Source of the DNA: an uncultured Gammaproteobacteria bacterium
GTDB taxonomy: Bacteria > Patescibacteriota > Patescibacteriia > 2-01-FULL-39-33
Reading direction: 5' to 3'
Length of the DNA: 64,000 nt
NCBI GenBank assembly: GCA_964512625.1
Contig: CAZEKG010000002.1
Location: 109,393 to 173,392, forward strand
In this document: positions 1 through 64,000 of the stretch, piece by piece
Layout: the number at the start of each line of letters is the position of its first letter
How positions within the stretch are numbered: the stretch's first letter is position 1
Position numbers and translations under genes: made by a program
Notes under the pieces: generated by a model
The model's database searches: none
The model's input: the letters and a program-made list of their open reading frames with translations, nothing else
Told to the model about the DNA's origin: nothing

Positions 1-2929
1 CGGGGTTAACGAAGCAGCGAAACTCGGCCTTGGCGGAGCCGATCTTAAGGTTATTATTGCTCGGATAGTCCAAATTTTCTTTGGCTTCCTTGGAATAATC
101 GCTGTTTTAATCGTTATGTATGGCGGTTTTATTTGGATGACGGCTGGAGGTGATGTAGCTAAGATCGAAAAGGCGAAAAAACTTTTAGTTAATGCAGTTA
201 TTGGACTTGTTATTATCTTTTCAGCTTTTGCTATTGTTTCTTTTGTTATTAATGCTTTATTAGGTAATGGAAGTGGCGGTAATGGAAGAGGCACTAATCC
301 GATCGTTCCTGGAAGTATTGATGATTGGGGTAGGTCAGCTATCGGCGCCGGCCCGATTGAAAGCGTCTATCCGGCTCCAGGTCAAAAAAATGTCCCCATT
401 AATACCTCAATCGTAGTCACTTTTAAGATGGAGATAAAACCGGAAACTATTTGTGGCGCTAGCGCTTGCAGCGGTAGTCCTATTTCCGCCAATATTGCCA
501 TGTGTCAGACTTCGGCGACTTCGAGCGATTGCGCAATTGACGGCGGTTTGACTGTCGAAGATCTGAAGAATTCAACTGTTACTAGTCAGGATAATAAGAC
601 TTTTGTTTTCAGTCCGAGTAAGTTTCTTGGACAAAGCGATAATCAAGTAAGACAAATAAAAGTTTTATTAAAGAAAGGTATCCTAGCTAAAAATAACAAT
701 GAATCTATTTTAAATAGGTATAAAGGAGACGGCTATAGCTGGATGTTCCAAACTAACGGTAAGATCGATCTTGATCCTCCGAAGATAATTAGCGCTGGTA
801 TATTACCTTATTATGATGATGAAATGGACGGCTATTCGGCTGGTGCCGGACCTTCAGCGACGAGATTCAATATAACTGTTGCCAGCAACCCAAGAACCAA
901 GGTTGATTCGGGATATACTCAACCGGTCAGCGAGAATGTTAATGCTCCTAGGGCTACTTTGTCTGGTGTTTACGGCGGGTTAGTTAATGGAACAACGACT
1001 ATTACGATCCAGTCTAATGGTAAACCGAAAACTGTTTGGCCAGCTGGTCTTAATCCGCAAAACTTCCAAGATGATACTTATCGCGACGGCAATAGAACAA
1101 TCAATCTCGGGCCTTTCGGCTTAACCTTAACTCTTTCCGGACAGCCGGATAACGGAACTAGCTGGGATTTTTATGTAACAGCAAAAAGAGAAGGCGATAG
1201 GATGGAAGTTTGGAAAAATGGCCGGGTTTTAAAAGCTTATCTTTTTGACAATGGCGCCAATTCAACAGTTGCTAAGGTTATTGATAATATTGTAGCGGAC
1301 TTCGGCAGCATCTTTAAGAAATGCGCTACCGGAACCTGTTTAGAAACTCTTTCAACTGGAGATCTTGGCAAGCAATATGACATTAAATTTTTCGTTAATA
1401 ATACTAATAACAGTGATGACGAAATCATTAAAATTGAGAAAATAGCCGGACATGGCCAGGTAGTTAATAGGAATATTAATGGCGTTAAGGATGTGGCTAG
1501 AAATCAGGTTATTCAAATCAATTTCAATAAGGCTATTAATCCAGAGGCGGTTACGAGTAGTATTTTTAAGGTTAAATATTCGAAAGCTGTTAAGGACGCC
1601 TTAGATACGGAAATTGCCAATACTCAAATAAAAATTTCCAATCAGTATAAGACTATTGAAATTCTACCTCCAGCTCTACCTCAATACGAGTGCGGCCAAA
1701 ATGCTTGTGGTGAAACGATGTATTGTTGGCCGGTCAATGCGCTGATTGATACTGATCAAGATGGTAATGTTGATGCTAGCAGTACTAGTGATTACGCTAA
1801 TAAAGGGACAAAATATGAGGTTAATATCTCGGCGGCTTCGCTAAGGACTTGTTCAAATGCTAACGAGGGTTGGTGTACTGGTTGGGGAGGTGCTTGCGCC
1901 GCTGGCGGAACCTGTTCAAAAACTCAGGACGGCAAGAATATTTTCTATCCGGCCTCTAGCGCCGCTTTCGACGGTATTATGGATTTGGCAGGCAATTCCT
2001 TTAATGGTAATTTCAGTACGACGACCTACAATAGCCAGATTATTGGTTCCTCAGAAGGTAAATCCGGAACTGGGGCCGGTTTCTCAGGCAAGGTTTCATA
2101 TAATTTAAATGTTAATCCGCCGACGGGAAATATTTTTAAGTCTAATGATGGCCAGGGGGATGATTTTAAATGGTCTTATTGGATGTCTGATGAAGTTGAC
2201 CGCCAGCCGCCGTTAATTTCGACAATTAGTCCGGTCGGCGACGCTCAGCTTAAAGTCGAAGAATTCAATAGTCAGGTAGTCGTTGGTTTTGACCGCCCAA
2301 TGCGTTCCGCAACTTTGAAACCAGGCTGGAATTATGGCGATACTGCTTTTAGTAAATCTCAAAAATACATTGTTTTAAGTACCTTAAGTAAAACTCAAAA
2401 TCCGGTCGGTTATTGGACGGCTAATTCAGGAAAAGACATCAACGGCGACGGAGTTTCCGATTATACCGAGGTTTTTGTCAGTCATAACCGTTTTGATGCC
2501 AATATTAAGTACGGACCGCTTTTCGGCTCCGGTATCCAATCATTAAGTCAGAATTGTTATCTTCCGGGCGCTGGACCTAATAATGCCGGAGAAGTCACTT
2601 GTTCTTATGATTCAGCTGGTTCAAGAGTTAATTGCGCTCCGGTCGCTAATGATAATCCGGCTTCTTACGCTTATATGTATTGCAATGAGATAATGATGGA
2701 TAATAGTGGAGATAGTTCGGTAGGAGTTTGCGATAAGTCGAACGAATGCAAAGTTTCTTATTATTTGGAAGCGGATAAAAATTCTACTAGTGCGACAAGT
2801 ACCAATAAGGCCGGTAGTTGGATAATTACTAAAGATTACAGTACTCCTGATGCCTCCGGGAAAACCGGCTGCTGTTTCGGCAAATGCGTTTCTTCTTCAA
2901 CTGGTAAAATCATAAAATTCAATCCTTAA
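1..2929 (+). CDS. Giant secreted/surface protein, 5'-partial. The ORF runs off the window start; the first codon in frame begins at nt 2. It opens with a VirB2/TrbC-pilin-like two-helix membrane hairpin, followed by ~850 aa of Gly/Asn/Cys/Thr-rich extracellular sequence.
   Basis: The ORF is open from position 2. Its N-terminal segment GLGGADLKVIIARIVQIFFGFLGIIAVLIVMYGGFIWMTAGGDVAKIEKAKKLLVNAVIGLVIIFSAFAIVSFV is ~75% identical to the same segment of the next protein: two hydrophobic helices flank a short charged loop. The remainder has Cys pairs (CGQNACGETMYCWP, CTGWGGACAAGGTC) and a DINGDGVSD Ca-binding-like motif. No cytoplasmic enzymatic motif is present. Confidence 0.6.
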   Translation, partial: GVNEAAKLGLGGADLKVIIARIVQIFFGFLGIIAVLIVMYGGFIWMTAGGDVAKIEKAKKLLVNAVIGLVIIFSAFAIVSFVINALLGNGSGGNGRGTNPIVPGSIDDWGRSAIGAGPIESVYPAPGQKNVPINTSIVVTFKMEIKPETICGASACSGSPISANIAMCQTSATSSDCAIDGGLTVEDLKNSTVTSQDNKTFVFSPSKFLGQSDNQVRQIKVLLKKGILAKNNNESILNRYKGDGYSWMFQTNGKIDLDPPKIISAGILPYYDDEMDGYSAGAGPSATRFNITVASNPRTKVDSGYTQPVSENVNAPRATLSGVYGGLVNGTTTITIQSNGKPKTVWPAGLNPQNFQDDTYRDGNRTINLGPFGLTLTLSGQPDNGTSWDFYVTAKREGDRMEVWKNGRVLKAYLFDNGANSTVAKVIDNIVADFGSIFKKCATGTCLETLSTGDLGKQYDIKFFVNNTNNSDDEIIKIEKIAGHGQVVNRNINGVKDVARNQVIQINFNKAINPEAVTSSIFKVKYSKAVKDALDTEIANTQIKISNQYKTIEILPPALPQYECGQNACGETMYCWPVNALIDTDQDGNVDASSTSDYANKGTKYEVNISAASLRTCSNANEGWCTGWGGACAAGGTCSKTQDGKNIFYPASSAAFDGIMDLAGNSFNGNFSTTTYNSQIIGSSEGKSGTGAGFSGKVSYNLNVNPPTGNIFKSNDGQGDDFKWSYWMSDEVDRQPPLISTISPVGDAQLKVEEFNSQVVVGFDRPMRSATLKPGWNYGDTAFSKSQKYIVLSTLSKTQNPVGYWTANSGKDINGDGVSDYTEVFVSHNRFDANIKYGPLFGSGIQSLSQNCYLPGAGPNNAGEVTCSYDSAGSRVNCAPVANDNPASYAYMYCNEIMMDNSGDSSVGVCDKSNECKVSYYLEADKNSTSATSTNKAGSWIITKDYSTPDASGKTGCCFGKCVSSSTGKIIKFNP

Positions 2930-2946
2930 GATCAATTTCCTAGCCA

Positions 2947-5900
2947 ATGAGGTTAAAAAAATCTTCTCAAAATAAATTACTGATCATCTTGACTGTTTTA
3001 GTTTTGTTTTTAAGTTTCGGTTCGGCAGTTTTTGCCCAAACCCAAGCTAATGTTGACCTGACTAATGCTCAAATGGGCTTAGGCGGGGCAGATCTGAAAT
3101 CAGTAATTAAGGGGATTGTTAACGTTTTCTTTTCCTTTTTAGGCGTTATTGCTGTTCTAATACTTCTTTATGGCGGTTTTGTCTGGATGACGGCTGCTGG
3201 CGATGAAAGTAAGGTGGAAAAAGCGAAGAAAACCATTATTGCCGCTGTTATCGGTTTAGTGATTATTTTTTCCGCTTTCGCTATTGTTTCTTTCGTCTTT
3301 AGGGCTCTTAATGTAGCGACTGGCATACCAGGAACAGAACCTTGCAGTAATATTGGCGAAGTGACCAGCTGTTCGACTAGCGACAATTGTTCAGGTACTC
3401 GATATTGCCAAGCTTCCGGTTATTGGGGAGCTTGCTTAAAAACCGATCCGACTTGTCCGGGTGATTCTTTTTACAGTAATCAATTCTCCTATATTTTAGG
3501 CTTCTCTCTCGCGGGTAGTGGCTGGAATAAGAACTTAGGTCGCAATTTTTCCGGTACGGTTGCTGTACCTCAAAGCGCTAATCTATTTATTTACGGCTAT
3601 GCCCATGATCGGGAGAATATTATCAGTGAGATGAGTTTATGGGGCAGTCTTTCTTCTAGCTCAGAGGCTAAATTAGCTCAATTCAACAATCTTAATTCTG
3701 TTAAACAGTTAATCGGTTCCAAGGAGTATAATGTAGTTAGTAAGGCGAGTACAACCTGGAATACTTCCGGTTATGCGGTTGGTGATATCATTACTTTAAA
3801 AATTAAAGTTTCAACCGGCGCCTTCGCCTCAAAGAATATTAAGGCAAAAGTGTATGCTAGCCATTGTTTTAATGGTATAAAAGATGCAGACGAAAAAAAT
3901 GTTGATTGCGGCGGTAGTTGTTCGGCTTGTGATGGCGATTCATGTTTCGTAGCGACTAACTCAACTTGTTCAGGAGATAATTGTTTAAGTGGTATTTGCG
4001 GCGATAATTGCAAATGCGCCAGCTTGCCGATTATTGATTATATTTCTCCGGCAAAGGATGTTAATGGCGATAGTAATCCTTATCGCAGCGAAACCCTTGA
4101 TGATGATCTACCAAACGGCGCCCCGGGCAATATTATAACTATTTGGGGTCGCAGTTTCGGTTCCGCAACGGGTACGGTTATTTTTAAGGACAAGCAATCT
4201 GGCCAGCAATTCACTTCTTCGATTGCTCCTTGTAAGAGTAATAATTGGAATAATAATCAGCTTACAGTTCTTATTCCTCAATCAATTACTAATACTTTAA
4301 ATGTCGTTGATGAGAGTGGAGTAACTAGTACGACTCTTAATTATGAAGTTTTTATCGAAACAGCTAACCATCTTTTAAGCGAAGCCGGCAAGGGCTTCCA
4401 GGTTAATAAGATTGAAAGACCGGGAATTTGCAATATGGATCCTGACTCCGGCGTTTATCCTACAACAACAACCATTAACGGCATTAAATTTCCGATTTCA
4501 GGAACTCAAAATGTGCTTTGGAAAATTAAAAATGGCAGCCTTTTTGAAACGATAACTAGTACCTTAGCTAAGTCATGGACGGCGGCCAGTGTTATTGATA
4601 CTGCCTTGGAAAATAAAAATGGCGTTTCTAGTGTTAGGATATATAATGGATCTCAATATAGTAATTATTTTAAATTTTTATTAAGTTCCGGTGGCTTAAA
4701 CGCGCCTTGCGGTTTAGATCCCCGGGCTTGCGATCAAGACGTAACAACTTGCAATACCGGTTTGGCTTGTGATAAGGCTTCATGTACTTGCCAAAAAAGC
4801 AATACCAGTTGTTCTGTTGGCGAGAAGCAAGTTTGTGATAATGGTGGTTGCGCCGGCGATCAGACTTGCCGTCCGGATGGCGTTTTCGGTAATTGCATTC
4901 AAAGAGATAGTAAATGCATTCCAAAAACAGATAAAGTTTCTATTGCTGGGCAGACTTTTTATTCCTGGGCTTTCTTAACGAACCCGGGTGGCAATGGCCA
5001 ATCATGCGGGTATGATTATTGGGATGTTTGCGATATAAAAGGTTGTGGTAGTGGCTTAGCTTGTGATACGACGGGAACGAGCAGTCCTTACAATATTAAT
5101 AAAACGCCCTGTACTTGTTGGACGAAGGTTTGCGAACCGGCGACAGTCAGCTCGACTTGTAAAGCAATCGGTAAATGCGAAGCGAGAAGTGTTTGTAATT
5201 CTCAGGGAACTGCTTGGGGTGAGTGCGTTAAAGTAGATTATACTTGCAATCCTTTCCCAGAGATTGAGCCGGCCAGGCAAGCTTTTTATAGCTGGTCTTT
5301 TATGGCGTTTAAAAATGATCCTTTTAATGCCCCGGAGGTTATAGAAGATTGTAATAGGACAATTACTTGCCGAGACGGTTCAAAATTGCCATCGCCGACG
5401 CCTTGGTATAATCCGGTAGTCGGAGCTACCGACGAGGGCTGGTCAACAACAACCCATCCTAATTTAGTCGGTAATGTCCTCAATCCGAAAGCTTGCGTTA
5501 ACGCTATTATTTCAGCTCGGTTTAGCTTACCCATGAAACTTTCTTCTTTTGCCGGCAATATAAAAATAATGCAAATGGATGAGGCAAGCAGCACTTGGAG
5601 CGAAATTCCGATAACTGTTTCCAATTACCAATTATTGTCTGGAGGAACTCAATTAAACTTAAATCATGCTAATTTTTCTCCAGCTACTCGCTACAAGGTC
5701 GTTTTAAGGCAGGGTATTGCCAGTGACGCCGGAGTTAAGATTAAAAAATACAATGATGTTATAGGAAGTGATAAGAGAGATTGTAATGTCGGCGGTATAA
5801 ATGATGCGGCTTATTGCTGGAATTTTGTAACTCGAGCTGCAACCGATCCCGACCTTCTTTGTAAAGAGGGTTGTCCGACCTGCAGTCCCGATCCGACTCA

Positions 5901-8900
5901 GATGTTTTATTATGGAGAAGAAAAAGCCAATAATGCGGACTTAGATAGCGCCGATAATGTTTGCTTAATGCTTAATCCGTTTAATTATGATTGGTTTTGG
6001 GATAAGAAAAGCTACAATAATTTAGAGCGGATCGATGTTACTAATAACGATCTATTGAAATATGTTGCCGAGTCAAGCACTTTCGCTTATGGAAATGATG
6101 GTAAAAATGATCCATATCAAACCAGTACGGCGCGTGGCGAAACGATTAGCGACCCGGCTAAATCAACGAAGATTTTAGCTACCTTAGTAAAAACTGGGAA
6201 AGCGGGAATTTGCTATGTGGAAAATGATTTTACCAACCCGATTGTTATGGAAGATCAGTCTTGTAATAAGGGAACGACTCAAAGCCCGAGTCCTTGGAAG
6301 GGTTCGACGGATGCTTGTATAAATGGCGTTATTTCCTTGAGGTTTAGTCGTAATATGGTTAATAGTACGCTAGTTTCCGGTTCTGAAAAGACAGGTACGC
6401 AGGTTATTGATAAACAAACGGTTAATTTTAAGTATTATGAATCTCACCCTAATATTGTAATTCAAAAGTGTAATTCAAATACTGTTACTTCAACCGATAT
6501 AAACGCTTGTACTGATGTGGGAGTTGATTGGAAAACTATTTTATTTAAGTATAGCCATCAAACCATTTCGATTGCCGATATGATGGCCTCTAGTAGTGAG
6601 AATGTAAATGAGTTGCCGGAAGGCTTATCAATTTTGCCTTCGAGCAATCTTGATAAGAACCAGTGGTATCGAGTTATTATTATCGGCGGCCAAAACGGCG
6701 TTAGAGGAGCAAAAATAATTAATAGCAACGAAACTAAAGACGGTGTTTTAAGAGGAACCAATAATTCGCCATTGACGGATATGAACGGCGACGGCGAAGA
6801 TGATTATTATTGGATTTTTAAGACAGCCTCGGATAAATGTCCTATAAATTCGGTAACTGTTTTGCCTTTTTCCAAATTCATGAAATTTGTCTCCGAAACT
6901 CAAACTTATAACGCTTGGCCTCAAGCGGCTAATTGTAATATCTTAAATCCTTTGACTTACAATTGGAACTGGAAAGCTTTGATTGATTTAAATGATGATA
7001 GGTCTGATAATACCGATCCGGGAACCGGCAATGATATCGTTAAAGTATGTTCAGTAAATAATACTACTTGTTCTTCTTATGATAATCCTACCAGCTTCCA
7101 AGTTAATGCGACCGGAGAATCAGAAGGCTTAGTCAATCTTAAGGCTAGAGCTTTAGATACGGCTAAAACAGGGGAAGATTGGACGAGGGATAAATGGGGT
7201 TATAGTGTTCTTCAGGTCGGTTACGGCGGCTTTTATATCAGGAAACATTCTCCGGATTCGACTAAATGCTTAAATCCGGAAATAACCGCTCTTTTCTCTC
7301 TTGATGCTAAGTCTGAGTCTATAAATTTAGGCAGTAATTTCAGCTTATATAAGTGTCAGGGCGGTAATTGCAATACTGAAAAAGAGTTGGCCGAGCTTTC
7401 ACCTTTAGGACTTGGTACGGCTAATGCTAATCCTTTCTTGTCTAATCTTTTAAGAACGGAGCCGAAAGTTTATTTAGAGGCTAGTAGCACTTACCGGGTT
7501 ATCGCTAAAAGCGGCGAGAGCGGCTTGAAAGCTTGGAATGGCAATAGTTTGACCGGCTTGAATTATCGAACTAGCGGAACAGGCAACGGAGAGCAATGCG
7601 ATAAAGATGCCTATCCTTGGAAAGAGTTTAGCGGTTTATGTACTGATAAATGCCTTATTAGTACTTCAACAGCTTTTGCTGATTTATGTTCCTATCAAAA
7701 AGGAAGATTCGCTGAATGTAAATATACAACCAGTACCGCCGCTTATTGCGATAATACCTGTCACGCTTTAGGAAATACTAATACCGGTTCTTGCGGCAAT
7801 GGCAAGCTTGAAGCTGAGGAAGAATGCGATGATGGTAACTTTAAAGACGGCGATGGCTGTTCTTCAAGATGTCTTTTAGGAGGTTCAAGTGATAAATGGG
7901 GTTCAGTTTGCGGTAATGGCAAGCGCGAATACGGCGAATTATGTGATGATGGCAATCGAAGGGGTGGCGATGGCTGTTCTTCGGCTTGCTTAACTGATTC
8001 TCGTAAGATGGGAACGGCGACTAGCTCCCCGGTTTGCGGTAATAGTAGGGTAGAATTCGGAGAGTTATGTGATGATGGTAATAAGATCAGCGGCGATGGC
8101 TGTTCTAATAAATGTTTATTAGAGGGCTCGTCTAATGGCGCTGTTTGCGGCAATAAGGTTATGGAAAACGGCCAAAACGACAGCTATGCTTGGGATTTTA
8201 AAGTTGAAAGCAATGCTCAAGAATGCTTAGGTCCTAATTTAGAAAATAATCCTTGCCCTAATGGTATTTGGCGAGTTAATTTCCCGGATAGTAATAACAT
8301 GGAAGGGACAAAATATAATCAATTCTCAATTAAAGTTTGGCAAAAATCAAGCGTTGATGCTGGTAGTTGTGAAGTGATTGCCCAGGGTTTTTGGAAAACG
8401 ATTTTTAGAAAAGTTAAAGTCGCAGTTTTAAGGCTTTTCGGCCAAACCGCCTCGGCTGCTGATTATTGGTGTCCTTTTATTGAGGAGCAGGCTTTTGGAG
8501 CTAGTGATTTAACTGAGATGAAAAAAGGCAATTATGTTCGTACTTTTGACAATCCGGGAGTCAGCAATGCCGGACAAATAATTGCTTATACAGATGAAGT
8601 CGGCAATTATATTATTAATTTTGCTAGGACTGATGCGGCTTCTTGGCCGGCTAATGATTATAAGATGACTCTCAGTTATACTAGAGACCTGATTAATCAG
8701 GAAATAAATACGGATATAAAATTCGCTATTTCAAGGAATGCTTGTCCGATAAACGATGTAATGGTTAATGTTTGGCCTAAAGGCGAAGAAAGAAAGGATG
8801 ATACTTTCTTCTGTGCCGGAAATGATTGCGGTTCTAAGACTGCCGATCCTTATGATGATGATATGTCAGCTAATTGGACATACAGCAAGAATGGTTACGA

Positions 8901-11900
8901 TCTTAAAGAAGGAGTGGGTTATTTAGGCGGTAACCAGCATCTTTATCGCGCCTGGGCCTTAACTAATAGATATGGTCGGCCAATGGTTGTTCAGGCTAAT
9001 TTTAATTGGGACATGGAACATATTCCTTTTAATACTAAGACGACTAGCTCTGATTTCTCTCTGACAACTTACAATGGTGATAAATGGATTACTTCTGGCG
9101 ATGTTGGCGGACGAGACCTTTTAAATGTTACTGCTTCCGACGTTAATACTTTGGCGAGTACGACAGTAATGATTAGAACTTTCCTTTGTAATAATCCTTG
9201 GCCGACGCCGGCGAAATTCCCTTATATTGATTCTCGAGTGAATTGCGCTAATCCCGCTAATTGTGTTAATACCAACTTTGAGCTTTTTTATTGTCGAGAT
9301 AGCGGCGATAAGGAAACGACGGATGATGATCTTCCGGCCTTAACTCCTGATAACCCGATTGTCGTTCCAGGGGCTTCTGGTTCTGAAATTGTTAAAGAGT
9401 TTATTTTCCCAAGAGCCGATAAGACGACTAGCTCGGATGCAGTTGGTTTAAGAGTTATGAATAATAGCGGTAATGCGCTTGCCGTTTCAAAGATCTATTT
9501 AAGTCCGGCTGAGTGGTATTTTAATCAGTTTGATAAGGCGCGTCAGGGTAAGCCTAAAGGCCTTGTTGTTGATGGCTATCAGGCAGTCGAAGAAGGTAGG
9601 ACGGCTTATGTTAGCGCCGCCGATCTTAATGAGAATTTAGGAAATGCTTTTAATAATATTTATCTTCTTTCTTATAATGATAAAGCTGATCAGGGGACGA
9701 GAAATATTTATTCTCAAATATTAAGCAACCTGACTTTCAATACCGGAGAAGCGGAAAACGGCGGATTACTTGATAGCGCAGGGTCTTGTACTAATAACCC
9801 TGCTTATAAATGCTTTACTGATAAGGATTGTAAGGGATTCGGTTTTTGCGATTCCCCGAAATCGAGGATTACGAGGGATACGAAGAGGTTAGCCGATATT
9901 AGCGATATAAACCTAGGATTGGAAAAATATAAAGCTGTTAAGAGATGCAGTAATGACCATAGTAAAACTTGTTTAAGTAGTTCGGTTTGCGCCGATAACG
10001 GAACTTGCGGTAATTATTATCCTACTTTGACTTCTGGAACTTATGTGGCTAATAATTCTTTAAGTTCTTGGCTTTCTTGGGAAAGTACTTTGGCGGCGGC
10101 TTTAGGTATGATTTTACCGGTTGATCCAAGGAATGAGTTATCTGGCTGTACCGGATCTTATTCTTCGACGACTTGCTGGAGCGAGATTAAGAAAGAAATG
10201 GCTTGCCCTTCCGATTCCTCATTTAATTATTTTTATCATGCGGATAAAAATCCGACTTCTACTATTATGGGTACGGCTAAGATTTTAGGAACTAAATGCG
10301 AATATTGCGTTAATAGTAATGGTGATGATATATGGTCTAATTCAGACTATACTAATTCAATCTTTGGGCCTACTAATTCGGTTATTAGATCTTTCTGTAT
10401 TGATAAGGTAAAAGAAACTTGCGGTAATGGAATTTCCGATATTGCTAATGGTGAAAATTGCCATAATTGCCCGTCTGACTTTAAGGCGGCTTGTAGCAAT
10501 GGGGCGGTTTGTCAAAACTTGGGCACGAATATTAGTCCAAACTGGCAATGTAAGGCTTATGATACAGATGGAGATAATTTTAGCGATGCTATTGATAATT
10601 GTAAGTACGTTAAAAATGGTTGGAATTGGCCGGGGTTATGTATTGCTAATGGCAATGCTTCGCAGTCTTATTTATGTGATCAATTTGATAGTGATCGCGA
10701 CGGAGTTGGCAATGCCTGTGATAACTGTTATCAGGCATTAGGTCCTAATGATAAGCCCGATCCATCTAATAAAGACTCTGATGGCGACGGAATCGGCGAT
10801 GCTTGCGATAACTGCCTTAATAAATGGAATCCGGGACAGGAAGATGATGACGGCGATAAAGTCGGCAATACTTGCGATAATAGTAAGGATGTTAAAAACG
10901 GCGCTTCAGGTAATAATATGACATGTCCTTTGTCTACTCCTCAATCTTATTGCAATCAAAAAGATACTGATGGCGACGGGGTTGGCGATGCCAGCGATAA
11001 TTGTCTTAATAAGAAAAACCCCGATCAAAAGGACTCTGATACTGACGGTTTAGGGGATGTTTGCGATAATTGTCCGACTAAGGCTAATCCTGACCAAAAA
11101 GATGGCGATTTAGACAGCTATGGCGACGCTTGCGATAACTGCCCGACGACTTTCAATCCTAATCAGGATTCGAGGGCTTGTTATAATCCTAATTGCGGCA
11201 ATGGGGCGCAGGATCGCGGAGAGGCTTGTGATTGCGGCACTGACCCGAACAACATTCCTTCCACATGTAATTATATAAATAATTTTAATGTTAATATCTT
11301 AGATATTGAATATAACAAATCCGTACGGGTTTGTATGAATAACTGCCAATTAGATCAAAAATTTGAAGGACCTAAATGTGGGGATGGTATAAAAAATGGT
11401 GCGGAGTCTTGTGATAATGGGTCTCAAAATGGCGTAGTTCCAGCTGCTGGTGGTTATGGTCAGCCAGCCGTAGAGTATTGTACTACTGAGTGTCAAATTG
11501 CTAGTGTAGCCTCTCCAAGGTGTGGCGATGGAACTATTCAGTCGGGGGAGGTTTGTGATACGCCTAATCAAGATGGTTGCGCTCCTGATTGTAAGTCGAA
11601 ATGCGGCAATGGAATTGTGGAAAAAGCCCAAGGAGAAATCTGTGACGATAGTAATGGGAATTCAGGCGATGGTTGCAGTTCTACTTGTAGGGTAGTAGAA
11701 ACTGGCTATAATTGCTTTTATCGTTTTGTTTCCGGAAGATTAGAGAGCGTTTGTCAATCAATTTGTCCGCCAGATAGAGGAGTAGGTAGGTGGACTAGCG
11801 AGGTTTTGAAATATGGCAACAATAATACTTCTAATAATTTTGGTACAATTGGCTCTGTTTATAATAGTTGGCTCCAAGTTCCAAAATGCAAATCTTTTAG

Positions 11901-13104
11901 TGGTATATTTAAAGCTGATGTAAATGTTTCCGGCTCGCCTGGTAGCTTGGCTGTGGTTTTTGTTTCGGATATTTCCGGATCTATGGACGGCAAAACTAAT
12001 GCCTTGTCTCAGGCGATTACTTCTTCATCTGATGAATTATCTAAGAAATTTGGAGCTAATATTGCTCTAGTCCATTTTCATACTAATACTATAGGTGATA
12101 AAGAGTTAATTGGTGATATGTTTTCTGAGAGCTGTTCAGGTAATTATGATTCTAATGGGGTCTGGAGTAATGGTAAGGATACTAAGTATTGTTGCGCTAG
12201 CTCTAATGGTAGGGGTAATTATTTTTGCAACTCTAGCGATTTATTAACGGGTTTTTCTAGTTTAACTAGCTTTATTAGCGATAGGACAAGTAAGATCTAT
12301 GGGAGATATGTCAATGGGGGTACTCCTACGGCTTCCGGATTAGATAGAGCTAGAGCAATTTTAAATACATCTACGGCAGATAAGAAAATAATTATTTTGA
12401 TGTCAGATGGCATGTATGATGGAATTAATCCTTTAAGTACCTCTACTAATATAAAGGCTGGTGGTACTAAAATATATGTAGCGGCATTTACTACTAGTTC
12501 TACTCTCGCTAATATGATGTCTACATGGTCAAGTAATAATAATAGTTCTTGCGGGAGTGGTTATTGCTATTATAGTGGTAATGTTACTGATTTATATGAA
12601 AATATAACATCTAATATTCAGTCGGAATTGGATTCTTACTCGGTAACTATTTTTAATAATAATACTTATTATTATGGAATAAGTCCCTATACTTATAATC
12701 AATCAAAGTATTCCTGGACGGACGGTTATAGCTCTAAAGTTTCAATTCCTAATACAAGCAATAACACTCCTTCAGGCGTAACTTTATCTGCTTTTACTGG
12801 TTTTTGTGCTCCTTCTAATGGCACAGGTGATTATGTTGGTAGAAGTATAACCGTAAAAACGACTAACCCGATTTCTGCTGGAACTAGCTGGAAGGTTAAT
12901 ATCAGTAATGTAACCATGGAGTATTGTCCTCTTGATCCAGTTGGCTATTCTTCTGATATTAATAATCCGACGCTTGGATTATCTCAATCGAACTCTCAAG
13001 TCGCCGGAGCTTATGAGGAAAATGACAATCTATATCAAAGATTCATTGCTACGATAGCTAATAGTTGGAAATTCCTTTTTTCATCAATCATTAATCTTTT
13101 TTAA
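2947..13104 (+). CDS. Giant (3385 aa) multidomain cell-surface adhesin-like protein. It has a Sec signal peptide and a VirB2/TrbC-pilin-like membrane hairpin. Its modules are EGF-like Cys-rich segments, Myxococcus-type cysteine-rich repeats, thrombospondin type-3 Ca-binding repeats, and a vWA domain with a MIDAS motif.
   Basis: The signal peptide is MRLKKSSQNKLLIILTVLVLFLSFGSAVFA|QT. The hairpin (nt ~3076-3306) is LGGADLKSVIKGIVNVFFSFLGVIAVLILLYGGFVWMTAAGDESKVEKAKKTIIAAVIGLVIIFSAFAIVSFV. Cys-rich repeats of the form CGNGxxExGExCDDGNxxxGDGCSxxC occur 3-4 times at nt ~7792-8160 and again at ~11194-11695. Seven TSP3 repeats (DxDxDGxGDxCDNCxxxxNPxQxD) lie at nt ~10561-11170. The vWA domain (LAVVFVSDISGSMDG ... 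SGLDRARAIL ... KKIIILMSDGMYDG) lies at nt ~11944-12500. A single uninterrupted 10.2-kb ORF. Confidence 0.7.
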   Translation: MRLKKSSQNKLLIILTVLVLFLSFGSAVFAQTQANVDLTNAQMGLGGADLKSVIKGIVNVFFSFLGVIAVLILLYGGFVWMTAAGDESKVEKAKKTIIAAVIGLVIIFSAFAIVSFVFRALNVATGIPGTEPCSNIGEVTSCSTSDNCSGTRYCQASGYWGACLKTDPTCPGDSFYSNQFSYILGFSLAGSGWNKNLGRNFSGTVAVPQSANLFIYGYAHDRENIISEMSLWGSLSSSSEAKLAQFNNLNSVKQLIGSKEYNVVSKASTTWNTSGYAVGDIITLKIKVSTGAFASKNIKAKVYASHCFNGIKDADEKNVDCGGSCSACDGDSCFVATNSTCSGDNCLSGICGDNCKCASLPIIDYISPAKDVNGDSNPYRSETLDDDLPNGAPGNIITIWGRSFGSATGTVIFKDKQSGQQFTSSIAPCKSNNWNNNQLTVLIPQSITNTLNVVDESGVTSTTLNYEVFIETANHLLSEAGKGFQVNKIERPGICNMDPDSGVYPTTTTINGIKFPISGTQNVLWKIKNGSLFETITSTLAKSWTAASVIDTALENKNGVSSVRIYNGSQYSNYFKFLLSSGGLNAPCGLDPRACDQDVTTCNTGLACDKASCTCQKSNTSCSVGEKQVCDNGGCAGDQTCRPDGVFGNCIQRDSKCIPKTDKVSIAGQTFYSWAFLTNPGGNGQSCGYDYWDVCDIKGCGSGLACDTTGTSSPYNINKTPCTCWTKVCEPATVSSTCKAIGKCEARSVCNSQGTAWGECVKVDYTCNPFPEIEPARQAFYSWSFMAFKNDPFNAPEVIEDCNRTITCRDGSKLPSPTPWYNPVVGATDEGWSTTTHPNLVGNVLNPKACVNAIISARFSLPMKLSSFAGNIKIMQMDEASSTWSEIPITVSNYQLLSGGTQLNLNHANFSPATRYKVVLRQGIASDAGVKIKKYNDVIGSDKRDCNVGGINDAAYCWNFVTRAATDPDLLCKEGCPTCSPDPTQMFYYGEEKANNADLDSADNVCLMLNPFNYDWFWDKKSYNNLERIDVTNNDLLKYVAESSTFAYGNDGKNDPYQTSTARGETISDPAKSTKILATLVKTGKAGICYVENDFTNPIVMEDQSCNKGTTQSPSPWKGSTDACINGVISLRFSRNMVNSTLVSGSEKTGTQVIDKQTVNFKYYESHPNIVIQKCNSNTVTSTDINACTDVGVDWKTILFKYSHQTISIADMMASSSENVNELPEGLSILPSSNLDKNQWYRVIIIGGQNGVRGAKIINSNETKDGVLRGTNNSPLTDMNGDGEDDYYWIFKTASDKCPINSVTVLPFSKFMKFVSETQTYNAWPQAANCNILNPLTYNWNWKALIDLNDDRSDNTDPGTGNDIVKVCSVNNTTCSSYDNPTSFQVNATGESEGLVNLKARALDTAKTGEDWTRDKWGYSVLQVGYGGFYIRKHSPDSTKCLNPEITALFSLDAKSESINLGSNFSLYKCQGGNCNTEKELAELSPLGLGTANANPFLSNLLRTEPKVYLEASSTYRVIAKSGESGLKAWNGNSLTGLNYRTSGTGNGEQCDKDAYPWKEFSGLCTDKCLISTSTAFADLCSYQKGRFAECKYTTSTAAYCDNTCHALGNTNTGSCGNGKLEAEEECDDGNFKDGDGCSSRCLLGGSSDKWGSVCGNGKREYGELCDDGNRRGGDGCSSACLTDSRKMGTATSSPVCGNSRVEFGELCDDGNKISGDGCSNKCLLEGSSNGAVCGNKVMENGQNDSYAWDFKVESNAQECLGPNLENNPCPNGIWRVNFPDSNNMEGTKYNQFSIKVWQKSSVDAGSCEVIAQGFWKTIFRKVKVAVLRLFGQTASAADYWCPFIEEQAFGASDLTEMKKGNYVRTFDNPGVSNAGQIIAYTDEVGNYIINFARTDAASWPANDYKMTLSYTRDLINQEINTDIKFAISRNACPINDVMVNVWPKGEERKDDTFFCAGNDCGSKTADPYDDDMSANWTYSKNGYDLKEGVGYLGGNQHLYRAWALTNRYGRPMVVQANFNWDMEHIPFNTKTTSSDFSLTTYNGDKWITSGDVGGRDLLNVTASDVNTLASTTVMIRTFLCNNPWPTPAKFPYIDSRVNCANPANCVNTNFELFYCRDSGDKETTDDDLPALTPDNPIVVPGASGSEIVKEFIFPRADKTTSSDAVGLRVMNNSGNALAVSKIYLSPAEWYFNQFDKARQGKPKGLVVDGYQAVEEGRTAYVSAADLNENLGNAFNNIYLLSYNDKADQGTRNIYSQILSNLTFNTGEAENGGLLDSAGSCTNNPAYKCFTDKDCKGFGFCDSPKSRITRDTKRLADISDINLGLEKYKAVKRCSNDHSKTCLSSSVCADNGTCGNYYPTLTSGTYVANNSLSSWLSWESTLAAALGMILPVDPRNELSGCTGSYSSTTCWSEIKKEMACPSDSSFNYFYHADKNPTSTIMGTAKILGTKCEYCVNSNGDDIWSNSDYTNSIFGPTNSVIRSFCIDKVKETCGNGISDIANGENCHNCPSDFKAACSNGAVCQNLGTNISPNWQCKAYDTDGDNFSDAIDNCKYVKNGWNWPGLCIANGNASQSYLCDQFDSDRDGVGNACDNCYQALGPNDKPDPSNKDSDGDGIGDACDNCLNKWNPGQEDDDGDKVGNTCDNSKDVKNGASGNNMTCPLSTPQSYCNQKDTDGDGVGDASDNCLNKKNPDQKDSDTDGLGDVCDNCPTKANPDQKDGDLDSYGDACDNCPTTFNPNQDSRACYNPNCGNGAQDRGEACDCGTDPNNIPSTCNYINNFNVNILDIEYNKSVRVCMNNCQLDQKFEGPKCGDGIKNGAESCDNGSQNGVVPAAGGYGQPAVEYCTTECQIASVASPRCGDGTIQSGEVCDTPNQDGCAPDCKSKCGNGIVEKAQGEICDDSNGNSGDGCSSTCRVVETGYNCFYRFVSGRLESVCQSICPPDRGVGRWTSEVLKYGNNNTSNNFGTIGSVYNSWLQVPKCKSFSGIFKADVNVSGSPGSLAVVFVSDISGSMDGKTNALSQAITSSSDELSKKFGANIALVHFHTNTIGDKELIGDMFSESCSGNYDSNGVWSNGKDTKYCCASSNGRGNYFCNSSDLLTGFSSLTSFISDRTSKIYGRYVNGGTPTASGLDRARAILNTSTADKKIIILMSDGMYDGINPLSTSTNIKAGGTKIYVAAFTTSSTLANMMSTWSSNNNSSCGSGYCYYSGNVTDLYENITSNIQSELDSYSVTIFNNNTYYYGISPYTYNQSKYSWTDGYSSKVSIPNTSNNTPSGVTLSAFTGFCAPSNGTGDYVGRSITVKTTNPISAGTSWKVNISNVTMEYCPLDPVGYSSDINNPTLGLSQSNSQVAGAYEENDNLYQRFIATIANSWKFLFSSIINLF
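3050..3320 (+). repeat. ~270-bp direct repeat. The coding sequence for the pilin-like hairpin domain is duplicated between the two giant genes; the partner copy is at nt 1-270.
   Basis: By eye, nt 1-270 and ~3050-3320 align at roughly 75% nucleotide identity. Examples: ggcggagccgatcttaag vs ggcggggcagatctgaaa; tatggcggttttatttggatgacggctgg vs tatggcggttttgtctggatgacggctgc; tttgctattgtttcttttgtt vs ttcgctattgtttctttcgtc. The encoded protein segments match. Confidence 0.6.
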
Positions 13105-13127
13105 AAAAACATCTAAGTAAAAATCCT

Positions 13128-13904
13128 ATGTTTGATCAAATTCCTCAAAACCCTCAGGGCACAGTTCCGCCAAATGGCCCTAGTCCTATGCAGCCGCCTT
13201 CAATGCCTAATCCTTTGGGCGGTTTTCCGACGCCTTCCGCGCCAGTCCCGAATCAAGTCCCGACTCAAAATCCGGTTGCTTCAGCCGAGCCGGAAGATAT
13301 TTTTTCTCAAACGGAAAAAGGAACGATGAGTGGAGCCGTTAATCCCGGCAACTATGCTAATCCTAATTTTGGTCAGCCAACTAGCTCCGGCGATTTATTC
13401 GGCAAGAAGCCTTTTCCCTTAAAAAACCTTGTAATCGGTTTAGTCGCTTTAGTAATTATCCTGGCGGCGGTCGGAATCGGCTACTTTGCTTTTACTTTTT
13501 TCAGCGCTAGCTTGAAACAGCCGGTAACGCCTATTGTTAATAAGGAAATTAATAATGAACCGGTAAATAATTCTACCGGCCTTGATCCTAACTTAGCTCC
13601 GACTTCAACGGCGGTTACGGCGACTACTACAGCGATAACAACCGAAGTTATTAATGATACCGCTAAAGATACTGATGGCGACGGTTTGACTGATTCCGAA
13701 GAGAGGGAATTAGGAACGGATGTTAATAATTTTGATTCAGATACGGATGGACTGACCGATCGAGCGGAAGTCAAGATTTATAAAACCAACCCTCTTAATC
13801 CTGATACGGACGGTGACGGCCATAAAGACGGAGCGGAAGTCATTAACGGTTATGATCCGTTAAAAGGCAATGGCGCAAAATTATTCGAGGTACCAAAAAA
13901 ATAA
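13128..13904 (+). CDS. Small single-pass membrane protein. It has a Pro/Gln-rich N-terminal region, one TM helix, a Thr-rich linker, and C-terminal TSP3-like DxDxDG calcium-binding repeats.
   Basis: The TM helix is LVIGLVALVIILAAVGIGYFAFTFF. The repeats are DTDGDGLTDSEERELGTDVNNFDSDTDGLTDRAEVKIYKTNPLNPDTDGDGHKDGAEV. It is a paralog of the next gene. Confidence 0.55.
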   Translation: MFDQIPQNPQGTVPPNGPSPMQPPSMPNPLGGFPTPSAPVPNQVPTQNPVASAEPEDIFSQTEKGTMSGAVNPGNYANPNFGQPTSSGDLFGKKPFPLKNLVIGLVALVIILAAVGIGYFAFTFFSASLKQPVTPIVNKEINNEPVNNSTGLDPNLAPTSTAVTATTTAITTEVINDTAKDTDGDGLTDSEERELGTDVNNFDSDTDGLTDRAEVKIYKTNPLNPDTDGDGHKDGAEVINGYDPLKGNGAKLFEVPKK

Positions 13905-13919
13905 ATAACCAATATAGTT

Positions 13920-14984
13920 ATGTTTGGCGAGAAAGAAAATAATCCTCAAGAGCCTCAGGCTCAGCAAGCTACTCCGCCGGCGCCCGTTGCCGTTACTCGC
14001 GACGATGTTTATGTTATGCCGGAAAAGTTTTTAACTAAGGAGCCGAAATCTTCCGGCAAGCCGCTAGTTATCGCTTTAGTAGTTTTAGTCTTATTAGTGA
14101 TCTCAACCGGCATCTACTTCCTTTTTGATTATTGGCAAAGGAGTCAATTAGCTCTAAAGGAGCAGGCGAATAACATCGAGAATCAACAATCAGTCGAAGA
14201 AGACAACCAGCCTTTAATCGAAGATCCTGGTTTACTTCAAGCGACAACAACCGAAGAAACGGCGACTTCAACTTCAGCGACAACAACTGAAGCGATTGTT
14301 ACTCCGACTTCGACTACACCCGTTGTTCAATTACCCCCGACTCTTAGCCCGGACTCGGATAATGATGGCTTAACCGATATCGAAGAGGGGATAATTGGTA
14401 CTTCGCCGACTAATCCAGATACTGACGGCGATGGCTATAAGGATGGTAGTGAAATTTTATCAAGCTATAGCCCTAAAAAGGCGGGCGGCGGCGAAGCGAA
14501 TAAGTTAGTCAATGCTGATTTCATTAAGAAGTCAATCAGTAATTTTATGGCTAATAACTTTTCTTTCTTAACTATTAAGGATTGGCCGATTAACTTCATA
14601 GAAGTGAATAATCAGGCGGTTATCGCTGTTCCGACCGGAGAAGTAATCAGGATTTCGGTCAAGGATAATCCTAACCGTTTATCAGCTGTTAATTGGTATT
14701 CCCAACTTAATCCGGGAGTTATTCTTAGTCAGCTTAAGCCGATTCAATCAGGCAATTTAAGCGGCGTTTTTTCCGATATGGGGCTTCAAGCTTATTTAAC
14801 CGATGAAACGAAAAGCGTTATTTATGTGCTTGATTATTCCCTAGAAGCCGGTTCGCCATTTAAATATCCGGCCATATTCTCAATGATGGCGAGTACTTTA
14901 ACCCCCGTAGCTGGAAATCTTAAGGGTTCGGCCGTAACTACTAGTAATGTCAATAATCCAAGTTCTTCAACCATAAATCAATAA
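13920..14984 (+). CDS. Paralogous single-pass membrane protein. It has an N-terminal Pro/Gln-rich region, a TM helix, a Thr-rich linker, TSP3-like Ca-binding repeats, and a C-terminal domain of unknown function.
   Basis: The TM helix is LVIALVVLVLLVISTGIYFLF. The repeats are DSDNDGLTDIEEGIIGTSPTNPDTDGDGYKDGSEI. It has the same architecture as the 13128-13904 gene. Confidence 0.55.
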   Translation: MFGEKENNPQEPQAQQATPPAPVAVTRDDVYVMPEKFLTKEPKSSGKPLVIALVVLVLLVISTGIYFLFDYWQRSQLALKEQANNIENQQSVEEDNQPLIEDPGLLQATTTEETATSTSATTTEAIVTPTSTTPVVQLPPTLSPDSDNDGLTDIEEGIIGTSPTNPDTDGDGYKDGSEILSSYSPKKAGGGEANKLVNADFIKKSISNFMANNFSFLTIKDWPINFIEVNNQAVIAVPTGEVIRISVKDNPNRLSAVNWYSQLNPGVILSQLKPIQSGNLSGVFSDMGLQAYLTDETKSVIYVLDYSLEAGSPFKYPAIFSMMASTLTPVAGNLKGSAVTTSNVNNPSSSTINQ

Positions 14985-14987
14985 GCG

Positions 14988-15434
14988 ATGCTGACTTTTG
15001 AAGTAAATGAAAAAGCGGAATTAAAATATAATCGGGATTTAATCAATCAAATCACAAGGATATTTTATAAGCAAGCCGGCTTGAAAGGCGGTTGGGATTT
15101 TTCCTTAGCCCTCGTTGACGGTAAAGCTATCCGCCGCTTAAACAGGATTTATCGAGGTAAGGATAAGGTAACGGATGTTTTAAGTTTTGAAGAAGAAAAA
15201 GATGCTTTTCCTGGAGTGAAGAATTTTTTAGGAGAAATAATAATTTGCCCTTCAAGATTAAGAAGACAAGCCCGAGAATATAAAGTCAGTGTTGATCAGG
15301 AATTCTCTCGTTTGCTAGTCCATGGGCTTAGCCATCTTCTCGGATATGATCATGAGAATGTTACACTGAAAAAAAGACAGGAAATGGAAAGATTCGAGGA
15401 GAATATTCTTAGTAAGATTAAATTTAATAAATAG
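14988..15434 (+). CDS. ybeY: rRNA maturation endoribonuclease YbeY
   Basis: The HGLSHLLGYDHE zinc-binding motif near the C-terminus is the UPF0054/YbeY signature; the size is 148 aa. Confidence 0.8.
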   Translation: MLTFEVNEKAELKYNRDLINQITRIFYKQAGLKGGWDFSLALVDGKAIRRLNRIYRGKDKVTDVLSFEEEKDAFPGVKNFLGEIIICPSRLRRQAREYKVSVDQEFSRLLVHGLSHLLGYDHENVTLKKRQEMERFEENILSKIKFNK

Positions 15435-15473
15435 AGTTGAACAATATTTGTATTCATTTTTTAAATTAATGAT

Positions 15474-15502
15474 TTGAAGAATCGGCGTTTTTTTACTATA
15501 AT
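15474..15502 (+). promoter_or_regulatory. Putative sigma70-type promoter upstream of ftsA: TTGAAG, 17-nt spacer, TATAAT.
   Basis: The -35 element TTGAAG is at 15474-15479 and the -10 element TATAAT is at 15497-15502. Confidence 0.4.
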
Positions 15503-15566
15503 GAAAGAGGTTACTATAGTTTCCCTTGATTATGTAAAATAGGAGAATTTCTTGAAACGCTGATTC

Positions 15567-16835
15567 TTGGTTTTACCAATAAACAGTTATCCCATGCTTA
15601 AAGACAGTTTGATTACCGGTTTAGATATCGGATCTACAACCATTAGGATGGTTACCGGTCAAAAACAACGAAACGATGAAAAGCTTAAAATAATCGGAGC
15701 CGTCGAGGTTCCGGCCCAGGGTATAAGCAAAGGCGTTGTTGTTGGCGTAGAAGATGCCGTCTCTTCGATATCTTCGGCTATTGAAAAACTGGAAAGGATG
15801 GTCGGTCAGCCTATTGATCATGCTTGGGTGGGAATTTCAGGTAGCCATATTATCGCTCAGGAAAGCCATGGCGTAGTTATGGTTTCTAAGACTGATGGCG
15901 AAATAAGGCATGAAGATGTTGAGCGAGTGATTGAAGCGGCTCGAGTCGTAGCGACTCCGCCTAACTTTGAGATCCTCCATGTCATTCCGAAAAGCTTTAC
16001 GGTTGATTCTCAAACCGGGATTAAAGATCCGATTGGTATGACCGGCTTAAAGCTTGAAGTCGAGGCTCAAATCATCCAAGGCTTAAGTTCCCAAATCAAG
16101 AATCTTACTAAATGTATTTATCGGACAGGAATCAATATAGATGATTTAGTAATGTCCGTTTTAGCTTCCACTGAGGCGGTTTTAACTAATCGCCAAAAGG
16201 ATTTAGGTGTTGTCGTCATTAATCTCGGCGGCGCCACGACCAGCGTGGTAGTTTATGAAAATAATAATGTTTTGCATACTTGCGTTATTCCTATGGGTTC
16301 GGAATATATAACCAGTGATATCGCTATCGGCTTAAGAGTTTCGATTGAAACGGCGGAAAAGATAAAGATAAGAGAGGGTAGTTGCCTACCGAAGGAATTT
16401 AAAAAACAAGACGAAGTTAAATTTTCTGATTTAAACGCTCCCGAGGAAGGCTCTTTTTCAAGGAAGGATGTGGCTGAAATCGTAGAAGCGAGAGTCGAGG
16501 AGATATTCGAGCGTGTTGATAGGGAGTTAAAAAAGATCGGCCGCTCCAGTATGTTGCCGGCCGGAGCTGTTTTAACTGGTAGCGGCGCTAAGATGGATGG
16601 TATAGTAGAAACAGCTAAGAGATGCTTAAGATTGCCAGCCTCCTTAGGTTATCCTCAGGAACTTATCTCTAACCTCGATAAGGTAAGCGATCTTTCATTT
16701 ACGACGGCGGTCGGTTTAGTTCTTTGGGGCAATCAGTTAAAAGGCAAGAAGGGGTCGGGGAGAACGCTCGGAGTTGGCGGCGTTGATAAAGCGGTCGGCC
16801 AATTAAAAGATTGGTTCAAGGCCTTTATTCCATAA
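15567..16835 (+). CDS. ftsA: Cell division protein FtsA. The start is uncertain; an alternative ATG lies at 15591.
   Basis: Actin-like ATPase motifs are present: GLDIGSTTIRMV, and DLGVVVINLGGATTSVVVYE in the phosphate 2 region. The C-terminal region is also present. The gene is immediately upstream of ftsZ. Confidence 0.85.
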   Translation: MVLPINSYPMLKDSLITGLDIGSTTIRMVTGQKQRNDEKLKIIGAVEVPAQGISKGVVVGVEDAVSSISSAIEKLERMVGQPIDHAWVGISGSHIIAQESHGVVMVSKTDGEIRHEDVERVIEAARVVATPPNFEILHVIPKSFTVDSQTGIKDPIGMTGLKLEVEAQIIQGLSSQIKNLTKCIYRTGINIDDLVMSVLASTEAVLTNRQKDLGVVVINLGGATTSVVVYENNNVLHTCVIPMGSEYITSDIAIGLRVSIETAEKIKIREGSCLPKEFKKQDEVKFSDLNAPEEGSFSRKDVAEIVEARVEEIFERVDRELKKIGRSSMLPAGAVLTGSGAKMDGIVETAKRCLRLPASLGYPQELISNLDKVSDLSFTTAVGLVLWGNQLKGKKGSGRTLGVGGVDKAVGQLKDWFKAFIP

Positions 16836-16873
16836 AAAATTGAAGAATTTAGATATACCTAATTAAAACTACT

Positions 16874-18181
16874 ATGCCAGAAATAAAACCAGAAATTGAA
16901 ACTTTTGCTAAAATTAAAGTTGTCGGCGTCGGCGGTTCAGGCGGTTCCGCGGTTAATAGGATGATTAGTGCGAGAATTAAAGGCATTGAATTCATTACTA
17001 TTAATACGGATGTTCAAGCTCTTCATCAAAGCCAAGCCAAACATAAACTACATATTGGACAAACGACGACTAGAGGTTTGGGTGCTGGTATGGATCCCTT
17101 AGTTGGGATGCAGTCGGCTCAAGAAAATATCAATGAAATCCGCGATCTTTTAAAGGGTTCGGATATGGTTTTTGTGACTTGTGGTTTAGGCGGCGGAACC
17201 GGAACTGGCGCTTCGCCGGTTGTGGCAGCAGTAGCTAGGGAATTAGGAGCTTTAGTGGTTGGCGTAGTGACTAAACCTTTTAAATTTGAAGGTTCTCAAA
17301 GATCGAAGATAGCAGAGAGAGGATTGCAAGAATTAAGAGAGAATGTTGATACTATTATAACTATCCCTAATGATCGTATTCTCCAGATCGTTGATAAAAA
17401 GACACCTTTATTGGATGCCTTTAAGACGGTTGATGATATTCTTCGCCAAGGCGTCCAGGGTATTTCCGAAATCATTACGGTTCCGTCTTTGATAAATGTT
17501 GATTTTGCCGATGTTAAGGCGGTTATGAGAGGTACTGGTTCAGCTCTTATGGGTATCGGCGAAGCGAGCGGTGAGAATCGAGCTATGACAGCGGCAAAGA
17601 TGGCCATTTCTTCTCCTTTATTGGATATTTCCATTGAAGGCGCTAAAGGAGTTCTTTTCATAATCGTTGGCGGCCCATCAATGACTATGAATGAAGTTTA
17701 TGAAGCAGCCAATATTATTACAGAATCCTCCGATCCCGATGCCAAGATTATTTTTGGCGCCGCTATTGATGAAAATTTAAAAGATAAGCTAAGGATAACG
17801 GTTGTTGCGACCGGTTTCGGCGATGGCATCAATAATATTCAATCTCTAAGCGAAGTTCCAAGGTATACTGTTAATAAGGCTTTCATTAAGAAGAGTATTG
17901 AAGATATGGATGTTGTTTCTGAGATAAAAAGAGAGGTTAGAGAAGAAAGAGTGCCGGTTGAAGAAAAGATTGTTAGCAGGTTTAATCAGGAAAGCCGGAA
18001 TGCCATAAGTGATAATCCGCCAGCATTCCAAGCGAAGGTTAATCAGCCCGTAAGTCAGCCGGTTAGGCCTCAAGCCCAGGTTAGTCAACGGCCTCAGCCG
18101 GAGAGAATTGACCCGGTTGTCGAAGATGATGAAGAAGATATTGAGATCCCGACTTTCTTAAGAAGAAAAATGAAATCTTAA
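16874..18181 (+). CDS. ftsZ: Cell division GTPase FtsZ
   Basis: The tubulin signature GGGTGTG is present, as is the [15 protein letters not shown]-terminal motif. The C-terminal tail is Pro/Gln-rich with a conserved terminal peptide (IEIPTFLRR). Confidence 0.9.
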
Positions 18182-18201
18182 AATAGTAGTCAGGTTATAT
18201 A

Positions 18202-18230
18202 AAAAGCTCCGTTAATTCGGAGCTTTTTAA
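18202..18230 (+). terminator. Rho-independent terminator after ftsZ
   Basis: The hairpin is AAAAGCTCCG-TTAATT-CGGAGCTTTTT, followed by a T-run. Confidence 0.6.
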
Positions 18231-18387
18231 ATCGATAGGATTATTTTTCATTTTTCTGTTGCTTTTTAAGCGACTCAAAGTTGACTTTTCTTAATTCCCT
18301 CAGGGGTAAAAAATATTTTCCCCTTATCTTATCCACAATAGCCCAGAGCTATCCAAAAACCGCTTAAAAATGGTTAAAAATATCTTT

Positions 18388-18415
18388 TTGACAGCCTCAT
18401 TTCTAGTGTTATAAT
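18388..18415 (+). promoter_or_regulatory. Putative sigma70 promoter for nrdD, followed by a ~140-nt leader.
   Basis: The -35 element TTGACA is at 18388-18393. After a 16-nt spacer, an extended -10 element TGTTATAAT ends at 18415. Confidence 0.5.
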
Positions 18416-18553
18416 GTTAGTAACAACGAGGGCTTTTGGAGGTGATAAACCAGTCAAAATCCATTAGAGGGTAATTGTTTGTTTTTAAATCTTTTTTGTC
18501 GCTAAAATAGCCCTATCAAGTCAAACAAATAGAATTCATATAATATTAAAGCC

Positions 18554-20605
18554 ATGGAGCCAACTCAAATCAAGCAAATTAGGAAAAGAGACGGAAGTAT
18601 TACTGACTTCGATCAAGATAAAATCACCCAAGCCCTTTTTAAATCATTAAAGGCGGCTGGTTTGGAAGACTTGGAGTTGGCTAAGCGGGTTTCTGATAAA
18701 GTTATTCAGGGACTTAATAATAAATTCCATCCTCGCTCTATTCCGGCGATTGAAGAAATCCAGGATCTTGTTGAAGAAACTTTGATTAAAGAAGACTTGG
18801 CTAAAGCGGCTAAATCATATATCATCTATCGCGAACAGCATGCCCGTTTAAGAGAAATTAAGGACATGATAAACTCCGATGATATTATCGAAGGCTATCT
18901 TAAGCAATTGGATTGGAGAGTGAAAGAGAACGCTAATATGGCTTATTCTCTCCAGGGATTAAATAACCACGTCGCTTCAGCTGTCAGCTCTCACTATTGG
19001 CTTAATAAGGTTTATCCGCCGGAAATAAGAGATGCTCATACTAACGGTAGCGTTCATATCCATGACCTGCAGCTCTTAGCTGTTTATTGCTGCGGTTGGG
19101 ATCTTCAAGCTCTTCTTAGGCTTGGTTTTGGAGGTGTGGATGGTAAAGTGACTAGCGGCCCAGCTAAACATTTCAGGGTGGCTTTGGGTCAAATTGTTAA
19201 TTTTTTTTATACGCTTCAAGGCGAGGCGGCTGGAGCCCAGGCTTTCGCTAACTTCGATACGCTCCTAGCTCCTTTTGTGAGGTATGACGGCTTAGATGAG
19301 AAGGCGGTTAAACAGGCGATGCAGGAGTTTATCTTTAATATGAATGTTCCGACTAGGGTCGGCTTCCAAACGCCTTTTACCAATTTAACTTTTGATTTAA
19401 CTTGTCCCGGAACTTTGGCTGACGATCATGTCTTGATTGGCGGTATTCCTCAGGCAGAGACCTATAAGGATTTTCAACATGAAATGGATGTTATTAATCG
19501 AGCTTTTGCCGAAGTTATGATGGCTGGCGATTCTAAGGGCCGAGTTTTTACTTTTCCTATTCCGACTTACAATATTTCCAAGGATTTTGATTGGGAGAAT
19601 AGGATTTTAGACCCGGTCTGGGAGATGACTTCTAAATACGGTATTCCTTATTTTGCCAATTTTATCAATAGCGACATGAAAGCCGAAGACGCGAGAAGTA
19701 TGTGTTGTCGTTTAAGGTTAGATAATCGAGAATTAAGAAAGCGAGGCGGCGGTATTTTTGCGGCCAATCCATTAACTGGCTCGATTGGCGTGGTAACTAT
19801 AAATCTTCCGAGAATTGGTTATTTATCAAAGACCGAGGAAGCTTTCTTCAGCCGTCTTGGTCAGATCATGGATCTTTCTAGGTTAAGTTTGAAGCTGAAA
19901 CGAGAAGTTTTGGAAAGCTTTACTGAGCTCGGCTTATATCCTTATAGTAAATTTTATCTTAAAGACATTAAAGAAAGATTTGGAGAATATTGGAAAAATC
20001 ATTTTAATACTATTGGTATTAATGGCATGAACGAATGCGTGCTTAATTTTATGGGCCGTCCTTTAAGCACTGAAGAAGGTAGGGAGTTTGCTGTTAAGAT
20101 TATGGATTTCATGCTTAATCGCTTAGCTCAATATCAGGAAGAGGACAATCAGCTTTATAACCTTGAGGCGACTCCGGCGGAAGGAGCGACTTATCGCTTT
20201 GCTAAGAAAGATAAGGAGATAAATCCAGATATTATTGTTGCTAATGAAGAGTCTTATCAGGAAAAAGGAGCGGCGCCTTATTATACTAATTCAACTCATT
20301 TGCCAGTCGGCTATTCGACTGATATCTTTGAGGTTTTAGAAAATCAGGATATTTTACAGACTAAATATACCGGCGGAACCGTTATTCATGGCTTTATCGG
20401 TGAACAATTGCCAGATATCGAGAGTACTAAGAATTTAGTTAGAAAGATAGCCGAGAATTTCCGTTTACCTTATTATACTCTGACTCCAACTTTCTCCGTT
20501 TGCCCGAAGCATGGCTATTTATCAGGCGAGCATCATTTTTGCCCGCTCTGTGACGAAGAAATCGGCTTTATTAGGGAACAGGAAGATAAATTGCCTTTGA
20601 TTTAA
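18554..20605 (+). CDS. nrdD: Anaerobic ribonucleoside-triphosphate reductase (class III) NrdD: main body with an N-terminal ATP-cone, ending inside the C-terminal zinc ribbon.
   Basis: The N-terminus has an ATP-cone (KRDGSITDFDQDKITQAL). The catalytic core carries CCRLRLD and the ANPLTGSIGVVTINLPRIGY region. The C-terminus has CPKHGYLSGEHHFCPLC and then a stop. The glycyl-radical motif is not in this ORF. Confidence 0.8.
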   Translation: MEPTQIKQIRKRDGSITDFDQDKITQALFKSLKAAGLEDLELAKRVSDKVIQGLNNKFHPRSIPAIEEIQDLVEETLIKEDLAKAAKSYIIYREQHARLREIKDMINSDDIIEGYLKQLDWRVKENANMAYSLQGLNNHVASAVSSHYWLNKVYPPEIRDAHTNGSVHIHDLQLLAVYCCGWDLQALLRLGFGGVDGKVTSGPAKHFRVALGQIVNFFYTLQGEAAGAQAFANFDTLLAPFVRYDGLDEKAVKQAMQEFIFNMNVPTRVGFQTPFTNLTFDLTCPGTLADDHVLIGGIPQAETYKDFQHEMDVINRAFAEVMMAGDSKGRVFTFPIPTYNISKDFDWENRILDPVWEMTSKYGIPYFANFINSDMKAEDARSMCCRLRLDNRELRKRGGGIFAANPLTGSIGVVTINLPRIGYLSKTEEAFFSRLGQIMDLSRLSLKLKREVLESFTELGLYPYSKFYLKDIKERFGEYWKNHFNTIGINGMNECVLNFMGRPLSTEEGREFAVKIMDFMLNRLAQYQEEDNQLYNLEATPAEGATYRFAKKDKEINPDIIVANEESYQEKGAAPYYTNSTHLPVGYSTDIFEVLENQDILQTKYTGGTVIHGFIGEQLPDIESTKNLVRKIAENFRLPYYTLTPTFSVCPKHGYLSGEHHFCPLCDEEIGFIREQEDKLPLI

Positions 20606-20606
20606 T

Positions 20607-20792
20607 GTGCTTATTAATAACTCTAAATATATGATGGAAGGTGAAGTAAAATTAGAAAGACAGCCTTGCGAGGTTTATTCTCGCGTAGTCGGCTATCTTC
20701 GCCCAGTAGGGCAATGGAATCCTGGAAAACAGGCCGAGTATAAGGATAGGACGGCTTTTAGAGTAACCGTTGATACCGGCTGTGGCTGTTAA
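20607..20792 (+). CDS. nrdD: NrdD C-terminal glycyl-radical segment, encoded in a different frame directly after the nrdD stop. It is either a frameshifted or split gene, or a separately translated fragment.
   Basis: The segment carries PCEVYSRVVGYLRPVGQWNPGKQAEYKDR, the conserved NrdD glycyl-radical motif (RVxGY plus WNxGK). The ORF starts with GTG at 20607, 1 nt after the TAA of the main ORF, in the +1 frame. Confidence 0.6.
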   Translation: MLINNSKYMMEGEVKLERQPCEVYSRVVGYLRPVGQWNPGKQAEYKDRTAFRVTVDTGCGC

Positions 20793-20804
20793 TTTAGAAA
20801 TCTT

Positions 20805-21500
20805 ATGCTTATCGGAGGTTTGCAACCGGTAACTTTATTGGATTATCCCGAAAAAGTGGCAGCGATCATATTCACCGCAAGATGCAATATGCGCTGTCCT
20901 TTTTGTTATAATTCCAACTTAGTCTTACCGGAAAAAATAGAAAAAGTTGATTATTACAAGGAAGAAGATATTCTGAAGTTTTTTGATAAGCGAAAAAAAC
21001 TGCTTGACGGCGTAGTTATTACCGGAGGCGAACCAACCTTGCAAGCTGATTTAGGAGATTTTTGTTTAAAACTAAAGGAAATGGGTTATAAGATTAAGTT
21101 GGATACCAATGGTCTTTTGCCCGAGGTAGTAGAAAAGCTGATTTCAAAAGGGTTAATTGATTATATTGCTATGGATATTAAAGGTCCTCTTAGTCGCTAT
21201 AGCGAGATAACTAGGGTTGAGATAAATTCTGAATCGATTAAGAAAAGTGTTAAGTTGATTATGTCGAGTGGCTTAGGTTATGAGTTTAGGACGACTTTGG
21301 TTAAGGGGTTGCATGAATTGGAGGCAATGAAAGAGATTGGTGAGCTTATTAAGGGGGCTGATAAGTATTATCTCCAATCTTTTACGCCGGGACAAGGAAC
21401 GCTCGAGCCAGGCTTTAATGGGAGTTTTTTTACGGTAGTTGAAATGACTGAATTTAAGGAAATTACTGATAAATATGTAAAAGTATGCAAGATTAGGTAA
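20805..21500 (+). CDS. nrdG: Anaerobic ribonucleotide reductase activating protein (radical SAM)
   Basis: It has the NrdG-type N-terminus with a CxxxCxxC cluster (ARCNMRCPFCYN) and the GGEPT motif. It is adjacent to nrdD. Confidence 0.8.
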   Translation: MLIGGLQPVTLLDYPEKVAAIIFTARCNMRCPFCYNSNLVLPEKIEKVDYYKEEDILKFFDKRKKLLDGVVITGGEPTLQADLGDFCLKLKEMGYKIKLDTNGLLPEVVEKLISKGLIDYIAMDIKGPLSRYSEITRVEINSESIKKSVKLIMSSGLGYEFRTTLVKGLHELEAMKEIGELIKGADKYYLQSFTPGQGTLEPGFNGSFFTVVEMTEFKEITDKYVKVCKIR

Positions 21501-21540
21501 TTTTGATAAAATAAGGTAATAAAAGAGTAATTCTTTAAAT

Positions 21541-21885
21541 ATGGAAAACCAAGATTTCGAACAAAAAATAGAAGAAGGCATCCAATACGCCAAAGCCTCG
21601 GAACATCTAGTTCAAAAAGGTAACATCGAATTAAAATCATTGTTGGAAGAAAATCTTAAATTGACTAAAGAAAATCAAATTGATCTTAAAAAGATTCGGA
21701 AGTACATGTTTTGGCGGATGATTATTAGTATTATTTGGATTTTACTTATTATTATTCCTTTGGCGGCGGCGGTTTGGTTCTTACCTTCTTTCATTAAGGA
21801 TTCTTTATCAGGATACAGCTCATTGCTTAATGATGCTAAAAGCTCTAATGAACTAATAAATCAATTGAATAACCTTGTTAAATAG
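21541..21885 (+). CDS. Hypothetical tail-anchored membrane protein
   Basis: It has a coiled-coil N-terminal region and one TM helix (MFWRMIISIIWILLIIIPLAAAVWFL). No recognisable motif is present. Confidence 0.35.
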   Translation: MENQDFEQKIEEGIQYAKASEHLVQKGNIELKSLLEENLKLTKENQIDLKKIRKYMFWRMIISIIWILLIIIPLAAAVWFLPSFIKDSLSGYSSLLNDAKSSNELINQLNNLVK

Positions 21886-21894
21886 AATATTTAT

Positions 21895-22990
21895 ATGCAA
21901 GATCTTCTAAATAGGATAAAAAATCTTAAGGAGAAAATCTCCGACGCTTGGAGGTTACTTTGACCTTGATAAATCGATAAAAGAATTAAACAGTCTTGAA
22001 GCGGAAATATCTAGTCCGGATTTTTGGGCTGTTCCGGAAAAAGCTAAGATAGTCAGTCAAAAATACGAGGGATTAAAAAAAGAAATAACATCTTGGCAGG
22101 AAATTGAAAAAGAGGTTAATGAGCTTGAGGAATTGCTTAAGATTGTCGAGACTGAGGATGAAAAAACTTTTCAGGAAATAGAAAAAAAGCTTGACGAATC
22201 GGAAGCGAGCTTTAAAAAAATGGAGTTCGCTATATTATTCTCAGGTAAATATGATCAAGGAGGAGCGATTCTTGCGATTCATGCCGGAACCGGCGGGGTT
22301 GATGCTCAGGATTGGTCGCAAATTTTAATGAGGATGTATTTAAGATTTTGCGAAAGACATGATTTTTCAGCTAGTATCGTCGATAAGACTGATGGCGCGG
22401 AAGCAGGTATCAAAAGCGTTACTTTAGAAATTTCCGGTCGTTATGCTTATGGCTGGCTAAAATCGGAAAGCGGAGTCCATCGCTTAGTCCGCATTTCTCC
22501 TTTTGATGCCGAAAAGATGAGGCATACTTCTTTTGCCTTGGTTGAGGTTTTACCGGAAGTCGAAGAGGTTAAAGAGATTGAATTGAAAGACAGTGATTTA
22601 AAAATAGAAGTTTTTCGAGCTGGAGGCCATGGCGGGCAATCGGTTAATACAACTGATTCGGCTGTACGCTTAACTCACTTATCCACAGGTATAACCGTTA
22701 AATGCCAGAACGAAAGGTCCCAAGTCCAAAATAAGGCCATGGCTCTTAAAATCCTTAAGAGCCGTTTAGTCTCTTTTTATGAAGAAGTTGAGGAGGGTCG
22801 CATCAAAGAGCTTAAGGGCGACTATCAAAAGGCTCAGTGGGGCAATCAAGCTCGCTCTTATGTCATGCAACCGTATCAATTAGTTAAAGATCATCGGACA
22901 GATCATGAAACGGCCGATATTGAAAGGGTTTTAGACGGCGAAATTGATGATTTTGCCGAAGAGTATTTAAAGAAGGTGGTAAAAAAATAA
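21895..22990 (+). CDS. prfB: Peptide chain release factor 2 with a programmed +1 ribosomal frameshift (CTT TGA C at 21958-21964).
   Basis: ORF0 (MQDLLNRIKNLKEKISDAWRLL) ends at an in-frame TGA inside the motif tggAGGttaCTTTGAc; the SD-like GGAGG plus CUU UGA C is the classic RF2 autoregulatory site. The +1 frame continues DLDKSIKELNSLEAEI and joins the long ORF, which contains the GGQ motif (RAGGHGGQSVNTTDS). Confidence 0.85.
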
Positions 22991-23009
22991 TAGCAAGATA
23001 GGAGGGGAA

Positions 23010-24533
23010 TTGCTTTTAATCCAGTTGATTTTAATATTCAGGCGATTGGCTTTTTCAAAGAGTAAAAGCTTTCTAACGGCTTTGTTATTTTTTATTTCGG
23101 GAGTGGGGTTGGCCCGCTTTTTTGTTTTTAATCCGTTCATTATTTTTCTGATTTTCTTGTTTCTTAGTTCTCTTGTAGTTATATTTTTCAGTAAAAAAGA
23201 GTTAAGAATTTTTTTAATCATTTGTGCTTGCTTCTTTTTCGGTTTTTGGCGTTATCAGGTTTCGCTGCCTGATTTTAATGACCAGGAAAAAGTTTATGCT
23301 TATAATTTTTATTCCGCCATGATCGAAGGTCGAGTGGTTAATGTTGATAGGAGGATAAATCTCCAAAAACTGACTATTGAAACGGAGAAAATAAAACTTG
23401 GTAAAGAAAGTAAGAATGTTTCCGGGCTAGTTTTAGTCAATACTTCATTATTTCCCGAGGTCGAGTATGGTCGCTTGGTTAGATTTTCCTGTAAGCTGAA
23501 ACGACCGGAAAAGTTAGAGGATTTCGATTATGCGGCTTACTTATCTCGTTATGATATTTATATTACTTGTTATAGCGAAAGTCCGAGGTATTTTGATAAT
23601 AGTTTTTTAAGCTGGAGAGAAAGAAGTTATTTATTGATTTTAAAGTTTAGGAATCGCTTAGCTTCGGGTATTAGGCAATTTTTACCGGAACCACAGGCCT
23701 CGATTATGGAAGGGATGATCGTCGGCTTATCCCAAAATATTCCGGCTGAGACGAAAGATCTTTTTGCTCGGCTTGGCCTAACTCATATCATTGCCATTTC
23801 CGGCTCTCATATTACCCTTATTGCTTCGCTTTTAATGTCCTTAATGCTGTTTATCGGTTTTTCTCGGGGCGGCGCTTTTTGGTTTTCAATTGCCGGCATC
23901 TTTTTCTATACCATTCTAGTCGGCGCGCCGGCTTCAGCTCTTCGGGCGGCGGTTATGGGCGCAATCTTATTATTCGGGCAAAGAATTGGTCGGGTCAATA
24001 AATCCGGCCCAGCTATAGCTTTCGCTGGGGCTATCATGTTGCTATTTAATCCCAAGCTATTGATTTTCGATGTCGGTTTCCAATTATCTTTTCTAGCTGT
24101 TCTGGGGCTTATTTATCTTTATCCACTTATTTTAAAAAGCTTTGAAAAATGGCCTAACTGGCTTAATTTAAAAGATATGCTGGCGATGACTTTAGCGGCT
24201 CAAATAGCGACTTTGCCGCTTATTGTTTTTGTTTTCGGCCGGTTCAGTTTTTTATCGCTGCCCGCCAATATCTTAATTCTTCCAAGCTCGGCTTTTTTAA
24301 TGGTTTACGGTTTTATTTCAGCGCTTGTTGGCGCCTTGGTTCCATTTTTTAATTCTTTTATCGGTTATCCGAGTTATTTGGTTTTAAGTTATTGGTTGCT
24401 TGTTTCTAATCAACTGATTAAGTTGGACTATCTTAATTTTGATTTTAAGCCCGGAAGAATTGCGGTTTTAATTATCGGCTACGCTCTAATCCTATTTTGG
24501 CTGTATAATAAAAGAAAGAAAAGATATGAATAA
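23010..24533 (+). CDS. comEC: ComEC/Rec2-family DNA internalization channel: the membrane channel portion (DUF4131 plus the competence domain).
   Basis: It has ~10 TM helices and the conserved LTHIIAISGSHITLIASLLMSL motif of ComEC. The C-terminal MBL domain is missing from this ORF. Confidence 0.7.
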   Translation: MLLIQLILIFRRLAFSKSKSFLTALLFFISGVGLARFFVFNPFIIFLIFLFLSSLVVIFFSKKELRIFLIICACFFFGFWRYQVSLPDFNDQEKVYAYNFYSAMIEGRVVNVDRRINLQKLTIETEKIKLGKESKNVSGLVLVNTSLFPEVEYGRLVRFSCKLKRPEKLEDFDYAAYLSRYDIYITCYSESPRYFDNSFLSWRERSYLLILKFRNRLASGIRQFLPEPQASIMEGMIVGLSQNIPAETKDLFARLGLTHIIAISGSHITLIASLLMSLMLFIGFSRGGAFWFSIAGIFFYTILVGAPASALRAAVMGAILLFGQRIGRVNKSGPAIAFAGAIMLLFNPKLLIFDVGFQLSFLAVLGLIYLYPLILKSFEKWPNWLNLKDMLAMTLAAQIATLPLIVFVFGRFSFLSLPANILILPSSAFLMVYGFISALVGALVPFFNSFIGYPSYLVLSYWLLVSNQLIKLDYLNFDFKPGRIAVLIIGYALILFWLYNKRKKRYE

Positions 24534-25413
24534 AAGGCTGTTGATAATTTTATTAGGCTTAGTTTTTTTCGGTTTTTTCGCGGTATTGTTATCGCAGAAT
24601 TTTTTTTCATTTGATCATAAAAAAATAGGGCCGGCCGTTAAAGCTGATGATTGCAAGCTAAAAATAATCGTTCTTGATGTTGGTCAGGGCGACGCTATTC
24701 TTATCTTGACGCCCAGCGGAGAGAATATTCTTATCGATGCCGGCCCGGATAATAAAATCATTCAAAAACTAGGCCAGTACCTTAAATTTAATAAGGATAT
24801 CCGCTTATTGGTTTTAACCCATCCTCATAGCGATCATGTTTCCGGTATGTCAGAAGTTTTAAAAAGATATGAAGTCGATTCGGTTTTAATGACCGGAGTA
24901 ATTCATACGACTGCTGATTACTTATCTTTTTTAGACGAAGTAAAAAGCCGCAAGATCGAGGCTATAGCCGCTTCCAGTACCGCCGCCTTGCCTTTAATTA
25001 GGGATATTGACTTAAAGATACTTTATCCCGTAAGTAATTTAACGGGAGAGGGGATTGATAATTTAAATAACTCTTCTATTGTTTTGAAATTAGCTTATAT
25101 AAGCAGTACGGCTCTTTTTACCGGTGACTTCGAAAATGAAGAGAGTTTGCTTGGTCTGTATTCATCCTCAACTTTAAAATCGCAGCTTTTAAAAGTCGGC
25201 CATCATGGCTCAACCAACGCCAATAGCTGGGAATTTTTAAGAGCTGTTTCTCCGGAATTAGCAGCGATTCCTGTTGGTCTAGATAATAGTTATGGCCACC
25301 CCCATTTCCGAGTTCTTAATGAGCTTAAAAAAGCCGGAGCGGAAATTTTTCGGACTGATCAATTGGGGGACTTGATATTTTGCTCTAATGGGCAAGATTT
25401 TCGTAAGCTTTAG
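24526..25413 (+). CDS. Metallo-beta-lactamase-fold protein. It corresponds to the ComEC C-terminal MBL domain encoded as a separate ORF, overlapping the previous gene by 8 nt.
   Basis: It has an N-terminal TM/signal segment and the motifs LDVGQGDAILI, HPHSDHVSG and GHHGS, which are typical of the ComEC MBL nuclease-like domain. Confidence 0.7.
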   Translation: MNKRLLIILLGLVFFGFFAVLLSQNFFSFDHKKIGPAVKADDCKLKIIVLDVGQGDAILILTPSGENILIDAGPDNKIIQKLGQYLKFNKDIRLLVLTHPHSDHVSGMSEVLKRYEVDSVLMTGVIHTTADYLSFLDEVKSRKIEAIAASSTAALPLIRDIDLKILYPVSNLTGEGIDNLNNSSIVLKLAYISSTALFTGDFENEESLLGLYSSSTLKSQLLKVGHHGSTNANSWEFLRAVSPELAAIPVGLDNSYGHPHFRVLNELKKAGAEIFRTDQLGDLIFCSNGQDFRKL

Positions 25414-25472
25414 AGGTCTTGTCAGAAAGGGTCTGATTTGTTAGAATACCTTTGATTAATTAAATAAAAAAT

Positions 25473-25859
25473 ATGGAAGAATTGCCAAAAATCAAAGTTC
25501 TTTTAGTCGAAGATGATCAAATGATTATCGATATGTATAAAATGAGATTAGAGGAAGAGGGTTTCTTAGTTTTTACGACCGATAAAGGAAGTGAGGCGGT
25601 AAAAATCGCCCGCAAGGAAATGCCTGATATCGTCTTACTTGATATAATTTTACCCGAAATGGACGGTTTCAGTGTTTTAAGGGAATTAAAGCAAGAGCCG
25701 GAAACTTCGCTTATTCCGGTTGTTATGTTGACTAATCTTGGCCAAGAAGAGGATAAGGAAAAGGGCATGGCTCTTGGCGCAGCTGAATATTTCATTAAAG
25801 CTTGGAGCACGCCGGCCGATATTATTGATAAAGTAAGAAGCGTTTTAACAAATAAGTAA
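25473..25859 (+). CDS. Stand-alone CheY-like response regulator receiver domain
   Basis: The receiver motifs are KVLLVEDDQ, DIVLLDIILPEMDGF (the phospho-acceptor Asp) and a conserved Lys near the C-terminus. It is 128 aa with no output domain and no adjacent kinase. Confidence 0.7.
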   Translation: MEELPKIKVLLVEDDQMIIDMYKMRLEEEGFLVFTTDKGSEAVKIARKEMPDIVLLDIILPEMDGFSVLRELKQEPETSLIPVVMLTNLGQEEDKEKGMALGAAEYFIKAWSTPADIIDKVRSVLTNK

Positions 25860-25870
25860 TAAAAATAATT

Positions 25871-26371
25871 ATGCCTAGTACTATTGAAAAAACATTAGTT
25901 CTCTTGAAGCCGGATGCGGTTAAGAGGCAATTAACTGGAGAGATAATTTCCCGTTTTGAAAAAGTTGGAATGAAAATCGTCGCCATGAAGCTTGTTTGGG
26001 CTAGTAGTAATCAAGCCGGGGAGCATTACGGCGAAGATATTATTGAGCGAAGAGGTGAGAAGGTAAGAAATATGTTAATGGATTTCTTGGCTATCGGACC
26101 GGTTTTAGCTATGGTTATCGAAGGCGTGGAAGCGATTGAAAATGTCCGCATGATGGTCGGCGGAACGGAGCCGAAATCGGCTTTGCCTGGAACTATCCGA
26201 GGCGATTATTCCCATGTTAGCTATAAGCATGCTGATGAGACCGGTAAAGCGGTTGAAAACCTGATTCATGCTTCGTCCAATAAGGAAGACGCCGAAAGAG
26301 AAATACATATTTGGTTTTCTGAGAGCGAGATTTATGATTATAAGACAGTTCACGAAGCTCATACTTTGTAA
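25871..26371 (+). CDS. ndk: Nucleoside diphosphate kinase
   Basis: The motifs are TLVLLKPDAVKRQLTGEIISRFEKVGMKIVAMK and NLIHASS (the active-site His). It is slightly longer than typical Ndk because of an internal insertion. Confidence 0.85.
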   Translation: MPSTIEKTLVLLKPDAVKRQLTGEIISRFEKVGMKIVAMKLVWASSNQAGEHYGEDIIERRGEKVRNMLMDFLAIGPVLAMVIEGVEAIENVRMMVGGTEPKSALPGTIRGDYSHVSYKHADETGKAVENLIHASSNKEDAEREIHIWFSESEIYDYKTVHEAHTL

Positions 26372-26383
26372 TTTTTTATGACT

Positions 26384-26420
26384 AAAAACCCGCTTACTGA
26401 ATTAGTAAGCGGGTTTTTTA
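26384..26420 (+). terminator. Rho-independent terminator after ndk
   Basis: The hairpin is CCCGCTTACT-GAATT-AGTAAGCGGG (10-bp stem), followed by TTTTTT. Confidence 0.65.
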
Positions 26421-26746
26421 ATCGGTTTGATAAGTTAGGCTGCTTTACTGGCGGTTTTGATGCAAGTAGTACAAACTCTTATTTTTGCTCCGTCAATCTT
26501 CTTATTTTGCAAGTTGATTTTCTGAGTTCTCTTAGTCTTGTTTTTAGCGTGACTGACATTAAAGGAGGTTTTTGTTCCTCGGCCACAGATTTGGCATGAT
26601 TGAGACATAGTATAAAGTTTAAAATTTTAATAGCAAAATGAAAAATACTAATTTCATTTCTTTTTCCATACTGGGGGTAGTTTACAACATTTGCCAATAA
26701 AAGTCAATAATGTTATTGTATATAATATAAATCAATTAATTTTACT

Positions 26747-27379
26747 ATGCCTATAACTTGGCTTTTCCAGGAACCGCTTAATTTTCTTGTTTGGATTTTA
26801 GCGGTTATCGTCGCCTTAACTATCCATGAATTCGCACATGCTTATTCGGCCTATGCTTTTGGTGATGATACAGCTCGACGTTTCGGAAGAATAACTCTTA
26901 ATCCCTTAGCTCATCTTGATCCGATCGGCTTTATTATGCTGGTTTTTATTGGCTTCGGTTGGGCTAAGCCGGTTCAAATTGATCCCTTAAGATTGAAAAA
27001 TCCCAGAGTTTCCTCTGCTTTAGTCGCTTTAGCTGGTCCCTTGGCTAATTTACTCGGAATTATTGTTTTCGGCATAGCCTTAAAGATATTAGCTCCTATT
27101 CTCGGTCCAGCCAATCTTTTAGTCAATTTCCTCTTTATGTTAGTTGTAATTGACACTATTTTAATGATTTTTAATCTTATCCCCATACCTCCTTTAGATG
27201 GGTCCCATATCCTCTTTAGTCTTTTACCCGATCGATTTGATCGTTTCAAGGAACAATTGATGATTAATGGACCCTTTGTCCTTTTAGCCCTGATTCTGAT
27301 CGATAATTTTACTGGAATTTCCATTTTTGGTCGACTTTTTTCAGGTTTCCTTAATTTAATTACTCGTTTTTTGGGGTAA
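26747..27379 (+). CDS. Site-2 protease family / peptidase M50-like integral membrane Zn metalloprotease
   Basis: An HEFAHAYSAYAFGD HExxH motif sits inside the first TM region, and there are multiple TM helices. It has the COG1994-like architecture. Confidence 0.65.
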   Translation: MPITWLFQEPLNFLVWILAVIVALTIHEFAHAYSAYAFGDDTARRFGRITLNPLAHLDPIGFIMLVFIGFGWAKPVQIDPLRLKNPRVSSALVALAGPLANLLGIIVFGIALKILAPILGPANLLVNFLFMLVVIDTILMIFNLIPIPPLDGSHILFSLLPDRFDRFKEQLMINGPFVLLALILIDNFTGISIFGRLFSGFLNLITRFLG

Positions 27380-27402
27380 TTTGGGCTTTTTTTGTGATAT
27401 TC

Positions 27403-27431
27403 TTGACTTATTTTCGAGAATTGTTTAAAAT
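27403..27431 (+). promoter_or_regulatory. Putative sigma70 promoter of the str operon (rpsL-rpsG-fusA).
   Basis: The -35 element TTGACT is at 27403-27408. After a 17-nt spacer, the -10 element TAAAAT is at 27426-27431. Confidence 0.45.
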
Positions 27432-27541
27432 ATTACTTGTCTAATACATAATTCAATAAAAATTCCCAAAGAATTATCAAGCTAAAACCAAGCCATAATT
27501 TAATGGGATTCCCGAATTCGGGAATTTTTTAACTGCAAAAT

Positions 27542-27967
27542 ATGCCAACAATTAACCAGCTTCTGAAGAAAAACAGAAAATCAAAGAACGTAAAGTCAAA
27601 AACTCCGGATCTTCAAACTACTCTAGACAGCTTGCATCGCAAGAAAAGAACCATGTCTAAAGGCAATTCTTTTAAAAGAGGCGTTTGTTCCCAGGTTAGG
27701 ACTTCTACTCCTAAAAAACCTAACTCAGCTTTAAGAAAAATCGCCAGGGTCAGGCTTTCTAATGGTCAGGAAGTAACGGCTTATATCCCGGGCGTTGGTC
27801 ATAATTTACAGGAACACTCGATTGTTCTAGTTAGAGGCGGAAGAGTTAAAGATCTTCCAGGTGTCCGCTATCACATTGTCAGAGGCGTTTATGATTCAGC
27901 CGGCGTAACCGGAAGAAAGAAAGGCAGAAGTCTTTATGGCGTTAAGAAAGAAAAAGCCGCTAAATAA
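27542..27967 (+). CDS. rpsL: 30S ribosomal protein S12
   Basis: It has the PTINQL N-terminus and the conserved S12 C-terminal region ([32 protein letters not shown]). It carries a Lys/Ser-rich N-terminal extension. Confidence 0.9.
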
Positions 27968-28050
27968 TTCAAGCAAGTTGTTATATTAAGAATTGCAGGT
28001 ATAACAATTTGATTTTTCAGAATATAACAAAACTATAAGAATATTATTTT

Positions 28051-28518
28051 ATGAGAGGTAAACCAGCACCAAAAAGAAAAATTCAGCCCGATGCTAAATT
28101 TTCCCAAGAATTCGTAACCAAATTCATTAACTACATCATGGAAAGCGGTAAGAAAACGATTGCGGAAAGAATCGTTTACGAAGCATTGGATTTGATTTCT
28201 AAGAAAACCAAAGGAGATGCTTTGGAAATATTTGATTCTGCTATTAAGAACATTTCTCCAACCGTAGAAATTAAGGGTCGAAGAGTCGGCGGCGCCAACT
28301 ATCAGGTTCCTATGGCTGTAAGATCTGAAAGAAGCTTTACTTTAGGCTGCCGCTGGTTGATTGACTCAGCTAAGGCTAAAAAAGGAAAGAAGATGGCAGA
28401 AAGATTGGCTGATGAGATCATTAACGCTTACAATAACGAAGGTCCGGCTATCAAGAAGAAGCAGGATACTTATAAAATGGCTGAAGCTAATCGCGCTTTT
28501 GCTCATTTCAGTCGCTAA
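28051..28518 (+). CDS. rpsG: 30S ribosomal protein S7
   Basis: The S7 signature segments are present (ERIVYEALDLI, VGGANYQVPMAV, RLADEIINAYNNEG). Confidence 0.9.
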   Translation: MRGKPAPKRKIQPDAKFSQEFVTKFINYIMESGKKTIAERIVYEALDLISKKTKGDALEIFDSAIKNISPTVEIKGRRVGGANYQVPMAVRSERSFTLGCRWLIDSAKAKKGKKMAERLADEIINAYNNEGPAIKKKQDTYKMAEANRAFAHFSR

Positions 28519-28639
28519 GCTGAAGATATTTAAATTTTCAATTTTCAATTTTTAAACAATGATGAAATTTTTTAATTTTAAAATTGATGGATTGGAAATT
28601 GTCTGGAAATTAAAAAATAAAAATTAGAAATTAACTTTT

Positions 28640-30775
28640 ATGCCCCGCAAACAACCATTAGAAAAAATTAGGAATATAGGCATTATCGCCCATATCGATG
28701 CTGGTAAAACGACTGTTTCCGAACGCGTTCTTTTTTATACCGGTAAGAAGCATAAGATCGGCGAAGTCCATGAAGGTGAAGCTACTATGGATTGGATGGA
28801 ACAGGAAAGAGAAAGAGGTATTACCATCACTTCTGCGGCTACGACTTGTACTTGGAAAAATGCTGATTGGTTGGGTGGCGGCGAAATCCAAATAAATTTA
28901 ATTGATACTCCGGGTCACGTTGATTTTACAGCTGAAGTAGAACGTTCTCTTCGAGTCCTCGACGGCGGCGTTATTGTTTTTGACGGCGTAGCCGGCGTTG
29001 AACCTCAATCGGAAACAGTTTGGAGACAATCTGAAAAATATCATGTGCCTAAGATCGGCTTCGTCAATAAGATGGATAGAATGGGAGCGGATTTTTATAA
29101 GGACTTAGATTCTATTCATGAAAGATTGACTTCTCATGCTCATCCAATCCAACTTCCAGTCGGAGCGGCTGAGACTTTCAGAGGTATTATTGATCTTCTT
29201 GAGATGAAGGCGGAAATTTATCTTGATGATCTTGGAACAAAGTGGGAGATTACTGATGTTCCGGAAGATGAAATAGAAAGAGCGAAAAAATACCGAGCTG
29301 AGTTAGTTGAGGCGATTGTTGAAAATGATGAAGCTTTAATGGATAGATACTTGGCAGGTGAAGAGATCTCTATTATTGATTTAAAAAAGACTTTAAGAAA
29401 GGCAGTTATCGCTAATAAGATTGTGCCTATTATTTGTGGCAGTGCTCTAAAGAATAAAGGCGTCCAATTCTTGCTTGATGCTGTATCTGAGTATTTGCCT
29501 TCACCTTTAGATGTTCTACCTCCAGTAGCTCATGATGTTGATGATGAGACTAAAGAGATCATGGTTAAAGTTACTGATGATGCTCCTATGGCCGGTTTAG
29601 CTTTTAAGATTGCTACGGACCCCTTTGTCGGTAAATTGGTTTTCTTTAGAGTTTATAGAGGTGTTTTAAAGTCAGGTTCTTATATCTTAAATAACTCCAA
29701 TGGAAATAAGGAAAGAATCGGAAGAATTCTCAGGATGCATTCCAATTCTCGAGAGGAAATAGATGAGGTTTACGCCGGAGAAATTGCTGCGTTAGTCGGT
29801 TTTAGGGATGTAACTACCGGAGATACGCTTTCTGATCCTAATACTCCTATATTGTTAGAGAAGATCGTTTTCCCTGAGCCAGTTATTGATATCGCTGTTG
29901 AGCCAAAGACTAAAGCTGATCAAGAAAAAATGGGCTTAGCTTTATCGAAGTTGGCTGAAGAAGATCCTACTTTTAGAGTTAAGACTGATGAAGAAAGTGG
30001 CCAAACTATTATTTCCGGTATGGGTGAGCTTCACCTGGATATTATCGTCGATAGAATGAGACGGGAATTTAAAGTCGAAGCTAATATCGGCGCTCCTCAG
30101 GTTGCCTATCGAGAAACTATTCGTAAGACAGCAGAAGCTGAAGGTAAGTATGTTAGACAATCAGGCGGTCGAGGTCAATATGGCCATTGCTGGATTAGAA
30201 TCGAACCGCTGGAGCCTGGCAAAGGCTTTGAATTCGCCGAAGAAATCAAGGGCGGCGCTATTCCTCGAGAATATATCAAGCCGATTGAAAAAGGTATTAA
30301 AGAGGCTTTGACTAGGGGTGTAGTAGCCGGATATTCTTTGATTGATGTTAAGGCAACTGTTTATGATGGATCATACCATGACGTCGATTCATCTGAAGCA
30401 GCTTTTAAAATCGCCGGTTCCTTGGCTTTGCAGGAAGCTGTTAAGAAAGCAGCTCCAGTTATTCTTGAGCCGATTATGAAAGTCGAAGTTACGACCCCTG
30501 AGCAGTTCATGGGTGACGTTATTGGTGATCTTAACTCTCGAAGAGCTTTGATTAATAAAATGGAAGATAGAGGTTCTGGCGCGGCTTTAACTAAGGTTAT
30601 TACTGCTAATGTTCCTCTTTCTGAGATGTTCGGCTATGCGACTCAATTACGATCTATGACTCAGGGTCGAGCTAATTACAGCATGGAATTCTTGCATTAC
30701 CTTGATGTGCCGAAGAATGTGGAAGCCCAAATCGTAGAAGGTAGAAAGGGTACGGAAAAGAGAATCCAGTCTTAA
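28640..30775 (+). CDS. fusA: Elongation factor G
   Basis: The G-domain motifs are [24 protein letters not shown] and NKMDR, followed by the domains II-V signatures. Confidence 0.9.
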
Positions 30776-30796
30776 TTTCTATATTTTAGAACATAA

Positions 30797-30835
30797 AAGA
30801 ACAGCAACTGAAATCGGTTGCTGTTCTTTATTTAA
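30797..30835 (+). terminator. Rho-independent terminator after fusA
   Basis: The hairpin is AAGAACAGCAAC-TGAAATCG-GTTGCTGTTCTT, followed by a T-rich run. Confidence 0.6.
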
Positions 30836-30838
30836 ATT

Positions 30839-30866
30839 AAAAAGGCGGCAACTTGTAGTTGCCGCC
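30839..30866 (-). terminator. Rho-independent terminator (minus strand) for the convergent porin-like gene.
   Basis: The hairpin GGCGGCAACT-TGT-AGTTGCCGCC is followed, on the minus strand, by TTTTT (the complement of the A-run at 30839-30843). Confidence 0.55.
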
Positions 30867-30887
30867 CGTACTCAGTCCCGTTCTTCT

Positions 30888-31916
30888 TTAGAATTTGAAC
30901 TGAGCTTTTGCTAAAAGCCGGTTGTCCTCCGGCCCATCAACTACGGTCTCGTAGTCGAGGGTAAGGGAGCACCGGTCTTTTTTATCCATAAGACGGACGC
31001 CGTTGGTCCAGTAGACGCGCTTGGCGTCGCTAGTTTGGATTTCAACGGTTTCCGTCTTGAACTGACCGCTCTCTCGGTCGAACTTCGTGTTAGTCTCCTC
31101 ATAGGTCTTGGAGATGTCCCCAAGGTAGTCTACCTGGGAGTGAAGCTCGAGCCAAGGAGTGGCCCGGTAGGCGACCTGGACATAGCCGCCGAACTGGTCG
31201 CTAACTTCGATGCTCTCGTATCTTGTATAGCAGAGAGCGCCCATTAAGTTCCAGTGATTGTCTGGCTGCCACGCAGTGCTCACGCCGAAGCGTTGGAAAT
31301 CTTGGCAGAGCTGCGTGTAGCCGGCGATGTTTCCTGATCCTGGTTTGCCCTTTTCCCCAAATTGCTGCCTCAGCATGGCAGACAATTCAATCCTGTCGAA
31401 GGAGTGATCGTCGTCGAAGGCCAGACCGGAACGACCCGTTACATCGAAAACCAGGCTGACGCTTTCCGATAGCTGTCCCTCGACTTGCGCGCCGTAGGCA
31501 TAGCAGGGGAAGGTCATACTACTCGGATAAGCGACAGTTCTTAAGCTGTAAGCGTCAGGAGTGCTGTTGCCTGCAGCCAGGAATATTCTCCCCGCTTTCA
31601 GGCTCCAGTTATCATTTACCTTATACTTCACCCAGACTTCTCGAAGCCAATTAGAGTCGATTTGTCCGTCGTTGAACGGCAGATTGACTTGGGTGGAGGC
31701 CTCCCATCGCTCACTGCTCCAATCAGCTTTCAATCGGAGATTGTTCCATTGGAACTCGTCCGATGAAGTGGTGGTTTCCGCGTAGCTGGCTTGAGTCCAG
31801 CCACTTATTTTCAAAGTCGGTTCCTGACCGACCTTAACATCTTGCAGTTCGGCCGGCGCCGAGTGGGTGAAGCCGAAAAAGGTGGCGAGGACGATGGTGA
31901 CAAAAAACTTCTTCAT
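30888..31916 (-). CDS. Secreted beta-barrel outer-membrane-protein-like (porin-like) protein. Its GC content is markedly higher than the surrounding genome.
   Basis: It has a signal peptide (MKKFFVTIVLATFFGFTHSAPA) and alternating amphipathic beta-strand patterns (WSLKAGRIFLAAG, YVQVAYRATPWLELHS, SLTLDYETVV). The C-terminus is aromatic (KAQFKF), which is typical of OMP barrels. GC is roughly 50-55% against a high-30s background. Confidence 0.45.
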   Translation of the reverse strand: MKKFFVTIVLATFFGFTHSAPAELQDVKVGQEPTLKISGWTQASYAETTTSSDEFQWNNLRLKADWSSERWEASTQVNLPFNDGQIDSNWLREVWVKYKVNDNWSLKAGRIFLAAGNSTPDAYSLRTVAYPSSMTFPCYAYGAQVEGQLSESVSLVFDVTGRSGLAFDDDHSFDRIELSAMLRQQFGEKGKPGSGNIAGYTQLCQDFQRFGVSTAWQPDNHWNLMGALCYTRYESIEVSDQFGGYVQVAYRATPWLELHSQVDYLGDISKTYEETNTKFDRESGQFKTETVEIQTSDAKRVYWTNGVRLMDKKDRCSLTLDYETVVDGPEDNRLLAKAQFKF

Positions 31917-33160
31917 GAGAAACTCCTTTTCTGCTTTTGGCAGTCAAGGAAAGGCTTCTTCACAAGAAGTTTTAGTTCCTCGACTGCCGGCGGACCTCTT
32001 GGACTCGCATTTTTGAACCAACGCAGTTCAGATGGAATCCAAAATCTCTCTTCAAAAACCACTCTTACGAACCTCCAGTCCGGTTGAACCGAATGTTCGA
32101 ATTCGATGACGGGGTGGTCGCTGCCGACCGATCCTTTCTTTGTATTTCCGTCGTCATCTTTTTTGTCAACTGAAACTAAAGTCGTAACCACAGCGGCATT
32201 CGACTTCAGTATTACCAGTAGTCTAGCGATACTTGGTGTCAGGCTAATTAGCGAAATAGTGAAACAAATCAGCGCGGGTCTAGTAACCCGTCCGCCAGAT
32301 TGCCTAACTCTTTCCATGGCCTGATCGAACCTGACTAGAGGTTCTTCGGCTTGGAGCCAAAGAGCGGCTTCCTCTTCAGAGGTAAGCCAGAAGTTGCCAC
32401 TTCTCTTCTTTATATACTGACTTCTCAGCTTATAGTACCTTTTATTTTTGGCACCTTTTTCACTGATGGTTAGTATGCCTATGGGCCCGAAGAGGCTGGC
32501 GAGTATCAATCTAGACCAGCCTAGAAGGAACTCCTCTCGAACTTTTTCACCCTTAAACCTCTTGTTTAGAAGTAGGATGAAGATGCTTGGCGCTGTCATG
32601 AGCATGTACCATTTCAGCAACCAAAGAAAAAAGTTGAGCAGATCTTTCGATGATAGAGATATCTGCTCCCCATTTTCCTTTAGTACTTGGTCTTGGGCCT
32701 CTATGATACTGCTATTGAATCGCATTCCTGCTTCCTGTCGACGAGCGGCTTCATCGGTAGAATAAAGTTGCTTATAGTACTTTGGCGCCTCTTCGGCAAC
32801 TTTCCAGTTCCTAACGAAACATTCTCTAGCGAGATCGATAACTACTCGATCACTTGACTTTCCTGTTAGTATGACTGGAAGATTTTGCTTTAGAATAACC
32901 AAGCGATATTGAATGCGTTGCGCCTCTAGCGGTGTTAGAGTATTTGCCTCAGATTTTTTCTGGGCTTCCAGTAGTAGGGAGTTCATTTGTTCCTGCGCAG
33001 CTAGGCATTCTTGGCTACTGCAAAAAGATTTCTCTTTTTGCCATTTTTGACTTACCCAACTCCAGTCTGCGAAGACTAGAATAGTAACCACTATCGCCAC
33101 CCAACTCAGAATTACCTGAGCGAGAGGCTTTGGCTGGTCATAACTTTGGTAGTATGACAT
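31913..33160 (-). CDS. Hypothetical multi-pass membrane protein. It is GC-rich and overlaps the porin-like gene by 4 nt, so the two are co-transcribed.
   Basis: An N-terminal TM helix (VILSWVAIVVTILVF) and internal TM helices are present, with no recognisable catalytic motif. It is upstream in a 2-gene minus-strand operon and has elevated GC. Confidence 0.4.
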   Translation of the reverse strand: MSYYQSYDQPKPLAQVILSWVAIVVTILVFADWSWVSQKWQKEKSFCSSQECLAAQEQMNSLLLEAQKKSEANTLTPLEAQRIQYRLVILKQNLPVILTGKSSDRVVIDLARECFVRNWKVAEEAPKYYKQLYSTDEAARRQEAGMRFNSSIIEAQDQVLKENGEQISLSSKDLLNFFLWLLKWYMLMTAPSIFILLLNKRFKGEKVREEFLLGWSRLILASLFGPIGILTISEKGAKNKRYYKLRSQYIKKRSGNFWLTSEEEAALWLQAEEPLVRFDQAMERVRQSGGRVTRPALICFTISLISLTPSIARLLVILKSNAAVVTTLVSVDKKDDDGNTKKGSVGSDHPVIEFEHSVQPDWRFVRVVFEERFWIPSELRWFKNASPRGPPAVEELKLLVKKPFLDCQKQKRSFS

Positions 33161-33341
33161 AACTCGCCTCTCTTTCTGAGTTGTTAAAGTTCAGTTTAGT
33201 ATCCTAGGAAATTCCCAAGATAACCTCATATTTTAGCAGATTGTTGGTTACTTGTCAAGTTACCTATTCTTTTTGTGATATATATTTGCCATAATCCATT
33301 TTTTATTATAAAATAACCTAAAATCGCTAACATTTAATTTT

Positions 33342-33716
33342 ATGTTTACCGGAATAGGTAAGATAACCAATTTAATTAAAAAAACAGGAGATAAGGCGAT
33401 AATTGTTGATGCTAATGGAGAACCGACTTACGTAATAATGACCGTTTTTGACTACGAAAGATTGGTTTTGGGGCATTCAGAGGTAAGGGGCTTGACAGAA
33501 GAAGAACTTTTAGATAAAATAAACCGTGACATTGCAATTTGGAAAGGCAGTCAGGAATTGGAAAATTTACCCATTGATCAATACGATTTCTCTAAAAACT
33601 TCGATTTTGGAAGTCAGTATGGTAAATTTAGCCAAGATAAGCCAAATTATGGCTACGAACCGGAAGTGGTAGATGACGAAGAAAGTGAAAGATTCTACTT
33701 TGAAACCGTCGAATAA
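33342..33716 (+). CDS. Hypothetical small acidic protein. The N-terminal ~45 aa resemble a Phd/YefM-type antitoxin fold.
   Basis: The segment KAIIVDANGEPTYVIMTVFDYERLV resembles the YefM/Phd core (xPVIITxNGxPxAVLMSxEDYExL). The C-terminal half is acidic (YEPEVVDDEESERFYFE). No partner toxin lies nearby. Confidence 0.3.
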   Translation: MFTGIGKITNLIKKTGDKAIIVDANGEPTYVIMTVFDYERLVLGHSEVRGLTEEELLDKINRDIAIWKGSQELENLPIDQYDFSKNFDFGSQYGKFSQDKPNYGYEPEVVDDEESERFYFETVE

Positions 33717-33734
33717 CTGTTGATAACTTGACTC

Positions 33735-33762
33735 TTGCCAAAATCGTAATTTGTGATACAAT
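33735..33762 (+). promoter_or_regulatory. Putative promoter upstream of tuf
   Basis: The -35 element is TTGCCA. After a 16-nt spacer, an extended -10 element TGATACAAT follows. The leader to the tuf ATG is ~175 nt. Confidence 0.35.
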
Positions 33763-33941
33763 AATCAAGCGTATTTTATAATAAAACATTAATAAAACTA
33801 ATAAACTAGCGGACCTGGCTAAAACTCCTGCAACCGCCGAAACCTTAGTAAAGGCGACTCTCTAACTTAAAAGTCCTGAGAATCGCATCTTCACTAGTGT
33901 TGCGGCTAAGCAAGGGGGTCCCTATAACAAGGATAAATAAA

Positions 33942-35129
33942 ATGGCAGAACAATTTGACAGAAGCAAGCCGCATCTAAATGTCGGCACCATCGGTCACGT
34001 AGATCACGGAAAAACCACTTTAACCGCTGCTATCCTTCAGGTTCTTGGCGCTAGAGGCGGTAAGGCCCAAAACAAGTCAGTCGATCAGATCGACGCTGCT
34101 CCGGAAGAAAAAGAGAGAGGTATCACTATTGCTACCGCTCACGTCGAATATGAGACTGAAAAGAGACATTATGCTCACGTTGACTGTCCTGGTCACGCTG
34201 ACTACATTAAAAACATGATTACTGGTGCTGCTCAAATGGATGGCGCCATTATCGTTGTTGCTGCTACTGATGGTCCTATGCCTCAAACCAGAGAACACAT
34301 TCTCTTGGCTAGACAAGTAGGTGTACCATACATCGTTGTCTTTATTAACAAAGTTGATCAAGTTGATGATCCTTCACTTATCGATCTAGTTGAAGAAGAA
34401 GTCAAAGATCTTTTGAAGAAATATGAATTCCCTGGAGACACAACCCCTATTATCAGAGGTTCTGCCTTAAAAGCTTTGGAAAATCCAACTGGTCCTGAGG
34501 GTGATTGTATTATACAGCTTATGGATGCTTTGGACACATATATTCCTGAACCTCAACGCGCTACCGATTTGCCTTTCATGATGCCGATTGAAGATGTTTT
34601 CTCCATTGAAGGCCGAGGTACAGTAGTTACTGGAAGAATTGAAAGAGGTATTATTAAATTGAGCGAAGAAGTTGAAATCGTCGGACTTAAGCCGACTATG
34701 AAATCAGTTGTTACTGGTATCGAAATGTTTAACAAGAATCTTAACGAAGGTATTTGCGGTGATAACGCTGGTATCCTTTTAAGAGGTATCAAGAAAGAAG
34801 ATGTTGAAAGAGGCCAAGTTCTTGCTAAACCGGGAACAATCACTCCTCACAGCGAGTTTGAAGCCGAGGTTTACATCTTATCTAAGGAAGAAGGCGGAAG
34901 ACACAAACCTTTCTTTAAGGGTTATAAGCCACAATTCTACATTAGAACTACCGATGTAACTGGTGAAATTGAATTGCCAGAAGGCGTCCAGATGGTTACT
35001 CCTGGAGATACAGTAACCTTGACTATTAAACTTGGTAAGAGCGTAGCTATGGAAGATAAGATGAAATTCTCTATTAGAGAAGGCGGACATACGGTTGGAG
35101 CTGGTGTAGTTACTAAGATTATTAAATAA
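33942..35129 (+). CDS. tuf: Elongation factor Tu
   Basis: It begins [27 protein letters not shown] and carries DCPGHADY and NKVD. It is very highly conserved. The ORF-track start at 33897 is an in-frame upstream extension. Confidence 0.9.
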
Positions 35130-35140
35130 GTTTGTTGCCC

Positions 35141-35173
35141 TTTTGGAGACTGGCACGAGGCCAGTCTCCAAAA
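35141..35173 (+). promoter_or_regulatory. Perfect 14-bp stem-loop between tuf and rpsJ with no following T-run. It may be a processing or attenuation element.
   Basis: TTTTGGAGACTGGC-ACGAG-GCCAGTCTCCAAAA forms 14 consecutive Watson-Crick pairs. Confidence 0.4.
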
Positions 35174-35201
35174 GTCGGGCAAGTACATTAACTATAAAAC
35201 A

Positions 35202-35543
35202 ATGGCAAGCAAAATCACATCTGAAACTCAGGAAAAGGCTCATCAGAGAATCAGAATCAAAATCAAGGCTTATGATCACAAGATTATAGATAATTCTGCT
35301 AAGAAGATCATTGAGACTTGTAAGAGATTCGGTGCTCAGGTTATTGGTCCAGTGCCACTTCCGACTGAAAAGAGGAAGTACACCATCAATAGATCCACTT
35401 TCGTCCACAAGGATGCTCGCGACCAGTTCGAAATGAGAATCCATAAAAGACTATTGGATATTATTGACCCGGACGCTAAGACTGTTGATGCGTTAATGAA
35501 TTTGAATTTGCCGGCAGGCGTGAATGTAGAAATTAAAATGTAA
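35202..35543 (+). CDS. rpsJ: 30S ribosomal protein S10
   Basis: The conserved segments are [61 protein letters not shown]. Confidence 0.9.
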
Positions 35544-35679
35544 GAATTTCAATCTCGAAAGATATTGGAGAAAGATCCCAGGAAATCAGATAGGATATTA
35601 TCGGGGAAAACCTCCAAAGTCGATTGCAGATTGCAAGGAGTAAAAACTCACTATAGTAAAAACAACTTAATTGCTGTCC

Positions 35680-35750
35680 GACCCTATTTATTATTAGGGT
35701 CTTGGCTTGCACTAAGTCTGATTTTTCTGTGAGAGTCAGATTTTTTTTAT
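35680..35750 (+). promoter_or_regulatory. Two hairpins in the unusually long (225-nt) rpsJ-rplC spacer; the second is followed by T8. Possible attenuator or terminator.
   Basis: GACCCTA-TTTATTAT-TAGGGTC lies at 35680-35701. A weaker stem, TCTGA...TCAGA, is followed by TTTTTTTT at 35741-35748. Confidence 0.3.
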
Positions 35751-35768
35751 TACGGTTTATATAAAAAG

Positions 35769-36533
35769 ATGAAATTCATATTAGGTAAAAAAATTGAGAT
35801 GTCCCAAGTGTTCCGAGATGATGGCAACGTTATTCCGGTTACTATTGTTAAAGCTAGTAGAAACATTGTGACTCAAATAAAGAATAAAGAACAGGACGGC
35901 TACTTTGCTATTCAGGTTGGTTTTGATGCGGTTAAAAAAGTCAATAAATCAAAAGCCGGCCATTTAAAAGATTTAAGCTCAATAAGAACTATTAGAGAAT
36001 TCAGAGTTGATGAGAAAGAAGCCGCTAACTTTGAAAGAGGCGGAGAGATTGCCGTTGATGCTTTTGCTGTCGGCGATAAGGTTAGGGTTACTGGTTTTTC
36101 TAAAGGCAAAGGTTTTCAGGGTGTAGTTAAGAGGCATGGTTTCCATGGTTCTCCCAAGACTCATGGTCATAAAGATCAAGAAAGAATGCCTGGTTCTATT
36201 GGAGCCACTGATCCTGGAAGAGTTTTTAAGGGTATTAGAATGGGCGGCCATACAGGAGATGCTAAGATTACGGTTACCAATTTAGAAGTTATTGATATTG
36301 ATTTGGAAAAAGATTTGATTTATATTAAGGGCGCTTTGCCGGGAGCTAGAAACAGCTTGGTTTATATTTATGGTCCAGGCGAGATGGTTGCTAAGAAAGC
36401 TCAACCTGTTAAGGTTGAGGAAAAAGAAGTCGTCGAAGAAGTTGTTGCGTCCGAGTCATCTGAAGAGATTAAGGCCGAAGAAGCTTTAGAAGATGTAAAA
36501 AAAGAAGTAGAAACTAAGAATGTAGAACAATAA
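35769..36533 (+). CDS. rplC: 50S ribosomal protein L3 with a ~45-aa acidic C-terminal extension
   Basis: The L3 core is present (FQVGFDAVKK, GKGFQGVVKRHGF, GGHTGDAKITV). The C-terminus runs EEKEVVEEVVASESSEEIKAEEALEDVKKEVE. Confidence 0.9.
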   Translation: MKFILGKKIEMSQVFRDDGNVIPVTIVKASRNIVTQIKNKEQDGYFAIQVGFDAVKKVNKSKAGHLKDLSSIRTIREFRVDEKEAANFERGGEIAVDAFAVGDKVRVTGFSKGKGFQGVVKRHGFHGSPKTHGHKDQERMPGSIGATDPGRVFKGIRMGGHTGDAKITVTNLEVIDIDLEKDLIYIKGALPGARNSLVYIYGPGEMVAKKAQPVKVEEKEVVEEVVASESSEEIKAEEALEDVKKEVETKNVEQ

Positions 36534-36541
36534 ACATAGTT

Positions 36542-37219
36542 ATGAAATTACCAGTCTACAATATAACAGGAGTTAAAACTAAAGAAGTCGAAGTCAGTTC
36601 TCGTATTTTTGGTGTTAAAGTAAAGCCGGAAGTCGTTCATCAAGTTGTCGTAGCTCAAATGGCTAACGCTAGAAAAGTCTTGGCTGATACCCTTAATAAG
36701 AGTGAGGTTAGAGGCGGAGGCAAGAAGCCTTGGAAACAAAAAGGCACAGGAAAGGCTAGACACGGTTCAAGTAGATCTCCAATTTGGGTTGGCGGTGGCG
36801 TCACTTTCGGTCCGACCAATGATAGGAATTTTTCTAAGAAAGTTAATAAGAAGCAAAAGCAATTAGCTTTGGCGATGTGCTTGTCTGATAAATTAGCTAA
36901 TGAAAGCTTAGCCGTTTTTGAAAAATTATCAGTTGAGGGCGGTAAGACTAAGAATCTTAACGCTTTGATTAAAACAGTTAAGGAAAAAGTTTCCGGCATG
37001 GAGGCAGGTAAGAAATTCTTGCTTATCATTGATAATAACGATAAAGAGCTTATCAGGTCAGGCTTGAATTTAAGGAATATCAATACTATTTCTTATGATA
37101 GTTTAAACTGCATAGAAGTGTTAAAATATGATAAGGTTTTAGCTAGCGAAGAAGCTATTTCAAAAATAGCTAAGCATTATCGAAGGAATACTTCTTCTAA
37201 ATTAGTTACTGAGAAATAA
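36542..37219 (+). CDS. rplD: 50S ribosomal protein L4
   Basis: The L4 motifs are EVRGGGKKPWKQKGTGKARHGSSRSPIWVGGGVTFGP. Confidence 0.85.
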   Translation: MKLPVYNITGVKTKEVEVSSRIFGVKVKPEVVHQVVVAQMANARKVLADTLNKSEVRGGGKKPWKQKGTGKARHGSSRSPIWVGGGVTFGPTNDRNFSKKVNKKQKQLALAMCLSDKLANESLAVFEKLSVEGGKTKNLNALIKTVKEKVSGMEAGKKFLLIIDNNDKELIRSGLNLRNINTISYDSLNCIEVLKYDKVLASEEAISKIAKHYRRNTSSKLVTEK

Positions 37220-37223
37220 AGAT

Positions 37224-37655
37224 ATGGGAATTTTCAATAAAACAAAAAATAGCGATTCTGAAGATATCGAAGCTGTAAAAGCTGAAAAGGAAGTTGTTGC
37301 TGATGTTGCAGTTAAGAAAACGGCTAAAAAAGAAGTTAAGCCGGTAGATGATATGGCGCCTAGCAAGAAAAGAGCTATTTACGGCATCCTGATTAAGCCT
37401 TTGATTACCGAAAAAACTACCTTATTGGCTTCAAGCAATCAATTCGTTTTCGCTGTAAATATGAAAGCTAATAAATTGCAAGTCGCGCAAGCAGTAGAAA
37501 GCCGTTATGGAATCAAGCCTTTGGGAGTTAATATCTTAAAGAATAAAGGCAATGTTGTAAGGTTCGGCAAGAATTGGGGAAGAACCAAGGATTGGAAAAA
37601 AGCAATTGTTACTTTGCCTAAAGGCAAGTCGATCGCGATTCAAGAAGGAATATAA
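37224..37655 (+). CDS. rplW: 50S ribosomal protein L23 with a ~45-aa N-terminal Lys/Glu-rich extension
   Basis: The L23 core is ILIKPLITEKTT ... FAVNMKANKLQVAQAVESRYGIKPLGVNIL, preceded by a charged extension. Confidence 0.85.
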   Translation: MGIFNKTKNSDSEDIEAVKAEKEVVADVAVKKTAKKEVKPVDDMAPSKKRAIYGILIKPLITEKTTLLASSNQFVFAVNMKANKLQVAQAVESRYGIKPLGVNILKNKGNVVRFGKNWGRTKDWKKAIVTLPKGKSIAIQEGI

Positions 37656-37733
37656 TAAAGAAAATACGGATGATATATAGCCTGTGAAAAAAAATAAAAA
37701 TCATGGCTATAAACTATAAGCAATAAAAAAGAT

Positions 37734-38582
37734 ATGGCAATAAGAATATACAAACCAACTACTTCAGGAAGACGACAAACTTCTGTTTTGACGAGCGATG
37801 ATTTGACGAAGAAGAAGCCGGAAAAAGGCCTGATTGTTTCTGGTAAGAATTTTGCCGGCAGGAACAATACCGGTAAGATCACTGTTAGACATCATGGTGG
37901 CGGATCAAAAAAGAAAGTTAGAATTATTGATTGCAAGAGAGATAAATTAGATATTCCTGCAACTGTTATTGCCATAGAATATGATCCAAATAGAAATTCC
38001 AGGATTGCTTTGCTTAGTTATGCTGATGGCGAAAAGAGATATATTATTGCCGCTAAGGATCTTAAAGTTGGTGATAAAGTAATGAGTTCAAATAAATTGA
38101 TTGAATTCACTAGCGGTAATCATATGCCTCTTCAGCTTATTCCTCCAGGCATGTTCGTTTATAATGTAGAATTATATCCGGGCCGCGGCGGACAATTGGC
38201 TCGAAGCGCCGGCAATGCTATTTATCTTATGGGTATTGATAGTGGTCACGCTCAATTGAAAATGCCTTCAGGCGAAGTCCGCTTGGTATCTGATCAATGC
38301 ATGGCTACTATTGGTACGGTCAGTAATCCCGATTTTAAGAATATCAGATGGGGTAAGGCTGGCAGAACGAGACATCGAGGAATTAGACCTACCGTTAGAG
38401 GTAAGGCCATGAATCCAGTTGATCATCCTCATGGTGGTGGTGAAGGTAGGAATCCGATTGGTCTTAAACATCCTAAGACTCCTTGGGGTAAACATGCTCT
38501 TGGCGTTAAGACTAGAGACATGTCTAAGAAATCGACTAAGATGATTTTAAAGAGAAGAGTCTCTAAGAAGAAAAAGAAGTAA
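37734..38582 (+). CDS. rplB: 50S ribosomal protein L2
   Basis: The motifs are [28 protein letters not shown] and [10 protein letters not shown]. Confidence 0.9.
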
Positions 38583-38607
38583 TTAATCAATCGTATAAAA
38601 TAAAGAT

Positions 38608-38898
38608 ATGTCAAGAAGTTTAAAGAAAGGTCCTTATGTCGATCCTCGGCTATTGGAAAAGATTTCCAAGGCGGTCAAGGGCGACGGTAAGGTCATAAAA
38701 ACTTGGTCTCGAGCTTGCACAATTACTCCAGAGATGGTTGGAATGACTTTTGGCGTCCATAACGGTAAAGAGCATCTTCCGGTTTTTGTAGTCGAGAATA
38801 TGGTAGGACATAAGTTGGGTGAGTTTTCTCATACGAAGAAGTTTATTAGGCATGGTGGTAAAATGCAGAAAACCATTGAAAAGGGAGCCAAGAAATAA
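38608..38898 (+). CDS. rpsS: 30S ribosomal protein S19
   Basis: The S19 signature is [12 protein letters not shown] ... [32 protein letters not shown]. Confidence 0.9.
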
Positions 38899-38907
38899 TT
38901 TATTACT

Positions 38908-39456
38908 ATGGAAATAAGAGCAAAAGCAAAATTTATCAGAATATCTGCCAAGAAGACTAGATTAGTCGTTGGCTTGATTCGTGGTCTTGGCGTTGAAGAA
39001 GCTCTAATTCAATTGCAGTTTCTTAATAAAGGGGCGGCTTTACCTCTTTCCAAGCTCATTAAATCGGCTATTAGTAATGCTGAAGAGAATCATAAGCTTG
39101 AAAAAAGCAATCTTTATATCAAAGAAGCTAGAGTTGATGAGGGTCCAGTTCTAAAACGCTGGTTACCTAAGGCTTTCGGCCGCGCTACTCCGATTAGAAA
39201 AAGATCTTCTCATTTCATTATAACCTTAGCTGAAAGAGTACCAACTGACGCTAAAATCATCAGTAAAGCCAAAGAAGAGAGAGAAAAGGCTAATAAAAGC
39301 GAAATAATCAAGATAGAAGACTTTGATCAGTTAAAAGAAGTGGAAAAGGATGATATTAAGACTGAGAAGGTTGTGGCTAAAGAAAAAACCGGAACTACAG
39401 GATCTAAGAATTCCAAAGGATTCGTCAAAAATATTTTTAATAGGAAATCAGGTTAA
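38908..39456 (+). CDS. rplV: 50S ribosomal protein L22 with a ~65-aa charged C-terminal extension
   Basis: The L22 core is AKAKFIRISAKKTRLVVGLIRG ... KEARVDEGPVLKRWLPKAFGRATPIRKRSSHFIITL, followed by a Lys/Glu-rich tail. Confidence 0.85.
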   Translation: MEIRAKAKFIRISAKKTRLVVGLIRGLGVEEALIQLQFLNKGAALPLSKLIKSAISNAEENHKLEKSNLYIKEARVDEGPVLKRWLPKAFGRATPIRKRSSHFIITLAERVPTDAKIISKAKEEREKANKSEIIKIEDFDQLKEVEKDDIKTEKVVAKEKTGTTGSKNSKGFVKNIFNRKSG

Positions 39457-39465
39457 TAAAATTAT

Positions 39466-40155
39466 ATGGGACAAAAAGTTCATCCAAAAGTTTTCAGATT
39501 AAATATTAATAAGACTTGGGATTCCAAGTGGTATTCTGATGCCAAAGATTATGCCAACTTATTAAGGCAAGATATCCTTATTAGAAAATATGTTTTGCAT
39601 AAATTCAGGTTATCAGGAGTTTCTAAAGTAGATATCGAAAGATCGGCTAACGGCGTTATTGTGAATATTTATTCTGCTAAGCCGGGCTTGATTATCGGCC
39701 GAGGCGGTTCCGGAGTTGAAGACTTAAAGAAGGAAATTCAAAACAAGTTCGTTAAAGACGGTTTTAGTCGTAAGAAAGGGATTCGCAACATCAATATCAA
39801 TATATTGGAGTTGGAAAAGGCGGGTACTGATTCTGCGGTTATCATGCAAAGCGTTATTGCCGATTTGGAAAAAAGAATTCCTTTCAGAAGAGTTATTAAA
39901 CAGAATATCGCCAGAGTTGAAAAAGCTGGAGCTAAAGGTATTAAGATTATTGTTTCCGGAAGGCTTGATGGCGCTGAAATTGCTAGAAGAGAAACTTTAT
40001 TTTCTGGCAAGATTCCGCTTCATACTCTAAGAGCTGATATCGATTATTGTCGAGGAGCCGCTCAAACCATTTATGGCAAAATCGGAGTCAAGGTTTGGGT
40101 TTATAAAGGAGAAATTTTTGAGGATAAAAACATTAAAGAAGTAACTAAGAATTAA
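39466..40155 (+). CDS. rpsC: 30S ribosomal protein S3
   Basis: The S3 segments are MGQKVHPKVFRL, KH-domain GLIIGRGGSGVEDLKKE and GAEIARRE. Confidence 0.9.
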   Translation: MGQKVHPKVFRLNINKTWDSKWYSDAKDYANLLRQDILIRKYVLHKFRLSGVSKVDIERSANGVIVNIYSAKPGLIIGRGGSGVEDLKKEIQNKFVKDGFSRKKGIRNININILELEKAGTDSAVIMQSVIADLEKRIPFRRVIKQNIARVEKAGAKGIKIIVSGRLDGAEIARRETLFSGKIPLHTLRADIDYCRGAAQTIYGKIGVKVWVYKGEIFEDKNIKEVTKN

Positions 40156-40158
40156 AAT

Positions 40159-40566
40159 ATGTTAGCGCCGAAGAAACTAAAAAGAAGAAAACCGCATCGA
40201 CCAGACGTTAAGGGTATTGCTACAACCAATAAGACCGTGGCTTTTGGTGAATTCGCTCTTCAGGCTACGACTGGTGGCTGGGTTAAAGCCCAACAAATAG
40301 AAGCTACTAGAAGGGTTTTGACTAGATACGTAAAAAAAGGCGGCAAGATTTGGATTAGGATCTTCCCTCATCGGCCGATAACCGCTAAAGGATCACAGAC
40401 AACTATGGGTGGCGGCAAAGGAGCTCCTGATTATTACGTTGCTATTGTCCACCCAGGAACTGTCATGTTTGAAATGGATGGTATTACAGAAGCGGCTGCT
40501 AAAGAAGCGATGGAATTAGCCGCATACAAGTTGCCAGTCAAAACTAAATTTATTGTTAAGGATTAA
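40159..40566 (+). CDS. rplP: 50S ribosomal protein L16
   Basis: The L16 segments are MLAPKKLKRRKPHRPDVKG, IRIFPHRPITAKGSQTTMGGGKGAPDYYVAIVHPGTVMFEM. Confidence 0.9.
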   Translation: MLAPKKLKRRKPHRPDVKGIATTNKTVAFGEFALQATTGGWVKAQQIEATRRVLTRYVKKGGKIWIRIFPHRPITAKGSQTTMGGGKGAPDYYVAIVHPGTVMFEMDGITEAAAKEAMELAAYKLPVKTKFIVKD

Positions 40567-40570
40567 TTGT

Positions 40571-40768
40571 ATGGATATTAAAGAATTAAAAAACAAATCA
40601 GAAGCGGAATTGAATCAGCAATTGGCTGATGAGCGCAAGAAGCTTGATGATCTTAAATTTAAGGCGGCCCAAGGTCAACTTAAGAATGTTAGAGAAATCA
40701 GGCCAGTTAAAAGAGGTGTAGCTCGCATTCTGATGCTGATGAAAGAAAAAAAGCAAATTGCTAAATAG
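40571..40768 (+). CDS. rpmC: 50S ribosomal protein L29
   Basis: The L29 coiled-coil is MDIKELKNKSEAELNQQLADERKKLDDLKFKAAQGQLKNVREIRPVKRGVARIL. The start is set at the ATG immediately after the rplP stop; the ORF-track start at 40553 overlaps rplP. Confidence 0.8.
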   Translation: MDIKELKNKSEAELNQQLADERKKLDDLKFKAAQGQLKNVREIRPVKRGVARILMLMKEKKQIAK

Positions 40769-40784
40769 ATATTAATTTTAAAAT

Positions 40785-41033
40785 ATGTCTCAGGATAAAG
40801 TTACAAAAAGAAAATTGAAAGGGGAAGTGGTTTCCGACTCTATGGATAAAACCATTGTGGTTAAAGTTGATCGCTTTAAAATGCACCCAAGATACCAAAA
40901 AAGATATCTCGTCAGCAAGAAATATAAGGTTCATGATGAAAAGAATGAGCATAAGGTAGGAGAAGTAATCGAATTCGTCGAATGCCGGCCGATTAGCAAG
41001 GATAAGAAATGGAGAGTCCTTAACGCTAAATAA
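40785..41033 (+). CDS. rpsQ: 30S ribosomal protein S17
   Basis: The OB-fold S17 segments are [68 protein letters not shown]. Confidence 0.85.
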
Positions 41034-41059
41034 ATCGTAATAGGAAATTATTAAATTAT

Positions 41060-41431
41060 ATGGTTCAATCAAGATCGATACTAAAATCAGCCGATAATAC
41101 TGGCGCTAAGAAGCTTAGAGTAATTCAGCCTTTGGGAGGTTTTCAAAGAAGATACGCCCATTTGGGAGATATTGTAGTTGCTTCTGTTCAGGAAGCGGTA
41201 CCTCACAGCTCGGTTAAGAAAGGCGACGTAGTCAAGGCAGTATTAGTCCGGACGAAAAAAAATACTAGAAGACCCGATGGTACCTATATCCGTTTTGATG
41301 ATAATGCTGTAGTAATTATCGATATTAAGAATAAGGAAATGAAAGGAACTAGAGTTTTTGGCCCAGTAGCAAGGGAATTGAGGAATTTGGGCTATCAGAA
41401 GATTATCAGCTTAGCTCCGGAAGTTTTATAA
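41060..41431 (+). CDS. rplN: 50S ribosomal protein L14
   Basis: It begins [23 protein letters not shown] and continues [32 protein letters not shown], which is highly conserved. Confidence 0.9.
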
Positions 41432-41452
41432 AAAATATTTTAAGGTATTAAT

Positions 41453-41773
41453 ATGAAAATAAAAGTTGGCGACAAAGTTAAAATGCTGTCCGGCAAAGAT
41501 AAAGGAAAAATCGGTAAGGTTTTACAGATTTTTGTATCCGAGAAAAGAGTAGTTGTCGAGGGTTTGAATCTTCTTATTAAGAATCAGAAGCCTCGTAAAC
41601 AGGGAGAAAAAGGCCAAAGAATCCAGTTTCCGGCTGCAGTTGCTATTTCCAATGTCTCGTTGGTTTGCCCTAAATGCGGACAAACTGCTCGAGTTGGCTA
41701 TGAAATAACTAAAACAGAAGAGGGTAAAGGCCTTAAAAAGAGAATTTGTAAAAAATGTAAAGAAGTTATCTAA
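41453..41773 (+). CDS. rplX: 50S ribosomal protein L24
   Basis: The KOW motif is MKIKVGDKVKMLSGKDKGKIGKVLQIFVSEKRVVVEGLNLLIKNQKP. The C-terminus has a CxxC...CxxC zinc ribbon (CPKCGQTARV...CKKCKE). Confidence 0.85.
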   Translation: MKIKVGDKVKMLSGKDKGKIGKVLQIFVSEKRVVVEGLNLLIKNQKPRKQGEKGQRIQFPAAVAISNVSLVCPKCGQTARVGYEITKTEEGKGLKKRICKKCKEVI

Positions 41774-41778
41774 ATATT

Positions 41779-42321
41779 ATGAAATCCAGATTATTTAAAA
41801 AATACGACCAAGAAGTCTTGCCTGCCTTGCAGGAAAAGTTCGGACTGAAAAATAAAATGTCGGTTCCGAAAATTCTTCAAGTCAGCCTTAATGTTGGCAT
41901 TAACGCTAGAAATACTGATAGCCATGTTCTTGAGGCTGCTGAAAACACTTTAATGAGGATTTCAGGCCAAAAACCAGTTAGAACTAAGGCTAAAAAAGCC
42001 ATTTCCGCTTTCAAAGTTAGGGAAAATATGGTAGTTGGTGTCAAAGTAACTTTAAGAGGTGAAAGGATGTATGAATTTTTAGATAGACTTATCAATATCT
42101 CTATCCCGAGAATCAGAGACTTTAGGGGCTTGCCTTTGAAGTCAGTTGATAAGCAAGGCAATCTTAATCTTGGATTTAAAGAGCACAATGTTTTTCCTGA
42201 AATTAAAATAGAAGAAATTGAAAAAACTCATGGCCTTCAGATATCGATTACGACTAATGCTAATGATCGGGAAAAAGGTATGGAGTTATTTAAATTAATG
42301 GGTTTTCCTTTTCAGAAATAG
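41779..42321 (+). CDS. rplE: 50S ribosomal protein L5
   Basis: The L5 segments are MSVPKILQVSLNVGIN, GQKPVRTKAKKAISAFKVRENMVVGVKVTLRGERMYEFLDRLINISIPRIRDFRGL. Confidence 0.9.
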   Translation: MKSRLFKKYDQEVLPALQEKFGLKNKMSVPKILQVSLNVGINARNTDSHVLEAAENTLMRISGQKPVRTKAKKAISAFKVRENMVVGVKVTLRGERMYEFLDRLINISIPRIRDFRGLPLKSVDKQGNLNLGFKEHNVFPEIKIEEIEKTHGLQISITTNANDREKGMELFKLMGFPFQK

Positions 42322-42335
42322 TCAATAATTAATAT

Positions 42336-42521
42336 ATGGCAACACAAGCACAAATCGTTAAATCAAAGAGAGCTCCTAAGTTTTCGACTAGGAAAGTCAG
42401 CCGTTGCTGGCGTTGCGGTCGAAGGCATGGCTATATGAAAGATTTCAAATTATGCAGAATTTGTTTTCGAGAATTAGCAAACAATGGTCAGATTCCAGGT
42501 GTTACTAAGTCTTCTTGGTAA
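42336..42521 (+). CDS. rpsZ: 30S ribosomal protein S14 type Z (zinc-binding, 61 aa)
   Basis: The [20 protein letters not shown] CxxC...CxxC motif is present. The size and the position between rplE and rpsH fit S14. Confidence 0.85.
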
Positions 42522-42552
42522 TATAAAATAAATAAGTTAATAATTTTTTAAT

Positions 42553-42954
42553 ATGACAGATCCTATCGCAGACATGCTTACTAGAATCAGGAATGCTTCC
42601 AAGGTCAAAAAGGCTGAAGTCTTTATTCCCTTTTCCAAAATTAAATTAGAGATAGTGAAAATCCTAAAACGTGAAGGATTTATCGATAGTTTTGAGGAAA
42701 TCAAAAGCGGGGAAGAAGATAGAATTTTCGGTGGCCTGGTTCTAAAATTAAAATATAATGAAGGCAAATCGGTAGTTTCCAGTATTTCAAGAATTTCCAA
42801 GCCGGGCAGAAGGGTTTATGCTTCCAAAGAAGATTTGCCTAAGGTTTTAAACGGCTATGGTTTGGCTATTGTTTCGACTTCCCAAGGAATTATGACCAGT
42901 AAAGAAGCAAAAAGAAAGGGTTTAGGAGGAGAGGTTGTTTGTGAAATTTATTAA
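42553..42954 (+). CDS. rpsH: 30S ribosomal protein S8
   Basis: It begins MTDPIADMLTRIRNA and ends GLAIVSTSQGIMTSKEAKRKGLGGEVVCEIY. Confidence 0.9.
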   Translation: MTDPIADMLTRIRNASKVKKAEVFIPFSKIKLEIVKILKREGFIDSFEEIKSGEEDRIFGGLVLKLKYNEGKSVVSSISRISKPGRRVYASKEDLPKVLNGYGLAIVSTSQGIMTSKEAKRKGLGGEVVCEIY

Positions 42955-43022
42955 TTAGCATTTCGCTAGTAGCTTTTATCAGAAAAAGATGGACTAAAGG
43001 CTATAAGCTATAAGTAAAAAAT

Positions 43023-43568
43023 ATGAGCAGAATAGGAAAACAAAAAATAGTTATTCCCGCCGGAGTCGAGATTAAAGTTGATGAAAATAGGATTTTATCA
43101 GCTAAGGGTCCTAAGGGTCTTTTAAGTCAACAAATCCATCCTCAGGTTACTGTTGATATTTCTGAGGGCGTTATCAGTCTTAGTATAGAAAATGAAAAGG
43201 ACAGAAGTCAATTAGCTCTTTGGGGATTATTCGGCAGTTTAATAAAGAATATGATTATCGGAGTAACAGAAGGTTTTACTAAGAAATTGGAAATCAATGG
43301 TGTTGGTATGAAAGGGGCTGTTTCTGGCAAGAACCTAGTTTTAAATGTAGGCTTTTCTCACCCAGTTAATTTTGCTGTACCTGAAGGTATCAACATTACA
43401 GTCGAAGGTAACGTAATTACCGTTAGTGGTATTGATAAACAATTAGTTGGCGAAACCGCTGCTCAAATCAGAAAAATCAAGAAAGTCGAGCCTTATAAAG
43501 GCAAAGGCATCAAGTATGTCGGAGAAGTTGTAAGAAGAAAAGCGGGTAAAGCTGCTTCTAAGAAATAG
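43023..43568 (+). CDS. rplF: 50S ribosomal protein L6
   Basis: The L6 segments are MSRIGKQKIVIPAGVEIKVDENRILSAKGPKG and the tandem-domain L6 pattern (VGFSHPVNFAVPEGINITVEGNVITVSGIDKQLVGETAAQIR). Confidence 0.9.
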   Translation: MSRIGKQKIVIPAGVEIKVDENRILSAKGPKGLLSQQIHPQVTVDISEGVISLSIENEKDRSQLALWGLFGSLIKNMIIGVTEGFTKKLEINGVGMKGAVSGKNLVLNVGFSHPVNFAVPEGINITVEGNVITVSGIDKQLVGETAAQIRKIKKVEPYKGKGIKYVGEVVRRKAGKAASKK

Positions 43569-43591
43569 AATTAAGATAATTAGTTAGACAT

Positions 43592-43945
43592 ATGAAAAAG
43601 CAAATAATAAAAAATGAAAATAAGTTGAGACGGAAAAAACGCGTTAGAGCGAAGGTTTCCGGTACAGCTTTAAAGCCCAGGATTTCTATTTTTAGAAGTT
43701 TGAAGCACATTTCGGCTCAAATGATTGATGACGTGGCCGGTAAGACTATTTTAGCTGTAAGTGATAAAGAAGTTACTATCAAAGGCAATAAGACCGAGAA
43801 AGCCTTGGCAGTCGGTAAATTATTGGCAGAAAAGGCTAAAGCAGCTAAGGTTGTCGAAGCTGTTTTTGACAAAGGTCCGTTTAAATATCATGGTCGGGTT
43901 AAGGCTTTGGCTGATGGCGCCCGCGAAGGCGGATTAAAAATTTAA
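43592..43945 (+). CDS. rplR: 50S ribosomal protein L18
   Basis: The L18 segments are [34 protein letters not shown] ... [26 protein letters not shown]. Confidence 0.85.
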
Positions 43946-43965
43946 TTATTAGTCCAGTTAATATT

Positions 43966-44547
43966 ATGACCGCAGAAAATAAAAGAAGAAGTTTCAAACC
44001 AAAAAGAGAGCAGCCTGAATTCGAGCAGCAAATTGTTGATATTGCCCGCGTAACTAGAGTTATGGCCGGTGGTAAAAGAATGAGATTCAGAGCTTGTGTT
44101 GTTATTGGCGATAAGAAGGGCCGAGTCGGTATGGGACTAGCTAAAGGTTTGGATGTCTCTTTGGCTGTAGCTAAGGCTGTAAAAAAAGCGGAAAAAGACA
44201 TGATTAAGGTTAGTATGGTAAAAGGGACAATACCTCACGCTATTGAGCATAAATATGGAGCTGCTCGCATTCTTCTTAAGCCGGCTCCTGTTGGTACTGG
44301 TATTATTTCTGGCGGCGCTGTTAGAATTGTTCTTGAATTGGCTGGTATTGAAAATGCAGTTTCTAAAATCATGGGAACTAATAATAAGTTAAACAATGTT
44401 AAAGCGACTATTCAAGCCCTTCAGCTTTTAAAGAAGACAAGAAGCGCTAAGAATAGTTCTGAAAAAGAGGTTGTTTCCGAAGAGTCTTCTAAGAAGGTTA
44501 AATCTCAGGAAGAATTAGTAAAAAAATCAGATATTAAGAAGGATTAG
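43966..44547 (+). CDS. rpsE: 30S ribosomal protein S5 with a ~40-aa C-terminal extension
   Basis: The S5 dsRBD is VDIARVTRVMAGGKRMRFRACVVIGDKKGRVGMGLAKG, with a C-terminal domain GTGIISGGAVRIVLELAGIENAVSKIMG. The C-terminal tail is Ser/Lys/Glu-rich. Confidence 0.9.
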   Translation: MTAENKRRSFKPKREQPEFEQQIVDIARVTRVMAGGKRMRFRACVVIGDKKGRVGMGLAKGLDVSLAVAKAVKKAEKDMIKVSMVKGTIPHAIEHKYGAARILLKPAPVGTGIISGGAVRIVLELAGIENAVSKIMGTNNKLNNVKATIQALQLLKKTRSAKNSSEKEVVSEESSKKVKSQEELVKKSDIKKD

Positions 44548-44580
44548 TAATAGTATCCGTTAATTAAATATTGATCATAT

Positions 44581-45018
44581 ATGAGTCTAACATTATCCAA
44601 TCTTAAACCGGCTAAAGGAGCTACTAAAAAGCGGAAAGATATCGGCCGTGGCGGTAAAAAAGGTTCTTACTCAGGACGCGGTATGAAAGGCCAAAAGGCT
44701 AGAAGTGGCGGTAAGTCAGGTCTTAAGGCTAAAGGCTTCAAAGAGGTTTTAAGAAGAATTCCTAAGAAGAGGGGTTTTACCAGCTTAAAGAAAAAGTTGG
44801 CTGTTGTTAATCTGTCCGATTTAGAATTAAAATTCAATAGTGGCGACACTGCTGATAAAAATGCCATGATTAAGTTGGGCTTATTGGAAAATAAGGGCCA
44901 GTTCAAGGTTTTAGCTAAAGGCAAGATTACTAAGAAACTGACAGTTATTGCCGATGCTTTTTCAGAAACCGCTAAAAAAGCCATTGAAGAGGCTGGCGGT
45001 AAAGCGGAAGTCAAATAA
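44581..45018 (+). CDS. rplO: 50S ribosomal protein L15. It follows S5 after a 33-nt gap, so no L30 gene is present.
   Basis: It begins MSLTLSNLKPAKGATKKRKDIGRGGKKGSYSGRGMKGQKARSGG. Confidence 0.85.
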   Translation: MSLTLSNLKPAKGATKKRKDIGRGGKKGSYSGRGMKGQKARSGGKSGLKAKGFKEVLRRIPKKRGFTSLKKKLAVVNLSDLELKFNSGDTADKNAMIKLGLLENKGQFKVLAKGKITKKLTVIADAFSETAKKAIEEAGGKAEVK

Positions 45019-45092
45019 AGAAACAATAACCAAGAAACAATAATCAATAAGTTTTGGTTTTTGCAAATTGGTTTTTGGAAATTATTTAAAAT

Positions 45093-46367
45093 ATGCTCAA
45101 TAAACTTACTCAAATTTGGAAGATAAAAGATTTGCGCAATAGCATTCTTTTCGTCTTCGCGATGTTGGTTATTTTTAGATTAGTAGCCCATATCCCTATT
45201 CCGGGAATCGACGCTACGGCTTTAAGAAGGCTTTTCGAGAACAATCAGCTTCTTGGCTTAATGAATATCTTCTCCGGCGGCAGCATGCAGAATTTTTCCG
45301 TTATCATGCTTAATGTAGCTCCTTATATCACAGCTTCCATTATTTTCCAGCTATTGACTATGGTAGTTCCTAAGTTGGAAGCTCTTTCTAAAGAGGGCGA
45401 ATATGGTCGAGGCCAAATCAATAAGTGGACTCGTTGGTTGACAGTTCCTTTAGCCGCTTTGCAGGCTTATGGTATGATTGCTATTTTAAGGCAGTCTTCC
45501 GGCGGAGTAATTTTAAGTTTTACTCTTTGGCAGATGTTTTTAAGCATCGTTACGATTACTGCCGGTACGATATTTATGATGTGGATCGGAGAGCTTATTA
45601 CGGAAAAAAGAATCGGTAACGGCATTTCTTTAATTATCTTTGCCGGTATCGTCTCCGGTTTACCAGGTTCAGTCGCCAAGACTTTATCGACCTATTCTCA
45701 GGCGGATATTATCAATATGGTTATTTTCGCGGTTATCGCTCTAATAACTATCGTTTCTGTTGTTGTTATAACTGAAGGTCAAAGAAATGTTCCAGTTACT
45801 TACGCAAGAAGAGTAAGGGGTAATAAAACTCTTGGCGGTAGTTCAACTCATTTGCCGATTAGAGTTAATCAGGCGGGTGTTATTCCGATCATCTTCGCTG
45901 TTTCCATTATCCTATTTCCGCCGATGATTGCTCAGTTTTTTTTAAGGGTAAAGACGGAATGGATCGTTTCCGGCGCTCAGTGGATTATTCAATTATTCCA
46001 AAACCAGTTATTTTACGGAATCTCTTATTTTGTTATGGTTGTGGCTTTTACTTATTTCTATACGGCAGTCATTTTCCATCCCGACCAAATTTCCGAAAAT
46101 CTTCAAAAGCAAGGCGGTTTTGTTCCGGGTATTAGACCAGGAAAGAATACGGCTCATTATCTTCAGAAAATCGTTACCAGGATAGTTTTTACTGGCGCTC
46201 TATTCCTTGGTATTATCGCTGTCTTACCTTTAATTACCGCTCAAATAACCAGTACTCAAAGCTTGGTAATCGGCGGTACTAGTTTATTGATTGTCGTTTC
46301 AGTAGTTATTGAAACCGTTAACCAAATAAACGCCCAGCTATCCATGAGGGATTACGAAGAAATCTAG
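45093..46367 (+). CDS. secY: Preprotein translocase subunit SecY
   Basis: It has ten TM helices and the motifs GIDATALRRLF and LMNIFSGGSMQNFSVIMLNVAPYITASIIFQLL. It sits after rplO. Confidence 0.9.
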   Translation: MLNKLTQIWKIKDLRNSILFVFAMLVIFRLVAHIPIPGIDATALRRLFENNQLLGLMNIFSGGSMQNFSVIMLNVAPYITASIIFQLLTMVVPKLEALSKEGEYGRGQINKWTRWLTVPLAALQAYGMIAILRQSSGGVILSFTLWQMFLSIVTITAGTIFMMWIGELITEKRIGNGISLIIFAGIVSGLPGSVAKTLSTYSQADIINMVIFAVIALITIVSVVVITEGQRNVPVTYARRVRGNKTLGGSSTHLPIRVNQAGVIPIIFAVSIILFPPMIAQFFLRVKTEWIVSGAQWIIQLFQNQLFYGISYFVMVVAFTYFYTAVIFHPDQISENLQKQGGFVPGIRPGKNTAHYLQKIVTRIVFTGALFLGIIAVLPLITAQITSTQSLVIGGTSLLIVVSVVIETVNQINAQLSMRDYEEI

Positions 46368-46395
46368 GTTAATTTCCAATTTCTAAAAAAAGATA

Positions 46396-46428
46396 AAAAT
46401 ACCTTAATCCGTCGAGGTATTTTTATTG
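46396..46428 (+). terminator. Possible terminator after secY (hairpin plus T-run)
   Basis: The hairpin AAATACCT-TAATCCGTCG-AGGTATTT has a large loop and is followed by TTATTGTT. Confidence 0.35.
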
Positions 46429-46482
46429 TTATATTATATTTAATGTTGTAAGATGAGAGCATTAAAATTATTTTTTACAAAT

Positions 46483-46538
46483 AAAAAGCCCCGCACGATT
46501 TATTGGGTTATTGGGCTTTACCAATAAATCGTGCGGGG
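46483..46538 (-). terminator. Strong rho-independent terminator (minus strand) for the 129-aa gene
   Basis: An 18-bp perfect inverted repeat, CCCCGCACGATTTATTGG / CCAATAAATCGTGCGGGG, is followed on the minus strand by TTTTT. Confidence 0.6.
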
Positions 46539-46549
46539 TGAGAGCATCT

Positions 46550-46939
46550 CTAGGAGATTATTATCCTCGGCCTCTCTGGGCCAAGGTCGGCGACGTGGTT
46601 GATAAATTTGCCAATTTTCTCTTCCTCAATGCCTGACTGTCGGAGCAGCTCCTCGATAGTTGTTTTGTCCGCCGGTGCCGACGGCAAGGAGTAGTGCTCA
46701 GGTGTTAATCCTTTGTACCCCTTAAGACTCCCGCCATGCCTTGGCCAGAACACCGTTTTGACTTCTCCGCTTGCCAGTAGAGAACTGACGAACGCGTTTA
46801 TCGCCTCCTGATGTTCGGGGTACATACAGCAAGGACAAATTTCACTCAGCTCTCCTCTAAAAAGAGATGCAAGCATCGCGACATTACCTTGTTGAAGGAT
46901 GACGAATGTGTGTTCACCATGTCGAGTTATCTCTTTCAC
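46550..46939 (-). CDS. Hypothetical small (129 aa) Cys-containing protein with a CPCC motif. It is GC-rich relative to the genome and transcribed divergently from the radical SAM gene.
   Basis: The sequence is MKEITRHGEHTFVILQQGNVAMLASLFRGELSEICPCCMYPEHQEA... . It has no signal peptide or TM helix, and GC is about 50%. It shares a 205-nt AT-rich divergent promoter region with the 47145 gene. Confidence 0.4.
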   Translation of the reverse strand: MKEITRHGEHTFVILQQGNVAMLASLFRGELSEICPCCMYPEHQEAINAFVSSLLASGEVKTVFWPRHGGSLKGYKGLTPEHYSLPSAPADKTTIEELLRQSGIEEEKIGKFINHVADLGPERPRIIIS

Positions 46940-47144
46940 TGGAGTTCTCCTCTTTTTTATTAGTTGGCATGTTAGTATGTCAACATTTCAGTATATTATA
47001 ATAAGAAAATTTTGTCAAGTGCTTATGCACGGACTAATATTATATATTTATTTAAAATTAGCTAAAATTTATTCAATAAACTTGTAGTAGTTATGTATTT
47101 TTGATAAAATAGTCATGTATTGAAATATTAATCTTAAAAAAAAT

Positions 47145-48227
47145 ATGAAGCCCAACAATCTTGAAAGTGTCAGAATATTAAGTGTAGAGCAAGAAGAACG
47201 AGAAGCAAATTATTTGATTGATTATCTTTATGGCTTGTATCCTGAGCAGGATGGTGTTTTTACTAATGAACAATATCAAAATGCTCATCAGGCTATCATG
47301 GATTCTTTTTTATATACTGATGCGAAAGTATATTTGACTCGCCAATGTAATGGCGAGTGCCCATTCTGTCTGACTGATATGCGTCCAACAACAAGGGAGG
47401 TTGAGGATCAGGAATTCCTTGAGAAGTTTAAATCTAATATTGATGAATATTATAATAAACTAGGCCGAAAGATTTTGTTTACTGGAGGTGAACCTACTAT
47501 CAACCCCAAGAGATTATTGGGTTGCTTGGAGGTGCTAAAGGATTATGATATGGATTTGGTTGTCTTATACACAAACGGCACAAAATTATCAGAAGAGATA
47601 GAATATAAAGGAGTTAGTAAGCCATTACTGGATCATTTAAGGGATTGCGGTCTGAGGAATATTAATCTTTCCGTTCATGATTATGACGCAGAAAGAAGAA
47701 CGGAGCTTTCTCATGAAATTGGCAAAATGGATACGGAAGCGCTCATTAAAGATATTATTGAATCTGGAATTAATTTAAGGTTGAATTGTACATTAATGAA
47801 GGACTTTATTGGTGATAAGGAAGCAATAGTAAAGTATATTGAATGGGCAAATAAGAATGGCGTAAGAGATATATATTTTAGAGATTTGTTTGAATTTGTT
47901 AAGAGAGATAAAAGCACATTAAGGCAAACACCCAGCAGCATGCAAAAATTAAAATTTACTGACGACCAAAGGATTGATTTTTGGAAGTTGATTGAAAGTA
48001 TGGACGAAGAAGATGGTTTTAAGCTTGAGCAACAAATGTTTAGACATAAAGATTGGGGTAGTACTTTTGTATTTACTTATACACCGACTAAATCTCAAGT
48101 TTCTTTTGGCCATTTAAATATAGGAGGAGAGAATGCCGAAGAGGATACTTATTACGCAATTCATCCAGATGGGATAAGAACTAGAAATATGAACGTGGCA
48201 GAAAATACTGTTGAGGAGAGTGAATAG
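47145..48227 (+). CDS. Radical SAM enzyme with a single 4Fe-4S cluster, of the viperin/MoaA-like subclass. It has a ~65-aa N-terminal extension and no C-terminal auxiliary Cys cluster.
   Basis: The sequence LTRQCNGECPFC (CxxxCxxC) resembles viperin FTRQCNYKCGFC and MoaA TDRCNLRCTYC. The motifs ILFTGGEPT, LYTNGTKL and INLSVHDYDAERR follow the TIM-barrel core pattern of that subfamily. After residue ~206 there are no further Cys residues, which rules out a MoaA-type second cluster or a SPASM domain. Confidence 0.6.
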   Translation: MKPNNLESVRILSVEQEEREANYLIDYLYGLYPEQDGVFTNEQYQNAHQAIMDSFLYTDAKVYLTRQCNGECPFCLTDMRPTTREVEDQEFLEKFKSNIDEYYNKLGRKILFTGGEPTINPKRLLGCLEVLKDYDMDLVVLYTNGTKLSEEIEYKGVSKPLLDHLRDCGLRNINLSVHDYDAERRTELSHEIGKMDTEALIKDIIESGINLRLNCTLMKDFIGDKEAIVKYIEWANKNGVRDIYFRDLFEFVKRDKSTLRQTPSSMQKLKFTDDQRIDFWKLIESMDEEDGFKLEQQMFRHKDWGSTFVFTYTPTKSQVSFGHLNIGGENAEEDTYYAIHPDGIRTRNMNVAENTVEESE

Positions 48228-48336
48228 TAAAATTAAGCATATTAATCCAATGAATTACCAATCTACTGGCAGGTAGATTACCAAGTCTCAGTTGGAATGA
48301 TGATAGTAATAAATTAATAATTGATAAAAATAAAAT

Positions 48337-49014
48337 ATGTTTAAAAACGAAAAGCCGTTCGAAATTATCCTTCTTGGTCCGCCAGTTTCCGGTAAGGGAA
48401 CGCAAGCCGATTTAGTGGCGGCAACTTTTGACGTGCCTCATATTTCTACTGGTCAAATCCTTCACGCTATAAAAACTGACGCTGAAAATCCTTTAGCAGC
48501 GGAAGTCGCTTCTTATATCGATTTTGGGAAGCTAGTGCCTTCTGAATTGGTTAATAAGTTAGTCGTAGATAGGATAAAAAAAGAGGATTGTAAAGCTGGT
48601 TATGTGCTTGACGGCTATCCTAGGACTCTTGCCCAGGCCGAGTTTATCAATCAAAACGCTGATGTGGATTATGTTTTTATCATTGACGTTAAGGATGAAG
48701 TCATTATCGAGCGTATGGCGGGTCGCCGGGTTTGCAAGAATGGCCATGCTTGGCATTTAAAATATTCTCCGAGTAAGGTAGAGGGTATTTGTGATACTTG
48801 CGGCGAAGCTTTATTTCAGCGGGATGATGATAAGGAAGAGACAGTTAAGAATCGTTTGGATATTTATCATACAGAAACTGATCCGATTATTAATTTTTTT
48901 GAAGCTAAGGGCTGCTTGATTAGGATTGACGGTGAACAGCATATCGAGGGTGTTTATCAGCAAATCGTAAGAAGGATGGTTAGTGATTTAAGAAAGCAGA
49001 TAGGTTGGAAATAA
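48337..49014 (+). CDS. adk: Adenylate kinase with a variant (Cys-His / Cys-Cys) LID motif
   Basis: It has the P-loop ILLGPPVSGKGTQA. The LID is RRVCKNGHAWH ... CDTCG. The C-terminus is standard. Confidence 0.9.
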   Translation: MFKNEKPFEIILLGPPVSGKGTQADLVAATFDVPHISTGQILHAIKTDAENPLAAEVASYIDFGKLVPSELVNKLVVDRIKKEDCKAGYVLDGYPRTLAQAEFINQNADVDYVFIIDVKDEVIIERMAGRRVCKNGHAWHLKYSPSKVEGICDTCGEALFQRDDDKEETVKNRLDIYHTETDPIINFFEAKGCLIRIDGEQHIEGVYQQIVRRMVSDLRKQIGWK

Positions 49015-49019
49015 GCAAC

Positions 49020-49787
49020 ATGATAAAAACAAAAACTCCTGAAGAAATAAAGATCATGAAAGAGGGCGGAAAAGTCTTAGCCGCTATTTTAGGGATGGTC
49101 GACGAAAAAGTAAAGCCGGGAGTTAGTACTTTTGAGCTCAATGAGTATGCTGAACAGTTGATTAAAAAATATAAAGGCGAAGCGAGCTTTAAGGGTTATA
49201 AAGCGGCTTGGTCGGAACATGTTTATCCGGCGGCTTTATGTGTTTCAGTCAATAATGAAGTTGTCCATGGTATTCCTGATGACAATCGATATTTGAAATC
49301 AGGCGACATAGTCGGCCTTGATTGCGGTTTGAAATATAAAGGCCTTTTTACTGATATGGCGATAACGATTCCGGTTGGCAAGGTTAGTCGCGAGGCTCAG
49401 AAGCTGATAAACGTAACTCGCGAATCGCTTATGACCGGCTTAAAACAGGTTAAGCCCGGCAATAAGATTAGTGATATTTCAAAAGCGGTAGCTAAAGCGG
49501 TTGAAAAACAGGGTTTCTCTGTTGTTCGTCAATTAGTCGGTCATGGTGTCGGTTATTCGGCTCATGAAGATCCTCAAATTCCTAATTATTTTGATCCTTA
49601 TTTCCCTGATCCGATTCTTAAAGTCGGAATGACTTTGGCGATTGAGCCAATGGTCAACCTTGGCGGTTGGGAGGTTGATACGCTCGATGATGGCTGGACG
49701 ATTGTTACTGCCGACGGCTCGCTCTCGGCGCATTTTGAGCATACTGTTGCAGTTACAGAGAAAGGTTGTGAGATTTTAACTAAATAA
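49020..49787 (+). CDS. map: Methionine aminopeptidase type I
   Basis: It begins MIKTKTPEEIKIMKEGGKVLAAIL and carries the metal ligands in the VHGIPDD, GLDCG and HGVGYSAHE regions. Confidence 0.85.
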   Translation: MIKTKTPEEIKIMKEGGKVLAAILGMVDEKVKPGVSTFELNEYAEQLIKKYKGEASFKGYKAAWSEHVYPAALCVSVNNEVVHGIPDDNRYLKSGDIVGLDCGLKYKGLFTDMAITIPVGKVSREAQKLINVTRESLMTGLKQVKPGNKISDISKAVAKAVEKQGFSVVRQLVGHGVGYSAHEDPQIPNYFDPYFPDPILKVGMTLAIEPMVNLGGWEVDTLDDGWTIVTADGSLSAHFEHTVAVTEKGCEILTK

Positions 49788-49791
49788 GCTT

Positions 49792-50064
49792 ATGACTACT
49801 GTGGAAGAATTACAATCTCAAATTAATGAGATAAAAAATAGAAATAAGAAAGTTGAATCTGATAAAGCATGGGAAACGAGTGTTTTTAGGAAAGTTATCA
49901 TTTCAGTTTTTACATATATTGTAATTGTATTATTTTTTTTCTTTGCAGGATTAGCAAATCCTTTTGTTAATGCTATTGTGCCAGCATTAGCTTTTTTAAT
50001 CTCAACACTTTCAATTCCCTTATTTAAAAAATGGTGGATAGAAAATGTGTATAAAGCAAAATAA
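49792..50064 (+). CDS. Hypothetical small two-TM membrane protein. It is very AT-rich and occupies the position where infA normally follows map.
   Basis: It has the TM helices VIISVFTYIVIVLFFFFAGL and IVPALAFLISTLSIPLF. A-ending codons dominate, and GC is roughly 28%. Confidence 0.35.
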   Translation: MTTVEELQSQINEIKNRNKKVESDKAWETSVFRKVIISVFTYIVIVLFFFFAGLANPFVNAIVPALAFLISTLSIPLFKKWWIENVYKAK

Positions 50065-50067
50065 TTT

Positions 50068-50451
50068 ATGAAATTTTTAGGAATAGATTACGGCGAGTCG
50101 AAAATCGGGTTGGCCATTGGCGATACGGAAGCGAAAATCGCTTCGCCTTTTTCGATTTTAAAGAATAAAGGCTGGAATGCTTCGATTAAGTCCATTAAGG
50201 AAATTTGCCTTAAGGAAAAAATCGGTAAGATTATTATCGGAGTCCCGAAAAACCTAAGAGGACCAAGCCAGGAACAAGCCGAAAAAACTAAGAAATTTAT
50301 AGCCTATTTTAGAGAAAATATTGAAATGCCGGTTGAGGAAGAGGACGAGCAATTTACTACTGCTCAGGCGCGCAAGCTTTCGACTAAAGGCGATGATGAT
50401 GATTTGGCTGCCATGTTGATTCTTCAGGGTTACTTAGATAAGCAAGTTTAA
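50068..50451 (+). CDS. ruvX: YqgF/RuvX-family Holliday junction resolvase-like nuclease (putative pre-16S rRNA nuclease)
   Basis: The N-terminal RNase H-fold motif is MKFLGIDYGESKIGLAIGD, and the internal motif IIIGVPKNLRG is present. Confidence 0.8.
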   Translation: MKFLGIDYGESKIGLAIGDTEAKIASPFSILKNKGWNASIKSIKEICLKEKIGKIIIGVPKNLRGPSQEQAEKTKKFIAYFRENIEMPVEEEDEQFTTAQARKLSTKGDDDDLAAMLILQGYLDKQV

Positions 50452-50452
50452 A

Positions 50453-51019
50453 ATGACTTATTTAACTCAAGGTTTTATCTTAAAAAAACTTCATTTTGGT
50501 GAATACGACCGGCAGTATGTAATCTATACTCGAGACAAAGGGAAAATTACTGCGGTCGCCAAGGGAGTCAAGAAAATAAATTCTAAACTTAATCCTCATT
50601 TAAGCCGTTTTATGATGGTTGATTTTATGTTGGCTGAGGGGGTTATTTTTAATCGGATTGCTTCCGCTTCGATAGCTAAGAGATTTTCTTCATTTGAAAA
50701 AGATTGGGAGAAAAATATTTTAGCCCAGTATTTTCTTGAGGTGGTTGATCTTTTAGTTAAGGGACAATTAACGGATGAGGGTATCTTTAAAATCATGGAT
50801 GAATTTTTTACGGCGCTAGAAAGTTGTAATGAAAAGAAAGAAAAATTGGTTTGCCTTAATATTTTTCTGTATGAGCTATTGAAGTCTTTAGGTTATCAGC
50901 CGAAATTAGACGCTAAAAATCAAAAAGTCCTCTTTTCTTTTTTAAATAGCCAAATAACTGAAACAGCTGAGAGTAAGGTTTACAGCTTCGCCTCAGCTTT
51001 TTCTATATTTGACAATTAG
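50453..51019 (+). CDS. recO: DNA repair protein RecO (short form, OB-fold N-terminus; no zinc finger)
   Basis: It begins MTYLTQGFILKKLHFGEYDRQYVIYTRDKGKITAVAKGVKK, which matches the RecO N-terminal OB domain. It is 188 aa. Confidence 0.6.
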   Translation: MTYLTQGFILKKLHFGEYDRQYVIYTRDKGKITAVAKGVKKINSKLNPHLSRFMMVDFMLAEGVIFNRIASASIAKRFSSFEKDWEKNILAQYFLEVVDLLVKGQLTDEGIFKIMDEFFTALESCNEKKEKLVCLNIFLYELLKSLGYQPKLDAKNQKVLFSFLNSQITETAESKVYSFASAFSIFDN

Positions 51020-51092
51020 CTCATTTTAGGTTATGATGAGCTGTTGTGTTCTTTCAAGGTTAACCGGCTAAAGGCCGAGACAAGGGGGATCT

Positions 51093-51614
51093 ATGACGGT
51101 TTCAGATAGAGCAGCGTTAAGCGTAATTCCCATGAACAGGTCGGCCGTCAAGCGGTTTTTACCTCATCGCAACGCCATGTTGCTTATTGATGAGGCTGAG
51201 ATCTATCCCGGTCAGGAGATTGTCGGGTCAAGGATTGAGGCCCATAAGTTTCTTTCCCCAAGCTCCTTGCATTTCGACGGTCATTTTCCGGGGTTTTCGA
51301 TCTTTCCGGGCATGTTGACGGCCGAAGGCCTGGCGCAAGCCAGCGCCTTGTTATACGCCTATCTAAAAGACGGCGAGTTTGAGGATATGATCGTCGTTTT
51401 GAGTGAGGTAAGGAAGATGAAATTACTTTGCCCTGTTCGTCCTGGTGATACGCTTCATTTTCGGGCCGAGATTATTATGGCTGACGGCCCGAAATGCGCT
51501 TGCAAGGTCCGGGCCTACATTCTTACCTTAAGGAAGGGTGGTAAGTTTCGAGAGATAACCGTCGCCAAGGGCGAGATCGAAGGCATGGCCATTGCCAAAG
51601 AAAAATTGGCCTAA
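51093..51614 (+). CDS. fabZ: FabZ/FabA-like hot-dog-fold 3-hydroxyacyl-ACP dehydratase. It is GC-rich relative to the genome.
   Basis: The motifs are LPHRNAMLLIDEA, HFDGHFPGFSIFPGMLTAEGLAQA (the catalytic His and Glu are in FabZ positions) and PVRPGD. GC is about 50%. Confidence 0.7.
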   Translation: MTVSDRAALSVIPMNRSAVKRFLPHRNAMLLIDEAEIYPGQEIVGSRIEAHKFLSPSSLHFDGHFPGFSIFPGMLTAEGLAQASALLYAYLKDGEFEDMIVVLSEVRKMKLLCPVRPGDTLHFRAEIIMADGPKCACKVRAYILTLRKGGKFREITVAKGEIEGMAIAKEKLA

Positions 51615-51640
51615 CCCCGTTAAAAGCGGGGTTTTTATTT
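51613..51640 (+). terminator. Rho-independent terminator after the FabZ-like gene
   Basis: The hairpin AACCCCG-TTAAAAG-CGGGGTT is followed by TTTATTTTGTTT. Confidence 0.5.
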
Positions 51641-51794
51641 TGTTTAAAAACTTTATCGCTTTTAAAATCGTATTATTATATATAATTAAGCTAAAATAGG
51701 CTCTAGACGGGTTAGGATCAGCTATCTTTTTTAACTTGTCATTTCCACTGTTTTTAGTTATAATTAAGCCAATCGAAATCATATAAAGTAACTT

Positions 51795-53249
51795 ATGAAA
51801 AGAATATCTATTGCAGAAACGGCTAATAAGGCAGGGGAGGAGGTAACTGTTTGCGGCTGGGTTCACACAAGACGCGATCATGGCAAGCTGATTTTTATCG
51901 ATTTAAGGGATCGAAGTGGTTTGATTCAGGTTGTTTTTATTCCCTCGAATAAAGAGGCTCATGAATTAGCCCAGAAATTCCGTTCCGAATATGTCGTTAA
52001 GATTACTGGTCAAATTAATGAAAGGCCGGCTAATATGATTAATGATAAATTGGCGACCGGTAAAGTCGAGATGTTAGCGACTCGAGTTGAGATTTTAAAC
52101 GAGGCAAAAACGCCGCCTTTTGAGATTGATCAAGATAGCAAGGAAATCAATGAAGAATTGCGTTTGAAATATCGATATCTCGATCTTAGGACTTTGCGAA
52201 TGACCGATAATCTAGTTATGCGGTCGAAGGTTAATAAGTTTTTTAGGGATTATCTTGAAAAACAGGACTTTTTAGAAATTGAAACGCCGATCTTAACTAA
52301 GGGAACGCCGGAAGGCGCGCGAGAGTTCTTAGTTCCGTCCCGCATGTGGCCGGGCAAGTTTTATGTCTTACCGCAATCACCTCAGCAATTCAAGCAATTA
52401 TTGATGGTTTCCGGAGCGGAAAAATATTTTCAAATTGCTCGTTGCTTTAGAGATGAAGATACTCGCGGCGATCGCCAAGCTGAGTTTACTCAACTAGATA
52501 TTGAAATGAGTTTTATCGAACAGGAAGATATTTTTAATCTTATCGAGCCGATGATGATTGAGTTGGTTGAAAAGCTTTATCCGAATAAAAAGATTACTAC
52601 TAAGCCTTTTCCTCGATTGACTTACGCCGAGTGTATGGAAAAGTATAATTCCGATAAGCCGGATTTAAGGGTTAATAAGGAAGATCCTGATGAGTTGGCT
52701 TTTATGTGGCTAATTGATCCTCCGATGTTTAAATATTCTGAAGGCGAGAAAAAGCTGGTGGCTAGCCATCATCCTTTTACCATGCCTAATCCCGAAGATA
52801 TGGAAAAATATCCTGAAGAGCCGAAGAAATGGCGGGCTTTAGGGTATGACTTGGTTTTAAACGGTTTTGAAGTGGCCGGAGGCTCGATTCGTATTCATCT
52901 TCGCGATATCCAACAAAGAGTTTTCGAGCTTTTAGGCGTTGGTGAAAATGAAATTAAAACCCGTTTCGGACATATGTTAGAGGCTTTTGAATACGGCGCT
53001 CCGCCTCATGGGGGAATTGCTCCAGGCATAGATCGCTTGATGGCGGTTTTACAGAACGAACCGAATATCCGAGAGGTTATTGTCTTCCCGAAGACGGGGG
53101 ATAGCCGTGACTTAATGATGGATGCGCCTAATTATACTAGTCTAAAGGCTTTAAATGACGCTAATATCCAAATCGCGGATAAGGTTATCACTAAGGCTAA
53201 AAAAGAAGGTGTCGATTTATTCGGCGAGCAAACCGAGACAGCGGATTAA
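51795..53249 (+). CDS. aspS: Aspartyl-tRNA synthetase. It is 484 aa and lacks the bacterial GAD insertion domain.
   Basis: It has an N-terminal OB anticodon-binding domain (VCGWVHTRRDHGKLIFIDLRDRSGLIQVV), class II motif 2 (FQIARCFRDEDTRGDRQAEFTQLDIEMSF) and motif 3 (GGSIRIH ... HGGIAPGIDRL). Confidence 0.8.
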   Translation: MKRISIAETANKAGEEVTVCGWVHTRRDHGKLIFIDLRDRSGLIQVVFIPSNKEAHELAQKFRSEYVVKITGQINERPANMINDKLATGKVEMLATRVEILNEAKTPPFEIDQDSKEINEELRLKYRYLDLRTLRMTDNLVMRSKVNKFFRDYLEKQDFLEIETPILTKGTPEGAREFLVPSRMWPGKFYVLPQSPQQFKQLLMVSGAEKYFQIARCFRDEDTRGDRQAEFTQLDIEMSFIEQEDIFNLIEPMMIELVEKLYPNKKITTKPFPRLTYAECMEKYNSDKPDLRVNKEDPDELAFMWLIDPPMFKYSEGEKKLVASHHPFTMPNPEDMEKYPEEPKKWRALGYDLVLNGFEVAGGSIRIHLRDIQQRVFELLGVGENEIKTRFGHMLEAFEYGAPPHGGIAPGIDRLMAVLQNEPNIREVIVFPKTGDSRDLMMDAPNYTSLKALNDANIQIADKVITKAKKEGVDLFGEQTETAD

Positions 53250-53290
53250 TTATGTTTTTTTATCTTTAAATTTTACTGGAAGGTGACAAA

Positions 53291-53959
53291 ATGAAACTTA
53301 CTTTAGAGCTTGTCAAAAGTAATAATCAAATCAAGGATTTTATCGAACAGACGGAGAAATACCTCGATGCTTTAGGTTATACGGATCATGGCTTCCGTCA
53401 TATCAATATTGTCGCGGATCGTTGCCGCAGTTTGGCGAAAAAAATAGGCTTAAATGCTAAAGATCAGGAATTAGCGGCAGTGGCCGGCTATTGCCATGAT
53501 ATGGGCAATTTCTTAGGCCGAACCCAGCATCACTATTGGGCAGCTATGCTTTTTTCTCAGATCTATATTAATGAAGTCGATAATCCTGAGGATTTATCGG
53601 TTATTATACAAGCTATGGTCAGTCATGATAAATATGAATTGAAGCTAGTTAATAAAATAGCCGCAATTCTAGTCTTGGCTGATAAATCCGATGTCCATAG
53701 GACGAGAGTAAAAAATCCGGATTCAAAAAACATGATCGAGGATGTCCATGAGCGGGTTAATTTTGCGGCAACTGATAATTCCCTGGAGGTCAATAATCGT
53801 AAAAAAGAAATCGTATTAAAGGTTAAGATAGATACCAAGATTACCGAACCGATTGATTATTTTGATATTTTCCTTGATCGTATGATGTTTTGCCGTCAGG
53901 CCGCAGCCTATCTTGATTACAAGTTCGTTTTTTATATAAATGACTTCAGGCTTTCTTAA
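53291..53959 (+). CDS. HD-domain phosphohydrolase
   Basis: The H...HD metal-binding motifs are HGFRHINIVA and AGYCHDMGN. Confidence 0.6.
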   Translation: MKLTLELVKSNNQIKDFIEQTEKYLDALGYTDHGFRHINIVADRCRSLAKKIGLNAKDQELAAVAGYCHDMGNFLGRTQHHYWAAMLFSQIYINEVDNPEDLSVIIQAMVSHDKYELKLVNKIAAILVLADKSDVHRTRVKNPDSKNMIEDVHERVNFAATDNSLEVNNRKKEIVLKVKIDTKITEPIDYFDIFLDRMMFCRQAAAYLDYKFVFYINDFRLS

Positions 53960-53990
53960 GTCGAGTCTTAAATAATTAAAAAACAAAAAT

Positions 53991-54938
53991 ATGGACGGTC
54001 AAATTGTAGGTCAACCCGCTGTTAGTGGCGATGGTCAATACAAAGGCAAGGGAGCGTTGGATGCTTTCTTAAATCTCTTCGCTCTAATCTCTTTAGGTTG
54101 GATGTCCTTTTCTTTCGGTGCTGTTTTATTCGAAATAATCGGCAAGTTTTTTAGTCCTCCAAACGTCAATGCTTATAATTCTTTCTCACAAGCCGGTTTA
54201 AAATTCGCTATCGCTTCCGTTATAATCATTACGCCGATTTTCCTTGTCGTTATCGGTTCGCTTCATAAGAATTATAAAACTAATAACTTGAATTTCAAGA
54301 GCGGTATCCATCGCTGGTTAACTTATTTAATGCTTTTAATCTCGGCTTTGACAGTTATTGGACGCCTAGTTTATCAACTTTTCCGTTTCTTAGACGGCGA
54401 TTTTACGCTAGCTGTAATCTTAAGGAGTTTAGTTATTCTAATAATCGCCGGCGGCATTTTCGGTTATTATTTTTATGATTTAAGAAGGAAGGATTATGCT
54501 AATCGCAGTTTAATCTCTATTATCTTTTTCTATGCGGTTATTGTCCTGACTTTAGGTTCAGTTGTTGGCGGCTTTATGGTTATTGATTCGCCTCAAAAAG
54601 CGAGAGATATAAATTTTGATCGGCAGAGGGTTAATAATTTGAGCCAGATAAATGACTTTTTACAAATGGAAGCCGAAAATAATAAAACTTTGCCGGAAAA
54701 TATTTCAGCCGCTAAGTATTCTCGTTTAGTTGATCCTGAAACTAATAAACCTTTTGAATATCGAAGAATTTCGACGACGACTTATGAGATTTGCGCGGTT
54801 TTCGCTCTTTCAACTAAAGGCTTAAACCAGGATTTTTATGGCAGCGATGATTGGTATTATCATGATGCCGGTCGACAATGCTTTACTAAATCGGCTAATC
54901 TCTCTAATCTAAAGTCCTTACCTGTTTTACCGCAATAA
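53991..54938 (+). CDS. Hypothetical multi-pass membrane protein
   Basis: It has ~6 predicted TM helices in the N-terminal 200 aa, a soluble C-terminal domain, and no catalytic motif. Confidence 0.4.
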   Translation: MDGQIVGQPAVSGDGQYKGKGALDAFLNLFALISLGWMSFSFGAVLFEIIGKFFSPPNVNAYNSFSQAGLKFAIASVIIITPIFLVVIGSLHKNYKTNNLNFKSGIHRWLTYLMLLISALTVIGRLVYQLFRFLDGDFTLAVILRSLVILIIAGGIFGYYFYDLRRKDYANRSLISIIFFYAVIVLTLGSVVGGFMVIDSPQKARDINFDRQRVNNLSQINDFLQMEAENNKTLPENISAAKYSRLVDPETNKPFEYRRISTTTYEICAVFALSTKGLNQDFYGSDDWYYHDAGRQCFTKSANLSNLKSLPVLPQ

Positions 54939-54956
54939 GTAATTAATTATAAAAAT

Positions 54957-55586
54957 ATGGCAGTTCCCGCTAAAGTTAAAAAATATTTGGAAAAGAGCGG
55001 CATTAATTATGAAGAATTGGCTCACAAAACCGTTTATACCGCTTATGACGCTGCTCAAACTCTTAAAAAAGAGTTGAAGCATATCGCGAAAAACCTTCTT
55101 ATTCAAGCTGATAAGACTTTCGTCTTAGTCGTAGTCCCGGCTGATAAAAAGCTAAATTTAGACAAAATTAGGCAGGCTTTGGGCGCCAAGAAAGTTTCTA
55201 TTCCGAACGAAAAAATCATGCTTAAAGTTTTAAAGATAAAGCCGGGTGCCGTTTCTTCTTTTGGTAAGCTTCATAAAATGGAAACCTTAGTTGATAAGGC
55301 TTTAGTAAAAAGCAAGGAAGCTATTTTTGCGACAGGCAGCTTTACGGATAGCGTTTTGATGAAAGTTAAGGATTTTGTGGCTATGGAAGAAGCGAAGCTG
55401 GCCGATATTGCCATCTCCGGAGGCTATAAGATTCCTAAAAAAGTTAAGAAGCAAATGAAAAAAGTCAAAGCTCAGGTTAAGAAGAAGGCAGTCAAAAAAG
55501 TAAAAAAAGCCGTTAATAAAAAACCAGCCAAGAATATCGTTAAGAAGGCGGTTAAAAAAGCGATTAAAAAAGGCAAGAAGAAATAG
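54957..55586 (+). CDS. YbaK/ProX-like aminoacyl-tRNA deacylase domain fused to a ~50-aa poly-lysine (histone H1-like) C-terminal tail
   Basis: The N-terminal ~155 aa resemble YbaK/EbsC (YEELAHKTVYTAYDAAQ ... KPGAVSSFG). The C-terminus is KKVKKQMKKVKAQVKKKAVKKVKKAVNKKPAKNIVKKAVKKAIKKGKKK. Confidence 0.55.
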   Translation: MAVPAKVKKYLEKSGINYEELAHKTVYTAYDAAQTLKKELKHIAKNLLIQADKTFVLVVVPADKKLNLDKIRQALGAKKVSIPNEKIMLKVLKIKPGAVSSFGKLHKMETLVDKALVKSKEAIFATGSFTDSVLMKVKDFVAMEEAKLADIAISGGYKIPKKVKKQMKKVKAQVKKKAVKKVKKAVNKKPAKNIVKKAVKKAIKKGKKK

Positions 55587-55635
55587 AAATAGTTAGTCAG
55601 ATAGATTAGACTAACAGTTAGATTAAAATCAAAGC

Positions 55636-56331
55636 ATGTATCAGATCACTTTAGATAAATTTTCCGGCCCGCTGGATTTATTATTGCAACTTATCGAGTC
55701 GCAGGAACTTGATATTTCTCAAGTTGCTTTAGCGACGGTAACTGATCAGTATTTATCTTATTTAGAAAAGGCCGAAGATATTGGAGCGACTGATTTGGCT
55801 GATTTCCTAGTTGTAGCGACTAAGCTTTTAATTATTAAGTCGAAAGCGCTCTTACCTCAGATGGATGATGAGGAAGAAGATAGTGCGGAACAACTTGAGG
55901 CTCAATTGAAGATGTATAAAGAATACCTTGACGCCTCCCGGAAAATCGAAGCTCTATTAAATGAAAAAAAGTTTTGCTTTACGCGTGAAAGGCTGCCGAT
56001 TAACTTTCAACCGGCTTTTAGTCCACCGGAAAAGCTAGTAAATCAGGATTTGGCCGATGTTTTTCAGGAAATTCTTAATCGCATAGATTATGTGGTTAAT
56101 TTGCCTCAGAAGATTATGGAGAAGGTGGCCAGTCTTAAGGAGTCAATGATTAATTTAAGAAGCTTAGTTGATAAATGTGAGAAGTTTACTTTTAGAAACG
56201 TTTTAACTGAAGCGAAGAATAAATCGGAAGTCGTCGTTTGTTTCATGGCCCTCCTTGAACTAATTAAAAGCGGCGAAGTTGCCGTTACACAGCAGGGAGT
56301 TTGGGACGATATCTATGTGGAAAAAGCTTAA
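55636..56331 (+). CDS. scpA: Segregation and condensation protein A
   Basis: It carries the ScpA-family motif FSGPLDLLLQLIESQELDISQVALATVTDQYLSYL. It is adjacent to scpB. Confidence 0.75.
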   Translation: MYQITLDKFSGPLDLLLQLIESQELDISQVALATVTDQYLSYLEKAEDIGATDLADFLVVATKLLIIKSKALLPQMDDEEEDSAEQLEAQLKMYKEYLDASRKIEALLNEKKFCFTRERLPINFQPAFSPPEKLVNQDLADVFQEILNRIDYVVNLPQKIMEKVASLKESMINLRSLVDKCEKFTFRNVLTEAKNKSEVVVCFMALLELIKSGEVAVTQQGVWDDIYVEKA

Positions 56332-56354
56332 GAATCATAATAAGATTTTAAAAT

Positions 56355-56924
56355 ATGTCGGAAATTGAAATAAAAAATAAAATAGAATCCCTATTATTTA
56401 TTTCTCATAAGCCTTTGGCTATTAAAGAGATGGCGAAGTTAACCGGCTGTAAAGCCGAGGAGGCGGAAAAAGCAGTCGAAGTTCTTGAGCGGGAATATGA
56501 AGAGAAAAAGGGGGGTATTAAGATTATGAAACTGGAAGATAAATATCAAATGACGACCTCAAGCGATTCCAGCGAAATCATTAAACTGTTTATTAAAACG
56601 GAAGTTACCGGTGAATTAACTAGGCCAGCTCTTGAAGCTTTAACGATTATCGCTTATCGCGGCCCGATTTCTAAAGCGGAGCTGGAGTTGATCAGGGGTG
56701 TTAATTGTAGCATGATTCTTAGGAATTTATTGATGAGGGGTTTAATTGATTCTAAGGAAGATAAGACTAAGATGGCGACTGTCTATAATATAACTTTTGA
56801 ATTCCTTAAGTTTTTGGGTTTATCCGGCGTCGAGGACTTGCCTGATTTTGAAAAGTTGAATCGTAATAACAATCTGGAAAAACTATTGGCCGGCTTAGGA
56901 GCTGAAAAAGAGGAAAATAAATAA
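56355..56924 (+). CDS. scpB: Segregation and condensation protein B
   Basis: The ScpB winged-helix motifs are LEALTIIAYRGPISKAELELIRGVNCSMILRNLLMRGLI. Confidence 0.75.
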   Translation: MSEIEIKNKIESLLFISHKPLAIKEMAKLTGCKAEEAEKAVEVLEREYEEKKGGIKIMKLEDKYQMTTSSDSSEIIKLFIKTEVTGELTRPALEALTIIAYRGPISKAELELIRGVNCSMILRNLLMRGLIDSKEDKTKMATVYNITFEFLKFLGLSGVEDLPDFEKLNRNNNLEKLLAGLGAEKEENK

Positions 56925-56932
56925 AATTATCA

Positions 56933-57868
56933 ATGTTAGAATCAATTCTTAGCTTATTATTAACAGGACTTTTAATCCAATCCCAGCCAGCTAATTCGGC
57001 CAGCTTAGCTAACGCTAATAGGATTTTGGAAAATAAATTGCCTGAAGCCCAGCCTAAAGTGATTGATCGGCCTATTCGAGCCATTGACTCAGAAAGTTTA
57101 GGAATGGAAGTCAGTGCCGAAAATTTTTTAGTTATAGACGAAAAGTCGGGCGAAGTCCTTTATGCTAGGAGTCAGGATGAAAAAAAATCGATTGCCAGCA
57201 TTACCAAGTTAATGACGGCTTTAGTATTCTTAGAAAATAATCCCGGCTGGAATAAAGAAATTACTGTCAGTTCAACCGATTATCGGCCAGGCGGAGTTTC
57301 TTATCTTATCTCGGGTGAAAAGTTTACCGTTAAGGATATTTTTAATGCCATGTTAGTTGCTTCTTCTAATGAGGCAGCAGCAGCTTTAGCCCGTTCAACA
57401 GGTTTAAGCGAGGATCAATTCGTCGCTAAAATGAATCAAAAGGCTAAGCAATTAAACATGTTCAATTCTTCTTTTTATGATGTGACAGGTCTTCATAAAG
57501 GTAATGCCGCCTCGGCAAGGGATGTGGCCACTCTAGCTAAAATCGCTTTTACTAAGGCCGAAATCACTTCAGCCGTTAATAATGATACTTATGATTTAAG
57601 GATTATTAACGCGGAAAAAAATAGGACTATTAAGAGTACAGATAAGATTCTTGGCAAGCCTTTCGGGACGGATAGCGATACTTATCGAGTCGAGGCCGGC
57701 AAGACCGGCTATATCGAGGCGGCCGGTTATTGTTTCGCCAGTCGATTAGCCAATAAAGCCAATAATAAAATTATTATTGTCGTTTTAGGTAGTTCGACGA
57801 TCGATAGCCGTTTTCGAGATACTAAAGCTTTGGCTTATTGGGTTTATAATAATTATAAATGGCAGTAA
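56933..57868 (+). CDS. dacA: D-alanyl-D-alanine carboxypeptidase (peptidase S11, PBP5-like), secreted
   Basis: It has a signal peptide, SITKLMT (SxxK), SSNEAAAAL (SxN) and KTGY (KTG). Confidence 0.75.
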   Translation: MLESILSLLLTGLLIQSQPANSASLANANRILENKLPEAQPKVIDRPIRAIDSESLGMEVSAENFLVIDEKSGEVLYARSQDEKKSIASITKLMTALVFLENNPGWNKEITVSSTDYRPGGVSYLISGEKFTVKDIFNAMLVASSNEAAAALARSTGLSEDQFVAKMNQKAKQLNMFNSSFYDVTGLHKGNAASARDVATLAKIAFTKAEITSAVNNDTYDLRIINAEKNRTIKSTDKILGKPFGTDSDTYRVEAGKTGYIEAAGYCFASRLANKANNKIIIVVLGSSTIDSRFRDTKALAYWVYNNYKWQ

Positions 57869-57891
57869 ATAGTCAAAAGTATAATAAAAAT

Positions 57892-58644
57892 ATGAAATCA
57901 ATCATTATCGCTAATTGGAAGATGAATCTTGATTTGAAGAAAAGCTTGGTTTTGGCGGATAAAATAAAAAAGCAAGTCGCGAATTTAAAAAGTGAAGCAG
58001 TTATCTGTCCTTCATTTACCGCTTTATCGGAAGTCGGAAAAAAGATTAAGAGATCAAAGATCGCTCTAGGAGCGCAAGATGTTTTTTATGAGGAATCAGG
58101 CGCCTATACGGGCGAGGAATCGATCAAGACTTTAAAAGATCTTGGCTGTTCTTATGTTTTAATCGGTCACTCCGAAAGAAGGATCCATCTTGGAGAAAAT
58201 GATGAGATGATCAATAAGAAAATAAAGATTGCTTTGAAAAATAAGTTGACCCCGGTCTTTTGCCTTGGCGAATCTCTAGTTGTTAGGGAAAGGCAAGGAG
58301 TTGAGAAGTTTATCATTGAACAGCTTCAAAACGGCTTAGAAGGGGTTTCAATAAATAAATCAAGTCAAATCATTATAGCTTATGAGCCGATCTGGGCAAT
58401 CGGAACTGGAAAAAATATCAAACCCGAAGACGCAGAAAAAGTTTTTATGATTATTCGAGATCAATTAAAGAAGATTTGGCCGCTCAGTATCGTAAAAAAC
58501 AATGTCAGACTTATTTACGGCGGCAGCGTGAATGATAAAAACTGTGTGGAGTTTGCTGTTAGGTCTTCGGCCCAGGGACTCTTGGTTGGCGGGGCGAGTT
58601 TGAAAGCTGATGAGTTTGTTTCTATTATTAAAAACTTTTATTAA
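57892..58644 (+). CDS. tpiA: Triosephosphate isomerase
   Basis: The motifs are IIANWKMN, LIGHSERR and IAYEPIWAIGTG. The start is placed at MKSIIIANWKMN, just after the dacA stop. Confidence 0.85.
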   Translation: MKSIIIANWKMNLDLKKSLVLADKIKKQVANLKSEAVICPSFTALSEVGKKIKRSKIALGAQDVFYEESGAYTGEESIKTLKDLGCSYVLIGHSERRIHLGENDEMINKKIKIALKNKLTPVFCLGESLVVRERQGVEKFIIEQLQNGLEGVSINKSSQIIIAYEPIWAIGTGKNIKPEDAEKVFMIIRDQLKKIWPLSIVKNNVRLIYGGSVNDKNCVEFAVRSSAQGLLVGGASLKADEFVSIIKNFY

Positions 58645-58650
58645 TCTCAT

Positions 58651-59517
58651 ATGATTGTTAAGTTAAAAAGCATAATCGCTAAAGCGCAAAAAGGCCGTTA
58701 CGCTATTGGAGCTTTTAATACGGCTAATTTAGAAACTACCTTAGGCATTATTCGCGCAGCTAGAGCCAATAACTCTCCAGCTATTGTCCAGATTTCTGAG
58801 GCGACGATAAAATATGCCGGTTTGGAGCCTATTTTAAATATAATAAGGGCCGTGGATAAGTCTGAGGGCAGTAAAACGCCGATCGCCATTCATCTTGATC
58901 ATGGCAAAGATTGGGAGATTGTTAAAGCTTGCGTTTTAGCCGGTTTTTCTTCGGTCCATATGGATGCCTCAGCTTACTCTTTTAAGGATAATGTAAAGAT
59001 AACTAAAAAGGCGGTTGAATTCGCTCATAAACACGGCGTTTGGGCTCAGGGAGAGCTAGGCAGTCTCTTTGGTAAGGAAGGAATGACTAATGTGGAGATA
59101 CCGAAAGACGCCAATTCATACATGACCGATCCGGAAAGGGTCAAAGAGTTCATTTCTTCGACCGGTGTTGACGAACTGGCAGTTTCTATCGGGACAATGC
59201 ATGGCAATTTTTCCGGACAAGAGAATATTGACTTTAAGCGCTTAAAGAGTATATCATTAAAAACTAGCACCCCCTTGGTTCTTCATGGGGCTTCCGGAGT
59301 TGATTTAAGCCAAATAAAGCAAGCCATTAGAACAGGTATTACGATAATTAATATCGATACTGACTTGCGGATCGCTTTTACTAAGGCTTTAAGGCTTACA
59401 TTATCTAAAGAGGAATCATTTTACGATCCAAGAAAAGTTTTAGCGCCGTCAATCGAAGCGGTTAAGAATGAGGCCGCAATTAAAATGAAAGCTTTCGGCA
59501 GTATTAATAAAGCTTAG
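58651..59517 (+). CDS. fba: Class II fructose-bisphosphate aldolase (FBA/tagatose-bisphosphate aldolase family)
   Basis: The motifs are YAIGAFNTANLETTLGIIRAA, IAIHLDHG (zinc ligands) and HGASG. Confidence 0.8.
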   Translation: MIVKLKSIIAKAQKGRYAIGAFNTANLETTLGIIRAARANNSPAIVQISEATIKYAGLEPILNIIRAVDKSEGSKTPIAIHLDHGKDWEIVKACVLAGFSSVHMDASAYSFKDNVKITKKAVEFAHKHGVWAQGELGSLFGKEGMTNVEIPKDANSYMTDPERVKEFISSTGVDELAVSIGTMHGNFSGQENIDFKRLKSISLKTSTPLVLHGASGVDLSQIKQAIRTGITIINIDTDLRIAFTKALRLTLSKEESFYDPRKVLAPSIEAVKNEAAIKMKAFGSINKA

Positions 59518-59530
59518 AAAAAATAGCTGT

Positions 59531-60403
59531 ATGACTTATATTATTATCGCTTCTATTATTATTTGCGTTTGTCTAGGTTACCTAGCTTATTTTTTAGTTA
59601 AGAAGTTTCCGGAAATAAAAAATATTGATATCTCGACTTTGCCTCAAAAGCAGCAAAGCGAAGCGAAGACAAAAATCCTCGAGGCCAATTTTTCTCGCAA
59701 CAGTAAGAAAGTAAAAGAGAGATTGAATGAATTCATTGGTCCTAAGAAATCGATAGTTACGGATTTTTTTAGCCGTTTTAAGACCAAGATAATAGCACTT
59801 GAAGAGCGATATGTTAATATTGGCGCTAAAGCTGAAGAAAAGAAAAAAACTATCGCGCAGCTTTTTGAAGAAGCGAAGAGCCTGATTGCTAAAGAGGAGT
59901 ATCCGGCGGCGGAAAAATTAATGATTGAGATTATCGCCAAGGATAAGAAGAATATCAAGGCTTATGAAAACTTAGGCCGGATTTATTTTGAGACAAAAAG
60001 CTATGATCAAGCCGAGGAAATTTTCCTTTATTTATTAAGGCTTCACATGTCGAGCCATAAAGAGGATAAGAAAGTAGCGACAGTCGGGTTTAAAAAGGGC
60101 GATGAAGAGTTTGAGCTTGATTTTCTTTCTAAGCTTGGAATTGATACCTTGGTAGCTAGATATTACGATGACTTGGGACGAGTTTACGAGGTTACCGATA
60201 AAGCCGATAAATCAATTGATTGTTATCTTAAAGCGACGGTAATCGAACCTAATAATCCGAAATATCTTAGTAAGCTTACAGAATTGGCTATTAAAGTGGG
60301 AGATAGGGGGTTAGCGAAAAAAACCTTTAATCGACTTAAGGAAATTAACCCGGAAAACGGTAAATTAAAGCAGTTATTCGCGGCTATTGAAAAAATTAAA
60401 TAA
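59531..60403 (+). CDS. Hypothetical membrane-anchored TPR-repeat protein
   Basis: It has an N-terminal TM helix (IIIASIIICVCLGYLAYFLV), a coiled-coil, and TPR-like repeats (YENLGRIYFETKSYDQAEEIF; YYDDLGRVYEVTDKADKSIDCYLKA). Confidence 0.4.
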   Translation: MTYIIIASIIICVCLGYLAYFLVKKFPEIKNIDISTLPQKQQSEAKTKILEANFSRNSKKVKERLNEFIGPKKSIVTDFFSRFKTKIIALEERYVNIGAKAEEKKKTIAQLFEEAKSLIAKEEYPAAEKLMIEIIAKDKKNIKAYENLGRIYFETKSYDQAEEIFLYLLRLHMSSHKEDKKVATVGFKKGDEEFELDFLSKLGIDTLVARYYDDLGRVYEVTDKADKSIDCYLKATVIEPNNPKYLSKLTELAIKVGDRGLAKKTFNRLKEINPENGKLKQLFAAIEKIK

Positions 60404-60466
60404 ATCTGATAAAATGCTAAAGCTGGCTTTAAGTTGAGTTGATAACTGGCTGGTTTACAAGTATAT

Positions 60467-60539
60467 GCCGTTGTAGCTCAGTCGGTAGAGCGCATCCATG
60501 GTAAGGATGAGGTCTCCAGTTCGATCCTGGACAACGGCT
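60467..60539 (+). tRNA. tRNA-Thr (anticodon GGT), no encoded CCA
   Basis: The cloverleaf has a 7-bp acceptor stem GCCGTTG/CAACGGC, D-arm GCTCAGTCGGTAGAGC, anticodon stem CATCC/GGATG, loop ATGGTAA and T-arm TCCAGTTCGATCCTGGA. It closely resembles E. coli tRNA-Thr(GGU). Confidence 0.85.
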
Positions 60540-60624
60540 TAAAGACTAGTCAAAAGTCTATAAAGTTGTAAGTTTATAAAGTTATTATTTAACGTTCAAC
60601 TTTACGGGTTTTGAGACTATTTCT

Positions 60625-60706
60625 GGGTCGATACCAAAGCGGTCAACTGGGGGAGACTGTAAATCTCTTGGCTTCGCCTTCGAAGGTTCGAATCCTTCTC
60701 GGCCCA
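60625..60706 (+). tRNA. tRNA-Tyr (anticodon GTA), class II with a long variable arm, no encoded CCA
   Basis: The acceptor stem is GGGTCGA/TCGGCCC. The anticodon loop is CTGTAAA, contained in GACTGTAAATC. The T-arm is GAAGGTTCGAATCCTTC, with a long variable arm. Confidence 0.8.
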
Positions 60707-60716
60707 CATAAATTAT

Positions 60717-60750
60717 TTTAAAAGCAGGATGTCACTCCTGCTTTTAAAAT
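60717..60750 (+). terminator. Rho-independent terminator after the tRNA pair
   Basis: The hairpin AAAGCAGGA-TGTCAC-TCCTGCTTT is followed by TAAAATT. Confidence 0.5.
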
Positions 60751-60838
60751 TGTCCGATTTTGGCTCAACTTGACAAAAATAAGGCTTCGTGATATACTAT
60801 TATAATAATTAAATAAGCTAATTAAATAATAAAAAATT

Positions 60839-61723
60839 ATGCCTACCATCTATGTTTTGGCCGGAATCGTGGTGATTCTTATCATCCTAGCCAATATCAA
60901 GATTGTAAAACAAAACACGGTTTTAGTTATCGAGTTCTTGGGCAAGTATCGAAGAATTATGACTGCCGGCCTTAATTTGAAAGTCCCTTTTCTTGAGAGA
61001 GTGGCTAATGTAGTTTCTCTTCGCCAGCAAAACTTTGCTATCGGAGGAAAATATCCTTCAGCTGACAAGGTTATCGTCGATGTTATGACTAATCTCATTT
61101 ACGCCGTTAATCCGACTGAGGAAGGAATCCAGAAATTCGCTTATGTTCTCTTTGATCCGAAGCAATCAATCGGCGCCACTATTGAAAACTCGCTTAGAAC
61201 TTATATTGCTAAAGAGACTCATGAAGGCATCTTGGAGAAAAAAGAAGCTTTAGCTTCCCATATCCAGGGCGACTTAGAGAAGCAGTTCAACGAGTGGGGT
61301 ATGGTCATTAAGAGCTTCCAAATTACCAATGTTAATTTCCCTCTAACTATTACTGACGCTATGTCAGAGGTCGTTGCTTCTCAGCAATTGAGAAAGGCGG
61401 CCGAAAATAAAGGTGAGGCTGTGAAAATTCAAGCTATTAAGGAAGCTGAGGGTGAAAAAGAAAGAAAAAGACTTCAAGGTGAAGGTATTGCCTTGGAAAG
61501 AGAGGCTATTGCCGAGGGTTTAAAGAAGTCTATTGAAGTGGTTCAAAAAGCCACCAATCAGAATTCAACCGAGATCATGGCGATTCTAAATTTAACCCAG
61601 TATTTAGATACTCTTAAGTCTGTTGGTATGAGTAATAATTCCAAAGTTATCTTTTTAGATTCTAATATTACCAAGACAACTGATTTATTGAAGCAGTTAA
61701 TTGCTTCTCAGGAAAGCAAATAA
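60839..61723 (+). CDS. SPFH/band-7 (stomatin/prohibitin-like) membrane protein
   Basis: It has an N-terminal TM helix and an SPFH domain (VKQNTVLVIEFLGKYRRIMTAGLNLKVPFLERV). The C-terminal coiled-coil is rich in Ala/Glu/Lys. Confidence 0.75.
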   Translation: MPTIYVLAGIVVILIILANIKIVKQNTVLVIEFLGKYRRIMTAGLNLKVPFLERVANVVSLRQQNFAIGGKYPSADKVIVDVMTNLIYAVNPTEEGIQKFAYVLFDPKQSIGATIENSLRTYIAKETHEGILEKKEALASHIQGDLEKQFNEWGMVIKSFQITNVNFPLTITDAMSEVVASQQLRKAAENKGEAVKIQAIKEAEGEKERKRLQGEGIALEREAIAEGLKKSIEVVQKATNQNSTEIMAILNLTQYLDTLKSVGMSNNSKVIFLDSNITKTTDLLKQLIASQESK

Positions 61724-61732
61724 TTTCATATT

Positions 61733-61762
61733 TAAAACACCCCTTAAAGGGGTGTTTTAAGT
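61733..61762 (+). terminator. Rho-independent terminator after the SPFH gene
   Basis: The hairpin ACACCCC-TTAAA-GGGGTGT is followed by TTTT. Confidence 0.5.
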
Positions 61763-61815
61763 TTCTTTGACAAGTGGTCCTATCCATGAGAAAATGTAGT
61801 CTAAAGAAATAAAAT

Positions 61816-63468
61816 ATGACTCAAAAAGAAGCCCTAGAAATCCTAAAAATGGGCCATAGCGCCTTTATTACCGGCGCGGCCGGAAGCGGTAAGACCTATT
61901 TATTAAATGAATATATAAAATACCTGCGTCAAGCCGGTGCTGGTATTGGTATTACTGCCTCGACTGGTATCGCGGCAACTCATATGGGCGGAGTAACAAT
62001 CCATTCCTGGTCTGGATTAGGGATTAGGGATAGTTTAAATAAGTATGAGCTTCAGGACTTATTGCAGAGATCGTATCTCAAGAAAAGATTCGAAGAAACG
62101 GAGGTGCTTATTATTGACGAGATCTCTATGCTCCATCATTTTCGCCTTGATTTATTAGAACAGTTAGCTCGCGCTTTTAGGAATAATAATGATTTTTTCG
62201 GTGGGCTTCAGATAATTCTTTGCGGCGACTTTTTTCAGCTTCCTCCAGTCAGTCGTTCCGGCGAAAGGCCAGCTCGCTTCGCTTATCATGCAAACGTTTG
62301 GGAGAATATGGATATTAAGGTTTGTTATCTTGAGGAACAGCATCGCCAAAGCGACAGTAAATATTTAGAGGTCTTAAATGCTATTCGAGATAATAAGGTG
62401 ACGGAAGAAATTCTTGGCCATCTTCAATCCCGCTTTGAGAAAAAAACCTCGGCTATCGAGCCGACTAAGCTTTATTCTCATAACGCCAATGTAGATGCGG
62501 AAAACGAGCGTGAATTGGCTAAGCTCCCGGGCGAGATGTTTATTTACAACATGTCCCATCACGGTCGGAAACCGCTCGTTGAATCGCTAGAAAAAAGCTG
62601 TTTGGCCCCGGCTGCTTTATGCTTGAAAAAGAATGCTCGAGTCATGTTTGTTAAAAATAATTTTGAAGAGGGATATGTTAACGGGACGATGGGAATTGTT
62701 GAATATTGCAGCGAGTATAAGATAAGGGTCAGGATTGCCTCCGGTCAGGTTATTGAAGTAGAGCCGGCAACTTGGATGATTGAAGAGGATGGTCTTTCGA
62801 AAGCTTCGATTACTCAATACCCTTTACGCTTGGCTTGGGCGATTACGGTTCATAAAAGCCAAGGGATGAGTTTGGACGCGGCCGAGATCGATTTATCTCG
62901 CTCCTTTGAAAAGGGGATGGGGTATGTCGCTCTTTCTCGGGTCCGCAGCTTGAACGGTTTGTCGCTTCTTGGGCTTAATGAAACGGCTTTGCAAGTAGAT
63001 GATGAGGTAATGGCTTTTGATGAGCGCTTTAGAGAGCAGTCTGAAAACCATGTTTCCTGGCTGAGAAATCAAGGCGCCGATAAGAAGGAAGAATTAAAGA
63101 ATGATTTTATCTCTCGGATTGGCGGTATAGTCAGGACACCAAAGGTAAAGAAAAAGAAAAAAGATACAGTTTTAGAAACTAAAAAACTATTACAAGAAGG
63201 CTTATCAATTAAAGAAATAGCTACTTGTCGGAAGATGACGATTGGAACCATAATCAGTCACTTAGAGAAGGATAAAAAGTTAAGAAGGGAATTAAGCGTT
63301 TCCGCTATTTATCGGGATATTTCTCAGGATCGGCTGGAAGAGATTAAGAAAGCTATTCTATCGACAAAAAAAGAAAACGGCGAGTATCGCCTTTCGCCGG
63401 TTCGTTCGATTTTGGGCAATTATTTTTCATTTGATGAAATCAGGTTAGTTAGGTTGTTGGTTGATTAA
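61816..63468 (+). CDS. pif1: Pif1-family 5'-3' DNA helicase with a C-terminal HTH-like extension
   Basis: It has Walker A FITGAAGSGKTYLL. The Pif1 signature is ITASTGIAATHMGGVTIHSWSGLG. Walker B is LIIDEISM, and motifs IILCGDFFQLPPV and TVHKSQGMSLD are also present. Confidence 0.75.
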   Translation: MTQKEALEILKMGHSAFITGAAGSGKTYLLNEYIKYLRQAGAGIGITASTGIAATHMGGVTIHSWSGLGIRDSLNKYELQDLLQRSYLKKRFEETEVLIIDEISMLHHFRLDLLEQLARAFRNNNDFFGGLQIILCGDFFQLPPVSRSGERPARFAYHANVWENMDIKVCYLEEQHRQSDSKYLEVLNAIRDNKVTEEILGHLQSRFEKKTSAIEPTKLYSHNANVDAENERELAKLPGEMFIYNMSHHGRKPLVESLEKSCLAPAALCLKKNARVMFVKNNFEEGYVNGTMGIVEYCSEYKIRVRIASGQVIEVEPATWMIEEDGLSKASITQYPLRLAWAITVHKSQGMSLDAAEIDLSRSFEKGMGYVALSRVRSLNGLSLLGLNETALQVDDEVMAFDERFREQSENHVSWLRNQGADKKEELKNDFISRIGGIVRTPKVKKKKKDTVLETKKLLQEGLSIKEIATCRKMTIGTIISHLEKDKKLRRELSVSAIYRDISQDRLEEIKKAILSTKKENGEYRLSPVRSILGNYFSFDEIRLVRLLVD

Positions 63469-63487
63469 AATAAGATTTACTTTATAG

Positions 63488-63519
63488 AAAGCGCCAGATG
63501 ACTACTCGGCGCTTTTTTG
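63488..63519 (+). terminator. Rho-independent terminator after pif1
   Basis: The hairpin AGCGCC-(12-nt loop)-GGCGCT is followed by TTTTTT. Confidence 0.55.
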
Positions 63520-63586
63520 ATTAGTAAGGCAGTCTCATTGCTAAAAAGCCCTAAATAGTATAGAATGAATCTTAAATATCATAAAA

Positions 63587-64000
63587 ATGAAAGACAATAC
63601 TAAAAAAACCATCTCATTTTATCTTCAAGCCAGTAAAAAACATAAAGGCTTGATTATCTTAACTTTACTTTCGGTGGTAGTGGCCAGTGTTATTGAGTTT
63701 ATAATCCCGCTTTTTTATCGTGATTTTCTTAATACTTTAGTCAGTAATCAATCTAAAGATGTTATCATTAATCATCTCTATTTCGTAATTTCTTGGGTGG
63801 CCTTTTTTCTAGTTTTTTCTTGGGCGCTTTGGCGAGTTGCCAGCTTCAGTTCTGTGGCTTTTCAGACTAAGATTGTATCTGGTCTTTATAATCTTTGTTT
63901 TTCCTATCTTCATCACCACTCCTTTTCTTATTTTAGTAATAGTTTTATAGGTTCTTTAGTCAAGAGGGTTAATTGGTTTTGTAAAGCTTATATTGATATT
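63587..64000 (+). CDS. ABC transporter, type I exporter transmembrane domain (3'-partial; runs off the window end)
   Basis: It begins MKDNTKKTISFYLQASKKHKGLIILTLLSVVVASVIEFIIPLFYRDFLNTL, which is typical of the N-terminus of MsbA-like ABC exporter TMDs. The ORF is open to the window end. Confidence 0.6.
   Translation, partial: MKDNTKKTISFYLQASKKHKGLIILTLLSVVVASVIEFIIPLFYRDFLNTLVSNQSKDVIINHLYFVISWVAFFLVFSWALWRVASFSSVAFQTKIVSGLYNLCFSYLHHHSFSYFSNSFIGSLVKRVNWFCKAYIDI

Follow-up and report, generated by a model that had tools for sequence, protein, structure and literature searches.

Patescibacteria account for a large share of uncultured bacterial diversity, and all cultivated members, to our knowledge, live attached to other microbes. 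No factor that tethers their giant surface proteins to the cell is known to us. The locus described here raises this question directly, as two small genes for membrane proteins with calcium-type repeats, ORF-A and ORF-B (hereafter A and B), lie immediately downstream of two pilin-fused giants. Are their products working parts of the giant's attachment to the cell, or do they simply reside next door? Considering gene context and domain homology together, we conclude that A and B probably serve the giant as its base or in its docking, and are unlikely to lie beside it by accident.

The window is the whole stretch of DNA that was analysed (64,000 nucleotides), and all features given below are on its + strand. 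Giant 1 (2..2929), in a frame open from nt 2 and thus to the left edge of the window, has a T4SS_pilin domain at its N-terminus (Pfam, E 8.9e-6) as well as Big_5 (E 7e-10). It is followed by giant 2 (2947..13104; 3385 aa), by A (13128..13904; 258 aa) and B (13920..14984; 354 aa), by ybeY (14988..15434; Pfam YbeY, E 7e-34) and by ftsA and ftsZ (15567..18181; identified from the ORF list and from Pfam labels on homologous loci). The coordinates 13128-14984 that a sequence-only reading had given for A and B, adjacent and directly 3' of the giants, are exact. The gaps measure 23 nt from the giant 2 stop to A, 15 nt from A to B and 3 nt from B to ybeY. Intergenic distances of 15-23 nt indicate co-transcription, and ybeY is probably transcribed together with B. 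Promoter and terminator scans around the A-B pair returned no more sites than are expected from shuffled sequence.

Each of the two proteins has one strong hydrophobic segment, with Kyte-Doolittle values that peak at 2.8-2.9 in 19-residue windows. In A this putative transmembrane (TM) helix covers residues ~99-123 (13422..13496), and in B residues ~48-70 (14061..14129), where the helix of the AlphaFold2 (AF2) model spans residues 47-86. Lysines on the N-terminal side of the segment predict an N-in/C-out topology for both. The single-pass architecture proposed from the sequence alone therefore holds, as do the Pro/Gln-rich N-terminus and the Thr-rich linker: the Pro-rich tail of A (residues 1-95) contains 22% Pro and 8% Gln, and the linkers of A and B, the latter acidic as well as Thr-rich, contain 19-20% Thr. 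Beyond the linker, A has three TSP3_bac repeats, whereas B, which has a short tail, has two such repeats and an additional C-terminal domain. Both cytoplasmic tails include a conserved short motif. In A it is EDIFSQTEK (aa 56-64; 13293..13319), with the family consensus EDIFSxT(D/E)K, in which D57 is invariant and F59 is found in at least 90% of the sequences of the 58-sequence alignment A2. In B it is DVYVMPEKF (aa 29-37; 14004..14030), with the consensus (D/E)VYVMPEKF and with M33 and P34 invariant in the 62-sequence alignment A1.

The repeats of A (aa 181-247; 13668..13868) read DTDGDGLTD at residue 181, DSDTDGLTD at 203 and DTDGDGHKDG at 226, and those of B (aa 145-185; 14352..14474) read DSDNDGLTD at 145 and DTDGDGYKDG at 167, forming EF-hand-type loops of the pattern DxDxDGxxDxxE. 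The motif list confirms the repeats quoted earlier in both proteins, and their match to a TSP3-type calcium-binding profile is clear. Against Pfam TSP3_bac (PF18884; gathering score 25 bits), A scores 63.5 bits over 3 stretches (E 1.5e-17) and B scores 27.9 bits over 2 stretches (E 2e-6). We infer that both sets of repeats bind Ca2+ because the canonical EF-hand-type ligand positions are invariant across the homologues of each protein (D181, D183, D185, E192, D203, D205, D207, D211, E214, D226, D228, D230, D234 and E237 in 58 homologues of A; D145, D147, D149, E155, E156, D167, D169, D171, D175 and E178 in the 62 sequences of B). The repeats of B are modelled by AF2 at a pLDDT of ~98. The sole match in PDB sequence searches was the TSP3-like Ca region of S. 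aureus Bap.

Whether A and B are a paralogous pair, as first suggested, can be answered in part. BLASTP detects significant similarity in 49 residues of the TSP3 region only (57% identity, E 5e-14). Paralogy beyond the repeats is unproven, because the profile similarity of the N-termini is driven by the TM helix. B also carries a 140-aa C-terminal domain that A lacks. Both proteins begin with MF, and each has a motif that runs from acidic through aliphatic to aromatic residues (A, EDIF; B, DVYV), resemblances that are at most suggestive of kinship.

How might such proteins engage a giant? Giant 2 begins with a signal peptide, its N-terminal pilin domain is of the VirB2-like, two-helix type (T4SS_pilin, E 8.3e-11), and the large extracellular part that follows comprises Big_5, Cys-rich repeats (NCBIfam myxo_disulf_rpt, TIGR02232, E 4.7e-41), Cys-type TSP_3 repeats (E 1.7e-11) and a VWA domain (E 8.6e-7). 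The sequence-only reading had regarded the repeats of A and B as the same as those of the giant and had raised, as one possibility, Ca-dependent docking of one set onto the other, a mechanism in which both sets would share calcium ions. Arguing for this, giant 2 has six DxDxDG-type repeats at aa 2539-2745 (10561..11181), and TSP3 repeats of OmpA-family proteins are described in PMC12045341, with reference to Dai et al. 2017, as binding Ca2+. Counter to this, the repeats of the giant are of a related but distinct subfamily, the Cys-containing, eukaryote-type repeat DxDxDGxxDxCDNC of PF02412 (DxDxDGxGDxCDNC in the motif list), rather than PF18884; A and B show no match to PF02412, and their repeats have no Cys. 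The giant ORFs of related loci, 47 in number, are all free of TSP3_bac motifs and of matches to the TSP3 HMM, and 45 are without any TSP3 motif, the remaining two, with Cys-type motifs, being one protein in the duplicate loci L003 and L004. In the coverage map, the TSP3 region of the window giant is common to only 4-6 other loci, and the A-B pair is kept in all loci whose giants are without TSP3. Since the related giants do not have the repeats, we reject docking of this kind as a general mechanism, and rate it very improbable overall.

The conserved feature that giant and partner have in common is the Mog1/PsbP-like domain of B (aa ~195-335; 14502..14924). The AF2 model of B has a pLDDT of 94-98 over residues 140-330, and the domain is modelled as an alpha-beta-alpha sandwich that superposes on PsbP or Mog1, and hence as a Mog1/PsbP fold. 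Sequence similarity to the known relatives, which include PsbP, BT_1490, mycobacterial Apa, LpqN, Mtc28, the T6SS immunity proteins TplEi and Tsi3, and DcrB, is low, at 8-14% identity. The window B has no Pfam match among them, and none to the PsbP family PF01789 even at E up to 1; a precomputed PF01789 label is found on one homologue only (P0008). Elsewhere the fold serves as an extracytoplasmic protein- or ligand-binding module. Of the Mog1/PsbP proteins listed, B is the only one joined to TSP3 repeats and a TM anchor, and the only one with a paralogue inside a giant adhesin. The mean p-distance of the domain is 0.75, compared with 0.39 for FtsZ, a fast divergence that is as expected of surface-exposed proteins. 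The model assigns a fold to a family of ~250 sequence clusters so far annotated only as 'TSP3 repeat'.

The paralogous copy lies in the part of giant 2 that is most widely common to related giants (aa 2050-2450; 9094..10296), with a maximum in the coverage map of 23-27 loci per residue across aa 2100-2400. A jackhmmer search started from this core retrieved the giants of ~45 loci and, with E from 7e-14 to 3e-6, five B proteins. Alignment of a giants-only profile with the B-family profile by hhalign gave a probability of 97.5% (E 8.3e-12) over 100 columns and placed the homologous segment at aa ~2149-2268 (9391..9750). In the opposite direction, a B-only HMM matches the giants of six loci, and does so at the homologous position in four, these being the loci whose giants can be aligned to the window giant by single-sequence search. 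On these profile comparisons, the giant's most conserved domain and the C-terminal domain of B are paralogues. The fold of the giant's segment is unconfirmed because the AF2 model of the core, built from four sequences after a homologue search that gave 3 proteins, had an unusable pLDDT of 36.6. Only the order of secondary-structure elements, beta-alpha-beta4-alpha, resembles B. A pilin- or GspG-like domain was also considered for the core; a single homologue gave a T2SSG match, which lies below threshold (E 0.016; 15.7 bits, the cutoff being 21) and is no more than a lead.

If A and B serve the giants, the genes should travel together. We compared 59 related Patescibacteria loci carrying B, which come from the Falkow-, Uhr-, Magasanik-, Buchanan-, Kerfeld- and Komeilibacteria, a subgroup of the Patescibacteria. 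A small TSP3 gene lies directly 5' of B in 57 of them. Giants, recognised by the core or pilin domain, were assessed wherever the sequence extends 1.5 kb or more upstream (47 loci), and 44 of these loci have a giant ORF directly upstream, including 40 with a core-domain ORF no more than 600 nt from the first TSP3 gene. The three loci with no recognisable giant in this position have a T4SS coupling protein and a zeta toxin (L026) or other secreted proteins (L036 and L060) upstream of the pair. Loci whose B proteins share as little as ~25% identity keep the arrangement, with different outer flanks. The co-occurrence of the pair with pilin-fused giants predicted by the earlier reading is thus borne out, and gene context lends good support to its view that A and B assist or anchor the adhesins.

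Could this linkage be no more than gene order inherited within one group, with A and B acting as generic calcium-binding spacers of the wall zone that have no specific partner? TSP3_bac repeats are also found on YkuD L,D-transpeptidases in Patescibacteria and on OmpA-domain proteins in other phyla, and their presence on unrelated Patescibacteria envelope proteins means that the repeats as such lack specificity for giants. The loci compared all belong to one related group, and the downstream genes ybeY, ftsA and ftsZ are retained as well, so that part of the linkage could reflect ancestry within a single clade. When the B domain was compared with the giant core in a mirror-tree test, with FtsZ and FtsA as controls, no signal of specific co-evolution appeared (partial r 0.02, a value reached by 853 of 2000 permutations); the test is weak and its result uninformative, because the distances are saturated at ~0.7. 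Inherited gene order does not, however, explain the domain that B has in common with the giant. The short gaps point to co-transcription, and the outer flanks and the downstream junction have been rearranged repeatedly while giant, A and B stayed intact. We therefore consider unspecific spacers an unlikely explanation.

The downstream neighbours raise another possibility, that A and B are divisome or envelope-biogenesis proteins (analogues of FtsN, FtsQ/L/B or PilN) whose motifs bind FtsA or FtsZ, and that the giants are mere neighbours. The gene ybeY is directly 3' of B in 53 of the 59 loci, ftsA is within 2.5 kb in 49 of 57, and the genes after B in L016 are mreC and one for a PBP2-type transpeptidase. 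There is also some likeness in design to PilN/PilO and FtsN/FtsQLB, as A and B are adjacent single-pass N-in proteins, each with a conserved short cytoplasmic motif near the TM helix, encoded close to a gene for an actin-like ATPase (ftsA). The N-terminal peptide of PilN binds PilM and that of FtsN binds FtsA, and the motifs of A and B may be compared with these peptides on formal grounds. Yet ybeY, often together with dgkA, always intervenes between B and ftsA, and the top promoter-like site of the scanned region (15474-15502) is directly 5' of ftsA. The B-ybeY junction has been broken at least three times independently (in L013, in L016 and in the clade of L018, L030, L034 and L037), and the pair still stands beside giant ORFs in L013, L016, L018, L030 and L037, that is, wherever this could be checked (L034, with 1.1 kb of upstream sequence, fell outside the giant check). 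The link of the pair to ftsA is looser than its link to the giants. Searches of Pfam and NCBIfam gave no match to division families above curated cutoffs, with hits such as FliL or the YidC N-terminus lying far below threshold. The ectodomain of B has a Mog1/PsbP fold rather than a POTRA or PilO-like one; for A and B we found neither the profiles nor the POTRA, leucine-zipper or SPOR ectodomains of FtsQ/DivIB, FtsL, FtsB and FtsN, and neither the profile match nor the ferredoxin-like ectodomain of PilN/PilO. A role in division or envelope biogenesis, with the giants as mere neighbours, thus appears to us unlikely. One further candidate, a protein encoded between ftsA and ftsZ in L005, was dismissed as a link between an A-like N-terminus and division, since it matches A in the TM helix only and has no EDIF.

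The pilin domains of the giants suggest a different function, in which A and B would be assembly or secretion factors, analogous to VirB8 and VirB10, that insert or polymerise the VirB2-like domain. Consistent with this, both giants start with a T4SS_pilin/TrbC domain, the T4SS coupling protein of L026 is encoded directly 5' of A and B, and VirB2-like pilins are widespread in Patescibacteria (PMC12102498). Searches for the marks of VirB8 and VirB10, namely a profile or fold match and neighbouring virB4 or virB6, gave none for A and B. We regard an assembly role as distinctly improbable.

The architecture, the type of the repeats, the fold, the homology between a domain of B and one of the giant, and the conserved linkage of the genes are established, and on this ground we propose that A and B are membrane-anchored partner subunits of the upstream pilin-fused giants, and that giants and partners form one conserved surface cassette. 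We give this proposal about an even chance; its inferred parts are physical contact between the small proteins and the giant, their role as anchors and whatever they may bind in the cytoplasm. A and B would insert N-in/C-out, leaving a disordered tail with its conserved motif in the cytoplasm. A Thr/Pro/Asn-rich spacer of ~50-75 residues, long enough to span the wall zone, would present two or three EF-hand-type TSP3_bac loops, which may become a rigid module on binding Ca2+. B would also display its Mog1/PsbP-fold domain, the paralogue of the giant's most conserved domain, and through it could bind the base of the giant. A may bind the same base through its Ca-loaded repeats and a conserved C-terminal peptide. 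Together the two would hold the giant to membrane and wall, and their cytoplasmic motifs may offer an inside handle for a giant that is almost entirely extracellular.

In an extension of this proposal, the giant together with A and B would act as a coupling device across the envelope, the cytoplasmic motifs of A and B recruiting a cytoplasmic machine for which FtsA and FtsZ are obvious candidates. We think this quite improbable. If it were true, the placement or tension of a giant host-attachment organelle would be tied to the division or cytoskeletal apparatus, a link reminiscent of integrins and focal adhesions in ultra-small epibiotic bacteria, and the TSP3_bac pairs would act outside the cell as dockerin-like Ca-dependent connectors. 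The dockerins of cellulosomes are the textbook case of Ca-dependent docking in extracellular complexes. A and B are like them in their tandem EF-hand-type Ca loops of 12 residues with a short helix after each loop (residues 153-159 and 175-180 in the model of B), but this is resemblance only, with no Pfam match of A or B to dockerin PF00404 at E up to 1, and no cohesin-like partner came up in the analysis.

A and B are an uncharacterised family, and the cassette, although assembled from known modules, is likewise uncharacterised; a literature search for the pair, or for TSP3 in Patescibacteria or Parcubacteria, yielded nothing relevant. We see the result as a solid lead rather than a surprise, given known building blocks and a function inferred from context. 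It defines a four-gene conserved surface cassette, consisting of two pilin-fused giants and two small calcium-repeat membrane proteins, and it provides concrete, testable handles (peptides, domain boundaries and a putative calcium dependence) on how giants are anchored and possibly controlled from inside.

Several known systems invite comparison. OmpA-TSP3 proteins, CglD and MtsC/MtsD of Myxococcus carry repeats of the same PF18884 family with DxDxDG calcium loops, and the local NCBIfam matches of A and B to CglD and MtsD are confined to the repeats (scores of 31 against a cutoff of 800, and 29 against 400). The Ca-dependent adhesin component CglD lends stability to a machine that spans the envelope (bioRxiv 10.1101/2023.10.19.562135). 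Compared with this group of proteins, A and B are much smaller, bitopic and without VWA and OmpA domains. A precedent for the proposed pairing is the TraA/TraB system of Myxococcus xanthus, in which a polymorphic surface receptor forms a 1:1 complex with a co-operonic TSP3-repeat envelope anchor (PMC12045341). The two systems differ in that TraB forms a beta-barrel in the outer membrane and has a peptidoglycan-binding OmpA domain, whereas A and B are single-pass proteins of the cytoplasmic membrane that have no match to OmpA (PF00691) and hence no TraB-like OmpA-TSP3 combination. There is one partner there and two here, and the giant's anchor is a VirB2-like pilin domain in place of MYXO-CTERM. 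Homology was found in the repeats alone, so the parallel is one of analogy. It nevertheless extends to the overall plan, in which a large Cys-rich surface protein is encoded beside a partner whose TSP3 repeats are flanked by a membrane anchor and by another domain that faces the envelope, and the window giant has the Cys-rich repeat type of that system.

The two genes under study lie directly downstream of giant 2, the second of two pilin-fused surface proteins (2947-13104, plus strand, 3385 aa). ORF-A (13128-13904, plus strand, 258 aa) and ORF-B (13920-14984, plus strand, 354 aa) stand exactly where the sequence-only reading placed them, with the composition and repeats that it quoted. Spacing is tight, with 23 nt between the giant 2 stop and the A start, 15 nt between A and B, and 3 nt between B and ybeY (14988-15434), the first gene after B. 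A 132-nt gap then precedes ftsA and ftsZ. This gap contains the region's top promoter-like match, and promoter-like and terminator-like sites in the region are no more numerous than in shuffled sequence. Each protein has a single strongly hydrophobic segment (A residues ~99-123, B residues ~48-70). Lysine on the N-terminal side of this helix and an ectodomain of calcium-binding repeats indicate a predicted N-in/C-out topology for both. Proline makes up 22% of the A tail, and threonine 19-20% of the linkers of A and B. The repeats, at residues 181, 203 and 226 of A and 145 and 167 of B, were confirmed as TSP3-type, as both proteins exceed the curated cutoff (25 bits) of the bacterial TSP3 profile PF18884 in Pfam (A 63.5 bits, B 27.9 bits).

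In Patescibacteria metagenomes, ~60 full-length proteins are related to B, at 25-46% identity. When the C-terminal 162 residues of B were searched exhaustively, the matches formed 252 clusters (50% identity), almost all of proteins 330-450 aa long in which the domain is C-terminal. Across 62 aligned B sequences, the cytoplasmic motif (D/E)VYVMPEKF includes invariant M33 and P34, the linker is low-complexity and variable, and all canonical EF-hand ligand positions of the two 12-residue loops are invariant (D145, D147, D149, E155 and E156; D167, D169, D171, D175 and E178). W259, Y260, G288, Y292, Y302, Y306 and Y316 are conserved in the C-terminal domain. The A family, in a 58-sequence alignment, begins MFD and carries the motif EDIFSxT(D/E)K (D57 invariant, F59 at least 90% conserved), a further patch, (D/E)LFGG, ahead of the TM helix, invariant ligands in all three repeats and a conserved tail, GxARLFEVP. 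Five B homologues (P0013, P0023, P0026, P0029 and P0042) have an extra Cys-rich C-terminal extension of ~60-70 aa beyond the PsbP-like domain (columns ~770-860 of the B alignment). At one related locus (L078, 5445-7385), a 279-aa protein resembles A in its cytoplasmic motif (VEDIF) and has a TM helix, but its ectodomain is different, so the anchor module seems to have been combined with other ectodomains; it adjoins a 336-aa TSP3 membrane protein with a Cys-rich insert. Within the window, a 114-aa ORF (21541-21885) weakly matches the A N-terminal profile (E 0.001), probably through TM or low-complexity similarity.

The description of A and B as paralogues is borne out in part. Significant similarity is confined to 49 residues there (57% identity), the score in a comparison of N-terminal profiles comes through the TM helix alone, and the 140-residue C-terminal domain of B has no counterpart in A. 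Both families share an MF start and an acidic-aliphatic-aromatic motif in the tail, which is suggestive of paralogy and no more.

AlphaFold2 modelling of B on the 62-sequence alignment gave a mean pLDDT of 82, rising to 94-98 over residues 140-330. The model thus places both repeats and the C-terminal domain with confidence as a single unit. Fold comparison of the C-terminus returned BT_1490 (11.7), mycobacterial Apa (10.6), the T6SS immunity protein TplEi (10.4), Mog1 (9.9), LpqN (9.5) and PsbP (9.2), and Foldseek agreed on this Mog1/PsbP-type fold; the domain of the window protein has no Pfam sequence match. Many of these fold relatives are extracytoplasmic binding modules.

A homologous domain occurs in the giants. 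The region most widely conserved among related giants corresponds to aa ~2050-2450 of giant 2. A profile built from B alone matches giants in six loci (E 5e-5 to 7e-3), at a position homologous to aa ~2150-2270 in four of the six, these being the loci alignable to the window giant by single-sequence search. Conversely, jackhmmer from the giant core recovers five B proteins (E 7e-14 to 3e-6), and hhalign of a giants-only profile against B gives a probability of 97.5% (E 8.3e-12, 100 columns). Together these matches identify the C-terminal domain of B and the most conserved domain of the giant as paralogues. Of the new findings, this sharing argues most strongly for grouping the small proteins with the giant. 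The AlphaFold2 model of the giant segment reached a pLDDT of 36.6, with too few alignable sequences, so we infer its fold from homology to B. Part of the conserved giant core (9850-10296, aa ~2300-2450) has a signature, RDTKRLADxxDI...YPxL...LPVDPxN, like pseudopilin/GspG heads; a Pfam T2SSG match is sub-threshold and occurs in one homologue only, P0241 (E 0.016, 15.7 bits, cutoff 21).

Gene context points the same way. We gathered 90 loci by looking up homologues and scanning species-representative genomes, then called ORFs and searched them with profiles from the window and the alignments. B is present in 59 loci, with a small TSP3 gene directly upstream in 57; the remaining two are at a contig edge. 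A second small TSP3 gene occurs upstream of B in 13 of the 59 (L008, L027, L031, L037, L040, L044, L048, L051, L059, L062, L064, L065 and L073), and therefore the A-type gene has been repeatedly duplicated or lost. Among the 47 loci with at least 1.5 kb available upstream, 42 have a core-domain ORF there (40 within 600 nt) and two more (L028 and L045) a pilin-fused giant, giving a giant upstream in 44 of 47. This context and the shared domain support the proposal that A and B are accessory partners of the adhesins. Of the three exceptions (L026, L036 and L060), the last two have other secreted proteins upstream of A-B.

Downstream, ybeY immediately follows B in 53 of 59 loci and ftsA lies within 2.5 kb in 49 of 57, an arrangement that could point to a divisome role for A and B. 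We consider such a role unlikely, as the post-B junction has broken on at least three separate occasions. L013 has a reverse transcriptase and an ABC transporter after B; in L016 (10859-14121), mreC, a small ORF and a PBP2-type transpeptidase replace ybeY-ftsA-ftsZ; and in the L018/L030/L034/L037 clade ~5 ORFs are inserted before ftsA (in L030, the only member of the clade scanned, clpP, secD, secF, a Wzy_C-TPR protein and a prepilin peptidase). In every case with enough upstream sequence (L034 has 1.1 kb only), A-B is still directly 3' of giant ORFs. No break was seen in the A-B junction; for the giant-A junction, breaks occur in three of 47 loci at most. Thus, gene context binds the pair more tightly to the giants than to ybeY, ftsA and ftsZ. 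Outer flanks differ, with rpsU-yqeY, relA or others upstream and nrdD, lipase or DUF2079 proteins 3' of ftsZ. A mirror-tree comparison of the B domain and the giant core, with saturated distances, gave no signal. Alternatively, A and B could be generic calcium-binding spacers of the wall zone with inherited synteny; given the shared domain, we regard this as improbable, to about the same degree as the divisome role. Some flanks (rpsU-yqeY upstream in L008 and L010, ybeY-dgkA downstream in L007-L010) recall the rpsU-yqeY...phoH-ybeY-dgkA-era neighbourhood of Firmicutes, the giants and A-B here lying at its centre.

Both ORFs upstream of A start with a VirB2-like T4SS_pilin domain, which is present wherever a giant N-terminus falls inside a locus. 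The frame of giant 1 (1-2929) is open from nt 2, and it therefore extends past the left window edge; the ATG at 116 chosen by the ORF tool is internal. Seven loci (L007, L009, L019, L024, L038, L041 and L045) have a tandem of a ~650-880 aa pilin protein and a ~1770-2220 aa pilin giant. The pilin domain raises the possibility that A and B are T4SS-like assembly factors for it. In L026 (1-4513), the giant's usual place directly upstream of A-B is taken by a T4SS coupling protein (TrwB_AAD_bind, E 1.8e-13), a zeta toxin and an unknown protein of 479 aa; a mobile element may have inserted here, or the arrangement may hint at a link to a T4SS. Overall, an assembly role seems quite unlikely, somewhat more so than either of the other alternatives considered so far.

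The sequence-only reading had proposed calcium-dependent docking between the TSP3 repeats of the small proteins and those of the giants, which would need such repeats in giants generally. Repeats of TSP3 type do occur in giant 2 and in A and B, although not of the same kind: those of giant 2 are Cys-containing (DxDxDGxGDxCDNC, matching Pfam TSP_3, PF02412), whereas those of A and B are Cys-free TSP3_bac. Across 47 giant ORFs of related loci we found zero TSP3_bac motifs and zero TSP3 HMM matches; Cys-type motifs occur in one giant protein, seen twice in duplicate loci, and just 4-6 other loci share the TSP3 region found in the window giant. As a general mechanism, TSP3-TSP3 docking is unsupported, and we consider it very improbable.

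Instead, A and B may be membrane-anchored, calcium-stiffened stalks for docking the giant surface protein, with B using the Mog1/PsbP-like domain that it shares with the giant and the conserved cytoplasmic motifs serving as an intracellular handle; we give this model about an even chance. The closest precedent, a functional one, is in Myxococcus, where the Cys-rich surface receptor TraA forms a 1:1 complex with its co-operonic partner TraB, whose TSP3 repeats are flanked by a membrane anchor and a wall-binding domain (PMC12045341). CglD is a calcium-dependent, TSP3-bearing adhesin component of a trans-envelope machine (bioRxiv 10.1101/2023.10.19.562135). A and B fall outside the TraA/TraB- and CglD-type families, because the match is limited to the repeats. 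Full-text paper searches returned no description of the A-B pair, and a recent survey of the T4SS and VirB2-like pilins of Patescibacteria mentions neither giant fusions nor TSP3 partners (PMC12102498). The modules, TSP3_bac repeats and the Mog1/PsbP fold, are already known; what is uncharacterised is the A/B family, together with its cytoplasmic motifs and the conserved cassette of giant, A and B.

Elsewhere, an intein (Pfam Intein_splicing) is present in the anaerobic ribonucleotide reductase NrdD encoded 3' of ftsZ in the relative L003/L004 (14815-18078), and the window NrdD (18554-20605, 683 aa) is free of any intein-sized insert. Local GC in the window rises to 0.48 at 30001-33160, against ~0.39 elsewhere, coinciding with the region's only long minus-strand ORFs (30888-31916 and 31913-33160).

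What the first reader, a model, noticed from the sequence alone, without database searches (positions are those of the whole stretch)
20560..20795. NrdD glycyl-radical motif encoded in a separate reading frame immediately after the nrdD stop codon
The 683-aa NrdD ORF ends inside the C-terminal zinc ribbon (CPKHGYLSGEHHFCPLC...stop). The essential glycyl-radical motif (YSRVVGYLRPVGQWNPGKQAEYKDR) is in the +1 frame, starting with GTG one nucleotide after the TAA.

There are three possibilities:
- an assembly or sequencing frameshift;
- a genuine pseudogene, although an intact nrdG activase follows;
- a bona fide split in which the glycyl-radical segment is made as a separate, translationally coupled peptide, analogous to the GrcA spare-part of pyruvate formate-lyase.

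The fourth zinc-ribbon Cys (PCEVY) lies in the second ORF, which favours a frameshift. A true split would be novel for class III RNR.
Basis: seen in the sequence. Interest (0 to 1): 0.55.

Follow-up and report, generated by a model that had tools for sequence, protein, structure and literature searches.

The report
Two-piece anaerobic ribonucleotide reductase
The anaerobic ribonucleotide reductase gene here is genuinely and conservedly split, with the short segment that carries the essential glycyl radical made as a separate ~53-residue peptide; this two-piece arrangement is widespread in tiny uncultured bacteria (and the peptide also occurs alone in phages) but was not found described in the searchable literature.

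Summary
nrdD (18554-20605, 683 aa) stops 17 residues after its zinc ribbon. The RVVGY glycyl-radical segment lies in the +1 frame in a 53-61 aa ORF (20607 or 20631 to 20792), followed by nrdG.

It is not an assembly error, a pseudogene or a programmed frameshift:
- An independent assembly, 93% identical in DNA, keeps the split. Codon changes are 126 synonymous/0 non-synonymous in the body and 5/0 in the peptide.
- All 120 closest full-length homologues lack the radical motif and end in the same conserved tail (…CPxC-DxEIGYIREQxxxLP[LI]-stop).
- In about 20 other species the peptide has its own ATG 0-187 nt downstream, in all three frame offsets. In Halanaerobium, nrdG lies between the two genes.
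- An exhaustive search finds about 5,000 clusters matching the peptide profile. The best 150 are almost all stand-alone small proteins.

Fused relatives have only a 3-8 aa linker at this point.

Best reading: an obligate two-subunit class III RNR whose radical loop is supplied in trans. Related stand-alone copies occur beside fused nrdD genes and alone in phages, resembling the GrcA/Y06I spare parts of pyruvate formate-lyase. No description was found in the literature. Docking could not be modelled.

The parts
18388..18415 (+). Promoter-like site upstream of nrdD (TTGACA-16-TATAAT with TG, 12/12 match)
   Evidence: Consensus scan. It is only a consensus match, and function is inferred.
18554..20605 (+). 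nrdD 'body': class III ribonucleotide reductase large subunit, 683 aa. It has the ATP-cone, the catalytic barrel with the invariant finger-loop CC (C384/C385) and the complete Zn ribbon, but no glycyl-radical motif. Stop TAA is at 20603-20605.
   Evidence: PF03477 3e-20; PF13597 5e-182; NF006126 1028 bits against a cut-off of 548. All 120 closest homologues are the same length class and lack the motif. Against L081 there are 126 synonymous and 0 non-synonymous codon changes.
20501..20551 (+). Zn-ribbon ligand motif CPKH-x9-CPLC (aa 650-666), entirely inside ORF1
   Evidence: It aligns with CxxC...CxxC of P. copri NrdD and C...H...CxxC of T. maritima NrdD. The Zn ligands of tmNrdD are CxxxHx6CxxC (PMC4493059).
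20552..20602 (+). Split-type C-terminal tail DEEIGFIREQEDKLPLI. Its conserved motif D-x-E-[IV]-G-[YF] and ...LP[LI]-stop replaces the 3-8 aa linker of fused NrdDs.
   Evidence: The tail and the stop position are conserved across dozens of 90%-identity clusters.
20606..20630 (+). Spacer between the two ORFs. It is A/T-rich and has no SD, like most gene starts in this genome. It contains the alternative start GTG 20607, which is ATG in L081.
   Evidence: SD present before only 5 of 45 long ORFs in the window.
20631..20792 (+). Small glycyl-radical subunit gene, 53 aa from the conserved Met (61 aa if started at GTG 20607). It has the motif CEVYSRVVGYLRPVGQWNPGKQAEYKDR, the radical Gly codon GGC at 20691-20693, and a C-terminal CGC pair. 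Stop TAA is at 20790-20792.
   Evidence: The peptide is 100% identical in L081 despite 6.7% DNA divergence (5 synonymous, 0 non-synonymous codon changes).
20805..21500 (+). nrdG, the radical-SAM activase (231 aa), 12 nt after the small ORF
   Evidence: PF04055 3e-24, PF13353 9e-9. The order body, peptide, nrdG holds in 20 of 26 loci examined. No + strand terminator-like site lies between the nrdD stop and the nrdG end.

Best explanation
This is a naturally split class III (anaerobic) ribonucleotide reductase. One operon (promoter, nrdD body, small ORF, nrdG) encodes a 683-aa catalytic subunit that carries the ATP-cone, the barrel, the thiyl-radical finger loop and the Zn ribbon. A separate ~53-aa peptide carries the whole glycyl-radical loop (…CEVYSRVVGY…). 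The two are translated independently. The peptide must bind the body non-covalently so that its Gly sits next to the finger-loop cysteine, and NrdG must generate the radical on the peptide.

Shown here: the split is real, ancient, under strong purifying selection and widespread, and it has its own starts and variable spacing and frame.

Inferred, not shown: the peptide docks in the position of the normal C-terminal radical loop. Making the oxygen-labile part a cheap, replaceable 6-kDa subunit would let the 78-kDa body be re-armed after O2 cleavage. Phage-borne and duplicated stand-alone copies would work the same way, in trans.
For: (1) Anatomy: Pfam and NCBIfam profiles are covered contiguously by ORF1 plus ORF2.
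(2) Independent assembly: L081 (Logan, a different sample) is 93.3% identical in DNA and has the same split. The stop is kept (TAA to TAG). Codon changes are 126 synonymous/0 non-synonymous in the body and 5/0 in the peptide, against 30/18 in nrdG.
(3) Closest homologues: all 120 best full-length homologues (67-100% identity) lack the radical motif and end in the same tail with the stop within 1-2 residues. About 105 of 116 C-terminal fragments do the same.
(4) Junctions elsewhere: in about 20 species from several phyla the peptide ORF has its own ATG 0-187 nt after the body's stop. Frame offsets 0, 1 and 2 are all represented. In at least 9 loci the peptide frame is closed by stops between the two ORFs. 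In the isolate Halanaerobium saccharolyticum, nrdG lies between them.
(5) Start signals: canonical GGAGG precedes the peptide ATG in SD-using taxa. This window's genome rarely uses SD at all (5 of 45).
(6) Fused relatives have only a 3-8 aa linker (CPxC-TIKQP-CEVYSR), whereas split ones share a derived extension D-x-E-x-G-Y. P0224 is a fused form with the extended linker.
(7) Family size: 4,999 50%-identity clusters match the peptide profile at E<=1e-3 (this total includes fused NrdDs). Of 142 new representatives among the best 150, 132 are small proteins carrying only the radical segment, 123 of them starting with Met, and only one is a full-length NrdD.
(8) Function in trans is supported by relatives. 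In 71 of 80 phage loci the peptide gene has no NrdD body or NrdG within up to 10 kb, and it sits among head, terminase and adaptor genes. In Minisyncoccales a 92-aa Zn-ribbon plus radical-loop protein lies between a complete nrdD and nrdG and is 31/32 aa identical to that NrdD's own C-terminus.
(9) The genuine +1 frameshift site of prfB in the same window has the full canonical signal (GGAGG-TTA-CTT-TGA-C). The nrdD junction has none.
Against: There is no direct evidence (proteomics, ribosome profiling, activity, EPR) that two polypeptides are made or that they assemble. Both AlphaFold2 attempts on the joined sequence gave pLDDT below 50 for the tail and the peptide, so docking is not modelled. 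In this particular window the +1-frame ORF opens inside the last codons of ORF1 and a slippery-looking A-TTT-A overlaps the stop, so a minor frameshift product cannot be excluded from sequence alone. The repair or 'replaceable cartridge' rationale is speculation by analogy with GrcA. The literature search covers only open-access text, so an existing description (for example in RNRdb notes or subscription journals) could have been missed.
Confidence: 0.85

Rival explanations
1. Assembly or sequencing frameshift: a 1-nt indel error broke a normal single nrdD ORF.
For: The radical segment is in the +1 frame only one base after the stop. The window probably comes from a metagenome-assembled genome.
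Against: Relative to fused NrdDs the junction contains about 100 extra nucleotides, not a 1-nt change. An independent assembly at 93% identity has the same structure with no indels in 3.6 kb. All 120 closest homologues stop at the same place. Relatives show every frame offset and spacers up to 187 nt.
Confidence: 0.01
2. Pseudogene: nrdD was inactivated by truncation and the downstream ORF is a decaying remnant.
For: ORF1 lacks the essential glycine.
Against: Codon changes against L081 are 126 synonymous/0 non-synonymous in the body and 5/0 in the peptide. Motif residues are invariant across hundreds of stand-alone peptides. The tail, the stop and the Met start are conserved. An intact nrdG follows.
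Confidence: 0.01
3. Programmed +1 ribosomal frameshift or a short translational hop at ...TTG-ATT-TAA-T... (AUU to UUU, or ATT 20600 to ATT 20613) that makes a single fused NrdD, as in prfB or T4 gene 60.
For: In the window and in L081 the +1 frame is open from 20601, a stop codon sits in the A-site position and the P-site codon is followed by U. GTG/ATG at 20607 lies in the same frame.
Against: Nothing about the junction is conserved in relatives except the split itself. Frame offsets 0, 1 and 2 all occur, spacers reach 187 nt, stops close the peptide frame in at least 9 loci, and nrdG intervenes in Halanaerobium. There is no SD-like stimulator, unlike the true prfB site 1.3 kb downstream. 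Rfam finds no recoding element. The peptides have conserved Met starts, and SD sequences where the organism uses them. Phages carry the peptide alone.
Confidence: 0.04
4. An inserted element (small intron, intein remnant or mobile insertion) interrupts the gene and is removed at the RNA or protein level.
For: About 100 nt (3n+1) separate the two profile-matching parts. nrdD genes are known homes of group I introns (T4) and inteins, and several relatives here carry ~320-aa insertions (about 1,004 aa).
Against: No Rfam intron family matches in the window. The 'insert' is translated and conserved as protein on both sides: the tail D-x-E-I-G-Y...LPL and the head MEG...RQP. The flanks of 14-18 aa are far too short for a split intein. 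The spacer DNA is not conserved in length or sequence.
Confidence: 0.02

Closest known systems
Canonical class III ribonucleotide reductase NrdD with activase NrdG (E. coli, phage T4, T. maritima, P. copri)
   Same: Same domains and motifs in the same order: ATP-cone, barrel with finger-loop Cys, Zn ribbon, RVxGY glycyl-radical loop, and an adjacent radical-SAM activase.
   Different: In every characterised NrdD the radical glycine is on the same polypeptide as the barrel. Here a stop codon, a spacer and a new start separate them, and the body carries a derived conserved tail.
GrcA/YfiD of E. coli and Y06I of phage T4 (autonomous glycyl radical cofactors, 'spare parts' of pyruvate formate-lyase)
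   Same: A small stand-alone protein carries a glycyl-radical loop that functions in trans with a large catalytic protein and its activase. A phage-borne version exists. The oxygen-labile part is separable (PMC8683613, PMC13450708).
   Different: GrcA is homologous to the PFL C-terminus (PF01228), not to NrdD. It is ~14 kDa with a whole radical domain, and it rescues a parent that has its own glycine. The window's peptide matches only PF13597, is ~6 kDa, lacks the Zn ribbon, and its parent has no glycine, so it is obligate. The Zn-ribbon plus radical-loop proteins next to fused nrdD (L019/L020/L030) are the closer functional analogue of GrcA.
Split class II RNR NrdJa/NrdJb, and the split class I nrdA of Aeromonas phage Aeh1 (the latter from my own knowledge)
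   Same: An RNR catalytic subunit is divided into two adjacent genes, with the C-terminal functional module on the second polypeptide (PMC9669993).
   Different: Those belong to different RNR classes and chemistry (B12 or di-iron/tyrosyl). The break is at a different place, the second piece is a large folded domain, and no radical-bearing residue is separated from the barrel.

Membership tests
Class III RNR catalytic subunit NrdD (PF13597 / TIGR02487 / NF006126) | Catalytic barrel domain scoring above the curated family cut-offs | tested here: met
   PF13597 scores 607 bits (cut-off 26), NF006126 1028 bits (cut-off 548) and TIGR02487 514 bits (cut-off 326) for ORF1.
Class III RNR catalytic subunit NrdD (PF13597 / TIGR02487 / NF006126) | Finger-loop cysteine(s) that form the thiyl radical | tested here: met
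   RSMCCRLRLDNRELRK, with C384 and C385 invariant in 57 aligned bodies. The assignment to the finger loop rests on family knowledge and was not tested structurally.
Class III RNR catalytic subunit NrdD (PF13597 / TIGR02487 / NF006126) | C-terminal Zn ribbon (CxxC/H...CxxC) | tested here: met
   CPKH-x9-CPLC lies in ORF1 and aligns with the Zn motifs of 8P23 and 4U3E. Cys/His/Cys/Cys ligation is documented for tmNrdD. Metal binding itself was not testable.
Class III RNR catalytic subunit NrdD (PF13597 / TIGR02487 / NF006126) | Glycyl-radical motif RVxGY on the same polypeptide as the barrel | tested here: not met
   ORF1 and all 120 of its closest homologues lack it. The motif is on the separate ORF2. 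The system is therefore a class III RNR, but ORF1 alone is not a complete NrdD.
Class III RNR catalytic subunit NrdD (PF13597 / TIGR02487 / NF006126) | Cognate radical-SAM activase NrdG encoded nearby | tested here: met
   nrdG lies at 20805-21500. Synteny holds in 20 of 26 loci examined.
Class III RNR catalytic subunit NrdD (PF13597 / TIGR02487 / NF006126) | Anaerobic NTP reduction dependent on a glycyl radical | not testable with these tools
   This needs enzymology and EPR.
[quoted passage not shown] | Small stand-alone protein bearing a glycyl-radical motif | tested here: met
   53-61 aa with RVVGY. Hundreds of stand-alone homologues exist.
[quoted passage not shown] | Sequence homology to the PFL C-terminal glycyl-radical domain (PF01228) | tested here: not met
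   The only Pfam and NCBIfam matches are to NrdD families. It is not a GrcA family member; the resemblance is functional only.
[quoted passage not shown] | Acts as a spare for a parent enzyme that has its own radical domain | tested here: not met
   The window's parent lacks the glycine. This feature is met instead by the L019/L020/L030 proteins that sit beside a fused nrdD.
[quoted passage not shown] | Restores activity to an O2-cleaved enzyme after activation by the activase | not testable with these tools
   This requires biochemistry.
Programmed +1 frameshift genes (prfB type) | Conserved slippery site with an in-frame stop and an upstream SD-like stimulator; the downstream frame is open and contiguous in relatives | tested here: not met
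   The junction lacks an SD-like element. Relatives have all three frame offsets, long spacers and intervening stops. The real prfB site in the window does show the canonical signal.

The most novel reading that the evidence does not exclude
The ~50-aa peptide is an exchangeable glycyl-radical 'cartridge'. NrdG radicalises it, possibly while it is free or only loosely bound, and it then plugs into the NrdD barrel. After oxygen cleaves it, a fresh copy replaces it without loss of the 78-kDa body. Phages exploit the same socket by bringing their own cartridge to keep or redirect host dNTP synthesis, and organisms with fused NrdD keep an extra Zn-ribbon cartridge as a true spare part. This would extend the spare-part principle from pyruvate formate-lyase to ribonucleotide reduction. 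It would also show that a glycyl-radical enzyme can work with its radical site on a separate polypeptide.
Probability: 0.4. Interest if true: 0.9.

Novelty: new variant of a known kind. Interest (0 to 1): 0.78.

Why it matters
To my knowledge, every biochemically studied glycyl-radical enzyme carries the radical glycine on the catalytic polypeptide. [quoted passage not shown] A large, conserved clade of class III RNRs with the radical loop on a separate ~6-kDa subunit contradicts that picture, and so do the phage-borne and duplicated stand-alone versions.

It also offers a natural system for two open questions. One is how activases gain access to the buried glycine. The other is whether radical domains can be exchanged after oxygen damage.

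There are practical consequences too. Thousands of 'truncated' nrdD genes and tiny 'anaerobic ribonucleoside-triphosphate reductase' ORFs in CPR/Patescibacteria and other genomes should not be scored as pseudogenes or fragments in metabolic reconstructions. The peptide gene in phages is a previously unrecognised auxiliary gene.

Tried and rejected
- Rfam scan of the whole window at gathering thresholds found only two tRNAs and no intron or recoding element.
- A PDB sequence search with the junction region alone gave no hits. Searches with ORF1 and with a fused relative were informative.
- The +1 frameshift (A-TTT-A) and a 10-nt ATT-to-ATT hop were considered from the sequence and rejected on comparative grounds.
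- A split intein was rejected because the flanks are only 14-18 aa.
- The look-up of encoding contigs for the window's exact ORF2 (61 aa) and ORF1 returned nothing, so the source record and organism name were not recovered. A CPR/Patescibacteria origin is inferred from the names of the homologues.
- Two AlphaFold2 runs on ORF1 joined to ORF2 gave pLDDT below 50 for residues ~640-736. One used bodies only in the alignment and one used 8 bodies plus 47 correctly placed peptides. Nothing can be concluded about docking.
- MAFFT repeatedly misplaced the short peptides when many bodies were present.
- The first NJ tree was distorted by inteins. An HMM-aligned tree placed the split forms in one contiguous region but cannot resolve the number of split or fusion events, and it has no bootstrap.
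- Six literature searches found no description of a split NrdD or of an NrdD-type autonomous glycyl-radical protein.
Full report
OBSERVATION. The sequence is as described. An ORF runs from ATG 18554 to TAA 20603-20605 (683 aa) and ends ...SVCPKHGYLSGEHHFCPLCDEEIGFIREQEDKLPLI*. One base later, GTG 20607 opens a +1-frame ORF of 61 aa (to TAA 20790-20792) containing ...ERQPCEVYSRVVGYLRPVGQWNPGKQAEYKDRTAF.... A radical-SAM activase gene follows at 20805-21500. Pfam's NRDD profile is covered contiguously by the two ORFs: positions 1-532 in ORF1 (E=5e-182, plus an ATP-cone) and positions 531-562 in ORF2 (E=5e-10). NCBIfam NF006126 behaves the same way and has no dedicated model for the small protein. 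About 100 nt between the two matched parts have no counterpart in the profiles (14 codons of ORF1 tail, the stop, 1 nt, and 18 codons of ORF2 head). The difference from an ordinary nrdD is therefore not a single-base shift.

TWO CORRECTIONS. First, ORF1 does not end inside the zinc ribbon. CPKH-x9-CPLC aligns with the CxxC...CxxC of P. copri NrdD and with the C...H...CxxC of T. maritima NrdD, whereas the position of the 'CEVY' cysteine is not a Cys in either structure. The T. maritima structure paper reports Zn ligation by CxxxHx6CxxC (PMC4493059). Second, an alignment of stand-alone homologues shows a conserved Met start, 'MEG[ED]...', which corresponds to ATG 20631/20634 and lies 25-28 nt after the stop. 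GTG 20607 remains possible because it is ATG in the closest relative.

IS IT AN ARTEFACT OR A DEAD GENE? No. An independent Logan assembly from another sample (L081) is 93.3% identical over 3.6 kb, has no indels and shows the same arrangement. The stop is kept (TAA to TAG). Codon changes are 126 synonymous and 0 non-synonymous in the body, 5 and 0 in the peptide, and 30 and 18 in nrdG. All 120 best full-length homologues of ORF1 (67-100% identity, each a separate 90% cluster) lack the radical motif. They end in the same tail, D-[DE]-E-[IV]-G-[YF]-[IV]-R-E-Q-x-x-x-L-P-[LI], with the stop within a residue or two; a few carry an intein-sized insertion. Of 116 C-terminal fragments retrieved with the last 203 residues, about 105 are of this type.

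IS IT RECODING? No. Among 80 loci from different species, about 27 of 65 classifiable loci are split. In about 20 of them the junction could be read. The small ORF has its own ATG 0 to 187 nt after the body's stop, and frame offsets 0, 1 and 2 are all represented. In at least nine loci the peptide frame is closed by stops between the two genes. In the cultured Halanaerobium saccharolyticum, nrdG sits between body and peptide. Where the organism uses Shine-Dalgarno sequences (Caldimicrobium; L024; L038), a canonical GGAGG precedes the peptide's ATG. The window's own genome has an SD before only 5 of 45 long ORFs, so its absence here means nothing. Rfam finds no intron or recoding element. The real +1 frameshift site of prfB, 1.3 kb downstream, carries the full canonical signal TGGAGGTTA-CTT-TGA-C, and the nrdD junction has nothing comparable. 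For this window alone a minor frameshift product at A-TTT-A cannot be excluded from sequence, but it is not what is conserved.

WHAT DISTINGUISHES SPLIT FROM FUSED. Fused relatives join the ribbon to the radical loop by only 3-8 residues (CPxC-TIKQP-CEVYSR). Every split body instead continues with a shared extension, D-x-E-x-G-Y..., of 13-77 residues. One homologue (P0224) is fused but has the extended linker, which makes it a plausible intermediate or a re-fusion. In an HMM-aligned NJ tree with inteins removed, the split forms occupy one contiguous region and the short-linker fused forms make up separate clades. The tree is crude, and the number of split events (one to a few) is unresolved. 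Gene order is body, peptide, nrdG in 20 of 26 loci examined. In the window a perfect sigma-70 consensus lies upstream of nrdD, and no + strand terminator-like site separates the three ORFs.

HOW BIG IS THE FAMILY? A word-index search with ORF2 returned 352 hits, and the best 120 were all 40-80 aa proteins. An exhaustive profile search of 1.84 billion cluster representatives found 4,999 at E<=1e-3 and 2,567 at E<=1e-10; these totals include fused NrdDs. Of 142 new representatives among the best 150, 132 are small proteins with only the radical segment (123 start with Met; median length 61 aa). Seven have their own double-CxxC zinc ribbon in front of the radical loop (81-146 aa). Only one is a full-length NrdD.

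EVIDENCE THAT THE MODULE WORKS IN TRANS. In three Minisyncoccales/Paceibacterota genomes, a 92-aa Zn-ribbon plus radical-loop protein lies between a complete, fused nrdD and nrdG. In two of the three genomes it is 31/32 aa (87-93/96 nt) identical to the C-terminus of the NrdD in the same genome, and 26/32 aa in the third. In IMG/VR there are 165 confirmed matches. In 71 of the best 80 loci the peptide gene has no NrdD body and no NrdG within up to 10 kb (median 15.5 kb held, several contigs complete). Its neighbours include a minor head protein, a scaffolding protein, a head-tail adaptor and the large terminase. A radical loop that travels alone in phages must act with a body and an activase supplied by the host.

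MECHANISM. Shown: two conserved, separately initiated ORFs that together make up the full NrdD domain set, plus the activase. Inferred: the peptide occupies the position of the normal C-terminal radical loop beside the finger-loop cysteines (C384/C385, invariant in 57 bodies), and NrdG makes the radical on it. The conserved body tail and the peptide's charged N-terminus may hold the two together. More speculatively, because O2 cleaves glycyl-radical enzymes at the glycine, putting the labile part on a 6-kDa subunit would make repair cheap. Two AlphaFold2 runs on the joined sequence failed to place the peptide (pLDDT below 50), so docking remains untested.

COMPARISON WITH WHAT IS KNOWN. The system is a class III RNR by every domain test except one: the radical glycine is not on the catalytic polypeptide. 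It works like GrcA/YfiD and T4 Y06I, the spare parts of pyruvate formate-lyase (PMC8683613), but it is not homologous to them, and here the peptide is obligate. Split RNRs are known in class II (NrdJa/NrdJb; PMC9669993), but with a different break and a different chemistry. [quoted passage not shown] Six full-text searches found no description of a split NrdD or of an NrdD-type autonomous radical protein. The library lacks most subscription journals, so this is absence of evidence within that limit.

VERDICT. It turns out to be one member of a large, apparently unrecognised family. Novelty: a new variant of a known kind. Interest 0.78. Confidence in the two-subunit reading 0.85. The exchangeable-cartridge and phage-hijack reading has a probability of about 0.4.

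Noticed in passing
L019:3643-3921, L020 about 3640-3920, L030 about 3656-3940 (also L041, L042; P0285, P0292, P0293, P0326, P0349, P0360): A second class of stand-alone proteins (81-146 aa) has its own double-CxxC zinc ribbon followed by the NrdD radical loop. In Minisyncoccales it lies between a complete fused nrdD and nrdG and is 31/32 aa identical to that NrdD's own C-terminus, so it is a candidate true spare part for class III RNR. In Desulfobacterales/Syntrophales (L039, L051, L053, L065, L067) it is unlinked to nrdD; in L065, for example, it lies between DUF2400 and fumarate hydratase genes.
   Followed up: partly
L082-L241 (IMG/VR viral contigs), e.g. L082:~3010-3160, L139:~3000-3120: Phage contigs carry the NrdD-type glycyl-radical peptide gene alone. 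In 71 of 80 loci there is no NrdD body or NrdG within up to 10 kb. The gene sits among head, scaffold, adaptor and terminase genes, so it looks like an unrecognised auxiliary gene analogous to T4 Y06I.
   Followed up: partly
window 21896-22990 (shift site 21955-21964): prfB (RF2) shows the classic programmed +1 frameshift. ATG 21896 opens a short ORF that ends at TGG-AGG-TTA-CTT-TGA-C, with an internal SD-like GGAGG. The main RF2 frame continues from there (FDLDKSIKELNSLEAEISSPDFW...).
   Followed up: partly
window 20778-20789 (ORF2 C-terminus ...TGCGC); P0003-P0034, P0133, P0137, P0146, P0152, P0176: Many small radical peptides end in a Cys pair (CGC, CC, CxxC), and some split bodies also end in one (…ACC, …CPEC, …CAC). 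This recalls the C-terminal redox cysteine pair that re-reduces class I/II RNRs. Its significance is unknown.
   Followed up: no
P0138, P0139, P0148, P0151, P0154, P0157, P0171, P0182, P0232, P0239; L007 tail: A subset of split bodies has long tails that end in a conserved terminal motif ...ER[DN]II.AIA-stop. Another subset ends ...K.LEKEG.EV.IE-stop. Function is unknown; these may be docking motifs.
   Followed up: no
L026:~870-1250 and L036:~3260-3620 (Acetothermia/Bipolaricaulota): Here the radical segment is in another frame with no ATG, and long open frames overlap (…VSKFREDERGNLILEDGTVIPEEERTKAEVYSR…). In these two MAGs the junction looks like a true frameshift, either programmed or an error, unlike the window type. 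The same 'ENGDL.LDNG..IPA.KR' head occurs on many phage peptides.
   Followed up: no
L006, L007, L040 (body ORFs 1012-1066 aa); P0428-P0440 (~1004 aa): Several split-type NrdD bodies carry a ~320-aa insertion, presumably an intein. It distorted the first phylogeny.
   Followed up: no
window 18388-18553: A perfect sigma-70 consensus promoter (TTGACA-16-TGnTATAAT) lies about 140 nt upstream of nrdD. The leader it leaves was not examined for NrdR boxes or other regulators.
   Followed up: no
window, whole: Shine-Dalgarno motifs precede only 5 of 45 long ORFs, and starts sit in A/T-rich contexts. GC content is 39%. A giant ORF of 3,385 aa lies at 2947-13104.
   Followed up: no

Follow-up and report, generated by a model that had tools for sequence, protein, structure and literature searches.

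GC-rich accessory units at three core-operon boundaries of a Ca. Buchananbacteria-like genome

The 64,000-nucleotide stretch of DNA analysed here (the window) comes from a small-genome groundwater bacterium of the Patescibacteria (CPR) that is Ca. Buchananbacteria-like and has a genome GC of 39%. It contains a segment of conserved chromosomal backbone in the order rpsL-rpsG-fusA / tuf-S10-spc-secY / adk-map-ruvX-recO / aspS (Table 1). The fusA product shows 60-73% identity to EF-G in 80 metagenome loci, SecY is 79% identical to that of the closest Buchananbacteria MAGs, and the true start of tuf is probably the ATG at 33942, the longer GTG-start form being absent from the protein collection. 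Three junctions of this backbone, fusA/tuf, secY/adk and recO/aspS, were confirmed to hold GC-rich, self-contained accessory units (islets 1 to 3), and the core genes flanking all of them are intact, as an earlier reading of the sequence alone had stated. A gene for a ComEC-type competence channel lies 7 kb upstream of the islets and is noted as context only, as a possible route of DNA uptake.

Table 1. Genes and signals of the backbone and its junctions, in window coordinates.
Feature	Position	Strand	Details
ComEC-type competence channel gene	23010..24533	+	Pfam Competence E=5.7e-54 plus DUF4131
fusA (EF-G)	28640..30775	+	711-aa ORF; intact; left flank, islet 1
Hairpin terminator 3' of fusA	30796..30829	+	15-pair stem then T-rich tail; terminator on both strands
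Porin cassette terminator	30843..30867	-	11-pair GC-rich stem (GGGCGGCAAC...GTTGCCGCC) + TTTTT
porin342	30888-31916	-	GC 0.530, GC3 0.647
orf415	31913-33160	-	GC 0.449, GC3 0.450
Promoter-like site, orf415-porin operon	33230..33258	-	TTGACA-17-TAAAAT, extended TG, 11/12 matches
orf124	33342..33716	+	inside fusA/tuf gap; native composition
tuf (EF-Tu)	33897..35129	+	ORF + translation; right flank, islet 1
secY	45093..46367	+	424 aa; left flank, islet 2
Terminator-like hairpin after secY	46393..46426	+	12-bp arms (AAAAATACCT.../...AGGTATTTTT)
orf129 terminator	46489..46538	-	18-bp perfect inverted repeat then minus-strand T-run
orf129	46550-46939	-	GC 0.497, GC3 0.531
Promoter-like site, orf129	46990..47018	-	TTGACA-17-TATACT, 11/12 matches
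Radical SAM enzyme gene	47145..48227	+	PF04055 E=4.6e-14; CNGECPFC motif
adk + map	48337..49787	+	overlapping ORFs; right flank, islet 2
orf90	49792-50064	+	GC 0.267, GC3 0.165
ruvX + recO	50068..51019	+	Pfam RuvX, RecO_N, RecO_C; left flank, islet 3
Promoter-like site, fabZ-like gene	51009..51037	+	TTGACA-17-TATGAT, 11/12 matches
fabZ-like gene	51093-51614	+	GC 0.502, GC3 0.580
fabZ-like terminator	51613..51633	+	AACCCCG-TTAAAAG-CGGGGTT then TTTATTTT
Promoter-like site of aspS	51736-51764	+	aspS own site
aspS	51795..53249	+	Pfam tRNA-synt_2 E=1e-115; right flank, islet 3

In the fusA/tuf gap lies porin342, the most GC-rich gene of the window. Its product is predicted to be a secreted porin-fold beta-barrel: it scores 22.6 bits against Pfam Porin_O_P (cutoff 20.9), and the AF2 model (pLDDT 88.9) has a signal helix and about 18 strands, with OprP, OmpF and OmpU as the closest Foldseek matches. 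At least 150 homologues were detected, the best (45% identity) from another Buchananbacteria MAG. The stop of orf415 overlaps the porin342 start by 4 bp; its product matched nothing in Pfam or the PDB and, with transmembrane segments by hydropathy prediction, is a putative multi-TM partner of the porin-like protein. Homologues of orf415 stand directly upstream of porin homologues in two other contexts (L162, 30% identity; L174, 31%), and a 424-aa gene, uncompared, holds the same position in a third (P0014). The operon's promoter-like site is about 70 nt upstream of orf415, and its terminator lies 20 nt past the porin stop codon. The same gap contains orf124, whose N-terminus weakly resembles Phd/YefM and whose homologues, 36-60% identical, occupy the fusA/tuf gap of L081-L084 and L099, the five CPR-like metagenome contigs to which the thin comparison at this junction is confined. 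As a conserved resident of native composition, orf124 was rejected as an insert.

At secY/adk, the hairpin after secY was recognised by sequence inspection and self-BLAST, having escaped the terminator scanner owing to a loop of more than 8 nt. The adjacent orf129 has a GAGGAG Shine-Dalgarno upstream of its GTG start. No match to its product was found in Pfam, NCBIfam, PADLOC, PHROG, phages, plasmids or IMG/VR, the gene is absent from 160 related loci with no homologue detected, and its AF2 single-sequence model (pLDDT 60) is unreliable. The second gene encodes a radical SAM protein that scores under all equivalog cutoffs. Homologues up to 60% identical lie at other loci, the sole taxon-labelled one in a Patescibacteria MAG, and the 160 related loci yielded no match. 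With a GC of 0.349 and codon usage that follows the host's (r = 0.70), this gene is lineage-specific at secY/adk yet compositionally native. The sequence-only reading had called it inseparable from the host by composition and had counted it because of its place in the inserted segment; we do not class it among the inserts.

At recO/aspS, the -35 hexamer of the fabZ-like gene falls within the last codons of recO. The product is predicted from its sequence to be a FabZ-like hot-dog dehydratase: PF07977 matches at 52.3 bits, NCBIfam FabZ gives 74.8 bits, under its cutoff of 113, and the HFPG...PG...E..AQ motif aligns with solved FabZ structures. Its nearest homologues are P0012 (33% identity) and L010 (27%), the latter at the same recO/aspS junction, with a GC equal to that of the L010 backbone.

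A fourth insert had been proposed at map/ruvX, where orf90 encodes a small AT-rich membrane protein (GC 0.27) with two to three hydrophobic segments. The gene begins 4 bp after map and ends 3 bp before ruvX, and neither a terminator nor a promoter-like site was found for it. A relative (L008) carries an orthologue, 67% identical and equally AT-rich, at the same position, and another member of the 90%-identity cluster of orf90 originates in a different sample. We therefore rejected orf90 as an insert and regard it as a conserved map/ruvX resident, so that three GC-rich islets remain of the four inserts of foreign composition first described. The clean terminators attributed to all four are present after fusA, the porin gene, orf129 and the fabZ-like gene, and absent at orf90. 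The promoter-like sites of orf415, orf129 and the fabZ-like gene come close to the sigma-70 consensus.

Composition was scored by re-drawing each gene's codons from the window's synonymous usage while keeping the amino-acid sequence. The window has a GC of 39.3%, with per-gene means of 0.393 (sd 0.041) for GC and 0.368 (sd 0.067) for GC3. Four islet genes are significantly GC-rich, namely porin342 (z +12.3), orf415 (+6.0), the fabZ-like gene (+5.7) and orf129 (+4.6); orf90 scores -4.4, and all remaining genes of the window range from -4.3 to +4.0. The GC-rich character first ascribed to all three insertions thus holds for these four genes; at fusA/tuf it does not extend to orf124, which is ancestral. 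The suggested sliding-window check agrees, the strongest tetranucleotide outlier among 1-kb windows being 31001-32000 (z 6.6), with 46.5-48.2 kb an outlier once GC is normalised; the fabZ-like gene, at 522 bp, is below the resolution of such windows. All three islets lie within one 21-kb third of the window, a clustering that is weakly significant by our own arithmetic (about 0.04 by length, about 0.14 by junction count).

The GC-rich signal is limited to coding sequences: islet spacers have 21-45% GC, and neither a GC3 gradient nor a recombination footprint was found in the core genes on either side. This anatomy bears on whether the GC-rich pieces stem from other organisms and were joined in chimerically, a concern that the metagenome-assembled contig and the sharply different composition of the islets might raise. 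Such an assembly or binning artefact is scarcely credible here: every islet consists of complete coding sequence and its regulatory signals, set between intact core flanks and bordered on either side by AT-rich spacers of native type; assemblies made independently from other samples (L161, L162, L171, L174) repeat the architecture; and an independent Logan assembly also contains the FabZ-like and orf90 proteins.

In 69 related Parcubacteria loci, gaps longer than 600 bp were counted junction by junction. The 18 junctions inside S10-spc, rplC to secY, had none, while such gaps were found at secY/adk in 13 of 59 loci, at adk/map in 7 of 56 and at recO/aspS in 18 of 27. The adk/map junction, empty in the window, is a hotspot in relatives, with gaps of at least 365 bp in 9 of 15 close relatives and contents that are always unrelated; recO/aspS is occupied in four of nine close relatives. 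Junction contents in the closest relatives are mutually unrelated, except for a homologous pair at recO/aspS (L013/L014). Nearly all GC-rich outlier genes in relatives map to these variable junctions or to sequence downstream of them, and none lies credibly within the ribosomal operon. Neither porin342 nor orf415 had a match in the 160 related loci, and the 27% identical FabZ-like gene of L010 is the only same-site islet counterpart there; the genes flanking the three islets are adjacent to each other in the closest available relatives. Synteny thus sets the islet units, mostly absent from related loci, apart from orf90 and orf124, which are present at the same sites. The sequence-only reading had suggested that these junctions tolerate or attract insertions. 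Recurrent occupation across the 69 loci, mostly by unrelated genes, speaks for tolerance but not for attraction; tolerance at terminator-bounded gaps, with purifying selection elsewhere, explains the placement.

Since SecY identity to the closest relatives is only 79%, gain here and loss in the relatives are inseparable by synteny, and the insertions cannot be dated. The units could be ancestral to the clade and deleted in the sampled relatives, junction variability then reflecting erosion rather than gain. CPR genomes are streamlined and gene loss is frequent in them, orf90 and orf124 show that small junction genes can be ancestral, and both the distant FabZ-like gene in L010 and the radical SAM homologues in other Patescibacteria would fit. 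We nevertheless consider differential loss improbable: long residence should have erased the GC3 excess, and backbone synonymous sites are saturated at this divergence; the mostly unrelated families at each junction would require many ancestral genes or many gains; and whereas the residents are tightly packed, the units either run on the opposite strand or come with promoters and terminators of their own.

The unexpected element is the porin-like barrel family encoded in one of the three islets. Judged by the nine contexts that could be inspected, all on contigs with a Patescibacteria label or CPR-type gene content, the cassette is a Patescibacteria-wide family; all three taxon-labelled homologues come from Patescibacteria MAGs. 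The porin gene exceeds the host background (GC 0.37 to 0.50) in GC and GC3 in all seven Patescibacteria-type contexts with DNA, at a GC of 0.53-0.58 in six and 0.47 in L175. The composition first called foreign is aberrant and significant, but foreign origin does not follow straightforwardly, and recent transfer may not be what it marks. GC-richness could instead be an intrinsic, maintained property of the gene, at least in the porin cassette, in an old Patescibacteria family passed on by vertical descent or by exchange confined to the phylum. Selection on mRNA or codons would keep GC3 near 0.65-0.70; GC-biased gene conversion in an often-recombining surface-protein gene, or repeated passage through a hidden mobile pool of high GC, are alternative causes. 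In line with this, the porin genes share a codon signature (r = 0.40-0.56) that does not track the codon usage of the hosts (r = -0.09 in the window, -0.50 in L161), and no partly ameliorated intermediate was seen among the seven genes with DNA. Moreover, the syntenic L161 and L174 (gatA 70%, ligA 64% identical) both carry a porin gene at gatC/ligA, yet these porins share only 35% identity with each other, which is less easily reconciled with one recent acquisition than with a composition that is intrinsic and maintained, or with allele replacement that occurred repeatedly. Against it, we know of no mechanism that keeps one gene 15-20 GC points higher than the rest of its genome, and ordinary translational selection fails, as the ribosomal and EF genes of the window have almost no preference for C-ending codons (0.29 vs 0.25). 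The cassette is also mobile, being found at no fewer than six different loci among the nine contexts, the sample is seven genes, orf129 is left uncovered, and L010 has a same-site FabZ-like homologue of backbone GC. Maintained composition thus seems unlikely, though it is the most serious of the alternatives.

No integrase, transposase, defence or phage family was found in profile searches, no recombinase lies within 30.7-51.7 kb, direct or inverted repeats at islet borders were not above chance (p = 0.16-0.99), and self-BLAST revealed no repeated flank element; for integrase, transposase and direct repeats this agrees with the sequence-only reading. Phages, plasmids and IMG/VR held nothing relevant to the islets, and an Rfam scan of the region found nothing. 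A strong hairpin adjoins each islet, the cassettes comprise one or two genes, and the porin homologue in L171 is two genes away from a tyrosine recombinase, so an unrecognised site-specific system, integron-cassette-like or IS200/IS605-like and with its recombinase encoded elsewhere in the genome, might place single-gene cassettes beside terminator hairpins. This is very improbable, as the hairpins differ in sequence and are each followed by a T-run, as in ordinary terminators, and as the borders share no motif or target-site duplication in addition to lacking the repeats and recombinase named above.

The reading we favour, and think probable, is that these operon boundaries, in a bacterium that is probably transformable, are hotspots of horizontal gene transfer without mobile genetic elements. 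Three boundaries would each have acquired one lineage-specific accessory transcription unit: between fusA and the resident orf124-tuf, orf415 with the porin-fold gene; at secY/adk, orf129 with the radical SAM gene of native composition; and at recO/aspS, the FabZ-like dehydratase gene. With a promoter-like site, a ribosome-binding site and a hairpin terminator of its own, each unit could be expressed without read-through into, or breaking of, the neighbouring operons. As to direction, timing and mechanism of integration, we infer gain by horizontal transfer or recombination with no site-specific mobile element involved, the probable route being DNA uptake, with ComEC nearby, followed by illegitimate or flank-homology-assisted recombination. 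Selection would purge insertions that break polycistronic operons, leaving only gaps bounded by terminator and promoter permissive, and the same boundaries act as turnover hotspots in related genomes. Besides the family-wide GC-richness of the porin gene, the missing recombination footprint, the thin fusA/tuf comparison and the inseparability of gain and loss, two further observations count against this account. With donor-like GC3 retained, a near-identical donor copy would be expected unless the donor is unsampled, and no donor genome was identified among the nearest homologues (porin 45%, FabZ-like 33%, orf129 none). In addition, GC3 is unequal within one operon (0.45 in orf415, 0.65 in the porin gene).

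The hotspot pattern is of an already known, ordinary kind. Hotspots free of mobile genetic elements and flanked by core genes occur in many bacteria and are over-represented in transformable ones (PMC5635113). Patescibacteria show abundant horizontal transfer, mostly CPR-to-CPR, and genomic islands with novel sequences (PMC12455944), and Saccharibacteria have been shown to be naturally competent (PMC10633639). The segment had been proposed as an unusual reservoir of accessory functions; set beside the comparable hotspots and islands in the first two of these studies, it is not unusual in kind.

The SecY protein of the window finds its closest matches, at 70-80% identity, in MAGs labelled Candidatus Buchananbacteria or Patescibacteria group; no conspecific genome was found (best SecY identity 79-80%), and the window's proteins have one record each, on a 277,176-bp NCBI contig. 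Four backbone blocks make up the central part of the region (see the table), and three GC-rich islets lie between them: islet 1 at the fusA–tuf junction (orf415 and porin342), islet 2 at secY–adk (orf129) and islet 3 at recO–aspS (a fabZ-like gene). The only credible minus-strand genes in the 64 kb are porin342, orf415 and orf129, with all others on the plus strand.

Against a window GC of 39.3% and gene means of 0.393 ± 0.041 for GC and 0.368 ± 0.067 for GC3, the compositional anomaly is real for four genes in three junctions. When the codons of each gene were re-drawn from the window's own synonymous usage, which separates codon choice from amino-acid content, these four genes gave z scores of +4.6 to +12.3, and all remaining window genes apart from the AT-rich orf90 fell between -4.3 and +4.0, the extremes there being very long genes. 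A 1-kb tetranucleotide scan ranked 31001-32000 first (z 6.6); after GC normalisation 46.5-48.2 kb was also flagged, and the fabZ-like gene was too short to register. The composition check proposed in the sequence-only reading therefore upholds the anomaly, and of the foreign-composition inserts claimed there, three GC-rich islets are real. The AT-rich orf90 is a resident gene, and the radical SAM gene beside orf129 is native-like in composition (GC 0.349; codon usage correlated with the host at r = 0.70). The GC-rich signal ends at the coding-sequence limits, with spacers at 21-45% GC, and no GC3 gradient towards the islets was seen in fusA, tuf, secY, adk, recO or aspS, which is a weak test of flank recombination. 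A donor common to the three islets is unsupported, the codon-usage correlations among porin342, orf129 and the fabZ-like gene being 0.01-0.24 for these short genes.

Other compositional features were observed elsewhere in the window. The highest z score outside the islets (+4.0, with mildly elevated GC) belongs to a helicase of the PIF1/RecD-like type whose C-terminus carries an HTH_40 domain. Two very large proteins, of 937 and 3385 aa, have a T4SS-pilin (TrbC/VirB2-like) domain at the N-terminus and, after it, Big_5, TSP3, DUF4215 and VWA domains; towards its 3' end, at 10.2-13 kb, the giant gene stands out in the tetranucleotide scan as well, and we assume internal repeats to be the cause. 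GC skew is positive nearly throughout the window and is about zero or below at 31-33, 45.5-47, 12.5-14.5 and 26.5-28 kb.

Coordinates and composition of features in the window and in related loci or contigs (L and P numbers); z, codon-redraw score
Sequence	Feature	Coordinates	Strand	Site or details	GC	Neighbours' GC	GC3	z
Window	Backbone block 1	within 27.5-56 kb		rpsL-rpsG-fusA				
Window	Backbone block 2	within 27.5-56 kb		orf124-tuf-rpsJ, then S10 and spc ribosomal operons to secY				
Window	Backbone block 3	within 27.5-56 kb		adk-map-orf90-ruvX-recO				
Window	Backbone block 4	within 27.5-56 kb		aspS and downstream genes				
Window	Islet 1	30776-33341	-	unit read leftwards: promoter-like site, orf415, porin342, terminator				
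Window	fusA terminator	30796-30829						
Window	Porin terminator	30867-30843	-	GC-rich; converges on fusA terminator				
Window	Porin module	30888-33160	-	fusA–tuf				
Window	porin342		-		0.530 (0.53)	0.39	0.647	+12.3
Window	orf415		-		0.449		0.450	+6.0
Window	orf415-porin promoter-like site	33258-33230	-	TTGACA-17-TAAAAT				
Window	orf124	33342-33716	+					
Window	secY hairpin	46393-46426		precedes orf129 in islet 2				
Window	orf129 terminator	46489-46538	-	18-bp perfect stem				
Window	orf129		-		0.497		0.531	+4.6
Window	orf129 promoter-like site	47018-46990	-					
Window	Radical SAM gene	47145-48227		divergent from orf129				
Window	orf90				0.267		0.165	-4.4
Window	fabZ-like promoter-like site	51009-51037		-35 hexamer inside last recO codons				
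Window	fabZ-like gene				0.502		0.580	+5.7
Window	fabZ-like terminator	51613-51633						
Window	aspS promoter-like site	51736-51764						
Window	937-aa protein	116-2929	+					
Window	3385-aa protein	2947-13104	+					
Window	ComEC-type competence channel	23010-24533	+					
Window	PIF1/RecD-like helicase	61816-63468	+					
L081	orf124 homologue	4326-4736						
L083	orf124 homologue	3702-4190						
L099	orf124 homologue	10154-10579						
L002	Small gene	13196-13534		map–ruvX				
L007	Small gene	14003-14296		map–ruvX				
L004	GC-rich ORFs	12040-14100, 16093-16584		adk–map or recO–aspS				
L016	GC-rich ORF	12213-12602		adk–map or recO–aspS				
L009	GC-rich ORF	12141-12455		adk–map or recO–aspS				
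L024	Multi-gene block	14555-18098		recO–aspS				
P0014	Porin homologue			beside secE-nusG-rplKA				
L171	Porin homologue	7001-8074		upstream of rpsO-pnp	0.56	about 0.45		
L161	Porin homologue	10001-11014		gatC–ligA	0.54	0.37		
L174	Porin homologue	5713-7990		gatC–ligA	0.58	about 0.45		
L162	Porin homologue	6622-9032		adjoins TrmB regulator (10093-10845)	0.57	about 0.42		
L169	Porin homologue	8001-9053		adjoins TrmB regulator (7018-7821)	0.56	0.50		
L175	Porin homologue	7001-8077		adjoins TrmB regulator (6057-6815)	0.47	about 0.40		
L175	Amino-acid ABC importer	8205-10923		binding protein, permease, ATPase				

Hairpin terminators are present at all three islets, as the sequence-only reading had described; they are perfect stems followed by T-runs and share no common sequence. 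In islet 1, orf415 and porin342 are joined by an ATGA overlap; orf129 has a GAGGAG ribosome-binding site, and in the fabZ-like gene the promoter-like site is followed by AAGGGGGA as the ribosome-binding site. With promoter-like sites and terminators around each unit, each is therefore predicted to be transcriptionally autonomous. Next to islet 1, the tuf open reading frame as called starts at a GTG at 33897, which precedes the conserved start, MAEQFDR..., by 15 codons, and the true start is probably the ATG at 33942.

Two genes in these junctions are conserved residents. The AT-rich orf90, 4 bp from map and 3 bp from ruvX, has no signals of its own; its orthologue in one related locus is 67% identical, occupies the same position with the same tight packing, and is similarly AT-rich (GC 0.27 vs a backbone of 0.36), with the neighbouring map and ruvX products there 70% and 54% identical to those of the window. 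It also has a partner from another sample in its 90%-identity cluster. With an orthologue that shares both position and composition, the proposal that orf90 was an insert does not hold. Elsewhere among the relatives, map–ruvX contains other small genes; judged by sequence, the one in L002 looks like a tRNA-binding-domain protein and the one in L007 like a GIY-YIG-like protein. Likewise, in five CPR-like contigs orf124 keeps its place between fusA and tuf, at 36-60% identity, so the true insertion at this junction is the orf415-porin operon only; the insert claimed there stands for that operon and not for orf124. The orf124 family shares the motif KTGD..I...YV.M...YE.LV...SEVRGLTEEELLDKINRDIAIWK, and its N-terminus weakly resembles Phd/YefM antitoxins (E about 0.02-0.04).

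In order to compare junctions, the window's proteins were mapped onto 160 loci, 80 from genomes (around SecY) and 80 from metagenomes (around EF-G), the latter taken from among the matches listed, which were mostly non-CPR loci with five informative for fusA–tuf. Gaps exceeding 600 bp were counted among 69 Parcubacteria-like loci. The 18 junctions from rplC to secY showed such a gap in none of the 45-65 loci available for each. Long gaps were found at secY–adk in 13/59 loci, at adk–map in 7/56, at map–ruvX in 1/51 and at recO–aspS in 18/27. In the 18 relatives nearest by SecY (70-80% identical), 15/16 have an empty secY–adk (16-295 bp), and 9/15 have an occupied adk–map (365-2069 bp), each occupant being a singleton by all-against-all BLAST. 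At recO–aspS, three unrelated families occupy 4/9 of these relatives and the other 5/9 have 62-138 bp. The fusA-orf124-tuf arrangement is compact in the five CPR-like contigs. Across relatives, the content of adk–map, recO–aspS, secY–adk and map–ruvX turns over as mostly singleton families. None of the 160 loci has a counterpart of porin342, orf415, orf129 or the radical SAM gene; for the fabZ-like gene there is a single one, with 27% identity, in locus L010, likewise at recO–aspS and with a GC equal to that of the backbone.

Nearly all open reading frames of relatives whose GC exceeds the locus median by more than 0.09 are found in the variable junctions or further downstream; a lone outlier within the ribosomal operon seems to be an artefact of an alternative reading frame. 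Several of these outliers are on the minus strand, as in the window. Three close relatives carry GC-rich open reading frames at adk–map or recO–aspS (0.53-0.60 vs backbones of 0.41-0.44, most on the minus strand), including a 2-kb block of three in L004 and one of 129 aa in L016; none has a homologue among the junction open reading frames compared, and none resembles the window's cargo. In more distant Parcubacteria, recO–aspS holds multi-gene blocks with a GC about 0.10-0.15 above backbone (L024, L025, L027, L036 and L040), which from their sequences look like PyrK, PyrD and PyrB-like pyrimidine-biosynthesis enzymes.

The earlier statement that no integrase, transposase or direct repeat is visible was borne out. 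The inserted proteins matched no integrase, transposase, prophage, conjugative, phage or defence family in Pfam, NCBIfam, PHROGs, PADLOC or the open reading frame lists, and no tyrosine recombinase was found in 30.7-51.7 kb. The longest direct or inverted matches between left and right islet borders are 5-10 nt, which is chance level against shuffles (p = 0.16-0.99), and BLAST of seven spacers against the window and the 160 loci returned only hairpin arms and two short unplaced matches. Searches of INPHARED with porin342, orf129, the fabZ-like gene and the whole cassette (tblastn/blastn) and of PLSDB with porin342 and orf129 (tblastn) gave nothing relevant, and IMG/VR scans with three of the islet proteins gave nothing. 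RNA genes as a cause of high GC were sought with Rfam at gathering thresholds in the window and four relatives, yielding only two tRNAs, at 60.4-60.7 kb. A classical genomic island was rejected: the tRNAs lie only at that distant position, there is no integrase, the repeats are at chance level, and the islets measure 0.5-2.6 kb vs at least 10 kb. An IS element, transposon or MITE was also rejected, with no transposase, no significant border repeats, and flanks that are unique in the window and the fetched loci. As regards an integron gene cassette, what was seen are hairpins of unlike sequence, each a perfect stem with a T-run, and no tyrosine recombinase in 30.7-51.7 kb.

A route through DNA uptake and recombination is possible, and a gene for a ComEC-type competence channel, 7 kb upstream of the first islet, may be relevant to it; in Saccharibacteria, experiments have demonstrated natural competence together with homologous recombination (PMC10633639). 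Because insertion inside a polycistronic ribosomal operon would be lethal or polar, and gaps that lie between a terminator and a promoter would be neutral landing sites, the placement of the islets would need no attraction. Where the sequence-only reading had junctions that tolerate or attract insertions, tolerance, as hotspot behaviour at operon boundaries, is retained and attraction becomes unnecessary.

The cargo of islets 2 and 3 is only partly assignable to families. The fabZ-like protein has a PF07977 FabA-like hot-dog domain (52.3 bits vs a cutoff of 23), and its GHFPGFSIFPGMLTAEGLAQ segment can be aligned to the active-site motif of the FabZ structure 6ihc, keeping the catalytic His/Glu motif. 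It scores below the NCBIfam FabZ equivalog cutoffs (74.8 vs 113; 70.9 vs 155), has an N-terminal extension and lies between recO and aspS with no fatty-acid-synthesis gene context. Its nearest relative, 33% identical, comes from a contig of 69% GC, on which an outer-membrane efflux protein is encoded too. The radical SAM protein (PF04055, E=4.6e-14) carries CNGECPFC as the CxxxCxxC cluster motif and misses the MoaA, viperin and other equivalog cutoffs by a wide margin; it has homologues up to 60% identical, the sole taxon-labelled one from a Patescibacteria MAG, and the two that were looked up both sit at other loci. No homologue of orf129 was detected in the 160 loci, PADLOC, INPHARED or PLSDB, and its single-sequence AF2 model has a pLDDT of 60. 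A defence system formed by these two genes was considered and rejected, as PADLOC gave only a partial, generic radical-SAM-core similarity to pVip (E = 1.7e-12) and nothing for orf129.

The cassette in islet 1 encodes a predicted porin. The porin342 protein has a signal peptide and ends in ...AQFKF, with a C-terminal Phe, and reaches 22.6 bits against Pfam Porin_O_P (PF07396; cutoff 20.9), a marginal match over residues 82-162 only. A confident AF2 model built on a 25-sequence alignment (pLDDT 88.9, pTM 0.82) shows a helix at residues 2-16 and about 18 strands, and Foldseek placed OprP 2o4v at the top (E=7e-11, TM-score 0.66), with OmpF, OmpU and OprO also found. A word-indexed homology search returned porin342 itself only and missed the whole family, for which a full HMMER scan gave at least 150 homologues, the best 45% identical; 3/3 of those with a taxon label are from Patescibacteria MAGs (Buchananbacteria, Paceibacterota and "Patescibacteria group"). 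Its partner orf415 is a multi-TM protein, and a profile of three partner proteins found no family or structure match in the PDB or Pfam. In L162 and L174, an orf415 homologue (30% and 31% identical, respectively) immediately precedes the porin homologue, so orf415 and the porin constitute a conserved two-gene module; contig P0014 has a 424-aa gene in the same position directly upstream of its porin homologue, its sequence uncompared. The porin homologue of L175 is upstream of an amino-acid ABC importer. This importer, together with the TrmB regulators next to three homologues, hints at a role in nutrient uptake.

The GC-richness of the porin is shared by its family. In 7/7 contexts the porin gene is above host GC, with a GC3 of 0.65-0.71 in six, and within the window's operon porin342 exceeds orf415 in GC3 (0.65 > 0.45). 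The homologues are only 29-45% identical to the window's porin, and synonymous sites are therefore long saturated. The codon usage of the porin genes correlates mutually (r = 0.40-0.56) and differs from that of the host (r = -0.09 for the window gene and -0.50 for that of L161). L161 and L174 are syntenic, with gatA 70% and ligA 64% identical and their gatC–ligA porins only 35%. Translational selection for C-ending codons was rejected, the fraction of C-ending pyrimidine codons being 0.29 in ribosomal and elongation-factor genes, 0.25 in the background and 0.72 in the porin. Either these genes are many independent recent acquisitions from unsampled GC-richer donors, or their composition is maintained, for which allele replacement from a GC-rich pool, biased conversion and selection are candidates. 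As the family is GC-rich across hosts, confidence that foreign composition dates the insertion is lowered.

We consider it possible, and on balance rather unlikely, that the fusA–tuf islet is a copy of a Patescibacteria-wide module of a multi-TM protein and an OprP-like barrel, whose codon usage is held at about 53-58% GC (GC3 about 0.65-0.70) despite host GC of 37-50%. If so, foreign composition would be a heritable property of the gene family and not a clock for recent transfer, and its upkeep would involve gene-specific selection, GC-biased conversion in a surface gene that recombines very often, or a mobile pool that is GC-rich and hidden. A phylum that depends on hosts and is supposed to be monoderm would then make a secreted porin, which may act in an unrecognised outer layer or in the host's outer membrane to tap nutrients. 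Patescibacteria are described as monoderm where the envelope has been examined (PMC8871954), and a predicted porin family is unexpected in a phylum thought to be without an outer membrane; no description of such a porin-fold family in Patescibacteria was found in the literature searched. The porin-fold cassette is the more consequential lead and the item worth following, bearing as it does on material exchange between epibiotic CPR bacteria and their hosts and on the reading of compositional anomaly as recent HGT.

The junctions themselves are a small-scale case of a known rule, that accessory genes gather at few permissive core intervals without mobile elements, here in a streamlined uncultivated phylum and inside the most conserved bacterial gene array. 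The array boundaries that tolerate cargo are fusA–tuf, secY–adk, adk–map and recO–aspS, and others never do. This may be of use in annotating CPR MAGs, choosing neutral insertion sites for Patescibacteria genetics and finding lineage-specific functions.

Among known proteins, porin342 resembles the OprO/OprP porins (PF07396; PDB 2o4v, 4rjw) in its signal peptide, its modelled barrel of about 18 strands, its C-terminal Phe and its top structural match, and differs from them in a sequence identity of 12%, a phylum regarded as monoderm (PMC8871954) and a multi-TM partner. The fabZ-like protein has the fold, FabA-like domain and catalytic motif of FabZ and ApeI-like hot-dog dehydratases; unlike those enzymes, it is sub-equivalog, extended at the N-terminus and without fatty-acid-synthesis neighbours.

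As units, the islets recall the phage morons described by Hendrix and colleagues, which are reportedly lone added genes, each with a promoter and a terminator of its own and a deviant composition, set between genes that are adjacent in relatives. The islets are likewise autonomous extra genes of odd composition between such genes; unlike morons, they lie in a cellular chromosome between housekeeping operons, with no nearby phage genes and no match in the phage collections.

Hotspots flanked by core genes and lacking mobile elements are over-represented in transformable bacteria (Oliveira, Touchon, Cury & Rocha 2017, PMC5635113). The window resembles these in having accessory genes in few core-gene intervals, rapid turnover of content and no integrase, prophage or conjugative element; that study ties such hotspots to natural transformation, and the window has a ComEC gene. 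Hotspots are defined there within species pan-genomes, whereas the relatives here are at genus-to-class distance, and the present islets differ in being very small (one or two genes) and inside the str / S10-spc / adk-map array. In the same phylum and habitat type, a study of aquifer Patescibacteria reports HGT mostly within Patescibacteria, islands with phylogenetically ambiguous or novel sequences, and an excess of translation genes within predicted islands and near them (Gios et al. 2025, PMC12455944); it is not known to describe placement at operon junctions or a porin cassette. Islet anatomy and junction statistics fit the hotspot category of PMC5635113, and the pattern also agrees with what PMC12455944 reports of islands with novel sequences and of exchange mostly within the phylum. 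The words unusual and foreign, used in the sequence-only reading for this reservoir of accessory functions and for the composition of its inserts, overstate a known kind of hotspot with a porin that is GC-rich in every context compared. The kind of pattern is already familiar, and the window gives a neat example of it from a phylum that has been little studied.
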